Source: Macrostomum lignano | Taxonomy: Eukaryota | Assembly (NCBI GenBank): GCA_002269645.1 | Contig: NIVC01000286.1 | Coordinates: 62,001-126,000 of the forward strand | Direction: 5' to 3' | DNA length: 64,000 nt | Shown: positions 1 to 64,000 of the stretch, piece by piece | Layout: every line of letters starts with the position of its first letter | How positions within the stretch are numbered: position 1 is the first letter of the stretch | Made by a program: the position numbers and the translations under genes | The notes under the pieces: generated by a model | Databases searched by the model: none | What the model saw: the letters and a program-made list of their open reading frames with translations, nothing else | Told to the model about the DNA's origin: nothing

Positions 1-157
1 GTGTCTGTCTGTCTGTCTGTGTGTCTGTCTTAGTATCTGCTGTCTGTCTGGCTGTCTGTTTATGCCTGTCTATCGTTCTGTCTGTCTTAGTGTCTGCTGT
101 CTGTCTGTCTGTCTGTGTATCTGTCTGTCTGTCCGTCTGTCTGTCTGTCTGTCTGTG

Positions 158-224
<67 letters not shown>

Positions 225-349
225 GTGTCTGTCTTAGTATCTGCTGTCTGTCTGGCTGTCTGTTTATGCCTGTCTATCGTTCTGTCTGTCTTAGTGTCTG
301 CTGTCTGTCTGTCTGTCTGTGTATCTGTCTGTCTGTCTGTCTGTCTGTG

Positions 350-420
<71 letters not shown>

Positions 421-460
421 CCGTCTGTCTGTCTAACCATCTATCCATCTATCTGTCTGT
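1..460. repeat. (TCTG)n microsatellite with variant units
   Basis: Direct reading of tandem tctg units with tgtg/tatc variants. Confidence 0.97.
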
Positions 461-959
461 ATAACTATCTATCAGTATTTTGAGCACAGTTTCTGAATTC
501 GCTACACTAGAAGCAAGTGGATTGAGTAGCATTGCACCAACCTCGCCCTCCATGTTATTGCGATTCTATAAGCTAATAATTTTAATGGCTGCAGTTGAAC
601 TTGCTTGGCTCGGTTCGCCAGCGCTACACAGTTGGTCTCTGTTATATTCCTGTAGGTGCAGACCATTGATTTTTAAGCAGCGCGTCTTGTCCTACTGTGC
701 GTACCTTCCTGCCCCACCCTCTGAAGTTTTCCCTGCCTCTCTGCCTGCCCGTCTGTCTGCCTGGACCAAATTTTCCAATTCACAAGACAGTCGGGTCTTC
801 GCTCAACCCGCTCCCAAACTCGCCGCTTGTCGATCGGGTCCGGCCTCACTGCCTCAGTCCTCGTTTCCTCCAACCCCTACACCCACTCCTGACCCCACTC
901 TCTGCTACACACAGTATGCTCACGTTCCCACAGGCGTTGCAGAAAGACTGCATGGAAAT

Positions 960-1188
<229 letters not shown>

Positions 1189-1784
1189 TCCTTCTAGACA
1201 TTATAAACAACGCCTTACATGAAGCATTCCGCTTCATTCAATTGCTAGCTGCACACATTTTATACTGCTTTACTGCGCTGATGTATTTCACTGTAAAATG
1301 AGCTTTAAATTAGCTAACTGGTACATCGAAAAGCACGTATTTTATATTTAGCTACAGTGAAGATCAGAGAAAAGATTGTTTTAAAATCTTATATTTTGCT
1401 ACAGTGTTACAAAAATTCGTTCGAAATCTTGCACATGACTTTCGTGCCTTTCTTGGGTTGAAATTCTGTACGAGTTTGACTGAATTCTTCGATAAAATCA
1501 AAATTGCCCTCAAATTAGAATACTATTAAAGACAATTTCCTCTCAGTCATTTACAGGGCAATTTGTTTTTCTAATTTCCAGTCAAAGTAACGCTAAATCG
1601 AATTATTATCATCTATATAAATGCTACAGGTTTTTTGTTTTCGTTTCTTATTTTTCAGCTTCTTGACATTTTATGGATAGGCGTTTATATCAAAATTGAT
1701 GCCACGCGTGGAACAGTAGTAGGAAAAAGAGTTTGCGGGGCCATTAGCGCCGGCTATCGAGGGGGTGCAAACGACAGAGGGGGT

Positions 1785-2262
1785 GCCATGGCTACAGAGG
1801 GGGCGTCAACTACAGCGGGGGGCGCTAGCTACTAAGAGGGCGCCAACTACAGAGGGGCGTCAACTACAGAGGGGGCGCCAACTACAGAGGGGGCGCCAAC
1901 TACAGCGGGAGCGCCAGCTATACAGAGGGGGCGCCAACTACAGATGGGGGCGCCAACTACAGCGGGAGCGCCAGCTATACAGAGGGGGCGCCAACTACAG
2001 AGGGGGCGCCAACTACAGAGGGGGCGCCAACTACAGATGGGGGCGCCAGCTACAGATAGGGGCGCCAACTACAGAGGGGGCGCCAACTACAGATGGGGGC
2101 GCCAACTACAGATTGGGGCGCCAACTACATATGGGGCGCCAACTACAGATGGGGCGCCAACTACAGAGAGGGCGCCAGCTACAGAGGGGGGCGCCAACTA
2201 CAGAGGGGGGCGCCGTCTACAGATGGGGCGCCAACTAAAGCGGGAGCGTCAGCTAAAGAGGG
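1785..2262. repeat. 18-20 bp G-rich minisatellite (gggggcgccaactacaga)
   Basis: Tandem units with period about 18-20 bp. Confidence 0.95.
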
Positions 2263-2830
2263 GGTACATCGCTAAGCTTGCTGACAACTCAATTCATAAA
2301 ATATTCAGAAATGACCAGCTTTTTTGCCCCGAAACGCGATAGCTGAAACCGATAGATAGCTGTCATTAGTTGTTAGCTTTTTTAAGCCGAGTTTAAGCCT
2401 GCTTTTTAGCTTTGTAATTGCAGCTGCAGCTCCTAAACATTATGCAAACTAATGCTGGCAGTGTAACACTGAACACTGCCTGTAGCCCTTAATGCCCTTT
2501 TTACAACCATATAGGCGCATACACCCTAATTATAGTTGCAACGCGAACCGAAGTGTAAGGCTAGCTTAAAATTTTATGGTTTACAGTTTTACTTCTCTTA
2601 CTTTGTAGCTATCTGCTATTTCTAATGTTTGTACCAGTCTGCTATCAGCTGTTCCGAAATTTTTTCTTTTGTTATGCTGCATTGCTGATTATTGATAATT
2701 GAGTTATCTGGACTTTCAGAATTTGAATGAGTAGATTACATTGTGAAAGCGAATTTGTCTCCCATAGTCCCATGTCCCGTCTACCCTCTCCAATCTCCCC
2801 CTCTACCCTCTTTTATCTTTCCTCTACCCT

Positions 2831-3545
2831 ATCCCGTCTCATGTCTACCCTCTCCCGTCTCATGTCTACCCTCTCCCGTCTCATGTCTACCCTCTCCCGT
2901 CTCATGTCTACCCTCTCCCGTCTCATGTCTACCCTCTCCCGTCTCATGTCTACCCTCTCCCGTCTCATGTCTACCCTCTCCCGTCTCATGTCTACCCTCT
3001 CCCGTCTCATGTCTACCCTCTCCCGTCTCATGTCTACTCTATCCCGTCTCATGTCTACCCTATCCCGTCTCATGTCTACCCTATCCCGTCTCATGTCTAC
3101 CCTCTACCGTCTCATGTCTACCCTCTCCCGTCTCATGTCTACCCTATCCCGTCTCATGTCTACCCTATCCCGTCTCATGTCTACCCTCTCCCGTCTCATG
3201 TCTACCCTCTCCCGTCTCATGTCTACCCTCTCCCGTCTCATGTCTACCCTCTCCCGTCTCATGTCTACCCTCTCCCGTCTCATGTCTACCCTATCCCGTC
3301 TCATGTCTACCCTCTCCCGTCTCATGTCTACCCTATCCCGTCTCATGTCTACCCTCTCCCGTCTCATGTCTACCCTCTCCCGTCTCATGTCTACCCTATC
3401 CCGTCTCATGTCTACCCTATCCCGTCTCATGTCTACCCTATCCCGTCTCATGTCTACCCTCTCCCGTCTCATGTCTACCCTATCCCGTCTCATGTCTACC
3501 CTATCCCGTCTCATGTCTACCCTATCCCATCTCATGTCTACCCTC
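2831..3545. repeat. 21 bp minisatellite (ctcatgtctaccctctcccgt)
   Basis: Tandem units; the ORF track shows a 7-aa period (MSTLSRL). Confidence 0.96.
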
Positions 3546-4369
3546 TCCCATCTCCTGTATACTCTCTCCAATCTCCTGTCTACTCTCCCCCCTCTACTCT
3601 TCCTATATCCCCTCTACTCTCTCTTGTCTATCTTCTACTCTCCCATCTCCCGTCTACTCTGTCGCATCTCCCCTCTACTCTCTTAAGTCTCCCGTCTACT
3701 CTCTCCTTTCCTCAACTCTCCCTCTTACCGTCTTCGCAACAAGTAATGTTTTCATTATTGTACGAAAAAACAATTATAAAATGCTTTTATACTACTGCTG
3801 ACTTGAGTAGATAATACGCATATTTAAGTTCCTTGTTTAATATCTTTTCAAATCAGTTCAATTATTTAGCAATAATGAAGATGGCAGCGCATATTTATTA
3901 GTTACAGCCAGCGTTTTGTATCCCATTTTGTTTCAATTTGTTTGATCTTACACTTGAAACAAGTCTGTTATAGCTCTGATATGATCTACAATTAGTTGCA
4001 TAATTAAGATTCGATTTAATCGTTGCTTACTTGTCTAAATAGATAGATTTATATTCATATACATTGTCGGTTTGTGCTAATGTTTCGCATAATATATGTA
4101 CAGAATCTAACCAGTTAAATATCAATTGCAGTTCTTGCTAGGCTAATCTGGTGCAACGAAAGCTAATAGTTTGTATGTTGTGTGTCTGTGTGTGCGCCTG
4201 TTTGCCATGAAACAGAAATTTCTGTGGCAGGCAGTTCCCACGGTCCTGCAAAGCATTTAATAATTTTGTTAGTTTTTGTCTGGAGATTTTTTATACTTAA
4301 TCCGCTATTCTTAACTCCTTTCTTTGTTTTCAAATATTATCCAAATCTCATAAGACTTTCCCTTATCCA

Positions 4370-5637
4370 TATCCCAGTTATGATTCATCCCCATATCTCG
4401 GTTATGATTCTTCTCCATATCCCAGTTATGATTCTTCCCCATATCCCAGTTATGATTCTTCCCCATATCCCAGTTATGATTCTTCCCCATATCCCAGTTA
4501 TGATTCTTCCCTATATCCCAGTTATGATTCTTCCCCATATCCCAGTTATGATTCTTCCCCATATCTCAGTTATGATTCTTCCCCATATCTCAGTTATGAT
4601 TCTTCCCAATATCCCAGTTGATTCTTCTCCATATCTCAGTTATGATTCTTCCCCATATCTCAGTTATGATTCTTCCCCATATCCCAGTTGATTCTTCTCC
4701 ATATCTCAGTTATGATTCTTCCCCATATCTCAGTTATGATTCTTCCCCATATCTCAGTTATGATTCTTCCCCATATCCCAGTTATGATTCTTCCCCATAT
4801 CCCAGTTATGATTCTTCCCCATATCCCAGTTATGATTCTTCCCCATATCCCAGTTATGATTCTTCCCCATATCCCAGTTATGATTCTTCCCCATATCCCA
4901 GTTATGATTCTTCCCCATATCCCAGTTATGATTCTTCTCCATATCTCAGTTATGATTCTTCTCCATATTCCAGTTATGATTCTTCCCAATATTCCAGTTA
5001 TGATTCTTCCCAATATCCCAGTTATGATTCTTCCCCATATCCCAGTTATGATTCTTCCCCATATCCCAGTTATGATTCTTCCCCATATCCCAGTTATGAT
5101 TCTTCTCCATATCTCAGTTATGATTCTTCTCCATATTCCAGTTATGATTCTTCCCAATATTCCAGTTATGATTCTTCCCAATATCCCAGTTATGATTCTT
5201 CCCCATATCCCAGTTATGATTCTTCCCCATATCCCAGTTATGATTCTTCCCCATATCCCAGTTATGATTCTTCTCCATATCCCAGTTATGATTCTTCCCC
5301 ATATCCCAGTTATGATTCTTCTCCATATCTCAGTTATGATTCTTCTCCATATTCCAGTTATGATTCTTCCAATATTCCAGTTATGATTCTTCCCCATATC
5401 CCAGTTATGATTCTTCCCCATATCCCAGTTATGGTTCTTCCCCATATCCCAGTTATGATTCTTCCCCATATCCCAGTTATGATTCTTCCCCATATCCCAG
5501 TTATGGTTCTTCCCCATATCCCAGTTATGATTCTTCCCCATATCTCAGTTATGATTCTTCCCCATATCCCAGTTATGATTCTTCCCCATATCCCAGTTAT
5601 GATTCTTCCCCATATCCCAGTTATGATTCTTCCCTAT
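4370..5637. repeat. 24 bp minisatellite (atcccagttatgattcttccccat)
   Basis: Tandem units, 8-aa period; ends about 36 bp before a prominin acceptor. Confidence 0.96.
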
Positions 5638-5673
5638 ATTTTATTCCCATACCCCACCAACAAACACGCGCAG

Positions 5674-17830
<12,157 letters not shown>

Positions 17831-17894
17831 AAGCAAACTGAGCGAGCTTAATATTAAGAACTTTACAGCGTCTGTTCTTATTGATTTGTTTCAT

Positions 17895-19440
17895 GCGTCA
17901 GAAATGATTCTCAATGGGATGTCAGGAATGATTCTCAGTGGGATGTCAGGAATGATTCTCAATAGTATGTCAGGAATGATTCTCTATGGGGTATCAGGAA
18001 TGATTCTCTATGGGATGTCAGGAATGATTCTCAATGGGATGTCAGGAATGATACCCAATGGGATGTCAGGAATGATACCCAATGGGATGTCAGGAATGAT
18101 ACCCAATGGGATGTCAGGAATGATACCCAATGGGATGTCAGGAATGATTCTCAATGGGATGTCAGGAATGGTTCTCAATGGGATGTCAGGAATGATTCTC
18201 AATGGGATGTCAGAAATGATTCCCAATGGGATGTCAGAAATGATTCCCAATAGGATGTCAGGAATGATTCTCTATGGGATGTCAGGAATGATTCTCTATG
18301 GGATGTCAGGAATGATTCTCTATAAGATGTCAGGAATTATTCTCTATGGGATGTCAGGAATGATTCTCTATGGGGTATCAGGAATGATTCTCTATGGGAT
18401 GTCAGGAATGATTCTCAGTGGGATGTCAGGAATGATTCTCAGTGGGATGTCAGGAATGATTCTCAATAGTATGTCAGGAATGATTCTCTATGGGGTATCA
18501 GGAATGATTCTCTATGGGATGTCAGGAATGATTCTGAATGGGATGTCAGGAATGATACCCAATGGGATGTCAGGAATGATACCCAATGGGATGTCAGGAA
18601 TGATTCTCAATGGGATGTCTGGAATGATTCTCAGTGGGATGTCAGGAATGATTCTCAATAGTATGTCAGGAATGATTCTCTATAAGATGTCAGGAATTAT
18701 TCTCTATAAGATGTCAGGAATGATTCTCTATAAGATGTCAGGAATGATTCCCAATGGGATGTCAGGAATGATTCTCTATGGGATGTCAGGAATGATTCTC
18801 TATAAGATGTCAGGAATTATTCTCTATGGGATGTCAGGAATGATTCTCTATGGGGTATCAGGAATGATTCTCTATGGGATGTCAGGAATGATTCTCAGTG
18901 GGATGTCAGGAATGATTCTCAGTGGGATATCAGGAATGATTCTCAGTGGGATGTCAGGAATGATTCTCAATAGTATGTCAGGAATGATTCTCTATGGGGT
19001 ATCAGGAATGATTCTCTATGGGATGTCAGGAATGATTCTGAATGGGATGTCAGGAATGATACCCAATGGGATGTCAGGAATGATACCCAATGGGATGTCA
19101 GGAATGATTCTCAATGGGATGTCAGGAATGATTCTCAGTGGGATGTCAGGAATGATTCTCAATAGTATGTCAGGAATGATTCTCTATAAGATGTCAGGAA
19201 TGATTCCCAATGGGATGTCAGAAATGATTCCCAATAGGATGTCAGGAATGATTCTCTATGGGATGTCAGGAATGATTCTCTATGGGGTATCAGGAATGAT
19301 ACCCAATGGGATGTCAGGAATGATACCCAATGGGATGTCAGGAATGATTCTCAATGGGATGTCAGGAATGATTCTTTATTGGGTGTCAAGAGTGATTCTC
19401 AATCTAGTATCAGAAATGATGATTCTCTATGAAGTGTCAG
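17895..19440. repeat. 24 bp minisatellite (tcaggaatgattctcaatgggatg)
   Basis: Tandem units, 8-aa period; starts about 65 bp after the prominin stop. Confidence 0.96.
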
Positions 19441-21683
19441 ACTGTGATGAAAATTTATTGGGCTTCAAGAATAATTACTTTATCAATATCACCCTACAGC
19501 ACCTAAATTAAACATATTTTTGCTTAAATATATACTCAACGGAGAAATGTCCATGCAGATAAAAAATCACCTTTTTTGTTCAGCAGTGACGCTAGGGTCA
19601 TCCTAAGATCCAGTATTAACAGTATTTTGCTTGTAATCGAACAAAGTACGAGTGTTTTCTTAAAAAAAGCATTCAGTAATGTTTATTTTCAATTGTTTTT
19701 AATGTCGAATTTTTCACCTGTAAATTGCAAAGCGCGAACTTTTTTCCTTTCCATTATTTTTCTTTATGTTATCCCATTCATTATTTACTCTAAAAGTTCA
19801 TTTTTGGTTCTTAAAAACTATTTTTGATGCCGCACAGATTTGCACTACTATCAGTAAGATGATAAACATTTTCGCTTTGCTTTTTATGCTTTAATCAGCT
19901 TATCTCTCTATGCTTTAATATTTTCTAAATCGGCCTCCTAATTACTGATCTGAATGTCAGAAGTAGGAATGATTGTCATAAACTGTTACTCACATTACTA
20001 AATACCAATGCAGTCTATGATTCTGTGGCATCTTTTATTAAATTTGAATTCGCGCCAACGTCCGTGGAAAATATTGGTTTATTTAAACTATAATATTTTT
20101 TTCTCAATCCATCCACTGTAAATTGTTTCGCTTGTTTTTTTTTCAAATGCATATAATTAAAATTAGAATGCAATTGCTTGGGTACATCTGACTTTCTCAA
20201 TCACTGATGATATAGAAACGCTGTTTAATTACTTTATTCACTCAAAGATAAATAAATACTCATTAGCTTAAAACGTAATTTTTTAATTAATTTGCTTTCA
20301 AGCAATTATTTACTTCTGCTGATTGACACCTGTACTAATCTCTTGTGAATTTTGTTATTTTGTGAATTTCCCAGAATCACATCTGCCCGCTTTTGCCGCT
20401 TTCCCGCGCGTCCTAGTCAAAGCTTTGTGTAGCTATTTTATTTGATGATTGTTTTCAAACTGTCGCTTACGATTTTTGCCCCTTTTGCTTGCTGAATGTC
20501 GTCAGTGACTAAAATGATAAAATATTAAATCGCGAGCACCTACTCAATATAATTATAGTAAGTTTTATGCTCTGCGGCTGCAATCATAGCTGGCTTTTTG
20601 TTGCACTGTTTTACCGACTTATTAAATACTTGAATTCTAAAATGCCTGGTTTTGTTAAATTTGCTTAACTAATTGGTTATCTCCGAATCAAGTAAATTGG
20701 CGTAGAACAAGTAAATAAATATTAATATATTAGATACTTTTACAACCTGTACAGGCAGAAATAATAAGGCATTTTTGTGTTTACAGTGTATGCTTCTTTA
20801 ATAATTTCATATACGTACGATCAAGATTTGACTTCTACATGAGTGGGAAAAGGAGATCGATCGAGCGATGAGTATATAGTATGTAGCTAGATGAGAGGAT
20901 AGACGTCTAGATAAGAAACGACAATCAGTAGCGAGCTGTCCGTCTTAAACTTATTTTCGCTGCACTTAAATTCAAGAAAAGGTAAACAAAAACAAGGGAT
21001 GAATACATCAAAAACATTTTAAAGTGAGAAAATGACCGCGAGGACGAGATGGGAGCACATATCATGTTGATACTGTTTTACTTTGATTTCTTAAAATCCA
21101 AGCGAAGGTTTTAAACACCCTCAAGCGAAACTTTGTGCATGAAGTCCATACATGTTTGTAAAAATTGCATTATTACTGTAATATATATATAATTGCAAAA
21201 TTATTTTTCGATCAAATCTCCATCTCAATCAGTGACGTCAGTGAATTTTTCCAAGGAAATTAGCCTCTAGAGAAATTACACTATCTTAAGTGCTGTTATA
21301 TTACAGTTATTCCTTGGAAGAAGCTGAACAGCTTCTAATTTAGTTGTCACTAGCTAGCTGAGGCCCGCTTTCCAGACGTGAGAATGTTTTGTACGTAGCG
21401 TGGTACATAAACTTATTCTTTAATTACAGAAAAAAATTAAGCCATATCAAATAGAAAAGAAATTGCGATTATTCATAAAAGTAGTGTTTGTAGCAGAATA
21501 TGCTGATTTAAAGTTTAAAGTTTTGTTTTAAATACGTAAACAACTTCGACTTGACCAAGTTTATAACGTCACGCAGGCCGGCATGTGTCACTGCTCCTTA
21601 CTTCCGATTGCTGTTTTCTACATTCAAAATTTTTTTTATGACAAGCCACGTAGAATAATTTAGGTAGAAATTGCGCCTTGAGA

Positions 21684-21800
21684 ATGCCGTCCCTTTCTGG
21701 TAAGCAAGATCCAGTAAAGGCTCCTCCTGAGTCTTCAGATGCGATGAAAAATCTTCATACTTATGTGGAGAAAAAAATTCGTAATCTCGAGAAGAAAAAG
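21684..21800 (+). CDS. CAPRIN1: Caprin-1 exon 1
   Basis: ATG at 21684; 39 codons ending KIRNLEKKK; donor gtacaa. Confidence 0.9.
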
Positions 21801-24800
21801 GTACAAAATACAACTGTCTGCTTTTCTTTTTTGCAATGTTGTTAATATATATTCACAGACCAAAGTTTTCATTATTTATTGTTATTTTTTCAAACTCAAA
21901 GGTAATTTAATAATAATCTATGCCCTCTTTTAAGGCAAACTATATTATATTATTATTACTCTTAATTTGGCTTTTCTGGACAAAGTTAAGATAGTAATAT
22001 ATATGTATATACTAACTTAGTGATGGATCAAAATTCGATTTCAATTTTGATATTCCAAATTTCAAACCTAATTTTGTGTCAAAATAATTTCAATTTTAAT
22101 TTCAAATTTTAAAACTATTTATCAAAAATCATTTTGAAATGTTGCTTATGTTTTAACAATAATGCATTCATGACCATGTTATACAAGTAAGAAAATCTGT
22201 AGGAAGTGAAAGGAAGTGCAGTTCAAAGACTTAGTAAGTTGTATTTTAAGTGTAAAGTAGCTTGAACACTATAGTTTTTAGAAAAAAAAATTAATTTTAA
22301 AATTATAAGAGTTTCACTAAACTTTAAAGTAACTATTTTTGCTAAAAACTATTATAATTTTATTGTTTTACTTTTGTTTGAAATTTTTCAGCATAAAAAC
22401 AACCTGGACTATAAAAAGTAGGAGAACTTAAGCACATATACACTAGAGGTTGGACGGGATTGAAATCTTCGGGCGGGATCGAGATCGGGAATAATTTTTT
22501 TCTTGGGATCGGGATTGAGATCGGGATTCAGAATTGGGATCAGGTCTTTTAGTGTATTGTCCATGTAAAGTTAAACAAAATTGAGAAAAGATTGTAAAGA
22601 TCAAGAAGTAAAACACAACGAAATTGATATGAAGTTTTATAACCAACAAAGTAAATAATGTAACGAGTACAAGTTAAAGCAAAATACCTTCAAGTAATCA
22701 CTAACTCTATAAATTTTTAATCAAAAGACCTGTTCCCGAATCTCAAGTTTTTTAGGGTTGGGAGTCTGGTCCCGCGGGAATTCAATTTTCCTTGGGATCC
22801 CGAGATTTCTGGATCGGGATCGGGATCCCGTCCGACCTCTAGTATACACCATACCATAGTTAGGAAGGTGGCACTGTGTGCCAGAATAATTTTTTTGGGA
22901 CGATCTATGTGCCATTTATGCACTATCTGTGTGCTATCTATATGCCATATCTGTGCCCTTATTGTATGTATTGTACATAATTTACATAATTTGTAATTTA
23001 TGTATTTTACATAAATTACATATTTCACAACAAATTAAAAAAATTCTTAGAATTCATGCAGACTCAATATGCTATGCCAGTTTTATGCTAATAAAGATTC
23101 TATTCTGATTCCTTATGCATCAAAGTTATGCACAGCACCGCATATGTCAGGGACCTTATGCGCCGCAATTATGTGCCACATGCACTAGGGACCTCAGTAT
23201 GCGCCATGATTATACACTGCATGCGCCAGAGACCTCAGTGTACACCAAGATTGTGCGCCAAGTGTGCCAAGGACCCCTTGTGTGCGCTGGCATTTTCCAT
23301 GGCAAAGGCCACCTTCCTGACTATAGACACCACATGGCACATAACCATGTCAAATGCATGTAAATATCAAATCCAATTCTGCTGTAAACAGCTTCTTGCG
23401 CAAGTGCATACAATGGAGCGCGCTCACACCTTTAAGAGTGCACAACACAAGTAGGCTCCTTTTTAGCACGCAAGTGCACACAAATTTGACAAGTGCACAC
23501 AAACATATAACAACTTTTATGCAAGAATTCCATCCTGGGCAAGAATTGCCTCTTGCAAAAGAAGATTGCAAAGAAGAATTTAATTGGTTAAAAAATTTTA
23601 AAGCCTTTATGAATTTGATACATCTACATGAAGATATCTAGTTTAAACAATGGTGAATAATAATACATTTTCTATTGTAAGTATAATGTATAATATGAGC
23701 ATATATCAGCTTTTTCTGTTTTGTAAGTTTTTTAAGTAAGTTATTTTAAGTATTTAGGTTTAAATACCAAAGATATTTTCTAGAAAACGTGTAAGCTTGT
23801 ACATGCAATACAGATCCAAGTTGTTAAACTTTTTTGTATAATTAGCAAAAATTCAAAAGTTTGTTTAACTTAAAAAATTGATTTCAATTCTAAAGAACTG
23901 AACATTTGAATTTCGATTTTGATACAAAAACAATTTTGATCCATCATCATACTAATTGCTAAAATTCAAATTATAGCTAGTCCATAACCATATATATAAT
24001 AAATCTAAAAATAGATAGGCATACATAGGCCTAACCAGAGGTTGAATAATAATAAATTTCAAGATAATTGACAGCTGGGTTTTTTGTGCAAATGGGTGCA
24101 AATAGCATCCTGGTCTTAAAAATCACACCTTGAAATTTGACTCAGGGTGCGAAAAGTGCACCAGAATCTTTTGCAAGGGTGTGATGCGGATGTCACAATT
24201 TAGTGTTATGGATGTGTAGCGCATCCTGGTCTTAAAAATTTCACCCTGAAATCTAGCATAGGATGCGAAATCGCACCCAAGTTATGGACAAAAAACCAGT
24301 ATTTGAGACTTAAGATTAAGCCCAATTAGCATCTAGTAGGCCAAAGAAGATTATTCTATCTATTGTATTTAAGCAATATTAATATTATTACTTTTTAAAT
24401 TCCATAGTCCAGAAAGTGGAAAATTCTGGCATATTTTTGCCTTTGCTAACAATCTTGGTGTACACTTGGCATATAAAATCAGGTTTAACATAAAAGGATA
24501 GTCAGTATATAAAAAAAGAGCCAAGTTCAGGCCTAATATAAATTTTATAATTAAATATTAACCAAGAAAAGCTTTTTTAAAAATAGTTAGAAACAAAATA
24601 AAAACTATAATAACACAATTTACAAGAACAACAAAATTAAAACAAAGAATATCAGTTTTAAGCAGAAAACATTTGGTTGAGATTGAGATCTTGTCCAACC
24701 CCAAGCTCTAATTACCTACTATCTAAATATACTAAATCTTTTAAATACTATATTTTATAACTTTAGACCTAGTATCTGAACTAGCTTTATTGCAGGTATA

Positions 24801-27800
24801 GTTTTAAATGGTATTATTAGGCCTAGTTCAAAATAATGTTTTCACTACTTTTCAAAGGGTCAATATAGAATGAAATACATAGTAAATAACTTTAAAATGC
24901 TTCTGATAGACTATGTTGCCTTTTTAATAGGGATTATTGAACAAAACTGAATTATAAACCATGGGACAAAATAATGTTGATAAAATATAAATAAAGCCAA
25001 AGTAGTTTCCATTTTTCATATATATTTATATTAGTTGCACCTAAAAATATGTTTAATGTTTATATTTTCTAGGTATTAAAGATCTGATCTAGTCCTTTTT
25101 GTATAATCTATATATTAATATATACAAGTATATTGCATAGAAAAGAATGATTTTTGTCAAAATTTTCATTGCTTTTTGTTTTTTTGCTTTTTTGTGCACA
25201 TCTTAGCAAGCATTCAACTTTTTTACAAGATAAGTTATATTCCTTCCCATTCCTTTAATATTTTTATTATTTGGTTAGAACTATTGCCTCACATAAAATT
25301 ATGCTACATATATTTCAAAATTTAACCTTCTTTACAGTAAGCATGATACATTTGTAAGGCCTTGTTAGACACAAAGGTAGATAAGAAGAATATATTCTCA
25401 GTATTAAATAGTCAAATAGCTTATTTTTAATAAATTATTGAGAAACAAAAAATTGCATTTGGCATATTGTAAATCCTGTAAATGCTTTTATCATGAATTA
25501 ACTTTGGTCTTGACCTTAAAAGGCTGTCTTTTTATTCACTTATGGAATAATTTAGTTATGTACTCCTACTCCCATCCGCTGCTTTAGAAACGCCTAGATG
25601 AGTACCAGAAGCTGAAGTCGAAGGGCGATCAACTCAGTCCGCAACAAGAGGAAGCCCTGGCCACCATGGGCTCTGTAGTTGGCAATCTAGAATTCGCTCG
25701 AGACGTTCTAACTCAAATTAGTTCTAGTCTGACTGAGCAGGAGAAGCTGGTGAAGAAAACTGAGAAACGGCAGCGGTTTGAACGGGAGAAGCGCGAAGTT
25801 GATATGCTGCGCAGCCTGCTCTCCATGCAGTCGCTGCTAGAAGAGATGGGCGGCGAGCAGACCAAGGAGCTGTTCACTGGGGAGTCGCCTGTGACAGGAT
25901 TGGCGCTGAGCAAGGCTCAGGTATGCGTGTTACCGTACATGCGGAACTCCACTCTTTGATTTACACCGGCCGTGTAACCTTTGGGTAAATGGCAGGAGTA
26001 ACTTTTAAGGCTAAATGCCTCGTCATCTAATTAGTACTTATTTGTACTTTTGATTTGCATCCTGGCTTTTAATTTGGTATGCTGAGATTAGAAACCACAT
26101 GCCCAAATTACACTGCGATTCTGGCGTTTAAGTCAACTTCAAGTCTGACCCCCTCCCTGAGCACAGATGCCTACGCTGACTTTCTCATTCTTAGGGGGGG
26201 GGGGGTTGGCCCTCGAGCGCTAATGGCTGTGTAAGTGGAACTGAAATTTCAACAGCTTATACAAATTAGTAATTAGAATAAACCAATTCGTTTTACAAAC
26301 AGTTGGACTCAATCGACGAAGTCTATCAAGCGATCACGCCGCGTAGAGAGCAGGAAAATGAGGCAGGCGCCGATGCCAGCTGGAGCGCACGGTTGCAGGC
26401 CTGCGCTGAGAATTGCGCCAGCCTGCTGGAGGCCAAGGACCGGCCGCTCTGTCCGGGTGTCAGCTATAAGGAGGCCCGCGAACTGCTGGACAAGTGAGTG
26501 ATTTGTTAATTGTTCAAATTGCACGTTTGCCCACATCAGTAGGTCATTTTAACTATCGGTGGAGTAGTTAAGCTACTCTCTCCAGACACGGATAGACAAG
26601 TCAAGCTACCCTCTCCAGACAGGGATAGACAAGTCAAGCTACCCGGAAGTTCAGTGGACAAGTTAAGACCCTCCTCGGACAGTTCGGTGGACAAGTTAAG
26701 CTACCCTCCCCGGACAGTTCGGTGGACAAGTTAAACTACCATCCCCGGACAGTTCGGTGGACAAGTTAAACTACCTTCCCCGGACAGTTCGGTGGACAAG
26801 TTAAACTACCCTCCCCTGTCCACCCCGCGCCCGCAGGCTGGCAGCTCTGCCTTATTTCACTGCCAACGCTGTCCCGAAAGTTGGCTTCGACAGCGCCGAC
26901 TCTGCAGGTATCGAGGACGGCCTCCTTCAGCCGGAGGAGGAACAACAGGCTCCGGTTGATTCGGCCGAAGCTGCTCCTCAGGCTGAAGAATCCGTCATTG
27001 CGCCGCCGGAGGCTCAACAGTTGGCGGCGCCGCCACCCCCGCCTCCGGTCACCGACAATGGCCATCTGGAACATCGCCTGCCCATGATGCTGCAGCAGCC
27101 ATCAACTGTCAGCGCTGTGGCTGAAGCTGCTGCAGCCTACACTCAGCCTGCAGCCGTTGCTCCAGTTGATTCTGCGCCAGCCCCCGAATCGTTAAACAGT
27201 CTACGCCAGATGGTGAAAGGCCAGTTCGAGTTTATTCAAGACTCCGAGCTGTCGGCGCATGGCGGCTCTGCGCCCCCGGTCGCTTCTGTGGAGTTCTCCG
27301 CTGCCTCCAATGAACAGGGCGGCAGCGGCGCTTGGGCGGACGACCTGCCTGACAGTGAACAGGTAAATGGTTTAAGGGGGCAGCTAATCCCTTCCCAGAT
27401 ATTCAGGGGGCAGCTAATCCTTTCCCAGATATTCAGGGGGCAGCTAATCCCTTCCCAGATATTCAGGGGGCAGTTAATCCCTTCCCATATATTCAGGGGA
27501 TTTGCTAATCCCTTTCCAGATATTCAGGGGGTTGCTAATCCCTTCCCAGATATTCAGGGGGCAGCTAATCCCTTCCCAGATATTCAGGGGGCAGTTAATC
27601 CCTTCCCATATATTCAGGGGATTTGCTAATCCCTTTCCAGATATTCAGGGGGTTGCTAATCCCTTCCCAGATATTCAGGGGGCAGCTAATCCCTTCCCAG
27701 ATATTCAGGGGGCAGCTAATCCCTTCCCATATATTCAGGGGATTTGCTAATCCCTTTCCAGATATTCAGGGGGTTGCTAATCCCTTCCCAGATATTCAGG

Positions 27801-28539
27801 GGGCAGTTAATCCCTTCCCATATATTCAGGGGGCAGCTAATCCCTTCCCAGATATTCAGGGGCAGCTAATCATATTTTATCTTGGTAATCCATTTAAAAA
27901 CAGGTCATTTTCCCATCACCCTAAATTTATTTTTCACAGCCTGTCCAGTCCTGGGCTGACTCATCATGGAGCGGCTCTGTGCAGCAGCAGCAGCCTCCTT
28001 CGGCTGCTCCTGGCTCCGAAGACGTATTCGCTTCGGCCACTCAGTCGGAGTTTCTGCGTGCCGATCAGCAGCAGCAGATGATGCAGCAGCATCCTCAGCA
28101 GTTCATGCACGGTCAGCAGCAGCCGCAGCAGGCCGGCTTCGAGAATGGATCTGGCGGCTACGGTGGCAGAGGGCGCGGACGCGGAGGTCCCGGAGGCGGC
28201 GGCGGTGGCCGCGGAGGTCCTGGAGGCGGCGGCGGGTATCGCGGAGGTGGAGGCCGAGATGGAGGAGGCGGCGGCTACCGTGGCAGCGGCGGTGGAGGCA
28301 ATCGCGGTTATCGCGGCGGTGGCGGCGGCGAGTTTCGCGGCGGCGGTGGTGGCGGAGGCTTCAACGACTACCGCGGCAGTCGCGGAGGCGGCGGCGGTAG
28401 CGGATTCGGGGGCGGATATGGCGGCGGAAACCGCGGCGGAGGCGGAGGTCGCGGCGGCGGCGGCGGCGGGTTCAATCGGCCGCAGCAGCAGCAGCGTGGC
28501 GGTGGAGTCTACAACCGCGGAGGCGGACCTCAGCACTGA
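21684..28539 (+). CDS. CAPRIN1: Caprin-1 (stress-granule RNA-binding protein), 5 exons, 588 aa
   Basis: Exons 21684-21800, 25588-25920, 26303-26493, 26837-27362, 27940-28539 in phase. MPS...EKKIRNLEKKKKRLDEYQ matches the HR1 DKKLRNLEKKKGKLDDYQ; also NLEFARD, LLEAKDRPLC-GVSYK, GQFEFIQDSEL (caprin FIQDS motif) and an RGG-rich C-terminus. Confidence 0.95.
22444..22841. mobile_element. hAT-like MITE nested in the larger element
   Basis: TIR TAGAGGTTGGACGGGAT versus atcccgtccgacctcta; 8-bp TSD atatacac/gtatacac. Confidence 0.8.
22854..23326. mobile_element. MITE with 8-bp TSD (hAT- or P-like)
   Basis: TIR ccatagttaggaaggtggc versus gccaccttcctgactatag; TSD acaccata/acaccaca. Confidence 0.72.
25588..25920 (+). 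CDS. CAPRIN1: Caprin-1 exon 2
   Basis: tttag acceptor; KRLDEYQ...NLEFARD; donor gtatgc. Confidence 0.93.
25983..26037 (+). other. Degenerate 28S rRNA helix 69-71 fragment (copy A)
   Basis: gggtaaatggcaggagtaact...aaatgcctcgtcatctaattagt matches the conserved eukaryotic LSU GGGTAAACGGCGGGAGTAACTATGACTCTCTTAAGGTAGCCAAATGCCTCGTCATCTAATTAGT with a central deletion. Confidence 0.8.
26303..26493 (+). CDS. CAPRIN1: Caprin-1 exon 3
   Basis: acag acceptor; LDSIDEVY...GVSYKEARELLD; donor gtgagt. Confidence 0.92.
26590..26815. repeat. About 35 bp minisatellite (acaagttaaactaccttccccggacagttcggtgg)
   Basis: About 6 tandem units. Confidence 0.88.
26837..27362 (+). CDS. CAPRIN1: Caprin-1 exon 4
   Basis: cgcag acceptor; KLAALPYF...GQFEFIQDSEL; donor gtaaat. 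Confidence 0.9.
27375..27870. repeat. 30 bp minisatellite (cagctaatcccttcccagatattcaggggg)
   Basis: Tandem units, 10-aa period. Confidence 0.95.
27940..28539 (+). CDS. CAPRIN1: Caprin-1 exon 5 (Q-rich and RGG-rich tail)
   Basis: ttttcacag acceptor in phase 0; open to TGA at 28537-28539. Confidence 0.9.
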   Translation, partial: PVQSWADSSWSGSVQQQQPPSAAPGSEDVFASATQSEFLRADQQQQMMQQHPQQFMHGQQQPQQAGFENGSGGYGGRGRGRGGPGGGGGGRGGPGGGGGYRGGGGRDGGGGGYRGSGGGGNRGYRGGGGGEFRGGGGGGGFNDYRGSRGGGGGSGFGGGYGGGNRGGGGGRGGGGGGFNRPQQQQRGGGVYNRGGGPQH

Positions 28540-29570
28540 AGCGACAGACACTGCGCGCGCAAAGCTGCCTTTTTTGTAGTTAAAAAGGGCCCGCTAGTTA
28601 AAGTTAAATGATAAAAATAATTTTGAATCCTCAGCAGGAACGAGCGCAATGAAAGAACCTCCCCATTAAGTGTGCAAGTTTTCTGTCGTCTGTGTTGAAA
28701 CAGCAAGCAAAAAAATTATTAAATGTGTATTTATTATAAAGCTGTCAGTTGGTTTGTCGGCTCCCACCACCGAACTGTCTGTCTGCGTTTTGATGCCTTC
28801 TTTTTGAGAGTCCGCGAGTGTTTTATTATTATTATTAAGCAGGTAAACTAAGATTAATAGAAGTTGGAGTTTAGAGGAGTGGCTAAACAGAATGTCCGCT
28901 TAAAGTACGTATGATGCCATATACATTCAGCCCAGTATGTGCATTGCTGTGCCTTTCTTGATTCTGTTTTAAATCCGAGCAGTTGAAGGGTAGAAGCCTA
29001 ATTATTATTAATTCAATAATTTCTATAATTTTATATTCTTGTCCGTGTTTTAATAAGTTTTTTATGCTGCTTTTTCCAATAGTTGTTAGGTTAAACCTAC
29101 TGACTACTTATTAATAGTAGTGTATAAATAACATAGCTAACTAATGGTTTGGGGTATTTACTATCGCTATATACTACTAGCATCAGTTCTATTGGTTTCT
29201 GTTGTAAAAATACGTACGGCTGCATTTTGTTACGTCATCAAATTTTCTACTCCCCCGTCTGTCCCGCCACACTTCGCCCTCTCTCTATGTCTCTATTTTC
29301 CATCCTGTGCTACTTATAGTAATCAGTGTATTGACGCGGGTTAAATAGCAAGTCTCTATTAAAAAAACAGAAGTCGTAGGTTTTGGAATAGCAAATATAT
29401 TTATTGGGGAAATATAATTAATTGTCAACTCGAATAGAGAGAAGGCTTGAAATGCAAGACAGTTCGGCTATTAATGTGTGTGAAAACAGCATCTCTTATC
29501 AATTGCAATACGGATAGTTGCGACTCTGCCTTTCTTATGTGCAGTGCATTGGTGCTACAGCAGTGACAGT

Positions 29571-29774
29571 TTATCTGCCTGGGGCATTGTTGTTGCTGCT
29601 TCTAGAGTTGGACTCTTGCTGGTCTGCAGCAGCAACGCCTGCTGCTCTCGCCTGTCGCCAGGGTCTTGTCTTGCAAGCGCTGCAGCCGAGAGCAAGGCCC
29701 GACAGTAAGCCGATGAAAGCCAGCAAAGACAGAGCGATGACCAAGGCCAGGTTTTCTCCAGATATTGTCATCAT
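29571..29774 (-). CDS. Candidate 67-aa single-pass membrane microprotein with a juxtamembrane CxxC
   Basis: accATG context with an in-frame stop upstream; about 22-aa hydrophobic helix, then CSAC and KTRPWRQAR; acceptor ccgcacag at 29811 and a candidate 5'-UTR donor GTAAGT at 31844. Confidence 0.5.
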   Translation of the reverse strand: MMTISGENLALVIALSLLAFIGLLSGLALGCSACKTRPWRQARAAGVAAADQQESNSRSSNNNAPGR

Positions 29775-29949
29775 GGTCTGTCAGCTTTGCAGCAGTTTGT
29801 CTTCTCAAATCTGTGCGGATTTTATAAACGGTATAGAAACGGGTAGAGGATGGATTATAATAATTGACTACACCGGAACCAATAATGCCAGATGTGCAAC
29901 CGACAGCTCAGTCGCAGCTATTGTCATTCTTTACTTCGCAGATATTCGA

Positions 29950-30079
29950 GAACTGAAGCAATGCAGAGAATTAAGTGTCTTGCTCAAGGACATAAATTGT
30001 TCCGTGTGGAATCGGGAATCGAACCCCCGACCTTTAAGTCCTGAGTCCGGCGCTCTAAACCAACTAGGCTACAGCGCCC
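29950..30079 (-). mobile_element. tRNA-derived SINE with a CORE-like domain
   Basis: Minus strand has an A box (TAGCCTAGTTGG) and a B box (GGTTCGATTCC), followed by tgtccttgagcaagacacttaattctctg, which resembles the MIR/CORE tgaccttgggcaagtcacttaacctctctg; tRNA stems do not pair. Confidence 0.75.
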
Positions 30080-30513
30080 TTTTTAAAAACGGTAAATATA
30101 CCGGTAAAGTACAAAATTCTAGCTAAAACTCAATTGAATAAGATAAAGATTTCGCTAGAATACGCAATGTGTGCTGATAATAATAATGGGGAGCTACCAT
30201 GCCTGCTGCTAGTTGCTAAGGCGGACGCCAGGAAGTTGACTGCGCTGCACAATGGCCGCGGCCGCTTGTCAATACGCTTCTCTCAATAAGCTGCAAAGTT
30301 CCATGGGTTCAAGCCTAGCGAGTTGAATGAACACTATTGAATAGACTGCAAAGGTAGAGGAGTCCTACCCCGCGCCAGTCTGCATAGATGTAATAAAAAT
30401 ATTCTTTTAGCCTTTGTAAATTGTAATATAAAAGCACGTGATGCAACAATGGCTTTAACAATCTTTCTTGATTGCTACATGAACGTGTGGGATTTAGCTT
30501 GCATTTTAATATA

Positions 30514-31482
30514 CTTCGAGTGTGTCATAAGTAATGTCACTGATGTGAAAACAGACGAACTTGCAATCGCAGATGAACAAAACTGTACCACTTAACAACA
30601 TAGAGTCCCCCAATATCAATCACCCTCTGGCAGTGCTCATACAGCTTGTCCACCTCAGCCTGCAGGTGTTTTTCCTCCAACTGCCATAACCAGTGCAACG
30701 CAGCCTGTTTGACCTCTTCATGGTTTGCGAAACTCCTCTTGGAAAAGTCAGCCTTCAGTCATTTGAACAGGAATCTCTTGCAAAAGTTGAAGTCTGGGCT
30801 GTAGGGACTGTCAGAGCATATTCACTTGCCGTGCAGGCGGAAAATTCGAAACAGCCTTCAGGTGTGCAGCCGTGCGGTGTCCATCTGCCACAGAACCTCG
30901 TCCAGGTGACATGGATTTGACCGGAGATTGCACCAGAGGTCCCCAGTGTGCCGGAAAAAGTCGATAAAGTACTGGCCATCGACCTTGGTGTTCGGTGGAG
31001 TTGTGCAGATGGAGACCCGTTTGTTTGGCGTGAAGGCTACCAGCAGCATGGTCTTCTTGTCCGAGATGGACTTCCTAGTCACCATCGGCCTGAAGTCCCC
31101 AGCTCCCAGCCAGCAGCAATTGTCTGCCTTGCTGCCCTTGCCATCCAGGTGGAGCCAGCTTTCATCCTCAGCAACCAGGCAGTTTAGGATGTCATTCAAG
31201 CCACGGCTGCTAAACACCTTGCGGATCTGCTTGGTGCAGGCGTCTTGTCAAGATTCATGATGATTTTTGTTTGCTGCATAGATGATTTTTCATTGCGTTG
31301 CACTTGCTAAATCTGCTTGGTGTATTCTTGCGATAGCTTGGGCCATAAACAACCTATGCACGTCTCAAATGCACTGCTATTGCTTCACTAAGTATACTTT
31401 GCAGCTACACTACCCACAAGTCCATGTGCCTACATATTTTAGACAGAGGCCTGCAGTGACATTACTTATGACACACCCGAAG
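30514..31482 (-). mobile_element. Internally deleted mariner (Tc1/mariner) transposon, 969 bp
   Basis: 29-bp TIRs CTTCG(A/G)GTGTGTCATAAGTAATGTCACTG at 30514-30542 and 31454-31482 (1 mismatch); TA on both flanks; transposase remnants inside. Confidence 0.92.
30616..31250 (-). pseudogene. Mariner transposase pseudogene (catalytic domain only)
   Basis: LVAEDESW, KKTML, DGQYF, WQMDTARLHT and PYSPDFN motifs with in-frame stops; no N-terminal HTH region. Confidence 0.88.
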
Positions 31483-32539
31483 TACAGGTCGGTATACATC
31501 GTATGGGATGATGATGATAATGCGAATTCTGTTGTGTACGAGCTAGAGCGTGTATGGGATTGCGTGCCAGCGTGCAGTGTACTGGTGCGCTTGTACATGA
31601 ATGTGCTCAGAGTCAGCGGAATGGGCGGAATTAATTGCCTCGGCGCTGGTTGGGGACGATGCCGCCGAAGGCGTTGCACCAGGCTACTTGCATGTAATTA
31701 AGGTACATGTACATCAGATGTTCATTGTGTAAATTAATGCTCTTTGGCTGCGAATACCGAAGATTAGATGCTAAAATTATTCTAATATTAAAGGCGGCAT
31801 TGCATTTGGCTGGATATGCTTAAACATAACAAATCTATACTTACCAGTCCGGTAATCGGCTCAGTTGCAAGGAGTGCTGCTCAAAGGGGCAGAGAAGTCA
31901 TGAGTAGGGAATGAGCTGAGTAGCTTCGTTTTAAAGTCCCCACCCTACCTTCCCCAGGTCAGCGAGATGCCGCTATTGGACAGACCCAAAATAGCAACTC
32001 AGATTCAACATTTAGTGCCCAAGAAGATTTAATCATAAACTAAAGCAGCTATATTACTAATAGTAATCAAACGAAAAAAAAACAATTTTATTAATATATT
32101 TACTTTCAAAACATTGAAATATTACGGAGAAAATAAATTGAAACGAATCAATCAATTTTATAGTGTGCTTGGGGAAGTATTGTTTGTTTTAATTGATTAG
32201 CAAACACCGGATAAAATTATAACTAGGCGGTACTGGAAAAATACGAACCATTTTATGGCTCAGCTTCGAATAGCTAAATTTAATCATAATTATGAAGCTA
32301 TAAGGTTCGCAGTAAGAAATCGAATATAAAAACACTAAGCAAAAACATTAAATTTATTGGTTTATATTTCTGCGCAACTACGAATTATATTGCAAAACTG
32401 GTTTTTAAATGAAAAATGAACTGACGTTATGCGAAAACTTCGATCAGATTTACAAAAAAATTAATTCGAAACAATTTAAAATTATGGTTTCAGTTTGGGG
32501 CGCTGAATGGTCTGTGAATCTGCTCTAACTAACTTTACT

Positions 32540-33142
32540 GGATAGAATCTGAATCTACCTGACCTGAATCTACCTGACCTGAATCTACCTGATAGAATCT
32601 GAATCTACCTGACCTGAATCTACCTGACCTGAATCTACCTGATAGAATCTGAATCTACCTGACCTGAATCTACCTGACCTGAATCTACCTGATAGAATCT
32701 GAATCTACCTGACCTGAATCTACCTGATAGAATCTGAATCTACCTGACCTGAATCTACCTGACCTGAATCTACCTGATAAAATCTGAATCTACCTGACCT
32801 GAATCTACCTGACCTGAATCTACCTGATAGAATCTGAATCTACCTGACCTGAATCTACCTGACCTGAATCTACCTGATAGAATCTGAATCTACCTGACCT
32901 GAATCTACCTGATAGAATCTGAATCTACCTGACCTGAATCTACCTGATCTGAATCTACCTGACCTGAATCTACCTGACCTGAATCTACCTGATCTGAATC
33001 TACCTGACCTGAATCTACCTGATAGAATCTGAATCTACCTGACCTGAATCTACCTGACCTGAATCTACCTGACCTGAATCTACCTGATAGAATCTGAATC
33101 TACCTGACCTGAATCTACCTGATGAAATCTGAATCTACCTGC
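32540..33142. repeat. 15/20 bp compound minisatellite (tgaatctacctgacc / gatagaatct)
   Basis: Tandem units starting about 50 bp beyond the MTHFD1 stop. Confidence 0.95.
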
Positions 33143-33194
33143 CAAAAACCTGGCCCTAGTGACGCTTCGTCACTTCAACAGTGAGTCAGTAAAA

Positions 33195-33427
33195 TTACAT
33201 CAGCCCGAGCACCTCTCCAGTTTCGCAGTCCAGATCCACATCGTAGAAGCATGGCCTGGTTGGCAGTCCCGGCATCAGGGAGATCGAACCAAGGACGGCG
33301 AAAACGAAACCGGCACCGGCCGAGAGGCGCAGGTCGCTGACGCAGACGGTGAAGCCGGTTGGCCTGCCAGCTAGGCTGGGGTTGTCGCTGAGGCTGAAGT
33401 TGGTCTTGGCCATGCACACCGGCAGGT
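33195..33427 (-). CDS. MTHFD1: MTHFD1 exon 11
   Basis: NLPVCMAKT...[12 protein letters not shown]...GLM*. Confidence 0.95.
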
Positions 33428-36400
33428 CTGGGGTGACGCGTTTTCATGTGCGAGCGTTTGCGATTAGGTGTGCTAGTGGGGTCCACAGCTTATACCCAAA
33501 CTGCTGATCTAATTATTAGGTCTCTATACCTGAGGATCTCATCTAACTTAGATTCCTACCTGAGGATCTAATCCAATTTAGATTCCTACCTGAGGATCTA
33601 ATCCAATTTAGATTCCTACCTGAGAATCTAATCCAATTTAGATCCCTACCTGAGGATCTAATCCAATTTAGATTCCTACCTGAGGATCTAATCCAATTTA
33701 GATCCCTACCTGAGGATCTAATCCAACTTAGATTCTTACCTGAGGATCTAATCCAATTTAGATTCCTACCTGAGGATCTAATCCAATTTAGATCCCTACC
33801 TGAGAATCTAATCCAATTTAGATTCCTACCTGAGAATCTAATCCAATTTAGATTCCTACCTGAGAATCTAATCCAATTTAGATTCCTACCTGAGGATCTA
33901 ATCCAATTTAGATCCCTCTCGATCTAATCCAATTTAGATTCCTACCTGAGAATCTAATCCAATTTAGATTCCTACCTGAGGATCTAATCCAATTTAGATT
34001 CCTACCTGAGGATCTAATCCAAATTAGATTCCTACCTGAGGATCTAATCCAAATTAGATTCCTACCTGAGGATCTAATCCAAATTAGATTCCTACCTGAG
34101 GATCTAATCCAATTTAGGACCCCACCTGAGGATCTAATCTAATTTAGGACCCCACCTGAGGATCTAATCTAATTTAGGACCCCACCTGAGGATCTAATCT
34201 AATTTAGGTTCCCACCTGAGGATCTAATCCAACTTAGATTCCTACCTGAGGATCTAATCCAATTTAGATCCCACCTGAGGATCTAATCTTATTTAGGACC
34301 CCACCTGAGGATCTAATCTAATTAAGATCCCTACCTGAGGATCTAATCCAATTTAGATCCCTACCTGAGAATCTAATCCAACTTAGATCCTTACCTGAGG
34401 CTCTAATCCAATTTAGATTCCTACCTGAGAATCTAATCCAATTGAGATTCCTACCTGAGAATCTAATCCAATTGAGATTCCTACCTGAGGATCTAATCCA
34501 ACTTAGATTCCTACCTGAGGATCTAATCCAACTTAGATTCCTACCTGAGGATCTAATCCAACTTAGATTCCTACCTGAGGATCTAATCCAATTTAGATCC
34601 CTACCTGAGAATCTAATCCAATTTATGACCCCACCTAAGGATCTAATCCAATTTAGGACCCCACCTGAGGATCTTATCGAATTTAGGACCCCACCTGAGG
34701 ATCTAATCCAATTTAGGACCCCACCTGAGGATCTTATCTAATTTAGGACCCCACCTGAGGATCTACGAGCGTAATCTAATTTAGGTTCCCACCTGAGGAT
34801 CTTATCCAATTTAGGACCCCACCTGAGGATCTAATCTAATTTAGGTTCCTACCTGAGGCCTGAGGATGATCTAATCTAATTAAAGAGCCCAACTAATCTG
34901 AAAACCGAGAATCTGACGTATATTTTATCACTCTACAACCATTCCAGTTCTAAATCACTCAGCACAAACGAGAGATCGGTACTCACTGGCATAGCCCAGC
35001 TCAGTCAGGCGATCCAATTGCTGCCTAGCTGAATCTGTCAGCTGTACACCATCCGCACCGTACACCCGCTTAGCGATGGCGGTCATTTTAGCTTCCAGAC
35101 CATCGTCAAGCGAGTACAGGTAGCCCAGCTGGCTACCGCCTGGCAGAGCCATCAGCGCTCTGGCTAGAGCGTCAGCTCCGCGACCGCCTTCGGCCCAGTG
35201 ATTGCAGATCACCGCGTCAGCGGCTCCGCAAGCTTTGGCGGCGTTGACAACCGCTTCCAGCTCGGCTGGGGTGTCAGTGCCGAACTTGTTGACGGCTACC
35301 ACTACTGGCAGGTTGAAGGATCTGTGAAGGTGGTGAGCGTCAGCTGCAGTTTGTCTTTGCCACCCTCCAGTAGAATCCCGCTACCCTCCAGTTGCTACCG
35401 CTACCCTCCAGTTGCTTCCACTACCCTCCAGTTGCTTCCACTACCCTCCAGTTGGTTCCGGTACCCTCCAGTTGGTTCTGCTACCCTCCAGTTGCTTCCA
35501 CTACCCTCCAGTTGCTTCCACTACCCTCCAGTTGCTTCCACTACCCTCCAGTTGCTTCCACTACCCTCCAGTTGGTTCTGCTATCCTCCAGTTGGTTCCG
35601 CTACCCTCCAGTTGGTCCTGCTACCCTCCAATGAGACACGCAACCCTCCAATGAGACCAGCAACCCTCCAATGAGACACACAACCCTCCAATGAGACACA
35701 CAACCCTCCAATGAGACACACAACCCTCCAATGAGACACACAACCCTCCAATGAGACACACAACCCTCCAATGAGACCCGCTATCCTCCAATGAGACACA
35801 CAACCCTCCAATGAGACACACAACCCTCCAATGAGACACACAACCCTCCAATGAGACCCGCTATCCTCCAATGAGAGCTAACCTAACAATAGCCACGTGC
35901 TGAGCCAGATTCTCGCAGCCCTTCACGACCAGGTCCACCGATTCGCGCCGATATTCGTCGGGCAGGGGAGCGCCGCCGCCAAGAATCTTTGGCCCGCCGC
36001 CGTGATATTTCAAGGCCCGAACTGTGGCCACCAGAACGACGCTGTGCGGTTGAAGCCCCGAACTGCGGCACTTGATGTGCATTCCCTTCTCAAAGCCCAT
36101 ATCGGAGCCGAAACCGGATTCCGTCACGGCAAAACCAGAAGGGCCAACCAATTTCATAGCGACCTGGTCGGCTACAACGCTGGAATTACCGTGCGCTATG
36201 TTGGCAAACGGGCCGCAATGGACAAGGCAGGGCCCGCCAGCCAGTGTCTGCATCAGATTCGGCTTCAAGCAGTCTTTAAGCAGGACGCACAGAGCACCTG
36301 TGACTCCCAGATCGTCGGCTGTGAGAGCCGCGCCAGATTTTGACAGGCCAAATACCATGCGGCCTAGGCGCTGCTTGAGATCGGCTAGGCTAGTGCTCAG

Positions 36401-39400
36401 AGCCAGCACTGCCATGATCTCGCTGGCTACTGAGATGTCGAATTTGCAGCGCCTGGTCATGCTTTTCTCGTTCGGCCCCTGGCCAATAGTGATGTCGCGT
36501 AGGAACCGATCGCTGGTGTCAATCACCCGCTGCCAGGTGATGGTGGCCGGGTCAATGTCCAGCCGGGAGAATGCTCGCGCCTGGCAGGGGAAGGGGAGCG
36601 GCACACTTGTACATGTACACTCTTCTGTACTGTAGCTGTACATGTACACTCTTCTGTACTTTAGCTGTGTATTGTACACACTTGCACATGTACACTCTGT
36701 ATTGTAGCTGTACATTGTACACACTTGCACATGTACACTCTTCTGTATTGTAGCTGTACATTGCACACACTTGTACATGTACACTCTTCTGTACTGTAGC
36801 TGTACATTGTACACACTTGTACATGTACACTCTTCTGTACTGTAGCTGTACATTGTACACACTTGTACATGTACACTCTTCTGTACTGTAGCTGTACATT
36901 GTACACACTTGTACATGTACACTCTTCTGTACTGTAGCTGTACATTGTAAACACTTGTACACTATAGTGTACCGATATTTGTACAACTAACCACAAAAAA
37001 TTGCACGTATAATCCCACGATATTACTAACCTCTTCTGCAGTGAGTTCAGACGGCATTTTCTTATCGATGCCCAGCTTCTGCAGCCGGCGCTGTTGCACC
37101 TCGGTAAACGGTTTATCCTTGGGCGCCAGGCGCCTGTACAGGGCCTCATCGGACTGAGTAGACTCGTGAAACAGTCTGGTGTCTATGGCCGACGCCATCA
37201 GATTGTTAGCAGCCGTCACGGCGTGAATATCGCCAGTCAGGTGAAGATTGAATTCGTCCATCGGGATTACCTGGGAGTAGCCGCCGCCGGCAGCGCCACC
37301 TGGATATCGGGTTAAGCCAAACTTATATAAGCGCGCGAGCGCCATGTACACGCAAAGCGCTAATTATAGTGACATAATAAAAAACACACCTTTAACGCCA
37401 AACGTTGGCCCCTGAGACGGCTGCCGAATGCAGGCGCACGAGTCGACGCCAATCTCAGTGAAGGCCTGCACCAGGCCCAGCGTTGTTGTGCTCTTGCCTT
37501 CGCCAAGCGGAGTCGGCGTGATGCCAGTGACGAATGTCAGCTTGCCGTCCGGGGCTGACGACAGGCGATCCAGGATTCTGAAATTGTAAAATTGTACCGT
37601 TGTTAAATCATGGCGTTATCTGACACCTATGTCATGGCGCTTTCTGACACCTATGTCATGGCGCTATCTGACACCTATGTCATGGCGCTATCTGACACCT
37701 ATGTCATGGCGCTATCTGACACCTATGTCATGGCGCTATCTGACACCTATGTCATGGTGCTATCTGACACCTATGTCATGGCGCTATCTGACACCTATGT
37801 CATGGCGCTATCTGACACCTATGTCATGGCGCTATCTGACACCTATGTCATGGCGCTATCTGACACCCATATGTCATGGCGCTATCTGACACCTATATCA
37901 TGGCGCTATCTGACACCTATGTCATGGCGCTATCTGACACCTATGTCATGGCGCTATCTGACACCCCTATGTCATAGCGCTATCTGACACCCCTATGTGA
38001 TAGCGCTATCTGACACCCCTATGTCATAGCGCTATCTGACACCCATATGTCATAGCCCTATCTGACACCCATGTCATAGCGCTATCTGACACCCCTATGT
38101 CATAGCGCTATCTGACACCCCTATGTCATAGCGCTATCTGACACCCATATGTCATGGCGCTATCTGACACCCCTATGTCATAGCGCTATCTGACACCTAT
38201 ATGTCATAGCGCTATCTGACACCCCTATGTCATAGCGCTTTCTGACACCCCTATGTCATGGCGCTATCTGACACCCCTATGAAGGTTTATGAAAAAGACA
38301 CCCATGTCATAGCGCTATCTGACACCCATATGTCATGGCTCTATCCTAACTGACACATTATGGCGCTATCTGACACCCATATGTCCTGGCTCTATCCTAA
38401 CTGACACATTATGGCGCTATCTGACACCCATATGTCATGGCTCTATCCTAACTGACACATTATGGCGCTATCTGACAAACTAATTTGGATTTCGACCCCT
38501 TTAAAATCACTCATCACTCACTTCAAAGAAATCTTGGCCTTATGATGGCCGTACTGTTCCAGCTCACTTGGCAGCACGCCAATCTCCCCAGCTAGCTGAT
38601 CCACTCGTTTAAGCGTCGCCGATCGACTTATGTCGATATCGGATGGTACTGGCACTTTAGGCACGGGTGGAATGCCGCTCAGCTTCCAGGCCTGCGGTGG
38701 AAATATAAATACAGAATATTTAATTCACGGCCATAGGTAGAAATTTGACAAACCTGGGAAATCGTTGAATCTGACTGAAAACTTAATTAGCAACTTCCAT
38801 ACACTAAAATGGTTTGTCGGTATGTAGGCAGATAGGTAGACCTAAAAATCTATTATTAAGTTAGTTACTGACCTAAAAATCAATTAGTAAGCTACTGACC
38901 TAAAAATCAATTAGTAAGCTACTGACCTAAAAATCAATTAGTAAGCTACTGACCTAAAAATCAATTAGTAAGCTACTGATCTAAAAATCAATTAGTAAGC
39001 TACTGACCTAAAAATCAATTAGAAAGCTACTGATCTAAAAATCAATTAGAAAGCTACTGATCTAAAAATCAATTAGTAAGCTACTGACCTAAAAATCAAT
39101 TAGAAAGCTACTGATCTAAAAATCAATTAGAAAGCTACTGATCTAAAAATCAATTAGTAAGCTACTGACCTAAAAATCAATTTGTAAGCTACTGACCTAA
39201 AAATCAATTAGTAAGCTACTGACCTAAAAATCAATTAGTAAGCTACTGACCTAAAAGACTTCCAAACCTGACTGTCTACAAATTAAATCAATGAAAAAGC
39301 AGAAAAATCTACGAGTATAAAAAGTCTATTTCAACCGACTTTCGAAACACCAACCTGACCAGCAAGCGATTTATCCCTTTCAGCCAGAGCAGCTTCCATC

Positions 39401-42400
39401 GTGTTGCGCAATAGCATAGCAACGGTCATGGGCCCAACACCGCCGGGAACTGGCGTGATCGCTCCGGCCACTGACTTTGCTTCGCTGAAATCAACGTCGC
39501 CAACCAGGCGATAGCCGCTGGCCCTGCTGCTGTCAGGCAGACTGTTGATGCCGCAGTCGATGACAATGGCACCAGGCTTGATCCAATCCGATTTCACGTA
39601 TTGGGCTCGGCCGATGGCCACCACTAGCAGGTCGGCTTGACGGCATACCTGGGGATCAGGTAAGGGGATTGGGATAGTGCTGGTCATTGGTTCGACTCCA
39701 ACTGTTGGAAGCAGATAAGAAAGGAGAAATGTTTGTAAACGAAGACTAATGAAGTAGGAAGGTTTATGAAGACACTATGAAGACTAATGAAGTAGGAAGG
39801 TTTATGAAGACGCTATGAAGACTAATGAAGTAGGAAGGTTTATGAAGACGCTATGAAGACTGATAAAGTAGGAAGGTTTATGAAGACGCTATGAAGACTA
39901 ATGAAGTAGGAAGGTTTATGAAGACACTATGAAAACTATGAATAAAGGTTTATGAAGACATTATGAAGACTGATAAAGTAGGAAGGTTTATGAAGACGCT
40001 ATGAAGACTAATGAAGTAGGAAGGTTTATGAAGACACTATGAAAACTATGAATAAAGGTTTATGAAGACATTATGAAGACTGATAAAGTAGGAAGGTTTA
40101 TGAAGACGCTATGAAGACTAATGAAGTAGGAAGGTTTATGAAGACACTATGAAAACTATGAATAAAGGTTTATGAAGACATTATGAAGACTGATAAAGTA
40201 GGAAGGTTTATGAAGACGCTATGAAGACTGATAAAGTAGGAAGGTTTATGAAGACGCTATGAAGACTAATGAAGTAGGAAGGTTTATGAAAACACTATGA
40301 AGACTAATGAAGTAGGAAGGTTTATGAAGACGCTATGAAGACTAATGAAGTAGGAAGGTTTATGAAAACACTATGAAGACTAATGAAGTAGGAAGGTTTA
40401 TGAAGACACTATGAAAACTAATGAAGTAGGAAGGTTTATGAAGACGCTATGAAGACTAATGAAGTAGGAAGGTTTATGAAGACGCTATGAAGACTAATGA
40501 AGTAGGAAGGTTTATGAAGACACTATGAAGACTAATGAAGTAGGAAGGTTTATGAAGACACTATGAAAACTATGAATAAAGGTTTATGAAGACACTATGA
40601 AGACTATGAATAAAGGTTTATGAAGACACTATGAAGACTATGAATAAAGGTTTATGAAGACACTATGAAGACTATGAATAAAGGTTTATGAAGACACTAT
40701 GAAGGCTATGAATAATGGTTTATGAAGACACTATGAAGACTATGAATAAAGGTTTATGAAGACACTATGAAGACTATGAATAAAGGTTTATGAAGACACT
40801 ATGAAGACTATGAATAAAGGTTTATGAAGACACTATGAAGGCTATGAATAATGGTTTATGAAGACACTATGAAGACTATGAATAAAGGTTTATGAACACT
40901 ATGAAGACTATGAATAAAGGTTTATGAAGACACAATGAAGACTAATGAAGTAGAAAGGTTTATGAAGACACTATGAAGACTATGAATAAAGGTTTATGAA
41001 GACACTATGAATATGATAAGTAAGGTCTATAAAAGCGTTGTAAAGTCATTTAACGTGCCGCTTTAAAGTTTCATCATTTTCATTGAAAGCTATTAATTAG
41101 AAAAGCCAATTCAGAATCAACAATATATTATGCATGGTTAATTATTTCATTTCTTATGCAGAACTTTTGCCTGTTTAACTAGGGCAAAATTGAAGACTCG
41201 AAGTCAAAAGCAGCCGAAAAAAGTGGAAACACAGGAAAACAAGCTAGCTAGCATAGTTGATTCTTAAACTTCTATACAACTCTGCTCCAGGCCGCCATAT
41301 CTTAATCTCAAGAGACAAACTCTGATCTAGCGTGCAAGATACCGATAGCTAGGTCAGGCTTAGTATTACACAATACTCGTGTCTAAGCATATCTTCAAGC
41401 AAGTCGGAGAGTCAAACAGAAATTATTTTATCTCAAAGTACTCAAACTGGAAACTTCTAGCTAGCTTGGCTGGATTTTTTGAGCAGGCCAATAAAACTGT
41501 GAATGACCAGAGTCTAGAGAGAGCTAAGAGCAGTGCATGAAGACTCTCAACATAACTATATTGTCTGACCGAATAAACTGCATCCCGAATAAGTTAATAA
41601 GTGCCACCTCAACGGGGAAACACAACAACAACAAGTTACGCCCCAGAGTCAGCAGTGGGCGTCACAGGGTGCGCCTCAGAGCGCGGGAGCGAAGGAAGGC
41701 CGGGCCATTGGCTTGGTCGGGGGCGCCAGCGTCGGCCAGCAGGCAGTCCCGGTACCGCCGCGTACGCGCCTGCCCTCGCCGAAGGGGCGCTGGAAGCGTT
41801 AGCAGCAGCGTCCCCTGCGCCGGCTCGGGGCAGTACGTCTCGGCGCGGATAAGGTGGCCTCTGCCAGCTGGAGCCGACGGCATCGAAGCAGGTCGCCGGG
41901 GCGGGCAAGGCGGGCTCGGGCGTACAGCGCCGCGTTGGAGAAGTGCTCGCCACCGCCGATCTTGGAGGCGGCGCGCAGCAGGCCGGCGTGGGCCGCATCG
42001 ATTTGCCGCTCAAGCGTCTCAGTCAGCGTCCATGTCTCGGCGTTGTAAAGCAGGACGGTCTCGATCACCGCCTGGAACAGCGCCGAACGCTGGCGGTCTG
42101 GCAGGGCCGCAGAGTGTAGGACGGTCCTCACAGAGTTCAAGGCCGCCCAGGCGAGTCCGCGGCGTCGCCTGCCCATCGGCGCCTCGGCAGATGTCGGCTT
42201 GGATGTCGGATGGCGTGGTGAGCACGACGGTCTTCTGCGTGTTGACCACCAGGCTGACGCTCCAGCAACGCCAACCAGCCGGTCCAGCTGACGTTGGGCG
42301 CCTTTGACAGTTGATGACAGCAGGGCGAGGCCGCCGGCGTAGCCTAAGATGCTGAGGCGGCGCTCTGGTTGGCGGCGACCCACACGGCGCTGCAGGAGGA

Positions 42401-45400
42401 AGCCGTCCTCGGCCGTGGGCAAAGCAGTCTGCAGCACCCAGTCCAGCACCAGTACAAACAGGAATGGCGCCAGCGTGTCCCCCTGGAGTGCTCCGGATGA
42501 CGTATCGAAGGTGTCCGAGAGGCAGTCTGGGGTCACCACCGCAGCTCTGGTGTTCTGGTACAGCGCCATCGTGGCATTGACCAGTTGCTGCGGTACGTTG
42601 TACGCTGTGAACATCAGCGGAAGCGCGCTTCTGGCGATCGAGTCGAAGGCCTTTTTGAAGTCAACGAAGACCACGATCAGGTCGACTGGCGCGTGCGGGC
42701 CTCCTCGATGACTCGCCGAAGGGCCAGTACCTGCGTGACGGTGCCTCGCCTTGGCCGAAACCCGTTCTATGGATCTAGCACGGGCTGCAGCCGGGCGAGC
42801 AGAAGCCGGTTGAAAAGCTTCGCGGTGATGGACAGTAGTCAGATACCTTGGTGCTCCTCCAGTTTGGTGGTGCCTGGCTCGGGGAAAGCCAACTCATAAT
42901 CCCTGGATGGGCGGGCACTTTCGGCGACATCGTCCCACACACCAGCGGTGAGGCAATTCTGCTCACAGTCCTCACAGGGTGTACAGCGGTCCTTTGACTT
43001 ACTAATCAGTCTGGCAGGTATCCCCTAAACTCTCTGGGCCTTGGTTGATGGCTCTCACGGCTGAGTCGCACGACAGCTCAACAGGCCAATCTTCGCGCAC
43101 ACACAGGAAAAGACAACTGAGAAGTGGAGGACAGAATGGCTATACAATCAAGACTCAAACACTCACCTGAGCCAGATCCTTAGTTCTCGAATGGCACAGC
43201 GTCACAGTGGCGTGATGCCAAGTTAACAGTTCGGCCATGGGTGAGCCAACAATTTTTGAACGGCCAACAACTACAGCCGAGACGCCGGCAAGAGAGGCCA
43301 GTCCGGCTCCTCTGCAATCATAATTGTAAATCACTAATTAGTCAGTGAAGGTTTATGAAGACACCATGAGGACTATGAATGGAAGGTTTATGAAGGCACT
43401 AGGAGGATTATGAAGGGAAGGTTTATGAAGGCACTAGGAGGATTATGAAGGAAAGGTTTATGAAGACAATATGAGGACTGTGAAGGAAAGGTTTATGAAG
43501 GCACTAGGAGGATTATGAAGGGAAGGTTTATGAAGGCACTAAGAGGACTATGAAGGGAAGGTTTATGAAGACAACATGAGGACTATGAAGGGAAGGCTTA
43601 TGAAGATAACATGAGGACTATGAAGGGAAGGCTTATGAAGACAACATGAGGACTATGAAGGGAAGGCTTATGAAGGCACTAGGAGGATTATGAAGGGAAG
43701 GTTTATGAAGGCACTAGAAATTATGAAGGGAAGGTTTATGAAGGCACTAGGAGGATTATGAAGGGAAGGTTTATGAAGCCACTAAGAGGACTATGAAGGG
43801 AAGGTTTATGAAGGCACTAGGAGGATTATGAAGGGAAGGTTTATGAAGGCACTAGGAGGATTATGAAGGGAAGGTTTATGAAGGTACTAGGAGGATTATG
43901 AAGGGAAGGTTTATGAAGGCAACATGAGGACTATGAAGGGAAGGCTTATGAAGACACCATGAGGACTATGAAGGGAAGGCTTATGAAGACACCATGAGGA
44001 CTATGAAGGGAAGGCTTATGAAGACACCATGAGGACTATGAAGGGAAGGCTTATGAAGACACCATGAGGACTATGAAGGGAAGGCTTATGAAGACAACAT
44101 GAGGACTATGAAGGGAAGGCTTATGAAGACACCATGAGGACTATGAAGGGAAGGCTTATGAAGATAACATGAGGACTATGAAGGGAAGGCTTATGAAGAC
44201 AACATGAGGACTATGAAGGGAAGGCTTATGAAGGCACTAGGAGGATTATGAAGGGAAGGTTTATGAAGGCACTAGAAATTATGAAGGGAAGGTTTATGAA
44301 GGCACTAGGAGGATTATGAAGGGAAGGTTTATGAAGGTACTAGGAGGATTATGAAGGGAAGGTTTATGAAGGTACTAGGAGGATTATGAAGGGAAGGTTT
44401 ATGAAGGCACTAGGAGGATTATGAAGGGAAGGTTTATGAAGGCACTAGAAGGATTATGAAGGGAAGGTTTATAAAGACAGATTAATGAGGTACACTATTA
44501 TTAATTACTCCTGAAAGAATATGACTACCTGGGAGACTGAATGAGTTCAAGGCATCCCCTAGGTGTGCAGGGCACAAAGCAGTCCAGGTTGCCCCTGGCC
44601 AATCTGCCAGCGTTGACAACGCCCAGGCCATCAACGTCCTTCTCTCGAGCGATGGCATTGGTAACCAGATCGCTGTCAATAGCAGTGTTGCAGTCCAATG
44701 GCAGCTGGACAATAATCCCATGGACATTGGGATCTTCGTTTAACTGATTGACAATAGTTAACAGAGCGGATTCGCTAATATCGGTGCCAAGTTTCACGTG
44801 TTTAGCGGTGATGCCAACTTCAGTGGCTGATTTCAGTTTCTGACCAATGTACACGTTGGAGTCTTGACGATCGCCAACCTTCACATTGTTGATGAAATAA
44901 TTAGATTAGAATAATTATAAGTTCAATATTGGTGATAAGAACTTGTCTTGTATTCAATTTATCGAAGTAACAAGCGTAGGTCAACGGCAAGAGTAACTAT
45001 GGCGTTTTTTTAAATAATCAATGCCTCGTCAGCTAATTAGAAACAGGATCCTAGGTCCTAGGATCTGTGGATTAAGATCCAATTCTATTTCTAATCAAAT
45101 GGGATAAACATATAAATATGATCTAATGGCTTGCTCATTTTTCATTAATTTGAAGTGAACAATCCATTAAGGCTTATAGTGATGCTTATGCAAGTAGTAA
45201 ATCTTAAATAAGATTCTAATTGTAATTCTGTAACCTTCTAAAGGATTGCAATGAATTTTTGGAACTTTATTTATCTAACTAAACTTTAAAAAATTCTAAA
45301 TCCTAAGAAATGTGTCTAGGAATGCACAACATATTGTAGCTATTCGAAATTTAGTTCTTTATAATAAATTAAGAATTTGATAAAATTAAATAAAAAAGAA

Positions 45401-48400
45401 TACAATTACAAAGCAAACTAACCAACCTGAACAATTGCTAATCCTGGAGTAAAGTTGGGCACAGTTTGTCTGACTTCATCAATTTTAGTCTTGATAGCAG
45501 ATTTTACATCACTAAAAAGAAATTTTATATTGATTAGATAATTGCTAACTCATAATCACAAACAAAAAAGAATAAATACTAATTAGAATCATCATTATCA
45601 TATTAAAAAAGGACAAAAGACAGCTATAGATAGAAAATATAAAACTAAAAATGATAGATTTTTATAACTAGAAACTTAAAAAGAAACAAATCTAGGATTT
45701 TCCCAAAGAGGGTGAATTGACCCCTTTGACCTCTTTTCCTAAATTTGTCACTGAGTAATTGTTTGTTTTCCATTGGCTTTAACTTTTATAGAATAGTTAA
45801 TTCTTAATTTAGAAAGGTAGCAATTTTTAGATATATTAGTTATTCTTTGGCTTTATAGCATCTCTACCTATAAAAATGAAAACTCTGTATAAGTGTCTAT
45901 GGCCAATTTTGTTGCTATGGACTCCTAAACTGCTTAACCAAATTATACCAAATTTTACACCCACCCTAAACTTACTACAGAGAGTGTCTTAGGCTATATT
46001 AAAATTTCCTAGACTCAGGTCTTCTTACCTAAAAGTGCAAAAACTGCTCAAAATGCACAATTATTTCACTAAATCCTCCATAGCGCCGCTTGAAGACGAT
46101 CTACCAATCCTCTTCAAATTTGACACACTCAATCTTCAACTATTTTGACACAATCATGTAAAATTTTGAGTCTCAAAGTTAATCTTTTTTTGGCTGTTTT
46201 TGTCAGCAAGACAGCCACCCCAACCTCCACCTGCCTGCCTCTCCCAATCTGGGCCCAGATGTGCAAAAGGGGTTTCAAAATTGACAAACTTTCAGCTGTC
46301 ATAAGCTTGTTCCATGTAAAGCAATTCACTTCAAACTTGACACAATTCTTCATTGACTCATTTGCTGTCTAAATGTAAAGTTTTAACTCTGTAACTCATT
46401 CAGAACAGAAACTGTAAGCATGTGAAGTTTGTCTGCTTTTTTTGTTGTTAGAAAAATTTGAAAAATTCTAACAACTGTCCTCTTTTTTGGCAAACTCTAC
46501 AGAAGTTTAACAGTGGATGGCAATTGGCAAATCAAGGCAATCCAGCATGGTTTATAAAAGAAAAAGATTTATGAAAAGGCGATGCAATGCAATACAAGTC
46601 ATACCATGGAAATTTTACTATTAAGTTTTATCTAAAGGTAAATTTAAAATTGGCCTCCTAAGAAATACATATTTCCTTGGTTGTTAGACTGATACAGACT
46701 GTAGTGGAGCCAAAGATACAGATATGCAACTTCCTCTCAAGGCTGCAAATTGGCCAGAAAAATGACGTGATTGGCCACAAAGCATGAGAAAAATCATGAG
46801 TTACTTATTACGTTCCACAAACTGGCTTTTGAAGCAGGGGTCAGCAGACTTACCTCAAATGCCAGATAAAGAATCCAGCTCATGTGTGGGCCAGATGAGA
46901 GTGGTAAGGAGAAGGAATAGACTATTAGAAAAGAGGAGCAGCGAGAGGGATAAAAGAAAAGATAGAAGGTAAAAAGAGAAACAAATGATGAGGGGTGAGG
47001 ATGAGGAGAGTGAGGTGGGAGAAGAGAGGAGAGAAGAAGGAAGGAGAAGAGGGAGAGAGAGAGGGGCGAGAGAAGCAAGAGGAAAGTAGAGATAAGGAGA
47101 GAGGAGTAGGAGAGAGGAGAGAGGAGAAAGTAGAGATTAGAGAGTGAAGATGAGTGAACAGAAAGAAGAGAGAAGAGATAAGACAGGATTGAGAGAGGAA
47201 AGCAGAGAGGAGAGAGCATACTTGCGCAACCTCCGAAACTCGGTCGGCCATGCGACTTAGTTTTAACAAAAATGCGACGTAGTTTTTGGCCAAAAATGCG
47301 ACTTACATGTAAAAAAAACCCTAAAGCAAAATTAACGCAACTTTGGGTAAACGGCAGGAGTAACTATGATCGTCTTATTAAGCCAAAATGCCTCGTCAGC
47401 TACTTAGTACTACTCCTTGGTTATTTTTTTGGGTGGGCATTTTTGCGACTTCCTTGGTTGGCGGCCAAATTGGTCGGCCGGATCGGCCGACTTGGCCGAC
47501 TGTTGCGCATGTATGGGAGAGAGGAAAGAAGAGAATGGAGAGACAGTAGAGTAAAGGGAAGAGAGAAAAGATAAGGTTGTAGAGATGAGAGAGATGAAAT
47601 GAGAAATGAGAAATGAGAGATGAAGAAGAGAGAGGAGAGTAGAAAGAATACAGGAAGAGAGTATATAGAAGAGAGAAGAGAGGAGAGGAGAAAGGAAAGA
47701 GAGGAGTCAAAGTCAAAGATGTGAAATAAAAGAGTATAGATGAAAGAGATGAGAGAATGTATAAGAGAGTAAAGTTGACAGAAGAGAGGGGAGATGAGAG
47801 AACAGAGACAAGAGTAAACAGACAAGAGATGGGAGAGTAAAGAGAACAGAGGAGAAAGAGATTATGGAGACAAGATGAGAGAGGGGGAGAAGAGAAATAT
47901 GTGAGAGCAGAGAAGAGAGACAAAAGGGAGAAAGAAGTGGAGTAAGGAGAAAAAGGGGAGAGAATTGATAAACAGGGAAGAGAGAGAGGGGAGGAAAGAG
48001 AAGAATTAAAGAAGGGAGAAAGTAGAGAGAAGAGAGATGGGAAAGTGGAGAGTAGAGATAAGAGGGGAGAGAGAGAGAGGGGAGAGAAGAGAAGAAAGAG
48101 GAGAGGAGAGGAGAGAAGAGTGAAGAAAGAGGAGAGAGGAAGGAACAGGGAAGATGAGATGAGAGAGATGAGAGAGACAAGAAAAAAGAGAAATGTGAAG
48201 AAATAAAAGAGCAGAGATAAAAGAGAAAGAGAGAAAGGAGATATAAGAGAGCAAAGACAAGAGAGAAGAGAGGGGAGAAGACGAGAGAAGAGGGAAGTGA
48301 GGAAAGAAGAGAGAAGAGAAGAGATAGCAGGAGAGACAAAAGACAAGAGAGAATAGAGGAAACAGAAGAGAAGATGGAAGTTTCATTGTTTCAAAGGATC

Positions 48401-50942
48401 CAAGAGACGTGATGGAGGCAGAGGGAGAGGTCAGAGTTTTCCAATGCATGTTTTAAACAAACATTGCTTGATATTCTATGCAGCACCCCAGCCAATGAGA
48501 TCAATGCTTGCTACAAATCTTAATTTTACACAATTTTATTCAATTCTATGTTTACCTCAATCTCTATCCTATATACTAAAAAGTCCTAACTATTAACAAG
48601 TTTTTGTTTGTGTATGACTTTAGATTTTAGAACATAGGCAAAAAATAGTTTCTAAGCATTAGAATTCCCAGCGTTCAAAATCTATAGGTTTCAACATCTT
48701 ATCTCTACATATAAAAATGAAAACTCTGTCTGTCTGTGTGTGGACAATTTTGATAGCTATGGACTCCCAAACCGCTCAACCAAATGACACCAAACTTTAC
48801 ACCCACCCTAAACTTACTACGGAGAATGTCTTAGGCTACCTTTTAACTTCCTAGACTCAAGTCTTCCTACCTAAAAGTACAAAAAACTGCTCAAAATGCG
48901 CGATTTTTTCACTAAATCCTCCATAGCGCCGCTCCACTTCTACCGATTCTCTTCAAATTTGACACAGACAATCTTCAACTATTTTGGCACAATTGTATAA
49001 AATTTCAAATCTCAAAGTTAATCCTGAAAGCCGCTGTGCACTTTTAAAGTTAGGCTGTTTTTCTCAGCGTAGCAACCACCCCAACCTCCGCCCGCCTGCC
49101 TCTCTTTCCCGATACCGATCTGGGCCCAGATGTGTAAAAGGGTTTCAAAATTGACTAACTTTCAGCTCCCATAAGTTTGCTCCACGTAAAGGGATTGACT
49201 TCAAACTTGACACAATTCTTCATTGACTCATTCTCTATCTAAATGTAAAGTTTCAACTCTAACTCAACCGAAAAAGAAACTGTAAGCATGTGAAGTTTGT
49301 CTGCTTTTTCTGTTGTTTGCCGCTCATCCAACTCATTCCCCCAGACGAATGATCAGGCGATAGGGCTCAATGTACATAGCGAATGTACAGTGTTTTGGAA
49401 TAACTTTTTTATAGCCTTCTCGCACCCCGAGAGTGGAGAGGCTACGTTTAGCCATAACAGTTTAATTAGTGAGAAATTCTAATCACTGCCCTCCCCTCCT
49501 CTGTATTGGCAAACTCTGCAGCAGTTTAACAGTGGATGGCAATTGGCAAATCGAGGGAATCCAGCAAAAAAGCGAAAGCGAAAAGCGGTTTGTAAAAGCG
49601 AAAGATTTATGAAAAGGCGATGCGATGCAATGCACAATGCAATAAAACCCTACTAAATTAGGCACACCCATGGAAATTTTAGGTTTCTTTTAAAAGTAGT
49701 GTGTAAATTTTAAATGGCCTCCTAAGAAATGCGTATTTCCTTGGTTGTTAGACTGATGCAGACTGCAGTGGAGCTGAAAATATAAAAATTCCTTTCAGGG
49801 CTGCAAATTGGCAAGAAAGATGACGTGATCAAAGCATGAGAACAACGATGAGAGTAGTACGTCCACAAACTGGCTTTCGAAGCAGGGATCGGCAGACTTT
49901 TACTTCAAAAGCCAGATAAAGAATCCAGATTATGTGCGGGCCAGATGAGAGTGGAAAGGAGAAGGAATAGACTATTAGAAGAGAGGAGAGGCGAGAGGGG
50001 GGATAAAGAAAACATGGAAGATAAGAGGAGAGACAAGTGGTGAGGAGAGAGCAGAGAAGAAGGGAGGAAGAAGCGAGAGGAGGGGAGAAAGGAGGGAGAG
50101 GAAAGAGTAAATGTGAGAGAGGGGAGAGATGAGACAGAGGATCGATGAGAGGAGAGTAGAGAAGAGTGAGAAGAGAGTAGAGATGAGAGAGCAGAAAGAA
50201 GATGACAGAGGGTCAAGAGGAGAGGAGAGATTAGAGAGGAGAGAGTAGAAAGGATAGAGAAGAGAGGAGATAAGAGGGGGAGAGAGGAGTGAGAAGAAAA
50301 GAGATAGAGATAAGAGAGGGGTGTAAGAAGAGGGGAGAAAGGAGAGATGAGATTGTAGAGATGAGACAGATTAAAGGAGAGATGAGAGAGTAAAGATGAG
50401 AGATGAAAAAGGTGAGAGGAAAGTGCAGAGAGACGAGATAGAGATAAGAGAGGGGTGTAAGAAGAGGGGAGAAAGGAGAGATGAGATTGTAGAGATGAGA
50501 CAGATTAAAGGAGAGATGAGAGAGTAAAGATGAGAGATAAAAAGGTGAGAGGAAAGTGCAGAGAGACGAGAGAAAATAATAGAGGAGAGAGAGTATAGAA
50601 GAAAGAAGAGAAAAGAAGAGAGGAGTAAGGAAAGAGAGGAGTCAGAAGAGGTGAAGAGAAGAGTACAGAGGAGATAAGTGAGAGAACGTATAAGAGAGTA
50701 AAGATGACAGATGAGAGAGCAGAGATGAGGGTGAACAGACGAGAGATGGGAGAGTAGAGAGAACAGAGGAGAGATAAGAGAGAAGAGATTACAGAGACTA
50801 GAGGAGAGAGGAGAGACAGGGAGAGAGAAGAGGAATTAGGAGAATGAAGAGGGAAGAGAGGAGAAGATAGATGGGAGAGGAGAGATAAGAGAGAGAGAGA
50901 GAGGGAGAAAGAGAGAGAGAAGGGGAGAAGAGAGAGAGAGAA

Positions 50943-51009
<67 letters not shown>

Positions 51010-52744
51010 AGCGCAGAGCAAAGAGAAACGAGAAGAGATAATTGAGAAAAGATAAAAGAAGAGAAAGGAGAGATGAAAGAGCAGACGAGAGAGAAGAGAG
51101 GTGAGGGAAGAGACAAGAGAGAAGAGAAATGATTGAAGAGACGAGCGACGAGGGGAGAGAGAAGAGATAAAACAAGAAAAGAGATAAAAGGAAAGAGAGA
51201 GAGGAAAGAGGTGAGGGAAGAGACGAGAGAAAAGGGGAGAGAGGAGAGAGGAAAGAGTAGAGAGGAGAGATGAGAGAGTAGAAGAGAGAGTTAAGAGATG
51301 AGAGAGTAGAGGAGAGAGTTAAGATATGAGAGAAAAGAAGAGAGAGGAGAAGGAAGAGACGAGAGAAGAGGGGAGAGAGGAGAGAGGAGAGGAGAAAGAA
51401 AACGAAAAAGTAGAGAGGGAGAGGAGAGGAGAGAGAAAAGAAGAGGGAAGAGATGAGATAAGAGATATGAAAGAGAAGAAAGATGAGGGAGGATACGAAA
51501 GAAGATGGGAGAGAGGAGAGAGGAGAGGAGAGGAGAGAAAACGAAAAGTAGAAAGGAGAGAGGAGAGGAGAGAGAAAAGAATAAGGAAGAGATGAGGGAA
51601 GATACGAGAGAAGAGAGGAGAGAAGAGAGAGGAGAGAGGAGAGACGAGGGACGAGAGAGAAGAAAGGAAACAGAAGAGACGATAGAAATTTTAAAGGATC
51701 CAATGGACATAGGGAGAGTCAGGGAGAGGCCAGAGTTTGCCAATACATGTTTTAAAGTCAGACAGACATTGCCTGACATTCTGTGCAGTACCCCAGCCAA
51801 CAATATCAATGTTTGCCTCAAATCCTTACACCAATATGTCCATTTTATGTCTACCTCTATCCTACTAACTATTAACAAGTTTTTGTTTGTGTATGGCCTT
51901 AGATTTCAGAATTTCTGGGGATTCTCAGTTCCAGGGATTGGAATTCCCTGGGTTCAAAATCCGCGGGTATCAACAGCTTGTTGTTTATAAGAAAAAAAAA
52001 CTAGCACATTACTAGGTAGGACTGTAATTAATATAGATTAGGCCTATAGGGCTTATATTATTGCCTAAAAATTCGAATGAAATTCACAATTAGGCTAGAC
52101 TAGGCCTATAGGCTCTATTGGCATTCAAGAATCAAGAATTGATTGCTAAACTCCAGTTATAATTAGTACAATTTTAAGTTTAGCAAATGATTCTTAAAAA
52201 TTAAAAATTGCTACCTACCTACTAATCCTATAGCAAATAATAAAAATAAAATTCTGTCCTATGACCTATTCCTATCTAACCCTTATACCAGGAACCAGGG
52301 CCTATAGGGCCTATAGGGCCTATATATGCGGCATATGCCTAGGCCTATTTTTACATTGGACATGAACCTATCTTAATCCTGATATCTTGACATCTTAAAA
52401 TAAAATCCTGACAAACAGGCTAAGGCATGTAGCCTGGATTCAAGCCAATCAAGGATTTATATCAGCCAGGGGGGGGGCAGAGACATGAGACATCAATCTA
52501 TTTCTTTAATGCATGCATAACGTAGAAATAAAAACTGAAAAGCAAAATAAAAAAGCTGTAAAAAATTTTGGGGGACATTTCCCCAGTGTCCCCCCGCCTT
52601 GGGTACATCCCTGCTGACAAAAATTATTAATAAGTGTCATAAGATACTAAAATAAGAGTATTAGGTATTTAGGCTATGCTATAGTATATTACTACTACAA
52701 ATAGCTTACGCAGAAATATCCTTTCCTGAAATCAGCTTTGCCAT
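33195..52744 (-). CDS. MTHFD1: Cytosolic trifunctional C1-tetrahydrofolate synthase, 11 exons, 933 aa
   Basis: Exons 52744-52710, 45511-45427, 44878-44529, 43311-43167, 39648-39355, 38691-38522, 37577-37390, 37299-37031, 36580-35883, 35321-34987, 33427-33195 total 2802 nt, all in phase. Motifs Yxxx[63 protein letters not shown]; no mitochondrial leader. Confidence 0.97.
33525..34860. repeat. 30 bp minisatellite (tgaggatctaatccaatttagattcctacc)
   Basis: Tandem units, 10-aa period. Confidence 0.95.
34987..35321 (-). CDS. MTHFD1: MTHFD1 exon 10
   Basis: [13 protein letters not shown]...HWAEGG...YGADG; donor gtgagt. Confidence 0.95.
35360..35875. repeat. Two abutting 21 bp and 20 bp minisatellites sharing accctcca
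   Basis: ctaccctccagttgcttccac followed by caaccctccaatgagacaca. Confidence 0.92.
35883..36580 (-). CDS. MTHFD1: MTHFD1 exon 9
   Basis: RLDIDP...[10 protein letters not shown]...[11 protein letters not shown]. Confidence 0.96.
36606..36960. repeat. 46 bp minisatellite rich in TGTACA palindromes
   Basis: acatgtacactcttctgtactgtagctgtacattgtacacacttgt units. Confidence 0.93.
37031..37299 (-). CDS. MTHFD1: MTHFD1 exon 8
   Basis: [27 protein letters not shown]. Confidence 0.96.
37390..37577 (-). CDS. MTHFD1: MTHFD1 exon 7
   Basis: [17 protein letters not shown]...[12 protein letters not shown]; not listed in the ORF track. Confidence 0.96.
37608..38478. repeat. 24-25 bp minisatellite (tcatggcgctatctgacacctatg)
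   Basis: Tandem units. Confidence 0.95.
38522..38691 (-). CDS. MTHFD1: MTHFD1 exon 6
   Basis: [11 protein letters not shown]...EIG...[12 protein letters not shown]; donor gtgagt. Confidence 0.95.
38865..39255. repeat. 27 bp minisatellite (caattagtaagctactgacctaaaaat)
   Basis: About 14 tandem units. Confidence 0.95.
39355..39648 (-). CDS. MTHFD1: MTHFD1 exon 5
   Basis: ADLLVVAIG...[14 protein letters not shown]...[15 protein letters not shown]. Confidence 0.96.
39735..41010. repeat. 34/38 bp minisatellite (ggtttatgaagacactatgaagact...)
   Basis: Tandem units of two length classes. Confidence 0.95.
41621..43100 (-). mobile_element. 5'-truncated, degenerate RTE-like non-LTR retrotransposon
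   Basis: RT motifs [38 protein letters not shown]; YADD decayed to YAGG; frameshifts; stop followed by a (TTG)n tail near 41623-41634; the 5' edge is approximate. Confidence 0.88.
43167..43311 (-). CDS. MTHFD1: MTHFD1 exon 4
   Basis: [32 protein letters not shown]; donor gtgagt; not listed in the ORF track. Confidence 0.95.
43345..44470. repeat. 35 bp minisatellite (tatgaagggaaggtttatgaaggcactaggaggat)
   Basis: Tandem units; shares a core with the 39735 array. Confidence 0.95.
44529..44878 (-). CDS. MTHFD1: MTHFD1 exon 3
   Basis: [14 protein letters not shown]...VQLPL...KDVDGL...[11 protein letters not shown]. Confidence 0.96.
44979..45040 (+). other. Degenerate 28S rRNA helix 69-71 fragment (copy B)
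   Basis: ggtcaacggcaagagtaactatg...aatgcctcgtcagctaattag. Confidence 0.7.
45427..45511 (-). CDS. MTHFD1: MTHFD1 exon 2
   Basis: [28 protein letters not shown]; in phase with exons 1 and 3. Confidence 0.92.
47217..47515. mobile_element. 299 bp MITE with 8-bp TSD carrying the 28S-like cassette (copy C at 47345-47410)
   Basis: TIR catacttgcgcaac versus gttgcgcatgtatg; TSD ggagagag on both sides. Confidence 0.85.
49960..51690. repeat. About 1.7 kb GA-rich polypurine tract including (GA)n
   Basis: Direct reading; mirrored as a TC-rich tract at about 60480-62230. Confidence 0.95.
52710..52744 (-). CDS. MTHFD1: MTHFD1 exon 1 ([12 protein letters not shown])
   Basis: Matches the MTHFD1 N-terminus (ILNGKEISA); donor gtaagc; phase 2 joins exon 2. 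Confidence 0.9.
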
Positions 52745-54220
52745 GTTGACTTTTGTAGTGTAGCCGAAAAAAGCTTTTGATTGATGAAGAACTTTATTTT
52801 GTAAAGAAAAGTAAAGAAACTTAAATTTCAAGCTGAAGCACTTACGAAGACCTATCGCGATCATTGGTGTGTGTTGTCGCAAAAGCGAAGCGCGTGAGAG
52901 GCACCATGATAAGATAAAACCGAGATTATGACGATAACAATACTTCATAGAAAATAATAAAAATTAAAAATATGAGTGATTTCATTATTACTGATAAAAA
53001 ATTGATAAAACGTGAGGTGTGCAAGGTTGCTTTTGTTTAAATAGGTTACTGATGGGTGATAGTTACAATTCGCACGTTTCAAATTTATTGTTTCAAAAAG
53101 AGAGCCAAAACCAGAATACAACCTCAGAAATTCCCCACCCCAAATGGCAAGTAGACTTTAGAGCTCTCCTTTCAAAGTGAAAAAAACGTGGACATGGCAT
53201 TGAAAATCCCTAGCTGTTGCTTGAATCCTAAATTCCAGGAACTAGATATGGGAAACATATGTCCCCGTAACCAATATATTATCTGTAAATGTGCAGCTTT
53301 GTCTAAAACCTCCGTAACTTCCCGTACATGTACGTAGCCATATCCGTTCCAAGGACTATTGTTAAGAGTTGTTTAGTAGTCCTTGATCCGTAGCAATGGC
53401 GGAAGTCTACCATTAAATGCTATCCCAAATTTGGGATTGTGAATTTCGAAAGGACCAGCATAAACAGTAATACATGAAGGTTGCATATTGGGGGTTGTGC
53501 ATGAAGCTTGACTGGAAAAATTCCGTGTAAAAATGACGCGAACTCGGCCGGGGTCTTTTACGAGTTTTTAGTCGAGTTACCGCCTAGTCTATAAATTATC
53601 TACATCCATGAAGATGCAAATAAAACGCATGTGTTTCACTAGCTAATTACAGTTAACTGTTTAGTATGTATTATGACGTAGTGTAGTATGTGATTTTGAA
53701 ATAGGGGGGGTTTATTGCATTACGGCGCCTGATACACGTGGTAAACTGTGACACATTGTGCTCAAATTTTTCTCAGCTAGCTTCTTCTTTACCGTAACCG
53801 TCTTGGCTGGGGCGCACCTAGATGCAGTCATGCACGAGCTTCCTCACCACTGCATCACTGTTCTCGATCCTTTACAAATGCCTCCTAAACATTTCTGCAA
53901 ACCTGCAGGCATTTGTCGTTTTCTCTTTCCATGAATCCTTGTGACATTCTTCTGTAACATTTCATGTTCAAAGTAAAATATTTGCTCAGCTTCAGCTTTG
54001 CTTCTGCGCAGCTAAAATACAGTATATAGTAAAATGATGAAGGTTACATGTACATGGATTACAAGTAAATGTTTTTGTAAAGAGGTACATGTAATTATGA
54101 GTCGAGCAAGTTTTATGCAGATATAATTAGTAGGAGCTTCTGAATTAGTGACGAAGGCATGACAGTTAATTAAATCCGTTTTTTAGTGTTTGGTAAGTAA
54201 GTTTAAATCATTTTCTGCTT

Positions 54221-54367
54221 TTAAAGTGCCGCTTTTATGCCGTTTCGTTCGCCATTTTGTTGCTTTGAATAACTTCCAATGTCTTCTAGAAGCAATCGAA
54301 CTGTTTCCTTGGCACAGCCCCAGAAAATTGTCAAACCTGAGCCGCCGTGACCGTAGTTGTGATAGAT
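54221..54367 (-). CDS. DAO: D-amino acid oxidase terminal exon (left-arm copy)
   Basis: ttgcag acceptor; [19 protein letters not shown] matches DAO VIHNYGHGGYGLTIHWGCA. Confidence 0.85.
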
Positions 54368-54419
54368 CTGCAAGTTTGAGAGTTTTATAGGCTTATTAAC
54401 CCTCGAATAAATGATTGCT

Positions 54420-54773
54420 GGGGTTGAGAAGCTACTCAACTCGAACTGAATCAGGTTGAGAAACTACTCAACTCGAACGGAATCAGGTTGAGAAGCTATA
54501 CTCAACTCGAACGGAATCAGGTTGAGAAACTACTCAACTCGAACTGAATAAGGTTGAGAAGCTACTCAACTCGAACTGAATCAGGTTGAGAAACTACTCA
54601 ACTCGAACGGAATCAGGTTGAGAAGCTATACTCAACTCGAACGGAATCAGGTTGAGAAACTACTCAACTCGAACGGAATCAGGTTGAGAAACTACTCAAC
54701 TCGAACTGAATCAGGTTGAGAAGCTATACTCAACTCGAACTGAATCAGGTTGAGAAGCTATACTCAACTCGAA
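54420..54773. repeat. 32/34 bp minisatellite (left copy, cut by the gap)
   Basis: Reverse complement of the 56228-57736 array. Confidence 0.95.
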
Positions 54774-54827
54774 NNNNNNNNNNNNNNNNNNNNNNNNNNN
54801 NNNNNNNNNNNNNNNNNNNNNNNNNNN
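54774..54827. other. Assembly gap (54 N)
   Basis: Run of N. Confidence 1.
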
Positions 54828-54998
54828 AAGTTTTGTAATAAACTACATGTAGCATCTCTTTGCAATATACCTCAGCCGTTTCTTGTAAGCCTTGACACGT
54901 CAGTAATTCCACCCCCCCTCCCACAAGCTTTAACATATCAACTTCCCCCCTGACATCTCAGCGATGCCCCCCATATGAAATCTAAAAAAATATGTCCA

Positions 54999-55050
54999 CC
55001 TAACACTAACCCTAGCCTAACTCTAACCCTAACCCTAACCCTAACCCTAA
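54999..55050. repeat. Short interstitial telomere-like (CCCTAA)n tract
   Basis: taaccctaaccctaaccctaaccctaa plus degenerate units. Confidence 0.7.
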
Positions 55051-55977
55051 AGCACTGACATTTCAGTAATTCACTCCAAGAGTCATTATAGCACTACAGC
55101 ATTATAGCGATTCCCTGCAAGCCTTGACATCGTAGGGATTCCCAAATGAATCTCTTAACTTCGACATGAAGCTTCTTTTAATTTTTACATTACGCTTTTT
55201 CTATCAGCGATCCCTCCCCTGAGGAAGCAACAAATAATGTATTAAAAAGTTTTCAATAAACTACATGCAGCTTCTGACTTTAGCCTTGACATTTCAGCTA
55301 TTCCCCCTGTAAGCCTTGAAATGTCAGCGATGCCCCCATAAACCTTGAAATCTGAAAAATCCCCTGTTAACCTTGAAACCCGCTAAAATCTAACCATCAA
55401 TCCAAACCTGACCTAAACCTAACTTTAACCCAACCTAAAGCCTTGAAATCTCAGCAATTCTTCTCCCCTAAGCCTTGACATTTTAGTGATTCCTTCTTTA
55501 AGAATCACAGCACTATAACGATTCCCTCCAAGCCTTGACATCGTAGCAATTCCCAAATGAATCTTTTAACTTCGACAGGACTTTTCTTTTATGTATACAT
55601 AGTGCTTCTTTTCTTTTTTACATGACTCTTCTTCTATCAGCGCCCCCGTGGCGAGCCAACAAAGAATGTAATAAAAAATTGATCGGTATTGATCGGTAAA
55701 TGCACTAATGATGCATCTAGGGTTTGATTCTCAAGTCAAAGTCTAGATGCTCAAACGAAAGACAGTATGGTCAACTCAGGGACTACTTAAACTTAAGGAC
55801 TAGTTTAAGTAGTCCCTGGGTCAACTGAAGATTAATGTGCTTAAATGAAGGTCACGATACTCAATTAAAAGTTACATTGCTCAAAATAAAGATCACAATA
55901 GTCAAGTTAATAGAGTCTGTTCATGATACTGAAATTACATTTATGCTAGATTAAAATTTGCCTCACCGACCATGCAG

Positions 55978-56181
55978 TTCGGACACTGTGGTACTCGGCG
56001 GCACCTCACAGAAAGGCAACTGGAGCACGGAGGTGTCAGCAGTTGACAAAGCGGACATCCTGCACGAGTAACATCTCTGTGGCCGTCACTTGCCTCAGCT
56101 CCCATTGTGCAGGACGCTGTCGGTCTGCGGCCTGGTCGTGAGCAGGTTCGCTTGGAGAGGGAAATTCGACCCGACTGTACT
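55978..56181 (+). CDS. DAO: D-amino acid oxidase penultimate exon with an apparent 1-nt frameshift
   Basis: SDTVVLGGTSQKGNWS...ILH, then in another frame VTSLWPSL...GLRPGREQVRLERE (DAO TVTLGG..GNW and GFRPVRPQIRLERE); donor gtgagt in phase 0; frameshift near 56063-56067. Confidence 0.82.
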
Positions 56182-56227
56182 GTGAGTTCGAATTTAGTAG
56201 CCTTTTATCTGACTTACGATTCATACA

Positions 56228-57736
56228 GTTCGAGTTGAGTATAGCTTCTCAACCTGATTCCGTTCGAGTTGAGTAGTTTCTCAACCTGATTCAGTTCGAG
56301 TTGAGTATAGCTTCTCAACCTGATTCAGTTCGAGTTGAGTATAGCTTCTCAACCTGATTCAGTTCGAGTTGAGTAGTTTCTCAACCTGATTCAGTTCGAG
56401 TTGAGTAGTTTCTCAACCTGATTCAGTTCGAGTTGAGTATAGCTTCTCAACCTGATTCAGTTCGAGTTGAGTATAGCTTCTCAACCTGATTCAGTTCGAG
56501 TTGAGTAGCTTCTCAACCTGATTCAGTTCGAGTTGAGTATAGCTTCTCAACCTGATTCCGTTCGAGTTGAGTAGTTTCTCAACCTGATTCAGTTCGAGTT
56601 GAGTATAGCTTCTCAACCTGATTCAGTTCGAGTTGAGTAGCTTCTCAACCTGATTCAGTTCGAGTTGAGTATAGCTTCTCAACCTGATTCAGTTCGAGTT
56701 GAGTATAGCTTCTCAACCTGATTCAGTTCGAGTTGAGTAGCTTCTCAACCTGATTCAGTTCGAGTTGAGTATAGCTTCTCAACCTGATTCAGTTCGAGTT
56801 GAGTATAGCTTCTCAACCTGATTCAGTTCGAGTTGAGTAGCTTCTCAACCTGATTCAGTTCGAGTTGAGTATAGCTTCTCAACCTGATTCAGTTCGAGTT
56901 GAGTAGCTTCTCAACCTGATTCAGTTCGAGTTGAGTAGCTTCTCAACCTGATTCAGTTCGAGTTGAGTATAGCTTCTCAACCTGATTCAGTTCGAGTTGA
57001 GTAGCTTCTCAACCTGATTCAGTTCGAGTTGAGTATAGCTTCTCAACCTGATTCCGTTCGAGTTGAGTAGTTTCTCAACCTGATTCAGTTCGAGTTGAGT
57101 ATAGCTTCTCAACCTGATTCCGTTCGAGTTGAGTAGTTTCTCAACCTGATTCCCTTCGAGTTGAGTAGTTTCTCAACCTGATTCAGTTCGAGTTGAGTAT
57201 AGCTTCTCAACCTGATTCAGTTCTAGTTGAGTAGTTTCTCAACCTGATTCCGTTCGAGTTGAGTAGTTTCTCAACCTGATTCAGTTCGAGTTGATTATAG
57301 CTTCTCAACCTGATTCAGTTCGAGTTGAGTATAGCTTCTCAACCTGATTCCGTTCGAGTTGAGTAGCTTCTCAACCTGATTCAGTTCGAGTTGAGTATAG
57401 CTTCTCAACCTGATTCAGTTCGAGTTGAGTATAGCTTCTCAACCTGATTCAGTTCGAGTTGAGTAGTTTCTCAACCTGATTCCGTTCGAGTTGAGTAGTT
57501 TCTCAACCTGATTCCGTTCGAGTTGAGTATAGCTTCTCAACCTGATTCCGTTCGAGTTGAGTAGTTTCTCAACCTGATTCAGTTCGAGTTGAGTAGCTTC
57601 TCAACCTTATTCAGTTCGAGTTGAGTAGTTTCTCAACCTGATTCCGTTCGAGTTGAGTATAGCTTCTCAACCTGATTCCGTTCGAGTTGAGTAGTTTCTC
57701 AACCTGATTCAGTTCGAGTTGAGTAGCTTCTCAACC
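56228..57736. repeat. 32/34 bp minisatellite with an internal GTTGAG...CTCAAC hairpin
   Basis: cagttcgagttgagtatagcttctcaacctgatt units filling the last DAO intron. Confidence 0.96.
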
Positions 57737-57789
57737 CCAGCAATCATTTATTCGAGGGTTAATAAGCTATAAAACTCTCAAACTTGCAG

Positions 57790-57936
57790 ATCTATCACAA
57801 CTACGGTCACGGCGGCTCAGGTTTGACAATTTTCTGGGGCTGTGCCAAGGAAACAGTTCGATTGCTTCTAGAAGACATTGGAAGTTATTCAAAGCAACAA
57901 AATGGCGAACGAAACGGCATAAAAGCGGCACTTTAA
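57790..57936 (+). CDS. DAO: D-amino acid oxidase terminal exon (right-arm copy)
   Basis: ttgcag acceptor; 48 codons IYHNYGHGG...GIKAAL then TAA. Confidence 0.85.
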
Positions 57937-59416
57937 AAGCAGAAAATGATTTAAACTTACTTACCAAACACTAAAAAACGGATTTAATTAACTGTCATGC
58001 CTTCGTCACTAATTCAGAAGCTCCTACTAATTATATCTGCATAAAACTTGCTCGACTCATAATTACATGTACCTCTTTACAAAAACATTTACTTGTAATC
58101 CATGTACATGTAACCTTCATCATTTTACTATATACTGTATTTTAGCTGCGCAGAAGCAAAGCTGAAGCTGAGCAAATATTTTACTTTGAACATGAAATGT
58201 TACAGAAGAATGTCACAAGGATTTCATGGAAAGAGAAAACGACAAATGCCTGCAGGTTTGCAGAAATGTTTAGGAGGCATTTGTAAAGGATCGAGAACAG
58301 TGATGCAGTGGTGGAGGAAGCTCGTGCATGACTGCATCTAGGTGCGCCCCCAGCCAAGACGGTTACGGTAAAGAAGAAGCTAGCTGAGAAAAATTTTGAG
58401 CACAATGTGTCACAGTTTACCACGTGTATCAGGCGCCGTAATGCAATAAACCCCCCCTATTTCAAAATCACATACTACACTACGTCATAATACATACTAA
58501 ACAGTTAACTGTAATTAGCTAGTGAAACACATGCGTTTTTATTTGCATCTTATGGATGTAGATAATTTATAGACTAGGCGGTAACTCGACTAAAAACTCG
58601 TAAAAGACCCGGCCGAGTTCGCGTCATTTTTACACGGAATTTTTCCAGTCAAGCTTCATGCACAACCCCCAATATGCAACCTTCATGTATTACTGTTTAT
58701 GCTGGTCCTTTCGAAATTCACAATCCCAAATTTGGGATAGCATTTAATGGTAGACTTCCGCCATTGCTACGGATCAAGGACTACTAAACAACTCTTAACA
58801 ATAGTCCTTGGAACGGATATGGCTACGTACATGTACGGGAAGTTACGGAGGTTTTAGACAAAGCTGCACATTTACAGATAATATATTGGTTACGGGGACA
58901 TATGTTTCCCATATCTAGTTCCTGGAATTTAGGATTCAAGCAACAGCTAGGGATTTTCAATGCCATGTCCACGTTTTTTTCACTTTGAAAGGAGAGCTCT
59001 AAAGTCTACTTGCCATTTGGGGTGGGGAATTTCTGAGGTTGTATTCTGGTTTTGGCTCTCTTTTTTGAAACAATAAATTTGAAACGTGCGAATTGTAACT
59101 ATCACCCATCAGTAACCTATTTAAACAAAAGCAACCTTGCACACCTCACGTTTTATCAATTTTTTATCAGTAATAATGAAATCACTCATATTTTTAATTT
59201 TTATTATTTTCTATGAAGTATTGTTATCGTCATAATCTCGGTTTTATCTTATCATGGTGCCTCTCACGCGCTTCGCTTTTGCGACAAACACCACCAATGA
59301 TCGCGATAGGTCTTCGTAAGTGCTTCAGCTTGAAATTTAAGTTTCTTTACTTTTCTTTACAAAATAAAGTTCTTCATCAATCAAAAGCTTTTTTCGGCTA
59401 CACTACAAAAGTCAAC

Positions 59417-59451
59417 ATGGCAAAGCTGATTTCAGGAAAGGATATTTCTGC
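59417..59451 (+). CDS. MTHFD1: MTHFD1 exon 1, second copy (rest presumably beyond the window)
   Basis: ATGGCAAAGCTGATTTCAGGAAAGGATATTTCTGC|gtaag, identical to 52744-52710. Confidence 0.85.
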
Positions 59452-61139
59452 GTAAGCTATTTGTAGTAGTAATATACTATAGCATAGCCTAAATACCTAA
59501 TACTCTTATTTTAGTATCTTATGACACTTATTAATAATTTTTGTCAGCAGGGATGTACCCAAGGCGGGGGGACACTGGGGAAATGTCCCCCAAAATTTTT
59601 TACAGCTTTTTTATTTTGCTTTTCAGTTTTTATTTCTACGTTATGCATGCATTAAAGAAATAGATTGATGTCTCATGTCTCTGCCCCCCCCCCTGGCTGA
59701 TATAAATCCTTGATTGGCTTGAATCCAGGCTACATGCCTTAGCCTGTTTGTCAGGATTTTATTTTAAGATGTCAAGATATCAGGATTAAGATAGGTTCAT
59801 GTCCAATGTAAAAATAGGCCTAGGCATATGCCGCATATATAGGCCCTATAGGCCCTATAGGCCCTGGTTCCTGGTATAAGGGTTAGATAGGAATAGGTCA
59901 ATAGGACAGAATTTTATTTTTATTATTTGCTATAGGATTAGTAGGTAGGTAGCAATTTTTAATTTTTAAGAATCATTTGCTAAACTTAAAATTGTACTAA
60001 TTATAACTGGAGTTTAGCAATCAATTCTTGATTCTTGAATGCCAATAGAGCCTATAGGCCTAGTCTAGCCTAATTGTGAAATTTCATTCGAATTTTTAGG
60101 CAATAATATAAGCCCTATAGGCCTAATCTATATTAATTACAGTCCTACCTAGTAATGTGCTAGTTTTTTTTCTTATAAACAACAAGCTGTTGATACCCGC
60201 AGATTTTGAACCCAGGGAATTCCAATCCCTGGAACTGAGAATCCCCAGAAATTCTGAAATCTAAGGCCATACACAAACAAAAACTTGTTAATAGTTAGTA
60301 GGATAGAGGTAGACATAAAATGGACATATTGGTGTAAGGATTTGAGGCAAACATTGATATTGTTGGCTGGGGTACTGCACAGAATGTCAGGCAATGTCTG
60401 TCTGACTTTAAAACATGTATTGGCAAACTCTGGCCTCTCCCTGACTCTCCCTATGTCCATTGGATCCTTTAAAATTTCTATCGTCTCTTCTGTTTCCTTT
60501 CTTCTCTCTCGTCCCTCGTCTCTCCTCTCTCTTCTCTCCTCTCTTCTCTCGTATCTTCCCTCATCTCTTCCTTATTCTTTTCTCTCTCCTCTTCTCTCTC
60601 CTTTCTACTTTTCGTTTTCTCTCCTCTCCTCTCCTCTCTCCTCTCTCCATCTTCTTTCGTATCCTCCCTCATCTTTCTTCTCTTTCATATCTCTTATCTC
60701 ATCTCTTCCCTCTTCTTTTCTCTCTCCTCTCCTCTCCCCTCTCTACTTTTTCGTTTTCTTTCTCCTCTCCTCTCTCCTCTCTCCCCTCTTCTCTCGTCTC
60801 TTCCTTCTCCTCTCTATTCTTTTCTCTCATATCTTAACTCTCTCCTCTACTCTCTCATCTCTTAACTCTCTCTTCTACTCTCTCATCTCTCCTCTCTACT
60901 CTTTCCTCTCTCCTCTCTCCCCTTTTCTCTCGTCTCTTCCCTCACCTCTTTCCTCTCTCTCTTTCCTTTTATCTCTTTTCTTGTTTTATCTCTTCTCTCT
61001 CCCTCGTCGCTCGTCTCTTCAATCATTTCTCTTCTCTCTTGTCTCTTCCCTCACCTCTCTTCTCTCTCGTCTGCTCTTTCATCTCTCCTTTCTCTTCTTT
61101 TATCTTTTCTCAATTATCTCTTCTCGTTTCTCTTTGCTC

Positions 61140-61233
<94 letters not shown>

Positions 61234-62867
61234 TTCTCTCTCTCTCTTTCTCCCTCTCTCTCTCTCTTTCTCCCTCTCTCTCTCTCTCTTATCTCTCCTC
61301 TCCCATCTATCTTCTCCTCTCTTCCCTCTTCATTCTCCTAATTCCTCTTCTCTCTCCCTGTCTCTCCTCTCTCCTCTAGTCTCTGTAATCTCTTCTCTCT
61401 TATCTCTCCTCTGTTCTCTCTACTCTCCCATCTCTCGTCTGTTCACCCTCATCTCTGCTCTCTCATCTGTCATCTTTACTCTCTTATACGTTCTCTCACT
61501 TATCTCCTCTGTACTCTTCTCTTCACCTCTTCTGACTCCTCTCTTTCCTTACTCCTCTCTTCTTTTCTCTTCTTTCTTCTATACTCTCTCTCCTCTATTA
61601 TTTTCTCTCGTCTCTCTGCACTTTCCTCTCACCTTTTTTATCTCTCATCTTTACTCTCTCATCTCTCATTTAATCTGTCTCATCTCTACAATCTCATCTC
61701 TCCTTTCTCCCCTCTTCTTACACCCCTCTCTTATCTCTATCTCGTCTCTCTGCACTTTCCTCTCACCTTTTTCATCTCTCATCTTTACTCTCTCATCTCT
61801 CCTTTAATCTGTCTCATCTCTACAATCTCATCTCTCCTTTCTCCCTCTTCTTACACCCCTCTCTTATCTCTATCTCTTTTCTTCTCACTCCTCTCTCCCC
61901 CTCTTATCTCCTCTCTTCTCTATCCTTTCTACTCTCTCCTCTCTAATCTCTCCTCTCCTCTTGACCCTCTGTCATCTTCTTTCTGCTCTCTCATCTCTAC
62001 TCTCTTCTCACTCTTCTCTACTCTCCTCTCATCGATCCTCTGTCTCATCTCTCCCCTCTTCTCACATTTACTCTTTCCTCTCCCTCCTTTCTCCCCTCCT
62101 CTCGCTTCTTCCTCCCTTCTTCTCTGCTCTCTCCTCACCACTTGTCTCTCCTCTTATCTTCCATGTTTTCTTTATCCCCCCTCTCGCCTCTCCTCTCTTC
62201 TAATAGTCTATTCCTTCTCCTTTCCACTCTCATCTGGCCCGCACATAATCTGGATTCTTTATCTGGCTTTTGAAGTAAAAGTCTGCCGATCCCTGCTTCG
62301 AAAGCCAGTTTGTGGGACGTACTACTCTCATCGTTGTTCTCATGCTTTGATCACGTCATCTTTCTTGCCAATTTGCAGCCCTGAAAGGAATTTTTATATT
62401 TTCAGCTCCACTGCAGTCTGCATCAGTCTAACAACCAAGGAAATACGCATTTCTTAGGAGGCCATTTAAAATTTACACACTACTTTTAAAAGAAACCTAA
62501 AATTTCCATGGGTGTGCCTAATTTAGTAGGGTTTTATTGCATTGTGCATTGCATCGCATCGCCTTTTCATAAATCTTTCGCTTTTACAAACCGCTTTTCG
62601 CTTTCGCTTTTTTGCTGGATTCCCTCGATTTGCCAATTGCCATCCACTGTTAAACTGCTGCAGAGTTTGCCAATACAGAGGAGGGGAGGGCAGTGATTAG
62701 AATTTCTCACTAATTAAACTGTTATGGCTAAACGTAGCCTCTCCACTCTCGGGTGCGAGAAGGCTATAAAAAAAGTTATTCCAAAACACTGTACATTCGC
62801 TATGTACATTGAGCCCTATCGCCTGATCATTCGTCTGGGGGAATGAGTTGGATGAGCGGCAAACAAC

Positions 62868-63145
62868 CCTATTGCAGCGCATGGCTTAAGTACGCCAGAC
62901 GCCTACACAACCTGCGCCACGCTGTGAAATGACTTACCTGTGAAAGAAACCCTAAAGCAAAATTAACGCAGTTTTGGGTAAACGGCAGGAGTAACTATGA
63001 CTGTCTTATCAAGCGTAAATGCCTCGGCATCTAATTAGTACCGCGCCGCGCCGTACTAATCGCTGCTCGCCGTACGCGCCGCGCCGCGCTGTATTAGATC
63101 CGCGCCGGACGCCGTCCGCCAAAATGCCCATGCGCTGCAATCAGG
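62868..63145. mobile_element. 278 bp MITE present only in the right arm, carrying the 28S-like cassette (copy D at 62976-63041)
   Basis: TIR cct(g)attgcagcgcatgg versus ccatgcgctgcaatcagg; TSD gcaaacaac at 62859-62867 and 63146-63154 (9 bp, or 7 bp if the TIR is one base longer); empty site at about 49313-49321. Confidence 0.9.
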
Positions 63146-64000
63146 GCAAACAACAGAAAAAGCAGACAAACTTCACATGCTTACAGTTTCTTTTTCGGTT
63201 GAGTTAGAGTTGAAACTTTACATTTAGATAGAGAATGAGTCAATGAAGAATTGTGTCAAGTTTGAAGTCAATCCCTTTACGTGGAGCAAACTTATGGGAG
63301 CTGAAAGTTAGTCAATTTTGAAACCCTTTTACACATCTGGGCCCAGATCGGTATCGGGAAAGAGAGGCAGGCGGGCGGAGGTTGGGGTGGTTGCTACGCT
63401 GAGAAAAACAGCCTAACTTTAAAAGTGCACAGCGGCTTTCAGGATTAACTTTGAGATTTGAAATTTTATACAATTGTGCCAAAATAGTTGAAGATTGTCT
63501 GTGTCAAATTTGAAGAGAATCGGTAGAAGTGGAGCGGCGCTATGGAGGATTTAGTGAAAAAATCGCGCATTTTGAGCAGTTTTTTGTACTTTTAGGTAGG
63601 AAGACTTGAGTCTAGGAAGTTAAAAGGTAGCCTAAGACATTCTCCGTAGTAAGTTTAGGGTGGGTGTAAAGTTTGGTGTCATTTGGTTGAGCGGTTTGGG
63701 AGTCCATAGCTATCAAAATTGTCCACACACAGACAGACAGAGTTTTCATTTTTATATGTAGAGATAAGATGTTGAAACCTATAGATTTTGAACTCTGGGA
63801 ATTCTAATGCTTAGAAACTATTTTTTGCCTATGTTCTAAAATCTAAAGTCATACACAAACAAAAACTTGTTAATAGTTAGGACTTTTTAGTATATAGGAT
63901 AGAGATTGAGGTAAACATAGAATTGAATAAAATTGTGTAAAATTAAGATTTGTAGCAAGCATTGATCTCATTGGCTGGGGTGCTGCATAGAATATCAAGC

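What the first reader, a model, noticed from the sequence alone, without database searches (positions are those of the whole stretch)
25983..63041. Four dispersed copies of the 28S rRNA R2/homing-endonuclease target region, most variable at the cleavage core
Seen: at 25983-26037, 44979-45040, 47345-47410 and 62976-63041 a 55-66 bp cassette matches the conserved LSU sequence GGGTAAACGGCGGGAGTAACTATGACTCTCTTAAGGTAGCCAAATGCCTCGTCATCTAATTAGT, with no other rDNA around it. The flanks are well kept (copy D has about 3 mismatches over about 55 nt). The central AAGGTAGCC differs in every copy (ATCAAGCGT, ATTAAGCCA, a deletion, a T/A-rich replacement). Shared changes (GGCA for GGCG; TTAGTAC in three copies) indicate one repeat family. 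Established: this is helix 69-71, which holds the R2 retrotransposon insertion site and the I-PpoI/I-CeuI-type homing sites. Inference: a high-copy intronic family derived from the rDNA parasite target, in which the cut site has been lost or scarred. It could be a decoy sink for R2-type endonucleases, a record of cut-and-repair events, or a source of rRNA-mimic or antisense RNAs. I do not recall a description of such a family, but cannot search.
Basis: partly seen in the sequence, partly recalled or inferred. Interest (0 to 1): 0.8.

Follow-up and report, generated by a model that had tools for sequence, protein, structure and literature searches.

The report
28S rDNA fragment carried by flatworm MITEs
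The four rRNA-like cassettes are real, but they are the internal piece of small cut-and-paste transposons (MITEs) in the flatworm Macrostomum lignano, which explains their dispersal; the one odd point is that the two flanks of the captured 28S piece stay almost identical to rRNA while its middle has been overwritten.

Summary
Four + strand cassettes at about 25983, 44979, 47345 and 62976 match eukaryotic LSU rDNA, and nothing else in the window does. The window is Macrostomum lignano assembly Mlig_3_7, contig NIVC01000286.1.

The cassettes are not free-standing. Copies C and D lie inside complete non-autonomous TIR elements of 299 and 277 bp with target-site duplications. D has an exact empty site in the window and in a second contig, so it inserted very recently or is polymorphic. 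C is absent from older paralogous copies. A and B are older, and their element ends cannot be defined.

C and D have different termini. They share only a 111-bp core, and that core is the 28S-derived piece (28S -72 to +35 around the R2 nick).

Mismatches to 28S cluster at -12 to +6: arms 2-7 of 47, middle 9-13 of 17. The middle has the same length as in 28S. Uniform decay is rejected.

The best reading is a single capture of rDNA by a TIR transposon, a known kind of event. The decoy, scar and antisense ideas are untested. The conserved arms overlap published R2 protein footprints, which is only a lead. Copy number and the native 28S could not be obtained.

The parts
25979..26038 (+). Copy A: 28S-derived module with two deletions (about -18..-11 and +1..+3). 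It keeps TTAAGG. It lies 62 nt downstream of an exon end, within the span of an annotated 588-aa gene. Element ends are not definable.
   Evidence: present at the same place in contig NIVC01000073.1
44971..45041 (+). Copy B: 28S-derived module and the most diverged copy (arms 7 of 47). The centre is T/A-rich but has the 28S length. The upstream CAAGCG is still 28S-like. It lies in an MTHFD1 intron, antisense to the gene.
   Evidence: present in L060
47217..47515 (+). Element C: complete 299-bp non-autonomous TIR element, inserted in GA-rich low-complexity DNA.
   Evidence: TIR pair found. The single strand folds with z = -4.7. It is absent from the paralogous copies at about 50.2 kb and 61.9 kb.
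47217..47230 (+). Left TIR of C: CATACTTGCGCAAC.
47502..47515 (-). Right TIR of C: CATACATGCGCAAC on the - strand, matching the left TIR at 13 of 14.
47209..47216 (.). Left target-site duplication of C, GGAGAGAG. The right copy is at 47516-47523. The context is low-complexity, so this is weaker evidence than for D.
   Evidence: (read directly)
47300..47410 (+). Core of C: 111 bp shared with D at 88%. 47329-47410 aligns to LSU rDNA.
62868..63144 (+). Element D: complete 277-bp non-autonomous TIR element. The end bases are ambiguous by 1-2 nt.
62868..62884 (+). Left TIR of D: CCTATTGCAGCGCATGG.
63128..63144 (-). Right TIR of D: CTGATTGCAGCGCATGG on the - strand. The inner 14 nt are 100% complementary to the left TIR.
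62858..62867 (.). Left copy of the duplicated target GGCAAACAAC of D. The right copy is at 63145-63154. The TSD is 7-10 bp, depending on which end bases belong to the TIR.
62931..63046 (+). Core of D: 28S-derived module aligning to LSU rDNA over 108 nt (28S -72..+35). It is followed by a 13-bp hairpin, ATTAGTACCGCGC / GCGCCGTACTAAT.
49304..49325 (-). Empty site of D in the other arm of the inverted duplication, with one copy of GGCAAACAAC. The same empty site is in contig NIVC01000073.1.
48466..54773 (.). Left arm of the inverted duplication. It is 98.9-99.9% identical to the reverse complement of 57385-64000 and ends at the assembly gap inside a 32-bp satellite.
57385..64000 (.). Right arm of the inverted duplication. 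It carries element D as the only large difference from the left arm.
54774..54827 (.). Assembly gap of 54 N. It is also present in the public record. It lies between the left-arm satellite and a 1.4-kb unique spacer.

Best explanation
The cassettes are the internal, 28S-rDNA-derived module of small non-autonomous cut-and-paste DNA transposons (MITEs, a 'Pack-TIR'-type capture) of Macrostomum lignano.

Shown:
- Two copies sit in complete TIR elements with target-site duplications.
- One of them (D) has precise empty sites, so it moved very recently. It must have been mobilised in trans, because the elements are 277-299 bp and have no coding capacity.
- The only sequence shared by the two otherwise unalignable elements is the piece homologous to LSU rDNA, about 108 nt from 28S -72 to +35 around the R2 nick.

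Inferred:
- The piece was copied once from rDNA into a TIR element. The likeliest route is filler or template-switch DNA during gap repair, since rDNA is an abundant template.
- It was then inherited, and either exchanged between MITE lineages with different termini or retained while the termini turned over.
- The cleavage core was overwritten early as a block. C and D share the altered core, and its length is unchanged.
- The two arms have stayed 85-96% identical to 28S, while the upstream part and the middle are about 25-65% identical. Uniform neutral decay cannot produce this. Either the arms are held by constraint at the level of the element, or they are refreshed by short-tract conversion from the many rDNA copies that stops at the diverged core. 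I rate 'something maintains the arms' at about 0.6 and cannot say which mechanism it is.
- Nothing indicates that the cassette acts for the host.
For: Reality of the match:
- each arm occurs 4 times against 0.01 or fewer expected.
- rDNA contigs hit only these four sites.

Transposon structure:
- TIRs of C (13 of 14) and D (14 of 14, about 17 with one indel).
- D is a clean 277-bp insertion flanked by a duplicated GGCAAACAAC. The uninterrupted site is at 49304-49325.
- a third copy of the locus, on contig NIVC01000073.1, is also empty. The three copies differ by only 5-6 substitutions in about 5.5 kb.
- C plus GGAGAGAG is absent from two older paralogous copies.
- the elements fold as TIR-closed hairpins (z -2.0 and -4.7).

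The shared core is the rDNA piece:
- C and D share only 47300-47410 / 62931-63041, at 88%.
- that core aligns to LSU rDNA over 81 nt (C) and 108 nt (D).

Mosaic conservation:
- arms 2-7 of 47 mismatches against middle 9-13 of 17, Fisher p about 1e-5 per copy. The densest mismatch block starts at -13 or -12 in all three full-length copies. C against D gives arms 3 of 47 and middle 5 of 17 (p = 0.026).

Not an assembly artefact, and host identity:
- A, B and C are present at the same positions in an independent contig.
- the window is identified as M. lignano.

Precedent:
- PMC8277862 (listed) reports capture of host sequence by TIR elements in animals.
- PMC10946416 tabulates rDNA-derived modules in transposons. 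None is of this kind.
Against: - Only four copies, two of them close relatives, could be examined. No second copy of either the C-type or the D-type element is in the window, so 'family' rests on the shared core.
- A and B have no demonstrable TIRs or TSDs. A TIR-like 14-mer 47 bp upstream of A is at chance level.
- The superfamily is undetermined. The TSD is 7-10 bp, and the TIRs do not fit the hAT YARNG start.
- No transposase partner was found.
- The native M. lignano 28S was not available, so the state at -25 (GGCA against GGCG) and in the upstream part is assumed from other eukaryotes.
- A single capture followed by passive decay does not explain the conserved arms.
- Character conflict hints at recombination or more than one capture. 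A keeps TTAAGG like 28S. B keeps the 28S-like CAAGCG upstream, yet has a centre closer to that of C and D.
Confidence: 0.8

Rival explanations
1. The module is an R2-type target mimic. The arms are kept because an rDNA-specific protein binds them, such as the R2 endonuclease/reverse transcriptase or another protein that recognises this 28S DNA. Copies with an intact cleavage core would be cut and interrupted, so only lineages with a destroyed core spread. The elements would then act as uncleavable binding sinks or hitch-hikers.
For: - The module spans about the 60-bp R2 protein footprint (-40 to +20).
- The kept arms, -36..-12 and +7..+28, overlap published footprints at -37..-25, -21..-15, +8..+15 and +17..+20. 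The overwritten block covers the nick and the -2..+6 contact (PMC11204384; nick position from the oligonucleotides in PMC13000458).
- R2 lineages exist in flatworms (PMC5035012).
- An unrelated metagenomic eukaryote has tandem repeats of the same 28S segment outside rDNA (L026).
Against: - There is no R2 element, no rDNA and no R2-interrupted cassette in the DNA available.
- Whether M. lignano has R2 at all is unknown. Two flatworm R2 families have lost 28S specificity.
- This whole 28S region is universally conserved, so overlap with any footprint is partly guaranteed.
- There is no evident benefit to a DNA transposon from binding a retrotransposon protein.
- Sample size is four.
Confidence: 0.07
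2. The cassettes are independent orphan rDNA fragments or rDNA pseudogene pieces, inserted at chromosome breaks rather than carried by a transposon.
For: rDNA is an abundant donor. Fragments and tandem repeats of this same 28S stretch occur outside rDNA in other organisms. A and B lack demonstrable element ends.
Against: - A, C and D share derived boundaries and changes: TTTGGG upstream, and an end at TTAGTAC.
- C and D share a 111-bp diverged version at 88%, which is far closer to each other than to 28S.
- C and D are bounded by TIRs and TSDs, with empty sites.
Confidence: 0.05
3. The elements are SINE-like retroposons with a 28S-derived body, in the manner of SINE28 or of SINE superfamilies with a conserved central domain.
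For: A 60-110-bp core conserved between elements with different flanks is how SINE superfamily central domains look (PMC4824008). SINE28 shows that 28S can seed a SINE.
Against: - There is no A-rich or simple-repeat tail.
- There is no tRNA-, 5S- or 7SL-like head. ARAGORN finds nothing in the elements and Rfam finds nothing.
- Both complete copies end in inverted repeats and have short TSDs flush with those repeats.
Confidence: 0.03
4. The opposite strand encodes a small RNA that is antisense to 28S rRNA, either a guide-like RNA or a precursor of small interfering RNAs.
For: The minus strand carries two stretches of about 22-25 nt with near-perfect complementarity to 28S.
Against: No Rfam family matches at gathering or relaxed thresholds. 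Reading the reverse complement shows no C/D or H/ACA box arrangement next to the complementary stretches. The complementarity is far longer than that of guide RNAs. No expression data were available.
Confidence: 0.03

Closest known systems
Pack-TIRs / Pack-MULE-type capture of host sequence by TIR DNA transposons (animals: Tan et al. 2021, PMC8277862)
   Same: It is a short non-autonomous TIR element with a TSD whose internal region is a copied fragment of a host gene.
   Different: The captured piece is from multicopy rDNA, not a protein-coding gene. The same captured piece is found in elements with different termini. It shows mosaic conservation rather than uniform decay.
Transposons with rDNA-derived modules: SINE28 (28S 3' end), SINE3/AmnSINE1 and Cassandra/Ajax (5S), Pokey (IGS repeats); tabulated in PMC10946416
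   Same: It is a mobile element that carries a piece of rDNA as part of its body.
   Different: Those are retroposons using a promoter or a 3' end, or IGS repeats in a piggyBac. Here a MITE carries the helix 68-71 stretch of 28S. No such entry is in that review's table.
Fish R2 lineage with a 28S-like sequence in its 3' UTR (Kojima et al. 2016, PMC5035012)
   Same: It is a mobile element carrying a diverged copy of 28S sequence from near the R2 site. The authors suggest it helps pairing with the target.
   Different: That is an autonomous, 28S-specific retrotransposon. Here the carriers are DNA transposons inserted in ordinary genomic sites.
Pokey / mPok of Daphnia (piggyBac that inserts at the TTAA of this same 28S site, with MITE derivatives)
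   Same: It is a DNA-transposon family with MITEs linked to the same 28S site.
   Different: Pokey inserts into the 28S site. The M. lignano elements carry the site inside themselves. Their TSDs are 7-10 bp, not TTAA.
SINE superfamily central domains (CORE, V, Deu, Meta; PMC4824008)
   Same: A roughly 60-110-bp core is conserved among elements whose other parts differ, and its function is unknown.
   Different: Those elements are retroposons with tRNA or 5S heads and tails. No rRNA origin came up for those domains in the passages read.

Membership tests
MITE / non-autonomous TIR DNA transposon | Terminal inverted repeats at both ends | tested here: met
   C: 14 nt, 13 of 14. D: 14 nt at 100% (about 17 nt with one indel). 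Not demonstrable for A and B.
MITE / non-autonomous TIR DNA transposon | Target-site duplication flush with the TIRs, and an empty site lacking the element and one TSD copy | tested here: met
   D: GGCAAACAAC is duplicated, and empty sites are at 49304-49325 and in L060. C: GGAGAGAG is duplicated, and the element is absent from two paralogous copies.
MITE / non-autonomous TIR DNA transposon | Small size and no coding capacity | tested here: met
   The elements are 277 and 299 bp. Neither lies in a way that gives it an ORF of its own.
MITE / non-autonomous TIR DNA transposon | Many copies with the same termini, and an autonomous partner with matching TIRs | not testable with these tools
   Only about 73 kb of this genome was reachable. 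No second C-type or D-type element is in it.
hAT superfamily | 8-bp TSD and TIRs starting YARNG | tested here: inconclusive
   The TSD is 8 bp in C and 7-10 bp in D. The TIRs start CATAC and CCTAT, which does not fit YARNG (recalled consensus). The superfamily is left open.
Pack-TIR (captured host fragment) | The internal region is homologous to a host gene located elsewhere | tested here: met
   The internal 81-108 nt align to LSU rDNA, E down to 5e-15. The species' own 28S was not available for comparison.
28S rRNA gene or rDNA pseudogene | Contiguous rDNA beyond the short segment | tested here: not met
   Full rDNA contigs match only 52-108 nt at each site. No LSU model hit.
Functional R2 / I-PpoI target site | Intact cleavage core CTCTTAAGG|TAGCCAAAT | tested here: not met
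   9-13 of 17 positions from -11 to +6 are changed in B, C and D. A has deletions. The core is taken from the oligonucleotides in PMC13000458.
Functional R2 / I-PpoI target site | Flanking protein-contact regions present | tested here: met
   The arms -36..-12 and +7..+28 are 85-96% identical to 28S and overlap the published footprints. Binding itself is not testable here.
SINE (SINE28-like or central-domain superfamily) | Small-RNA-derived head with a Pol III promoter, an A-rich or repeat tail, and no TIRs | tested here: not met
   There is no tRNA-like head, no Rfam match and no tail. TIRs are present.
snoRNA or other curated RNA family | Match to a covariance model | tested here: not met
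   Nothing at the cassettes at the gathering threshold or at E up to 10.

The most novel reading that the evidence does not exclude
The 28S module is kept in these MITEs because its two arms are bound by a protein that recognises the rDNA target, an R2-type element's DNA-binding domains or a host rDNA-binding factor. The cleavage core was selected away. Hundreds of mobile, uncleavable copies of the R2 landing site would then titrate or redirect an rDNA-specific parasite. This would be a transposon-borne decoy of another transposon's target.
Probability: 0.07. Interest if true: 0.75.

Novelty: new member of a known kind. Interest (0 to 1): 0.35.

Why it matters
As it stands, this adds a DNA-transposon example to the short list of mobile elements that carry rDNA pieces. 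It also shows a MITE that moved very recently in the M. lignano laboratory genome, which is useful for annotating a repeat-rich model flatworm. rRNA-like hits in its introns should be masked as transposon sequence, not read as rDNA or as RNA genes.

The unexplained part is the mosaic: the arms stay like 28S while the cleavage core is overwritten. A genome-wide census could show within-family constraint on the arms. The module would then be a rare case in which the origin of a conserved transposon core is known and its binding partners can be guessed. That would make the long-standing question of why such cores are conserved directly testable.

Tried and rejected
- Rfam at gathering and relaxed thresholds found nothing at the cassettes. 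The only relaxed hits are spurious matches in minisatellites.
- The metagenome scan for the family-specific left arm returned 58 loci. Almost all are genuine LSU rDNA of organisms that natively have GGCAGGAG, plus rDNA interrupted after TTAAGG and some tandem repeats. None belongs to the window's family.
- I tried to collect more M. lignano DNA through transposon proteins. The reverse-transcriptase ORF in the window gave only short anonymous contigs and UniRef-only M. lignano entries with no contigs. The only extra DNA obtained is the sister contig, which holds the same A, B and C.
- TIRs for A and B: a TIR-like 14-mer upstream of A is at chance level. By eye, an AT-rich inverted pair around B (about 44897 / 45088) is too weak to claim.
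- Searches for other copies of the C or D termini, or of the upstream core motif, in the window found none.
- Allelic differences between the window and L060 are too few to compare rates. There are 0-4 substitutions per element, none in an arm.
- Literature searches for a MITE with a 28S fragment, or for M. lignano repeats of this kind, found nothing specific.
- Pfam did not confirm my reading of the gene around A as caprin-like.
- Chance similarity, orphan rDNA, SINE and snoRNA readings were rejected for the reasons given under rival explanations.

Full report
**1. The observation**

I read the four places directly. Each arm of the cassette was then searched with up to three mismatches.
- GGTAAACGGCAGGAGTAACT occurs four times against 0.01 expected.
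- AAATGCCTCGTCATCTAATTAGT occurs four times against 0.00 expected.
- All hits are on the + strand, at 25984, 44979, 47346 and 62977 for the left arm, with the right arm 29-40 nt downstream.

As an independent check I used sixteen genuine LSU rDNA contigs of several kb, obtained from the metagenome scan. They hit the window only at these four sites and only with this segment, E 1e-5 to 5e-15. So the similarity to 28S is real and no other rDNA is present. A profile of the four copies finds no weaker copies.

**2. Where the window comes from**

A concatenation of the MTHFD1 exons on the minus strand finds a Macrostomum lignano protein at 98% identity. The next best hits are at about 55-60%. The DNA around that gene in assembly GCA_002269645.1, contig NIVC01000286.1, is 100% identical to window 23195-54773 and 54828-62864, including the 54-N gap. 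The window is therefore that contig.

By the public gene spans, A lies inside a 588-aa gene, and B and C lie inside the MTHFD1 gene span (window 33195-52864, minus strand).

**3. The assembly gap**

The gap at 54774-54827 lies at the inner end of a 6.3-kb left arm (48466-54773). That arm is 98.9-99.9% identical to the reverse complement of 57385-64000. The break falls inside a 32-bp satellite, which is 352 bp long on the left and 1.5 kb long on the right arm.

A second contig of the same locus, NIVC01000073.1, also ends in that satellite. Whether the inverted arrangement is a true palindrome or an inverted join of allelic or homeologous sequence cannot be decided here.

No cassette is near the gap, so their existence does not depend on it. 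If the right-hand piece is misoriented, D would be on the other strand, and D and its empty site would be alleles.

**4. What the cassettes sit in**

*Copy D.*
- Its flanks, 62276-62867 and 63145-63741, match 49902-49312 and 49321-48725 at 99.5-100%.
- The alignment shows a clean insertion of 277 bp, bounded by CCTATTGCAGCGCATGG and its inverted copy. It is flanked by a duplicated GGCAAACAAC that is single at the other site.
- The third copy of the locus, in the sister contig, is also empty. The three copies differ by only 5-6 substitutions over about 5.5 kb.
- D is therefore a very recent or still polymorphic insertion.

*Copy C.*
- It lies in a 299-bp element with the TIRs CATACTTGCGCAAC / GTTGCGCATGTATG and a duplicated GGAGAGAG.
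- The element is missing from two older paralogous copies of the surrounding GA-rich segment.

Both elements fold as TIR-closed hairpins and are far too small to encode anything. These are the defining features of non-autonomous TIR transposons.

The TSD of 7-10 bp and the TIR starts do not identify a superfamily. For A and B I could not define ends. A, B and C are present at identical positions in the sister contig, so they predate the split of the two copies and are not assembly artefacts.

**5. What is shared between copies**

C and D are alignable only over 111 bp (47300-47410 against 62931-63041, 88%). Their termini and subterminal motifs differ. Aligning each element to real LSU rDNA gives the following.
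- D is homologous to 28S over 108 nt.
- C is homologous over 81 nt, B over 71 nt and A over about 64 nt.

The shared core of C and D is therefore the 28S-derived piece. It is much closer between C and D than either is to 28S. So it descends from one already diverged copy, not from two fresh captures. A, C and D also share TTTGGG at the 5' boundary and end at TTAGTAC, after which they diverge completely.

**6. The mosaic**

I numbered positions from the R2 bottom-strand nick (AAGG|TAGCC), taken from the oligonucleotides in PMC13000458.

| Copy | Arms (-36..-12 and +7..+28) | Middle (-11..+6) | Fisher p |
|---|---|---|---|
| D | 2 of 47 mismatches | 9 of 17 | about 1e-5 |
| C | 3 of 47 | 10 of 17 | about 1e-5 |
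| B | 7 of 47 | 13 of 17 | about 1e-5 |

- The densest mismatch block starts at -13 or -12 in all three copies.
- The regions were chosen after seeing the data, but the same block recurs in each copy, and A's two deletions fall in it.
- The middle has exactly the 28S length in B, C and D. In D it contains an unbroken run of eight mismatches. This looks like a block replacement rather than gradual decay or an indel scar.
- The part upstream of the left arm (C and D only) is about 60-65% identical to rDNA.
- Between C and D, the arms differ at 3 of 47 positions and the middle at 5 of 17 (p = 0.026).

I cannot say from four copies whether the arms are held by selection on the element, refreshed by short conversion tracts from rDNA, or inherited as a mosaic from the source.

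GGCA instead of GGCG is the native LSU state in many eukaryotes, usually with a compensating CTCTTTTAAGG. It may simply be the native state in this species.

**7. Relation to R2**

Published footprints of R2 proteins are about -40 to +20 overall. Contacts lie at -37..-25, -21..-15, -2..+6, +8..+15 and +17..+20 (PMC11204384). The kept arms overlap the outer contacts, and the overwritten block covers the nick and the central contact.

The whole region is universally conserved in rRNA, so any kept part will overlap something known. R2 occurs in flatworms, and two flatworm families have lost 28S specificity (PMC5035012). Whether M. lignano has one is unknown.

**8. Other readings tested**

- RNA families: none at any threshold.
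- tRNA-like heads: none in the elements.
- Tails: none.
- Antisense guide RNA: no box arrangement on the opposite strand.
- Orphan rDNA fragments: contradicted by the shared derived boundaries and by the TIR and TSD structure.

**9. Comparison with what is known**

Capture of host fragments by TIR elements is known in animals (PMC8277862, listed). Transposons with rDNA-derived parts are known: 5S heads, SINE28 and the Pokey IGS repeats. A fish R2 lineage carries a 28S-like stretch in its 3' UTR.

I found no description of a MITE carrying the helix 68-71 / R2-site stretch, nor anything on this family in M. lignano. Repbase and Dfam could not be searched, so prior cataloguing cannot be excluded.

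**10. Verdict**

Its dispersal is explained by ordinary cut-and-paste transposition of small elements that once captured a piece of rDNA. This is a new member of a known kind of element.

The pattern of kept arms and an overwritten core is statistically clear but rests on four copies. It is the only feature that could raise the interest. A genome-wide census would settle it.

Noticed in passing
window 48466-54773 and 57385-64000: There is a near-perfect inverted duplication of at least 6.3 kb. Its 1.4-kb unique spacer is 54828-56225, and 32-bp satellite arrays lie at the inner ends. The assembly gap falls in the left array, and a sister contig ends in the same satellite. It is either a true palindrome or an inverted mis-join.
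   Followed up: partly
window 45860-48400, 48466-51990 and 60285-64000: An older third copy, 72-82% identical, of the same GA-rich segment lies next to the young pair. The region has therefore been duplicated at least twice.
   Followed up: partly
L026 471-641 and 2606-2799 (metagenome contig Ga0256846_1003208): In an unrelated, unidentified eukaryote, 70-71-bp tandem repeats are made of 28S about -41 to +35 with a nearly intact R2 core (TTTAGGTAGCC). They are embedded in 40-bp satellites and are not in rDNA. L044 (51-bp units), L012 (61 bp) and L001 (111 bp) repeat the left arm alone. The same 28S stretch seems prone to amplification outside rDNA.
   Followed up: partly
L002, L005, L015, L022, L023, L033, L035, L056, L058: These are LSU rDNA copies whose sequence breaks off within or just after TTAAGG and continues as unrelated DNA. 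They are probably rDNA-site-specific insertions (R-elements, introns or Pokey-like) in various environmental eukaryotes.
   Followed up: no
window 2-19500, 26566-28250, 32540-41010, 43347-44476: Tandem-repeat load is very high. It includes a 3.8-kb (TCTG)n array at 11134-14917, an (ACAG)n array at 16069-17412, and many 20-40-bp minisatellites, several of them inside introns. The relaxed Rfam hits to CsrB and mir-929 are artefacts of these arrays.
   Followed up: partly
window 41799-42674 (-) and 30858-31217 (-): A degenerate non-LTR reverse-transcriptase fragment lies in an MTHFD1 intron (Pfam RVT_1, just under the cut-off). A short ORF that I read as a mariner/Tc1-like transposase remnant has no Pfam match.
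   Followed up: partly
L060 (NIVC01000073.1) between the positions of A and B: The sister contig has about 8.9 kb more DNA between copies A and B than the window has. This is presumably variation in tandem-array length or an extra insertion.
   Followed up: no
window 63034-63060; also 47404-47411 and 26029-26042: The 3' boundary of the module (TTAGTAC) sits in a palindrome in three copies. In D it is a 13-bp stem. In C it is TAGTACTA. In A it is a near-palindrome, AATTAGTACTTATT. This may be a trace of how the rDNA piece was joined to the element.
   Followed up: no
window 39618-39709 (+): ARAGORN calls a 92-nt tRNA-Ser(GGA) overlapping an MTHFD1 exon on the opposite strand. It is probably a false positive.
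   Followed up: no

Follow-up and report, generated by a model that had tools for sequence, protein, structure and literature searches.

The DNA between positions 48466 and 64000 presents the start of MTHFD1 twice, back to back on either side of an assembly gap, and this raises the question of whether the locus was duplicated in the genome as a palindrome or written twice by the assembly. An earlier note on this DNA had named a true palindromic duplication and a mis-join of two alleles or homeologues as the choices. Analysis of the window (the whole 64,000-nucleotide stretch) suggested that the inverted repeat is probably a false duplication, in which a lower-accuracy contig of the other allele of the DAO–MTHFD1 locus was placed inverted beside its partner.

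Geometry and gene content of the inverted repeat

Pairwise and global alignment within the 64-kb window revealed that positions 48466-54773 are the reverse complement of positions 57385-64000. The alignments bear out the earlier description of near-identical inverted arms with an axis near 56080 (computed midpoint ~56079) and an asymmetric 2.6-kb spacer with a 54-N gap (2611 nt, with the N run at 54774-54827). The match is far above chance, and the inverted repeat is confirmed as genuine in the sequence. The sub-block 48466-49321/64000-63145 aligns over 856 nt with 1 mismatch, and the sub-block 49312-54773/62867-57385 shows 98.9% identity with 5 mismatches and 34 gap openings. By substitutions the inverted arms are ~99.9% identical; their placement on one molecule rests only on the scaffold join at the N run.

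The arm length is a lower bound. The left arm (48466-54773) forms the end of the left contig; its outer limit at 48466 only mirrors the window end at 64000, where the right arm (57385-64000) leaves the window, and its inner limit is the gap. Visible similarity is unbroken out to 64000 and its mirror at 48466, with no outer edge of the duplication seen in the window, and it does not fade at the contig end beside the gap, where the last 383 nt of the left arm are 100% identical to the right copy. Since the outer ends are set by the window end and the left inner end is a contig end in the middle of a satellite unit, no boundary of the duplication is visible.

Each arm carries the last exon of DAO and exon 1 of MTHFD1, as the earlier note had stated, and the exons were located on opposite strands in the two arms. 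The left copy of MTHFD1 exon 1 lies at 52710-52744 on the minus strand, with the ATG at 52744 and a donor at the exon end, and its splice to exon 2 (45525-45421) is in phase. The right copy (59417-59451, plus strand, ATG at 59417) is identical to it. Exons 2 to the last of the left gene (33198-45525, minus strand) encode the dehydrogenase/cyclohydrolase and FTHFS domains that mark trifunctional MTHFD1, with PF00763 and PF02882 (E 5e-68) and PF01268 (E 6e-93) found on the same strand. The homologue P0052 aligns over both MTHFD1 parts, exons 1 to last spanning 52744-33198, and no frameshift was found in the left exons alignable to homologues. The left contig contains one complete, in-frame trifunctional MTHFD1. 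Exon 1 alone is visible of the second MTHFD1, and any remainder would lie beyond the window. An Rfam scan for structured RNAs gave nothing, and a single tRNA-Ser call, antisense to an MTHFD1 exon that it overlaps, is likely to be spurious. A giant transposon with long terminal inverted repeats was rejected as an explanation of the arms because exons of host genes lie within them and the splice of exon 1 to the rest of a complete MTHFD1 is in phase.

The last DAO exon, which ends in ...AAL followed by a stop and is preceded by a cag acceptor, occurs at 54221-54367 on the minus strand and in identical form at 57790-57936 on the plus strand. The penultimate exon (204 nt, 55978-56181, plus strand) is present in the right contig only; it aligns to residues 234-294 of human DAO with no gaps and lacks one base at 56068/56069, which constitutes a frameshift. 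The splice sites of the DAO remnant are intact and its identity to human DAO is 50-63%. Membership of the DAO family is indicated by the C-terminal FAD-dependent oxidoreductase fold with its HNYGHGG motif (PF01266 positions 263-352, E 1e-11). The fragment matches human DAO (234-330, E 1.5e-19) as well as D-aspartate oxidase (E 6e-17), so that with only the last third of the protein present the locus is assigned to the DAO family, where DAO and DDO would both fit. A tblastn search with human DAO as an approximate query found no DAO exons other than the last two anywhere in the window, and the first ~233 codons are absent from both copies within it.

Protein searches with the MTHFD1 dehydrogenase/cyclohydrolase part, the FTHFS exon and the DAO fragment gave a best identity of only 56-69%, indicating that the species and its close relatives are absent from the protein collection searched. 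An exact 30-mer from the DAO exon had no match in metagenome contigs.

Contig ends at the gap and differences between the arms

The gap (54 N, 54774-54827) is the sole N run in the window and is flanked by the two arms. Comparison of the sequence on its two sides showed that the flanks are not continuous: the left halts in a 32-nt satellite in mid-unit, and the right opens at a unit boundary of an unrelated ~415-nt repeat. Both contig ends at the gap sit in tandem repeats, and both flanks are intronic or non-coding, so a reading frame across the gap is not at issue.

The left satellite, ~11 units long (54422-54773, plus strand), is cut by the gap. Base for base it matches the first 352 nt of the satellite on the right (100% identity), where a complete 1.5-kb array of ~46 units (56226-57736, minus strand) lies within the right copy's last DAO intron, and the order of units is the same in both copies over 11 units. 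The unit has a palindromic core, GTTGAG..CTCAAC, with 20/32 positions matching its own reverse complement. Positions 56226-57384 (1159 nt) of the "spacer" are the continuation of the satellite that ends the left arm. Beyond the arm, the right contig contains this remaining satellite, the penultimate DAO exon and then the ~415-nt tandem repeat, whose two units (54828-55650, plus strand) form the start of the contig and carry a telomere-like tract each, (CCCTAA)n at 54999-55050 and a degenerate version at ~55380-55440. A true telomere at this contig start was considered and rejected, because the (CCCTAA)n tract is short (52 nt) and sits 171 nt in from the contig end, and because a degenerate copy follows one ~415-nt unit further inward. 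No coding signal emerged from 54828-55990 when the six reading frames were scanned against Pfam.

Arrays of up to 3.8 kb were assembled through elsewhere in the window, which would point to a local conflict between alleles, rather than repeat length alone, as the cause of the break in the satellite. A left copy that went on in the manner of the right copy would take up no fewer than 2557 nt, against the 54 N in the assembly, and this was counted in favour of a false duplication.

Global alignment of the arms (6308 nt on the left, 6616 nt on the right) revealed an insertion of 287 nt confined to the right arm, 21 indels of a single base, every one within short base runs, two differences in the length of GA microsatellites (21 nt and 7 nt) and ~6 isolated substitutions, besides two small clusters that represent local alignment shifts. 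A 277-nt MITE (62868-63144) with a 14-nt perfect terminal inverted repeat occurs in the right arm only, between 10-nt target-site duplications of GTTGTTTGCC at 62858-62867 and 63145-63154; the left arm has the empty target site, a single GTTGTTTGCC at 49302-49311. The earlier note had stated that the arm-specific MITE speaks against a simple fold-back read artefact, and the target-site duplication, the terminal inverted repeats and the empty left site do rule such an artefact out. Judged from the sequence, the presence or absence of the MITE, the two microsatellite lengths and the ~6 substitutions in 6.3 kb are differences of the allelic kind. One-base indels outnumber substitutions by ~3.5 to 1, and this excess, confined to short runs, indicates consensus errors.

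Explanations for the inverted repeat

Analysis of the two copies suggested a false duplication. The near-identical copies lie on one scaffold, split by its only N run within the window; they differ by variants of haplotype type (the MITE with its target-site duplication, microsatellites and substitutions); and their similarity stops at a contig end, the left arm being identical to the last base before the gap. From the observed geometry, gene content, kinds of difference and two repeat-bound contig ends we infer both the allelic status of the copies and a scaffolding error at the join. The real locus would be single, with all its parts on one strand: the DAO 5' exons would be followed by the ~415-nt repeat, the penultimate DAO exon, the intron with the 32-nt satellite and the last DAO exon, and then, after 1.5 kb of intergenic sequence, by exon 1 of MTHFD1, an intron of 7 kb and the remainder of that gene. 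The left contig would read this locus from the MTHFD1 side and break within the satellite. The right contig would be a second, less accurate assembly of the other allele, with the MITE site filled and other microsatellite lengths, which happened to traverse the satellite and then ended in the next tandem repeat. The scaffolder would have set it beside its partner in the wrong orientation and written the gap between them.

Several observations fit this sequence of events. The 1-nt deletion in a conserved exon of DAO and the indels in short runs suggest that the right contig is the one of lower quality, since the alignable MTHFD1 exons of the left contig are without frameshift. DAO copies that lack the first ~233 codons are expected of a mis-join; a real join would require a destroyed gene. 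Three points count against a false duplication. A substitution divergence of ~0.1% is low for alleles that stay uncollapsed, and the MITE, the microsatellites and perhaps the satellite length would have to explain why they did so. Read-pair or long-read links from a single-copy locus would orient the right contig oppositely, as a direct overlap, so the inverted placement needs an orientation-blind or erroneous scaffolding step. The third point is the order of parts, taken up next.

The succession of arm, 352 nt of satellite, junction, 1.4 kb of unique DNA, 1.5 kb of satellite and arm is also exactly that of a fold-back inversion with a 2.56-kb spacer (54828-57384), and a real inverted duplication of this kind is the next explanation to weigh, although we consider it unlikely. 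Such an inversion would have begun with a break in the DAO intron that precedes the penultimate exon, repaired by priming back in or near the hairpin-prone 32-nt satellite, whose palindromic unit core suits such a repair. The reverse copy would have taken in the DAO 3' end together with the promoter and exon 1 of MTHFD1, possibly all of that gene, and would have left a single-copy 2.56-kb spacer with telomere-like tracts and a DAO without 5' exons; the tendency of assemblers to trim or split palindromic long reads would explain the position of the gap at the junction. True spanning links would be expected to yield both the small gap estimate (54 N) and the orientation as written, the MITE with its target-site duplication shows the arms to be distinct molecules, and a frameshift in the penultimate DAO exon would suit the remnant of a dead gene. 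However, the junction coincides exactly with the N run, where sequence continuous through the centre would be expected of a real palindrome, and no outer boundary is visible. Loss of DAO function would also be required, yet the remnant has intact splice sites and its 50-63% identity to the human protein. At 0.1% arm divergence a true frameshift in a 204-nt exon is improbable, and the observed rate of indel differences makes this one likely an error. Moreover, where draft assemblies show duplicates on either side of a gap, these are usually false (PMC9516828, PMC8494291).

A true recent paralogue from elsewhere in the genome, mis-scaffolded beside the original, is very improbable. The copies are distinct in their MITE and substitutions and are linked only through the gap, as this explanation would have it, but the satellite unit order is the same over 11 units and substitution divergence is only ~0.1%. 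Similarity runs unbroken to both visible ends with no sign of a duplication edge or foreign flank, and the unique 1.4 kb is merely the next DAO exon and intron. Homeologues of an old genome duplication were rejected on the same 0.1% divergence and identical unit order. An origin in one chimeric fold-back long read (a missed SMRTbell adapter or template-complement read-through) was rejected as having next to no chance: palindromic chimeras of raw-read length (7-17 kb) are known in assemblies (PMC9516828) and the arms here are at least 6.3 kb, but these arms are told apart by a MITE and its target-site duplication in one and the empty site in the other, by microsatellites and by substitutions, where random errors alone would be expected, and the palindrome is asymmetric by 2.6 kb of spacer and broken by the N run.

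The choice left by the earlier note can thus be narrowed: a mis-join of alleles fits better than a true palindrome in view of the gap between the copies, the truncation of the satellite, the unseen boundary, the lacking DAO 5' exons and the frameshift in the right contig, and homeologues are unlikely. Its analogy with selected palindromic amplification of the DHFR type found no support, as no more than two copies were seen, with the second MTHFD1 visible in its exon 1 alone.

Implications and comparison with known systems

Taken literally, the join would lead annotators to add a further MTHFD1 start and two truncated DAO genes and to see a "palindromic amplification" of a one-carbon-metabolism locus, all of which are probably false. 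Treating the repeat as a likely false duplication safeguards gene counts and the analysis of gene families and flags the scaffold join for curation. A true fold-back would be a recent one; it would have doubled the promoter and 5' end of MTHFD1, perhaps the entire gene, head-to-head and cut DAO in two. A real join would provide a modest example of satellite-associated fold-back duplication in an invertebrate-like genome, relevant to research on rearrangement mechanisms, and would leave existing knowledge of those mechanisms unchanged.

Genuine palindromes and fold-back duplications include the primate Y-chromosome palindromes, inverted-repeat DHFR amplification under methotrexate and inv-dup-del rearrangements. 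The locus resembles them in its inverted arms of at least 99.9% substitution identity, its short single-copy spacer and the genes within its arms. It differs from them in that the centre is not continuous, the outer boundary is unseen, only two copies are present, neither selection nor a copy ladder is evident and the neighbouring DAO would be destroyed.

False "heterotype" duplications have been described in genome assemblies (Ko et al. 2022, Genome Biol 23:205, PMC9516828). These share with the present locus near-identical copies on one scaffold with an assembly gap between them, variants of haplotype type and partial or false gene copies, represented here by the second MTHFD1 exon 1 and two truncated DAO genes. 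The copies in that study were tandem whereas those found here are inverted, and they were defined by read depth, k-mers and read pairs, whereas the present case is known from sequence alone. Palindromes in the 2013 Adineta vaga assembly were later put down to erroneous scaffolding of phased haplotypes, having been re-judged as likely artefacts once a chromosome-level assembly existed (Simion et al. 2021, PMC8494291). The present locus differs in organism, in genome style (long introns full of minisatellites) and in being a single case, but like the Adineta vaga palindromes it shows allelic regions, as we read them, inverted on one scaffold.

Extent of the inverted repeat and differences between its arms

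A seed-and-extend search and BLAST of the window's two halves revealed one long inverted repeat, made up of the inverted pairs 48466-49321 versus 64000-63145 (856 nt, 1 mismatch) and 49312-54773 versus 62867-57385 (98.9 % identity, 5 mismatches, 34 gap openings). Repeat searches, arm alignment and a scan for N runs, which located a single run in the window (54774-54827), found the coordinates, the axis and the spacer length proposed in the earlier note to be correct. The outer end of the left arm, 48466, merely mirrors the window end at 64000, and 6.3 kb may fall well short of the full arm length. The inner end of this arm is the end of the left contig (the sequence left of the gap), and no divergence point lies there. 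The final 383 nt left of the gap are 100 % complementary to 57385-57767, though satellite units are only ~92 % alike. A boundary of the duplication is visible nowhere; all comparable sequence is the same in both copies.

When the left arm (6308 nt) and the right arm (6616 nt) were aligned globally, the differences comprised one 287-nt insertion in the right arm only, GA microsatellites that differ in length by 21 nt and by 7 nt, 21 indels of a single base, all in runs of one base (1-versus-2 up to 9-versus-10), and some 6 isolated substitutions; two further small clusters represent local alignment shifts. Substitution divergence is only ~0.1 %. The insertion contains a 277-nt element (62868-63144) whose terminal inverted repeat is perfect over 14 nt and which is flanked by a target-site duplication of 10 nt (GTTGTTTGCC); in the left arm the target site is single and empty (49302-49311). 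This is a true transposition polymorphism, which means that two different DNA molecules gave rise to the arms. The argument of the earlier note that this MITE speaks against a simple fold-back read artefact thus holds, the target-site duplication being set against an empty site. The insertion site is the edge of the in-arm copy of a ~600-nt dispersed repeat, and other parts of the window contain incomplete relatives of the element (e.g. 47300-47410 at 88 %).

Indels in one-base runs outnumber substitutions by ~3.5 to 1. Such an excess points to long-read consensus error and not to natural variation. A long-read origin of the contigs is also implied by tandem arrays of up to 3.8 kb assembled through unbroken, as for (TCTG)n at 11134-14917.

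Genes and repeats in the window

A complete gene for trifunctional C1-tetrahydrofolate synthase (MTHFD1) was identified on the minus strand of the left contig. Exon 1 (52744-52710), spliced in phase to exon 2 (45525-45421), is followed by exons at 44884-44537, 43298-43164, 39654-39352, 38691-38521, 37585-37388, 37432-37028 (approximate), 36589-35879 and 35323-34985, and by the last exon at 33425-33201. Pfam domains are THF_DHG_CYH with THF_DHG_CYH_C (E 5e-68) and FTHFS (E 6e-93). The best matches in a protein search (65-67 %) are from tardigrade, annelid, mollusc and spider. These matches, together with multi-kilobase spliceosomal introns, a very high mini- and microsatellite load and a TTAGGG-type motif in the window, suggest that the genome is that of an invertebrate-like animal.

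The last exon of a D-amino-acid-oxidase-family gene (DAO; PF01266, E 1e-11; human DAO residues 234-330, E 1.5e-19) lies ~1.5 kb upstream of MTHFD1 on the same strand (54367-54221, minus). As the earlier note had stated, both arms carry this exon and MTHFD1 exon 1, the mirror copies being located at 57790-57936 and with the ATG at 59417; only exon 1 of the second MTHFD1 is visible. The penultimate DAO exon (55978-56181) is present in the right contig only. It is frameshifted as written and aligns gaplessly to human DAO only with one base restored at 56068/56069, the missing base reflecting either an error in the consensus or a true inactivating mutation. No other DAO exon was found in the 64-kb window by tblastn with an approximate human DAO query. 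As only the last two exons were found, both copies lack the first ~233 codons, and their missing 5' parts point into the gap. One frameshift in 351 nt of right-contig DAO coding sequence, against none in any detected left MTHFD1 exon alignable to homologues, suggests that the right contig is the less accurate of the two.

Several other elements occur in MTHFD1. A GC-rich retroelement fragment bearing a reverse transcriptase (41537-42900, minus; RVT_1 E 8e-7, just below the Pfam cut-off) lies in an intron. Intron 1 carries the ~600-nt dispersed repeat twice (45860-46449 versus 48701-49317, also 63149-63765; 82 % identity) and a 1.6-kb purine-rich (GA-rich) low-complexity tract (50045-51679, mirror 60495-62133; also 47000-48374) whose strand skew is very strong, GC skew reaching 0.88, and which contains most of the inter-arm microsatellite-length differences. 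A 92-nt tRNA-Ser(GGA) called by ARAGORN at 39618-39709 (+) overlaps exon 5 in antisense and is likely to be a false positive; Rfam found nothing at 39618-39709.

Kb-scale tandem arrays are unusually dense in 1-44500, with periods of 4, 21, 23, 24, 30, 35 and 38 nt (e.g. 2823-3595, 4367-5639, 6469-7633, 9366-10436, 11134-14917, 16069-17412, 17897-19403, 33527-34858, 37608-38447, 39741-41011 and 43347-44476). The 3.8-kb (TCTG)n array is followed 1.1 kb beyond by 1.3 kb of the same motif arrayed in opposite orientation. The majority occur in introns of MTHFD1 and of a prominin-like gene, whose exons (5801-11119, +; PF05478 E 6e-23 at 7907-8392 and E 4e-11 at 10481-11119) encode a prominin-family membrane protein and are split by minisatellite-filled introns. 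ORFs at 27021-28540 (+) encode a low-complexity protein segment, Gln-rich and then Gly/Arg-rich (RGG-like); Pfam gave no match for 27021-27629.

The assembly gap and its flanks

Analysis of the gap flanks revealed that they are not continuous with each other. On the left, the sequence bordering the gap is a 32-nt satellite (54422-54773, ~11 units) housed in the last DAO intron and cut mid-unit at the gap; its unit has a palindromic core, with 20 of the 32 positions matching the unit's own reverse complement. On the right lies a different tandem repeat, with two units of ~415 nt (paired segments 54832/55250, 55096/55507 and 55164/55597); its start, 54828, is a unit boundary. Because both flanks lie within introns, reading frame across the gap is no issue. 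Whole, the right copy of the satellite array occupies 56226-57736 (~46 units), and beyond it, towards the gap, lie 1398 nt (54828-56225). The "2.6-kb asymmetric spacer" of the earlier note has that length, but is for the most part not foreign, 56226-57384 (1159 nt) being the rest of the same satellite array.

Each ~415-nt unit contains a tract that resembles telomeric repeats: in one it is (CCCTAA)n at 54999-55050, in the other a degenerate version near 55380-55440. These tracts, TTAGGG on the minus strand and read towards the gap, are short, the first beginning 171 nt into the right contig. A chromosome end was rejected, as the tracts are interstitial within the repeat units. No Pfam match was found in 54828-55990 in any of six frames. 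Just upstream of the penultimate DAO exon, inside ~20-nt 'GCTCAA'-type repeats, two short near-perfect hairpins (55774-55821 and 55713-55750; stems of 20 and 15 nt, loops of 8 nt) may constitute a small foldback element.

Origin of the inverted copy

On these sequence features, the inverted copy is probably a false duplication by assembly, and most likely no real biological feature, because the copies lie on either side of a gap, one of them simply ends inside a repeat, tandem repeats occupy both contig ends, an edge of the duplication is nowhere to be seen, neither DAO copy connects to its 5' exons, the 54 N stand where 2557 nt or more would be needed, and the right contig appears to be of low accuracy. 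The right contig would be the same locus assembled a second time, from the other allele, the alleles having been kept apart by structural heterozygosity (MITE, microsatellites, perhaps satellite length), and would then have been set beside its partner in inverted orientation. Against a false duplication, links within a single-copy locus would give the right contig the opposite orientation; for it to be placed inverted, scaffolding must have been faulty or blind to orientation.

An actual fold-back inversion, with a spacer of 2.56 kb, is unlikely, although the written order (arm, 352 nt of satellite, junction, 1.4 kb unique, 1.5 kb inverted satellite, arm) fits it exactly: the junction coincides exactly with the unsequenced part. 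The palindromic core of the satellite unit also favours an inversion, and assemblers are prone to breaking where a palindrome is genuine; however, the DAO remnant is intact apart from its frameshift, and a real frameshift is improbable at 0.1 % divergence, while the observed indel rate makes an error likely. Were the inversion true, DAO would be destroyed and its frameshift possibly real. A paralogue from elsewhere, mis-joined here, is very improbable, and a single chimeric read, contradicted by the MITE, is scarcely credible. Selected amplification of a folate gene finds no support, with only two copies seen and exon 1 alone in the second.

One defining trait of genuine palindromes is continuous sequence across the centre; here the centre is interrupted. 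In those sequence-level features that could be compared, the case resembles the "heterotype false duplications" known from draft assemblies. Palindromes reported in the first assembly of Adineta vaga were subsequently considered likely artefacts, produced when phased haplotypes were wrongly scaffolded (PMC8494291), and a review warns that artificial palindromes arise from erroneous scaffolding (PMC7953838).
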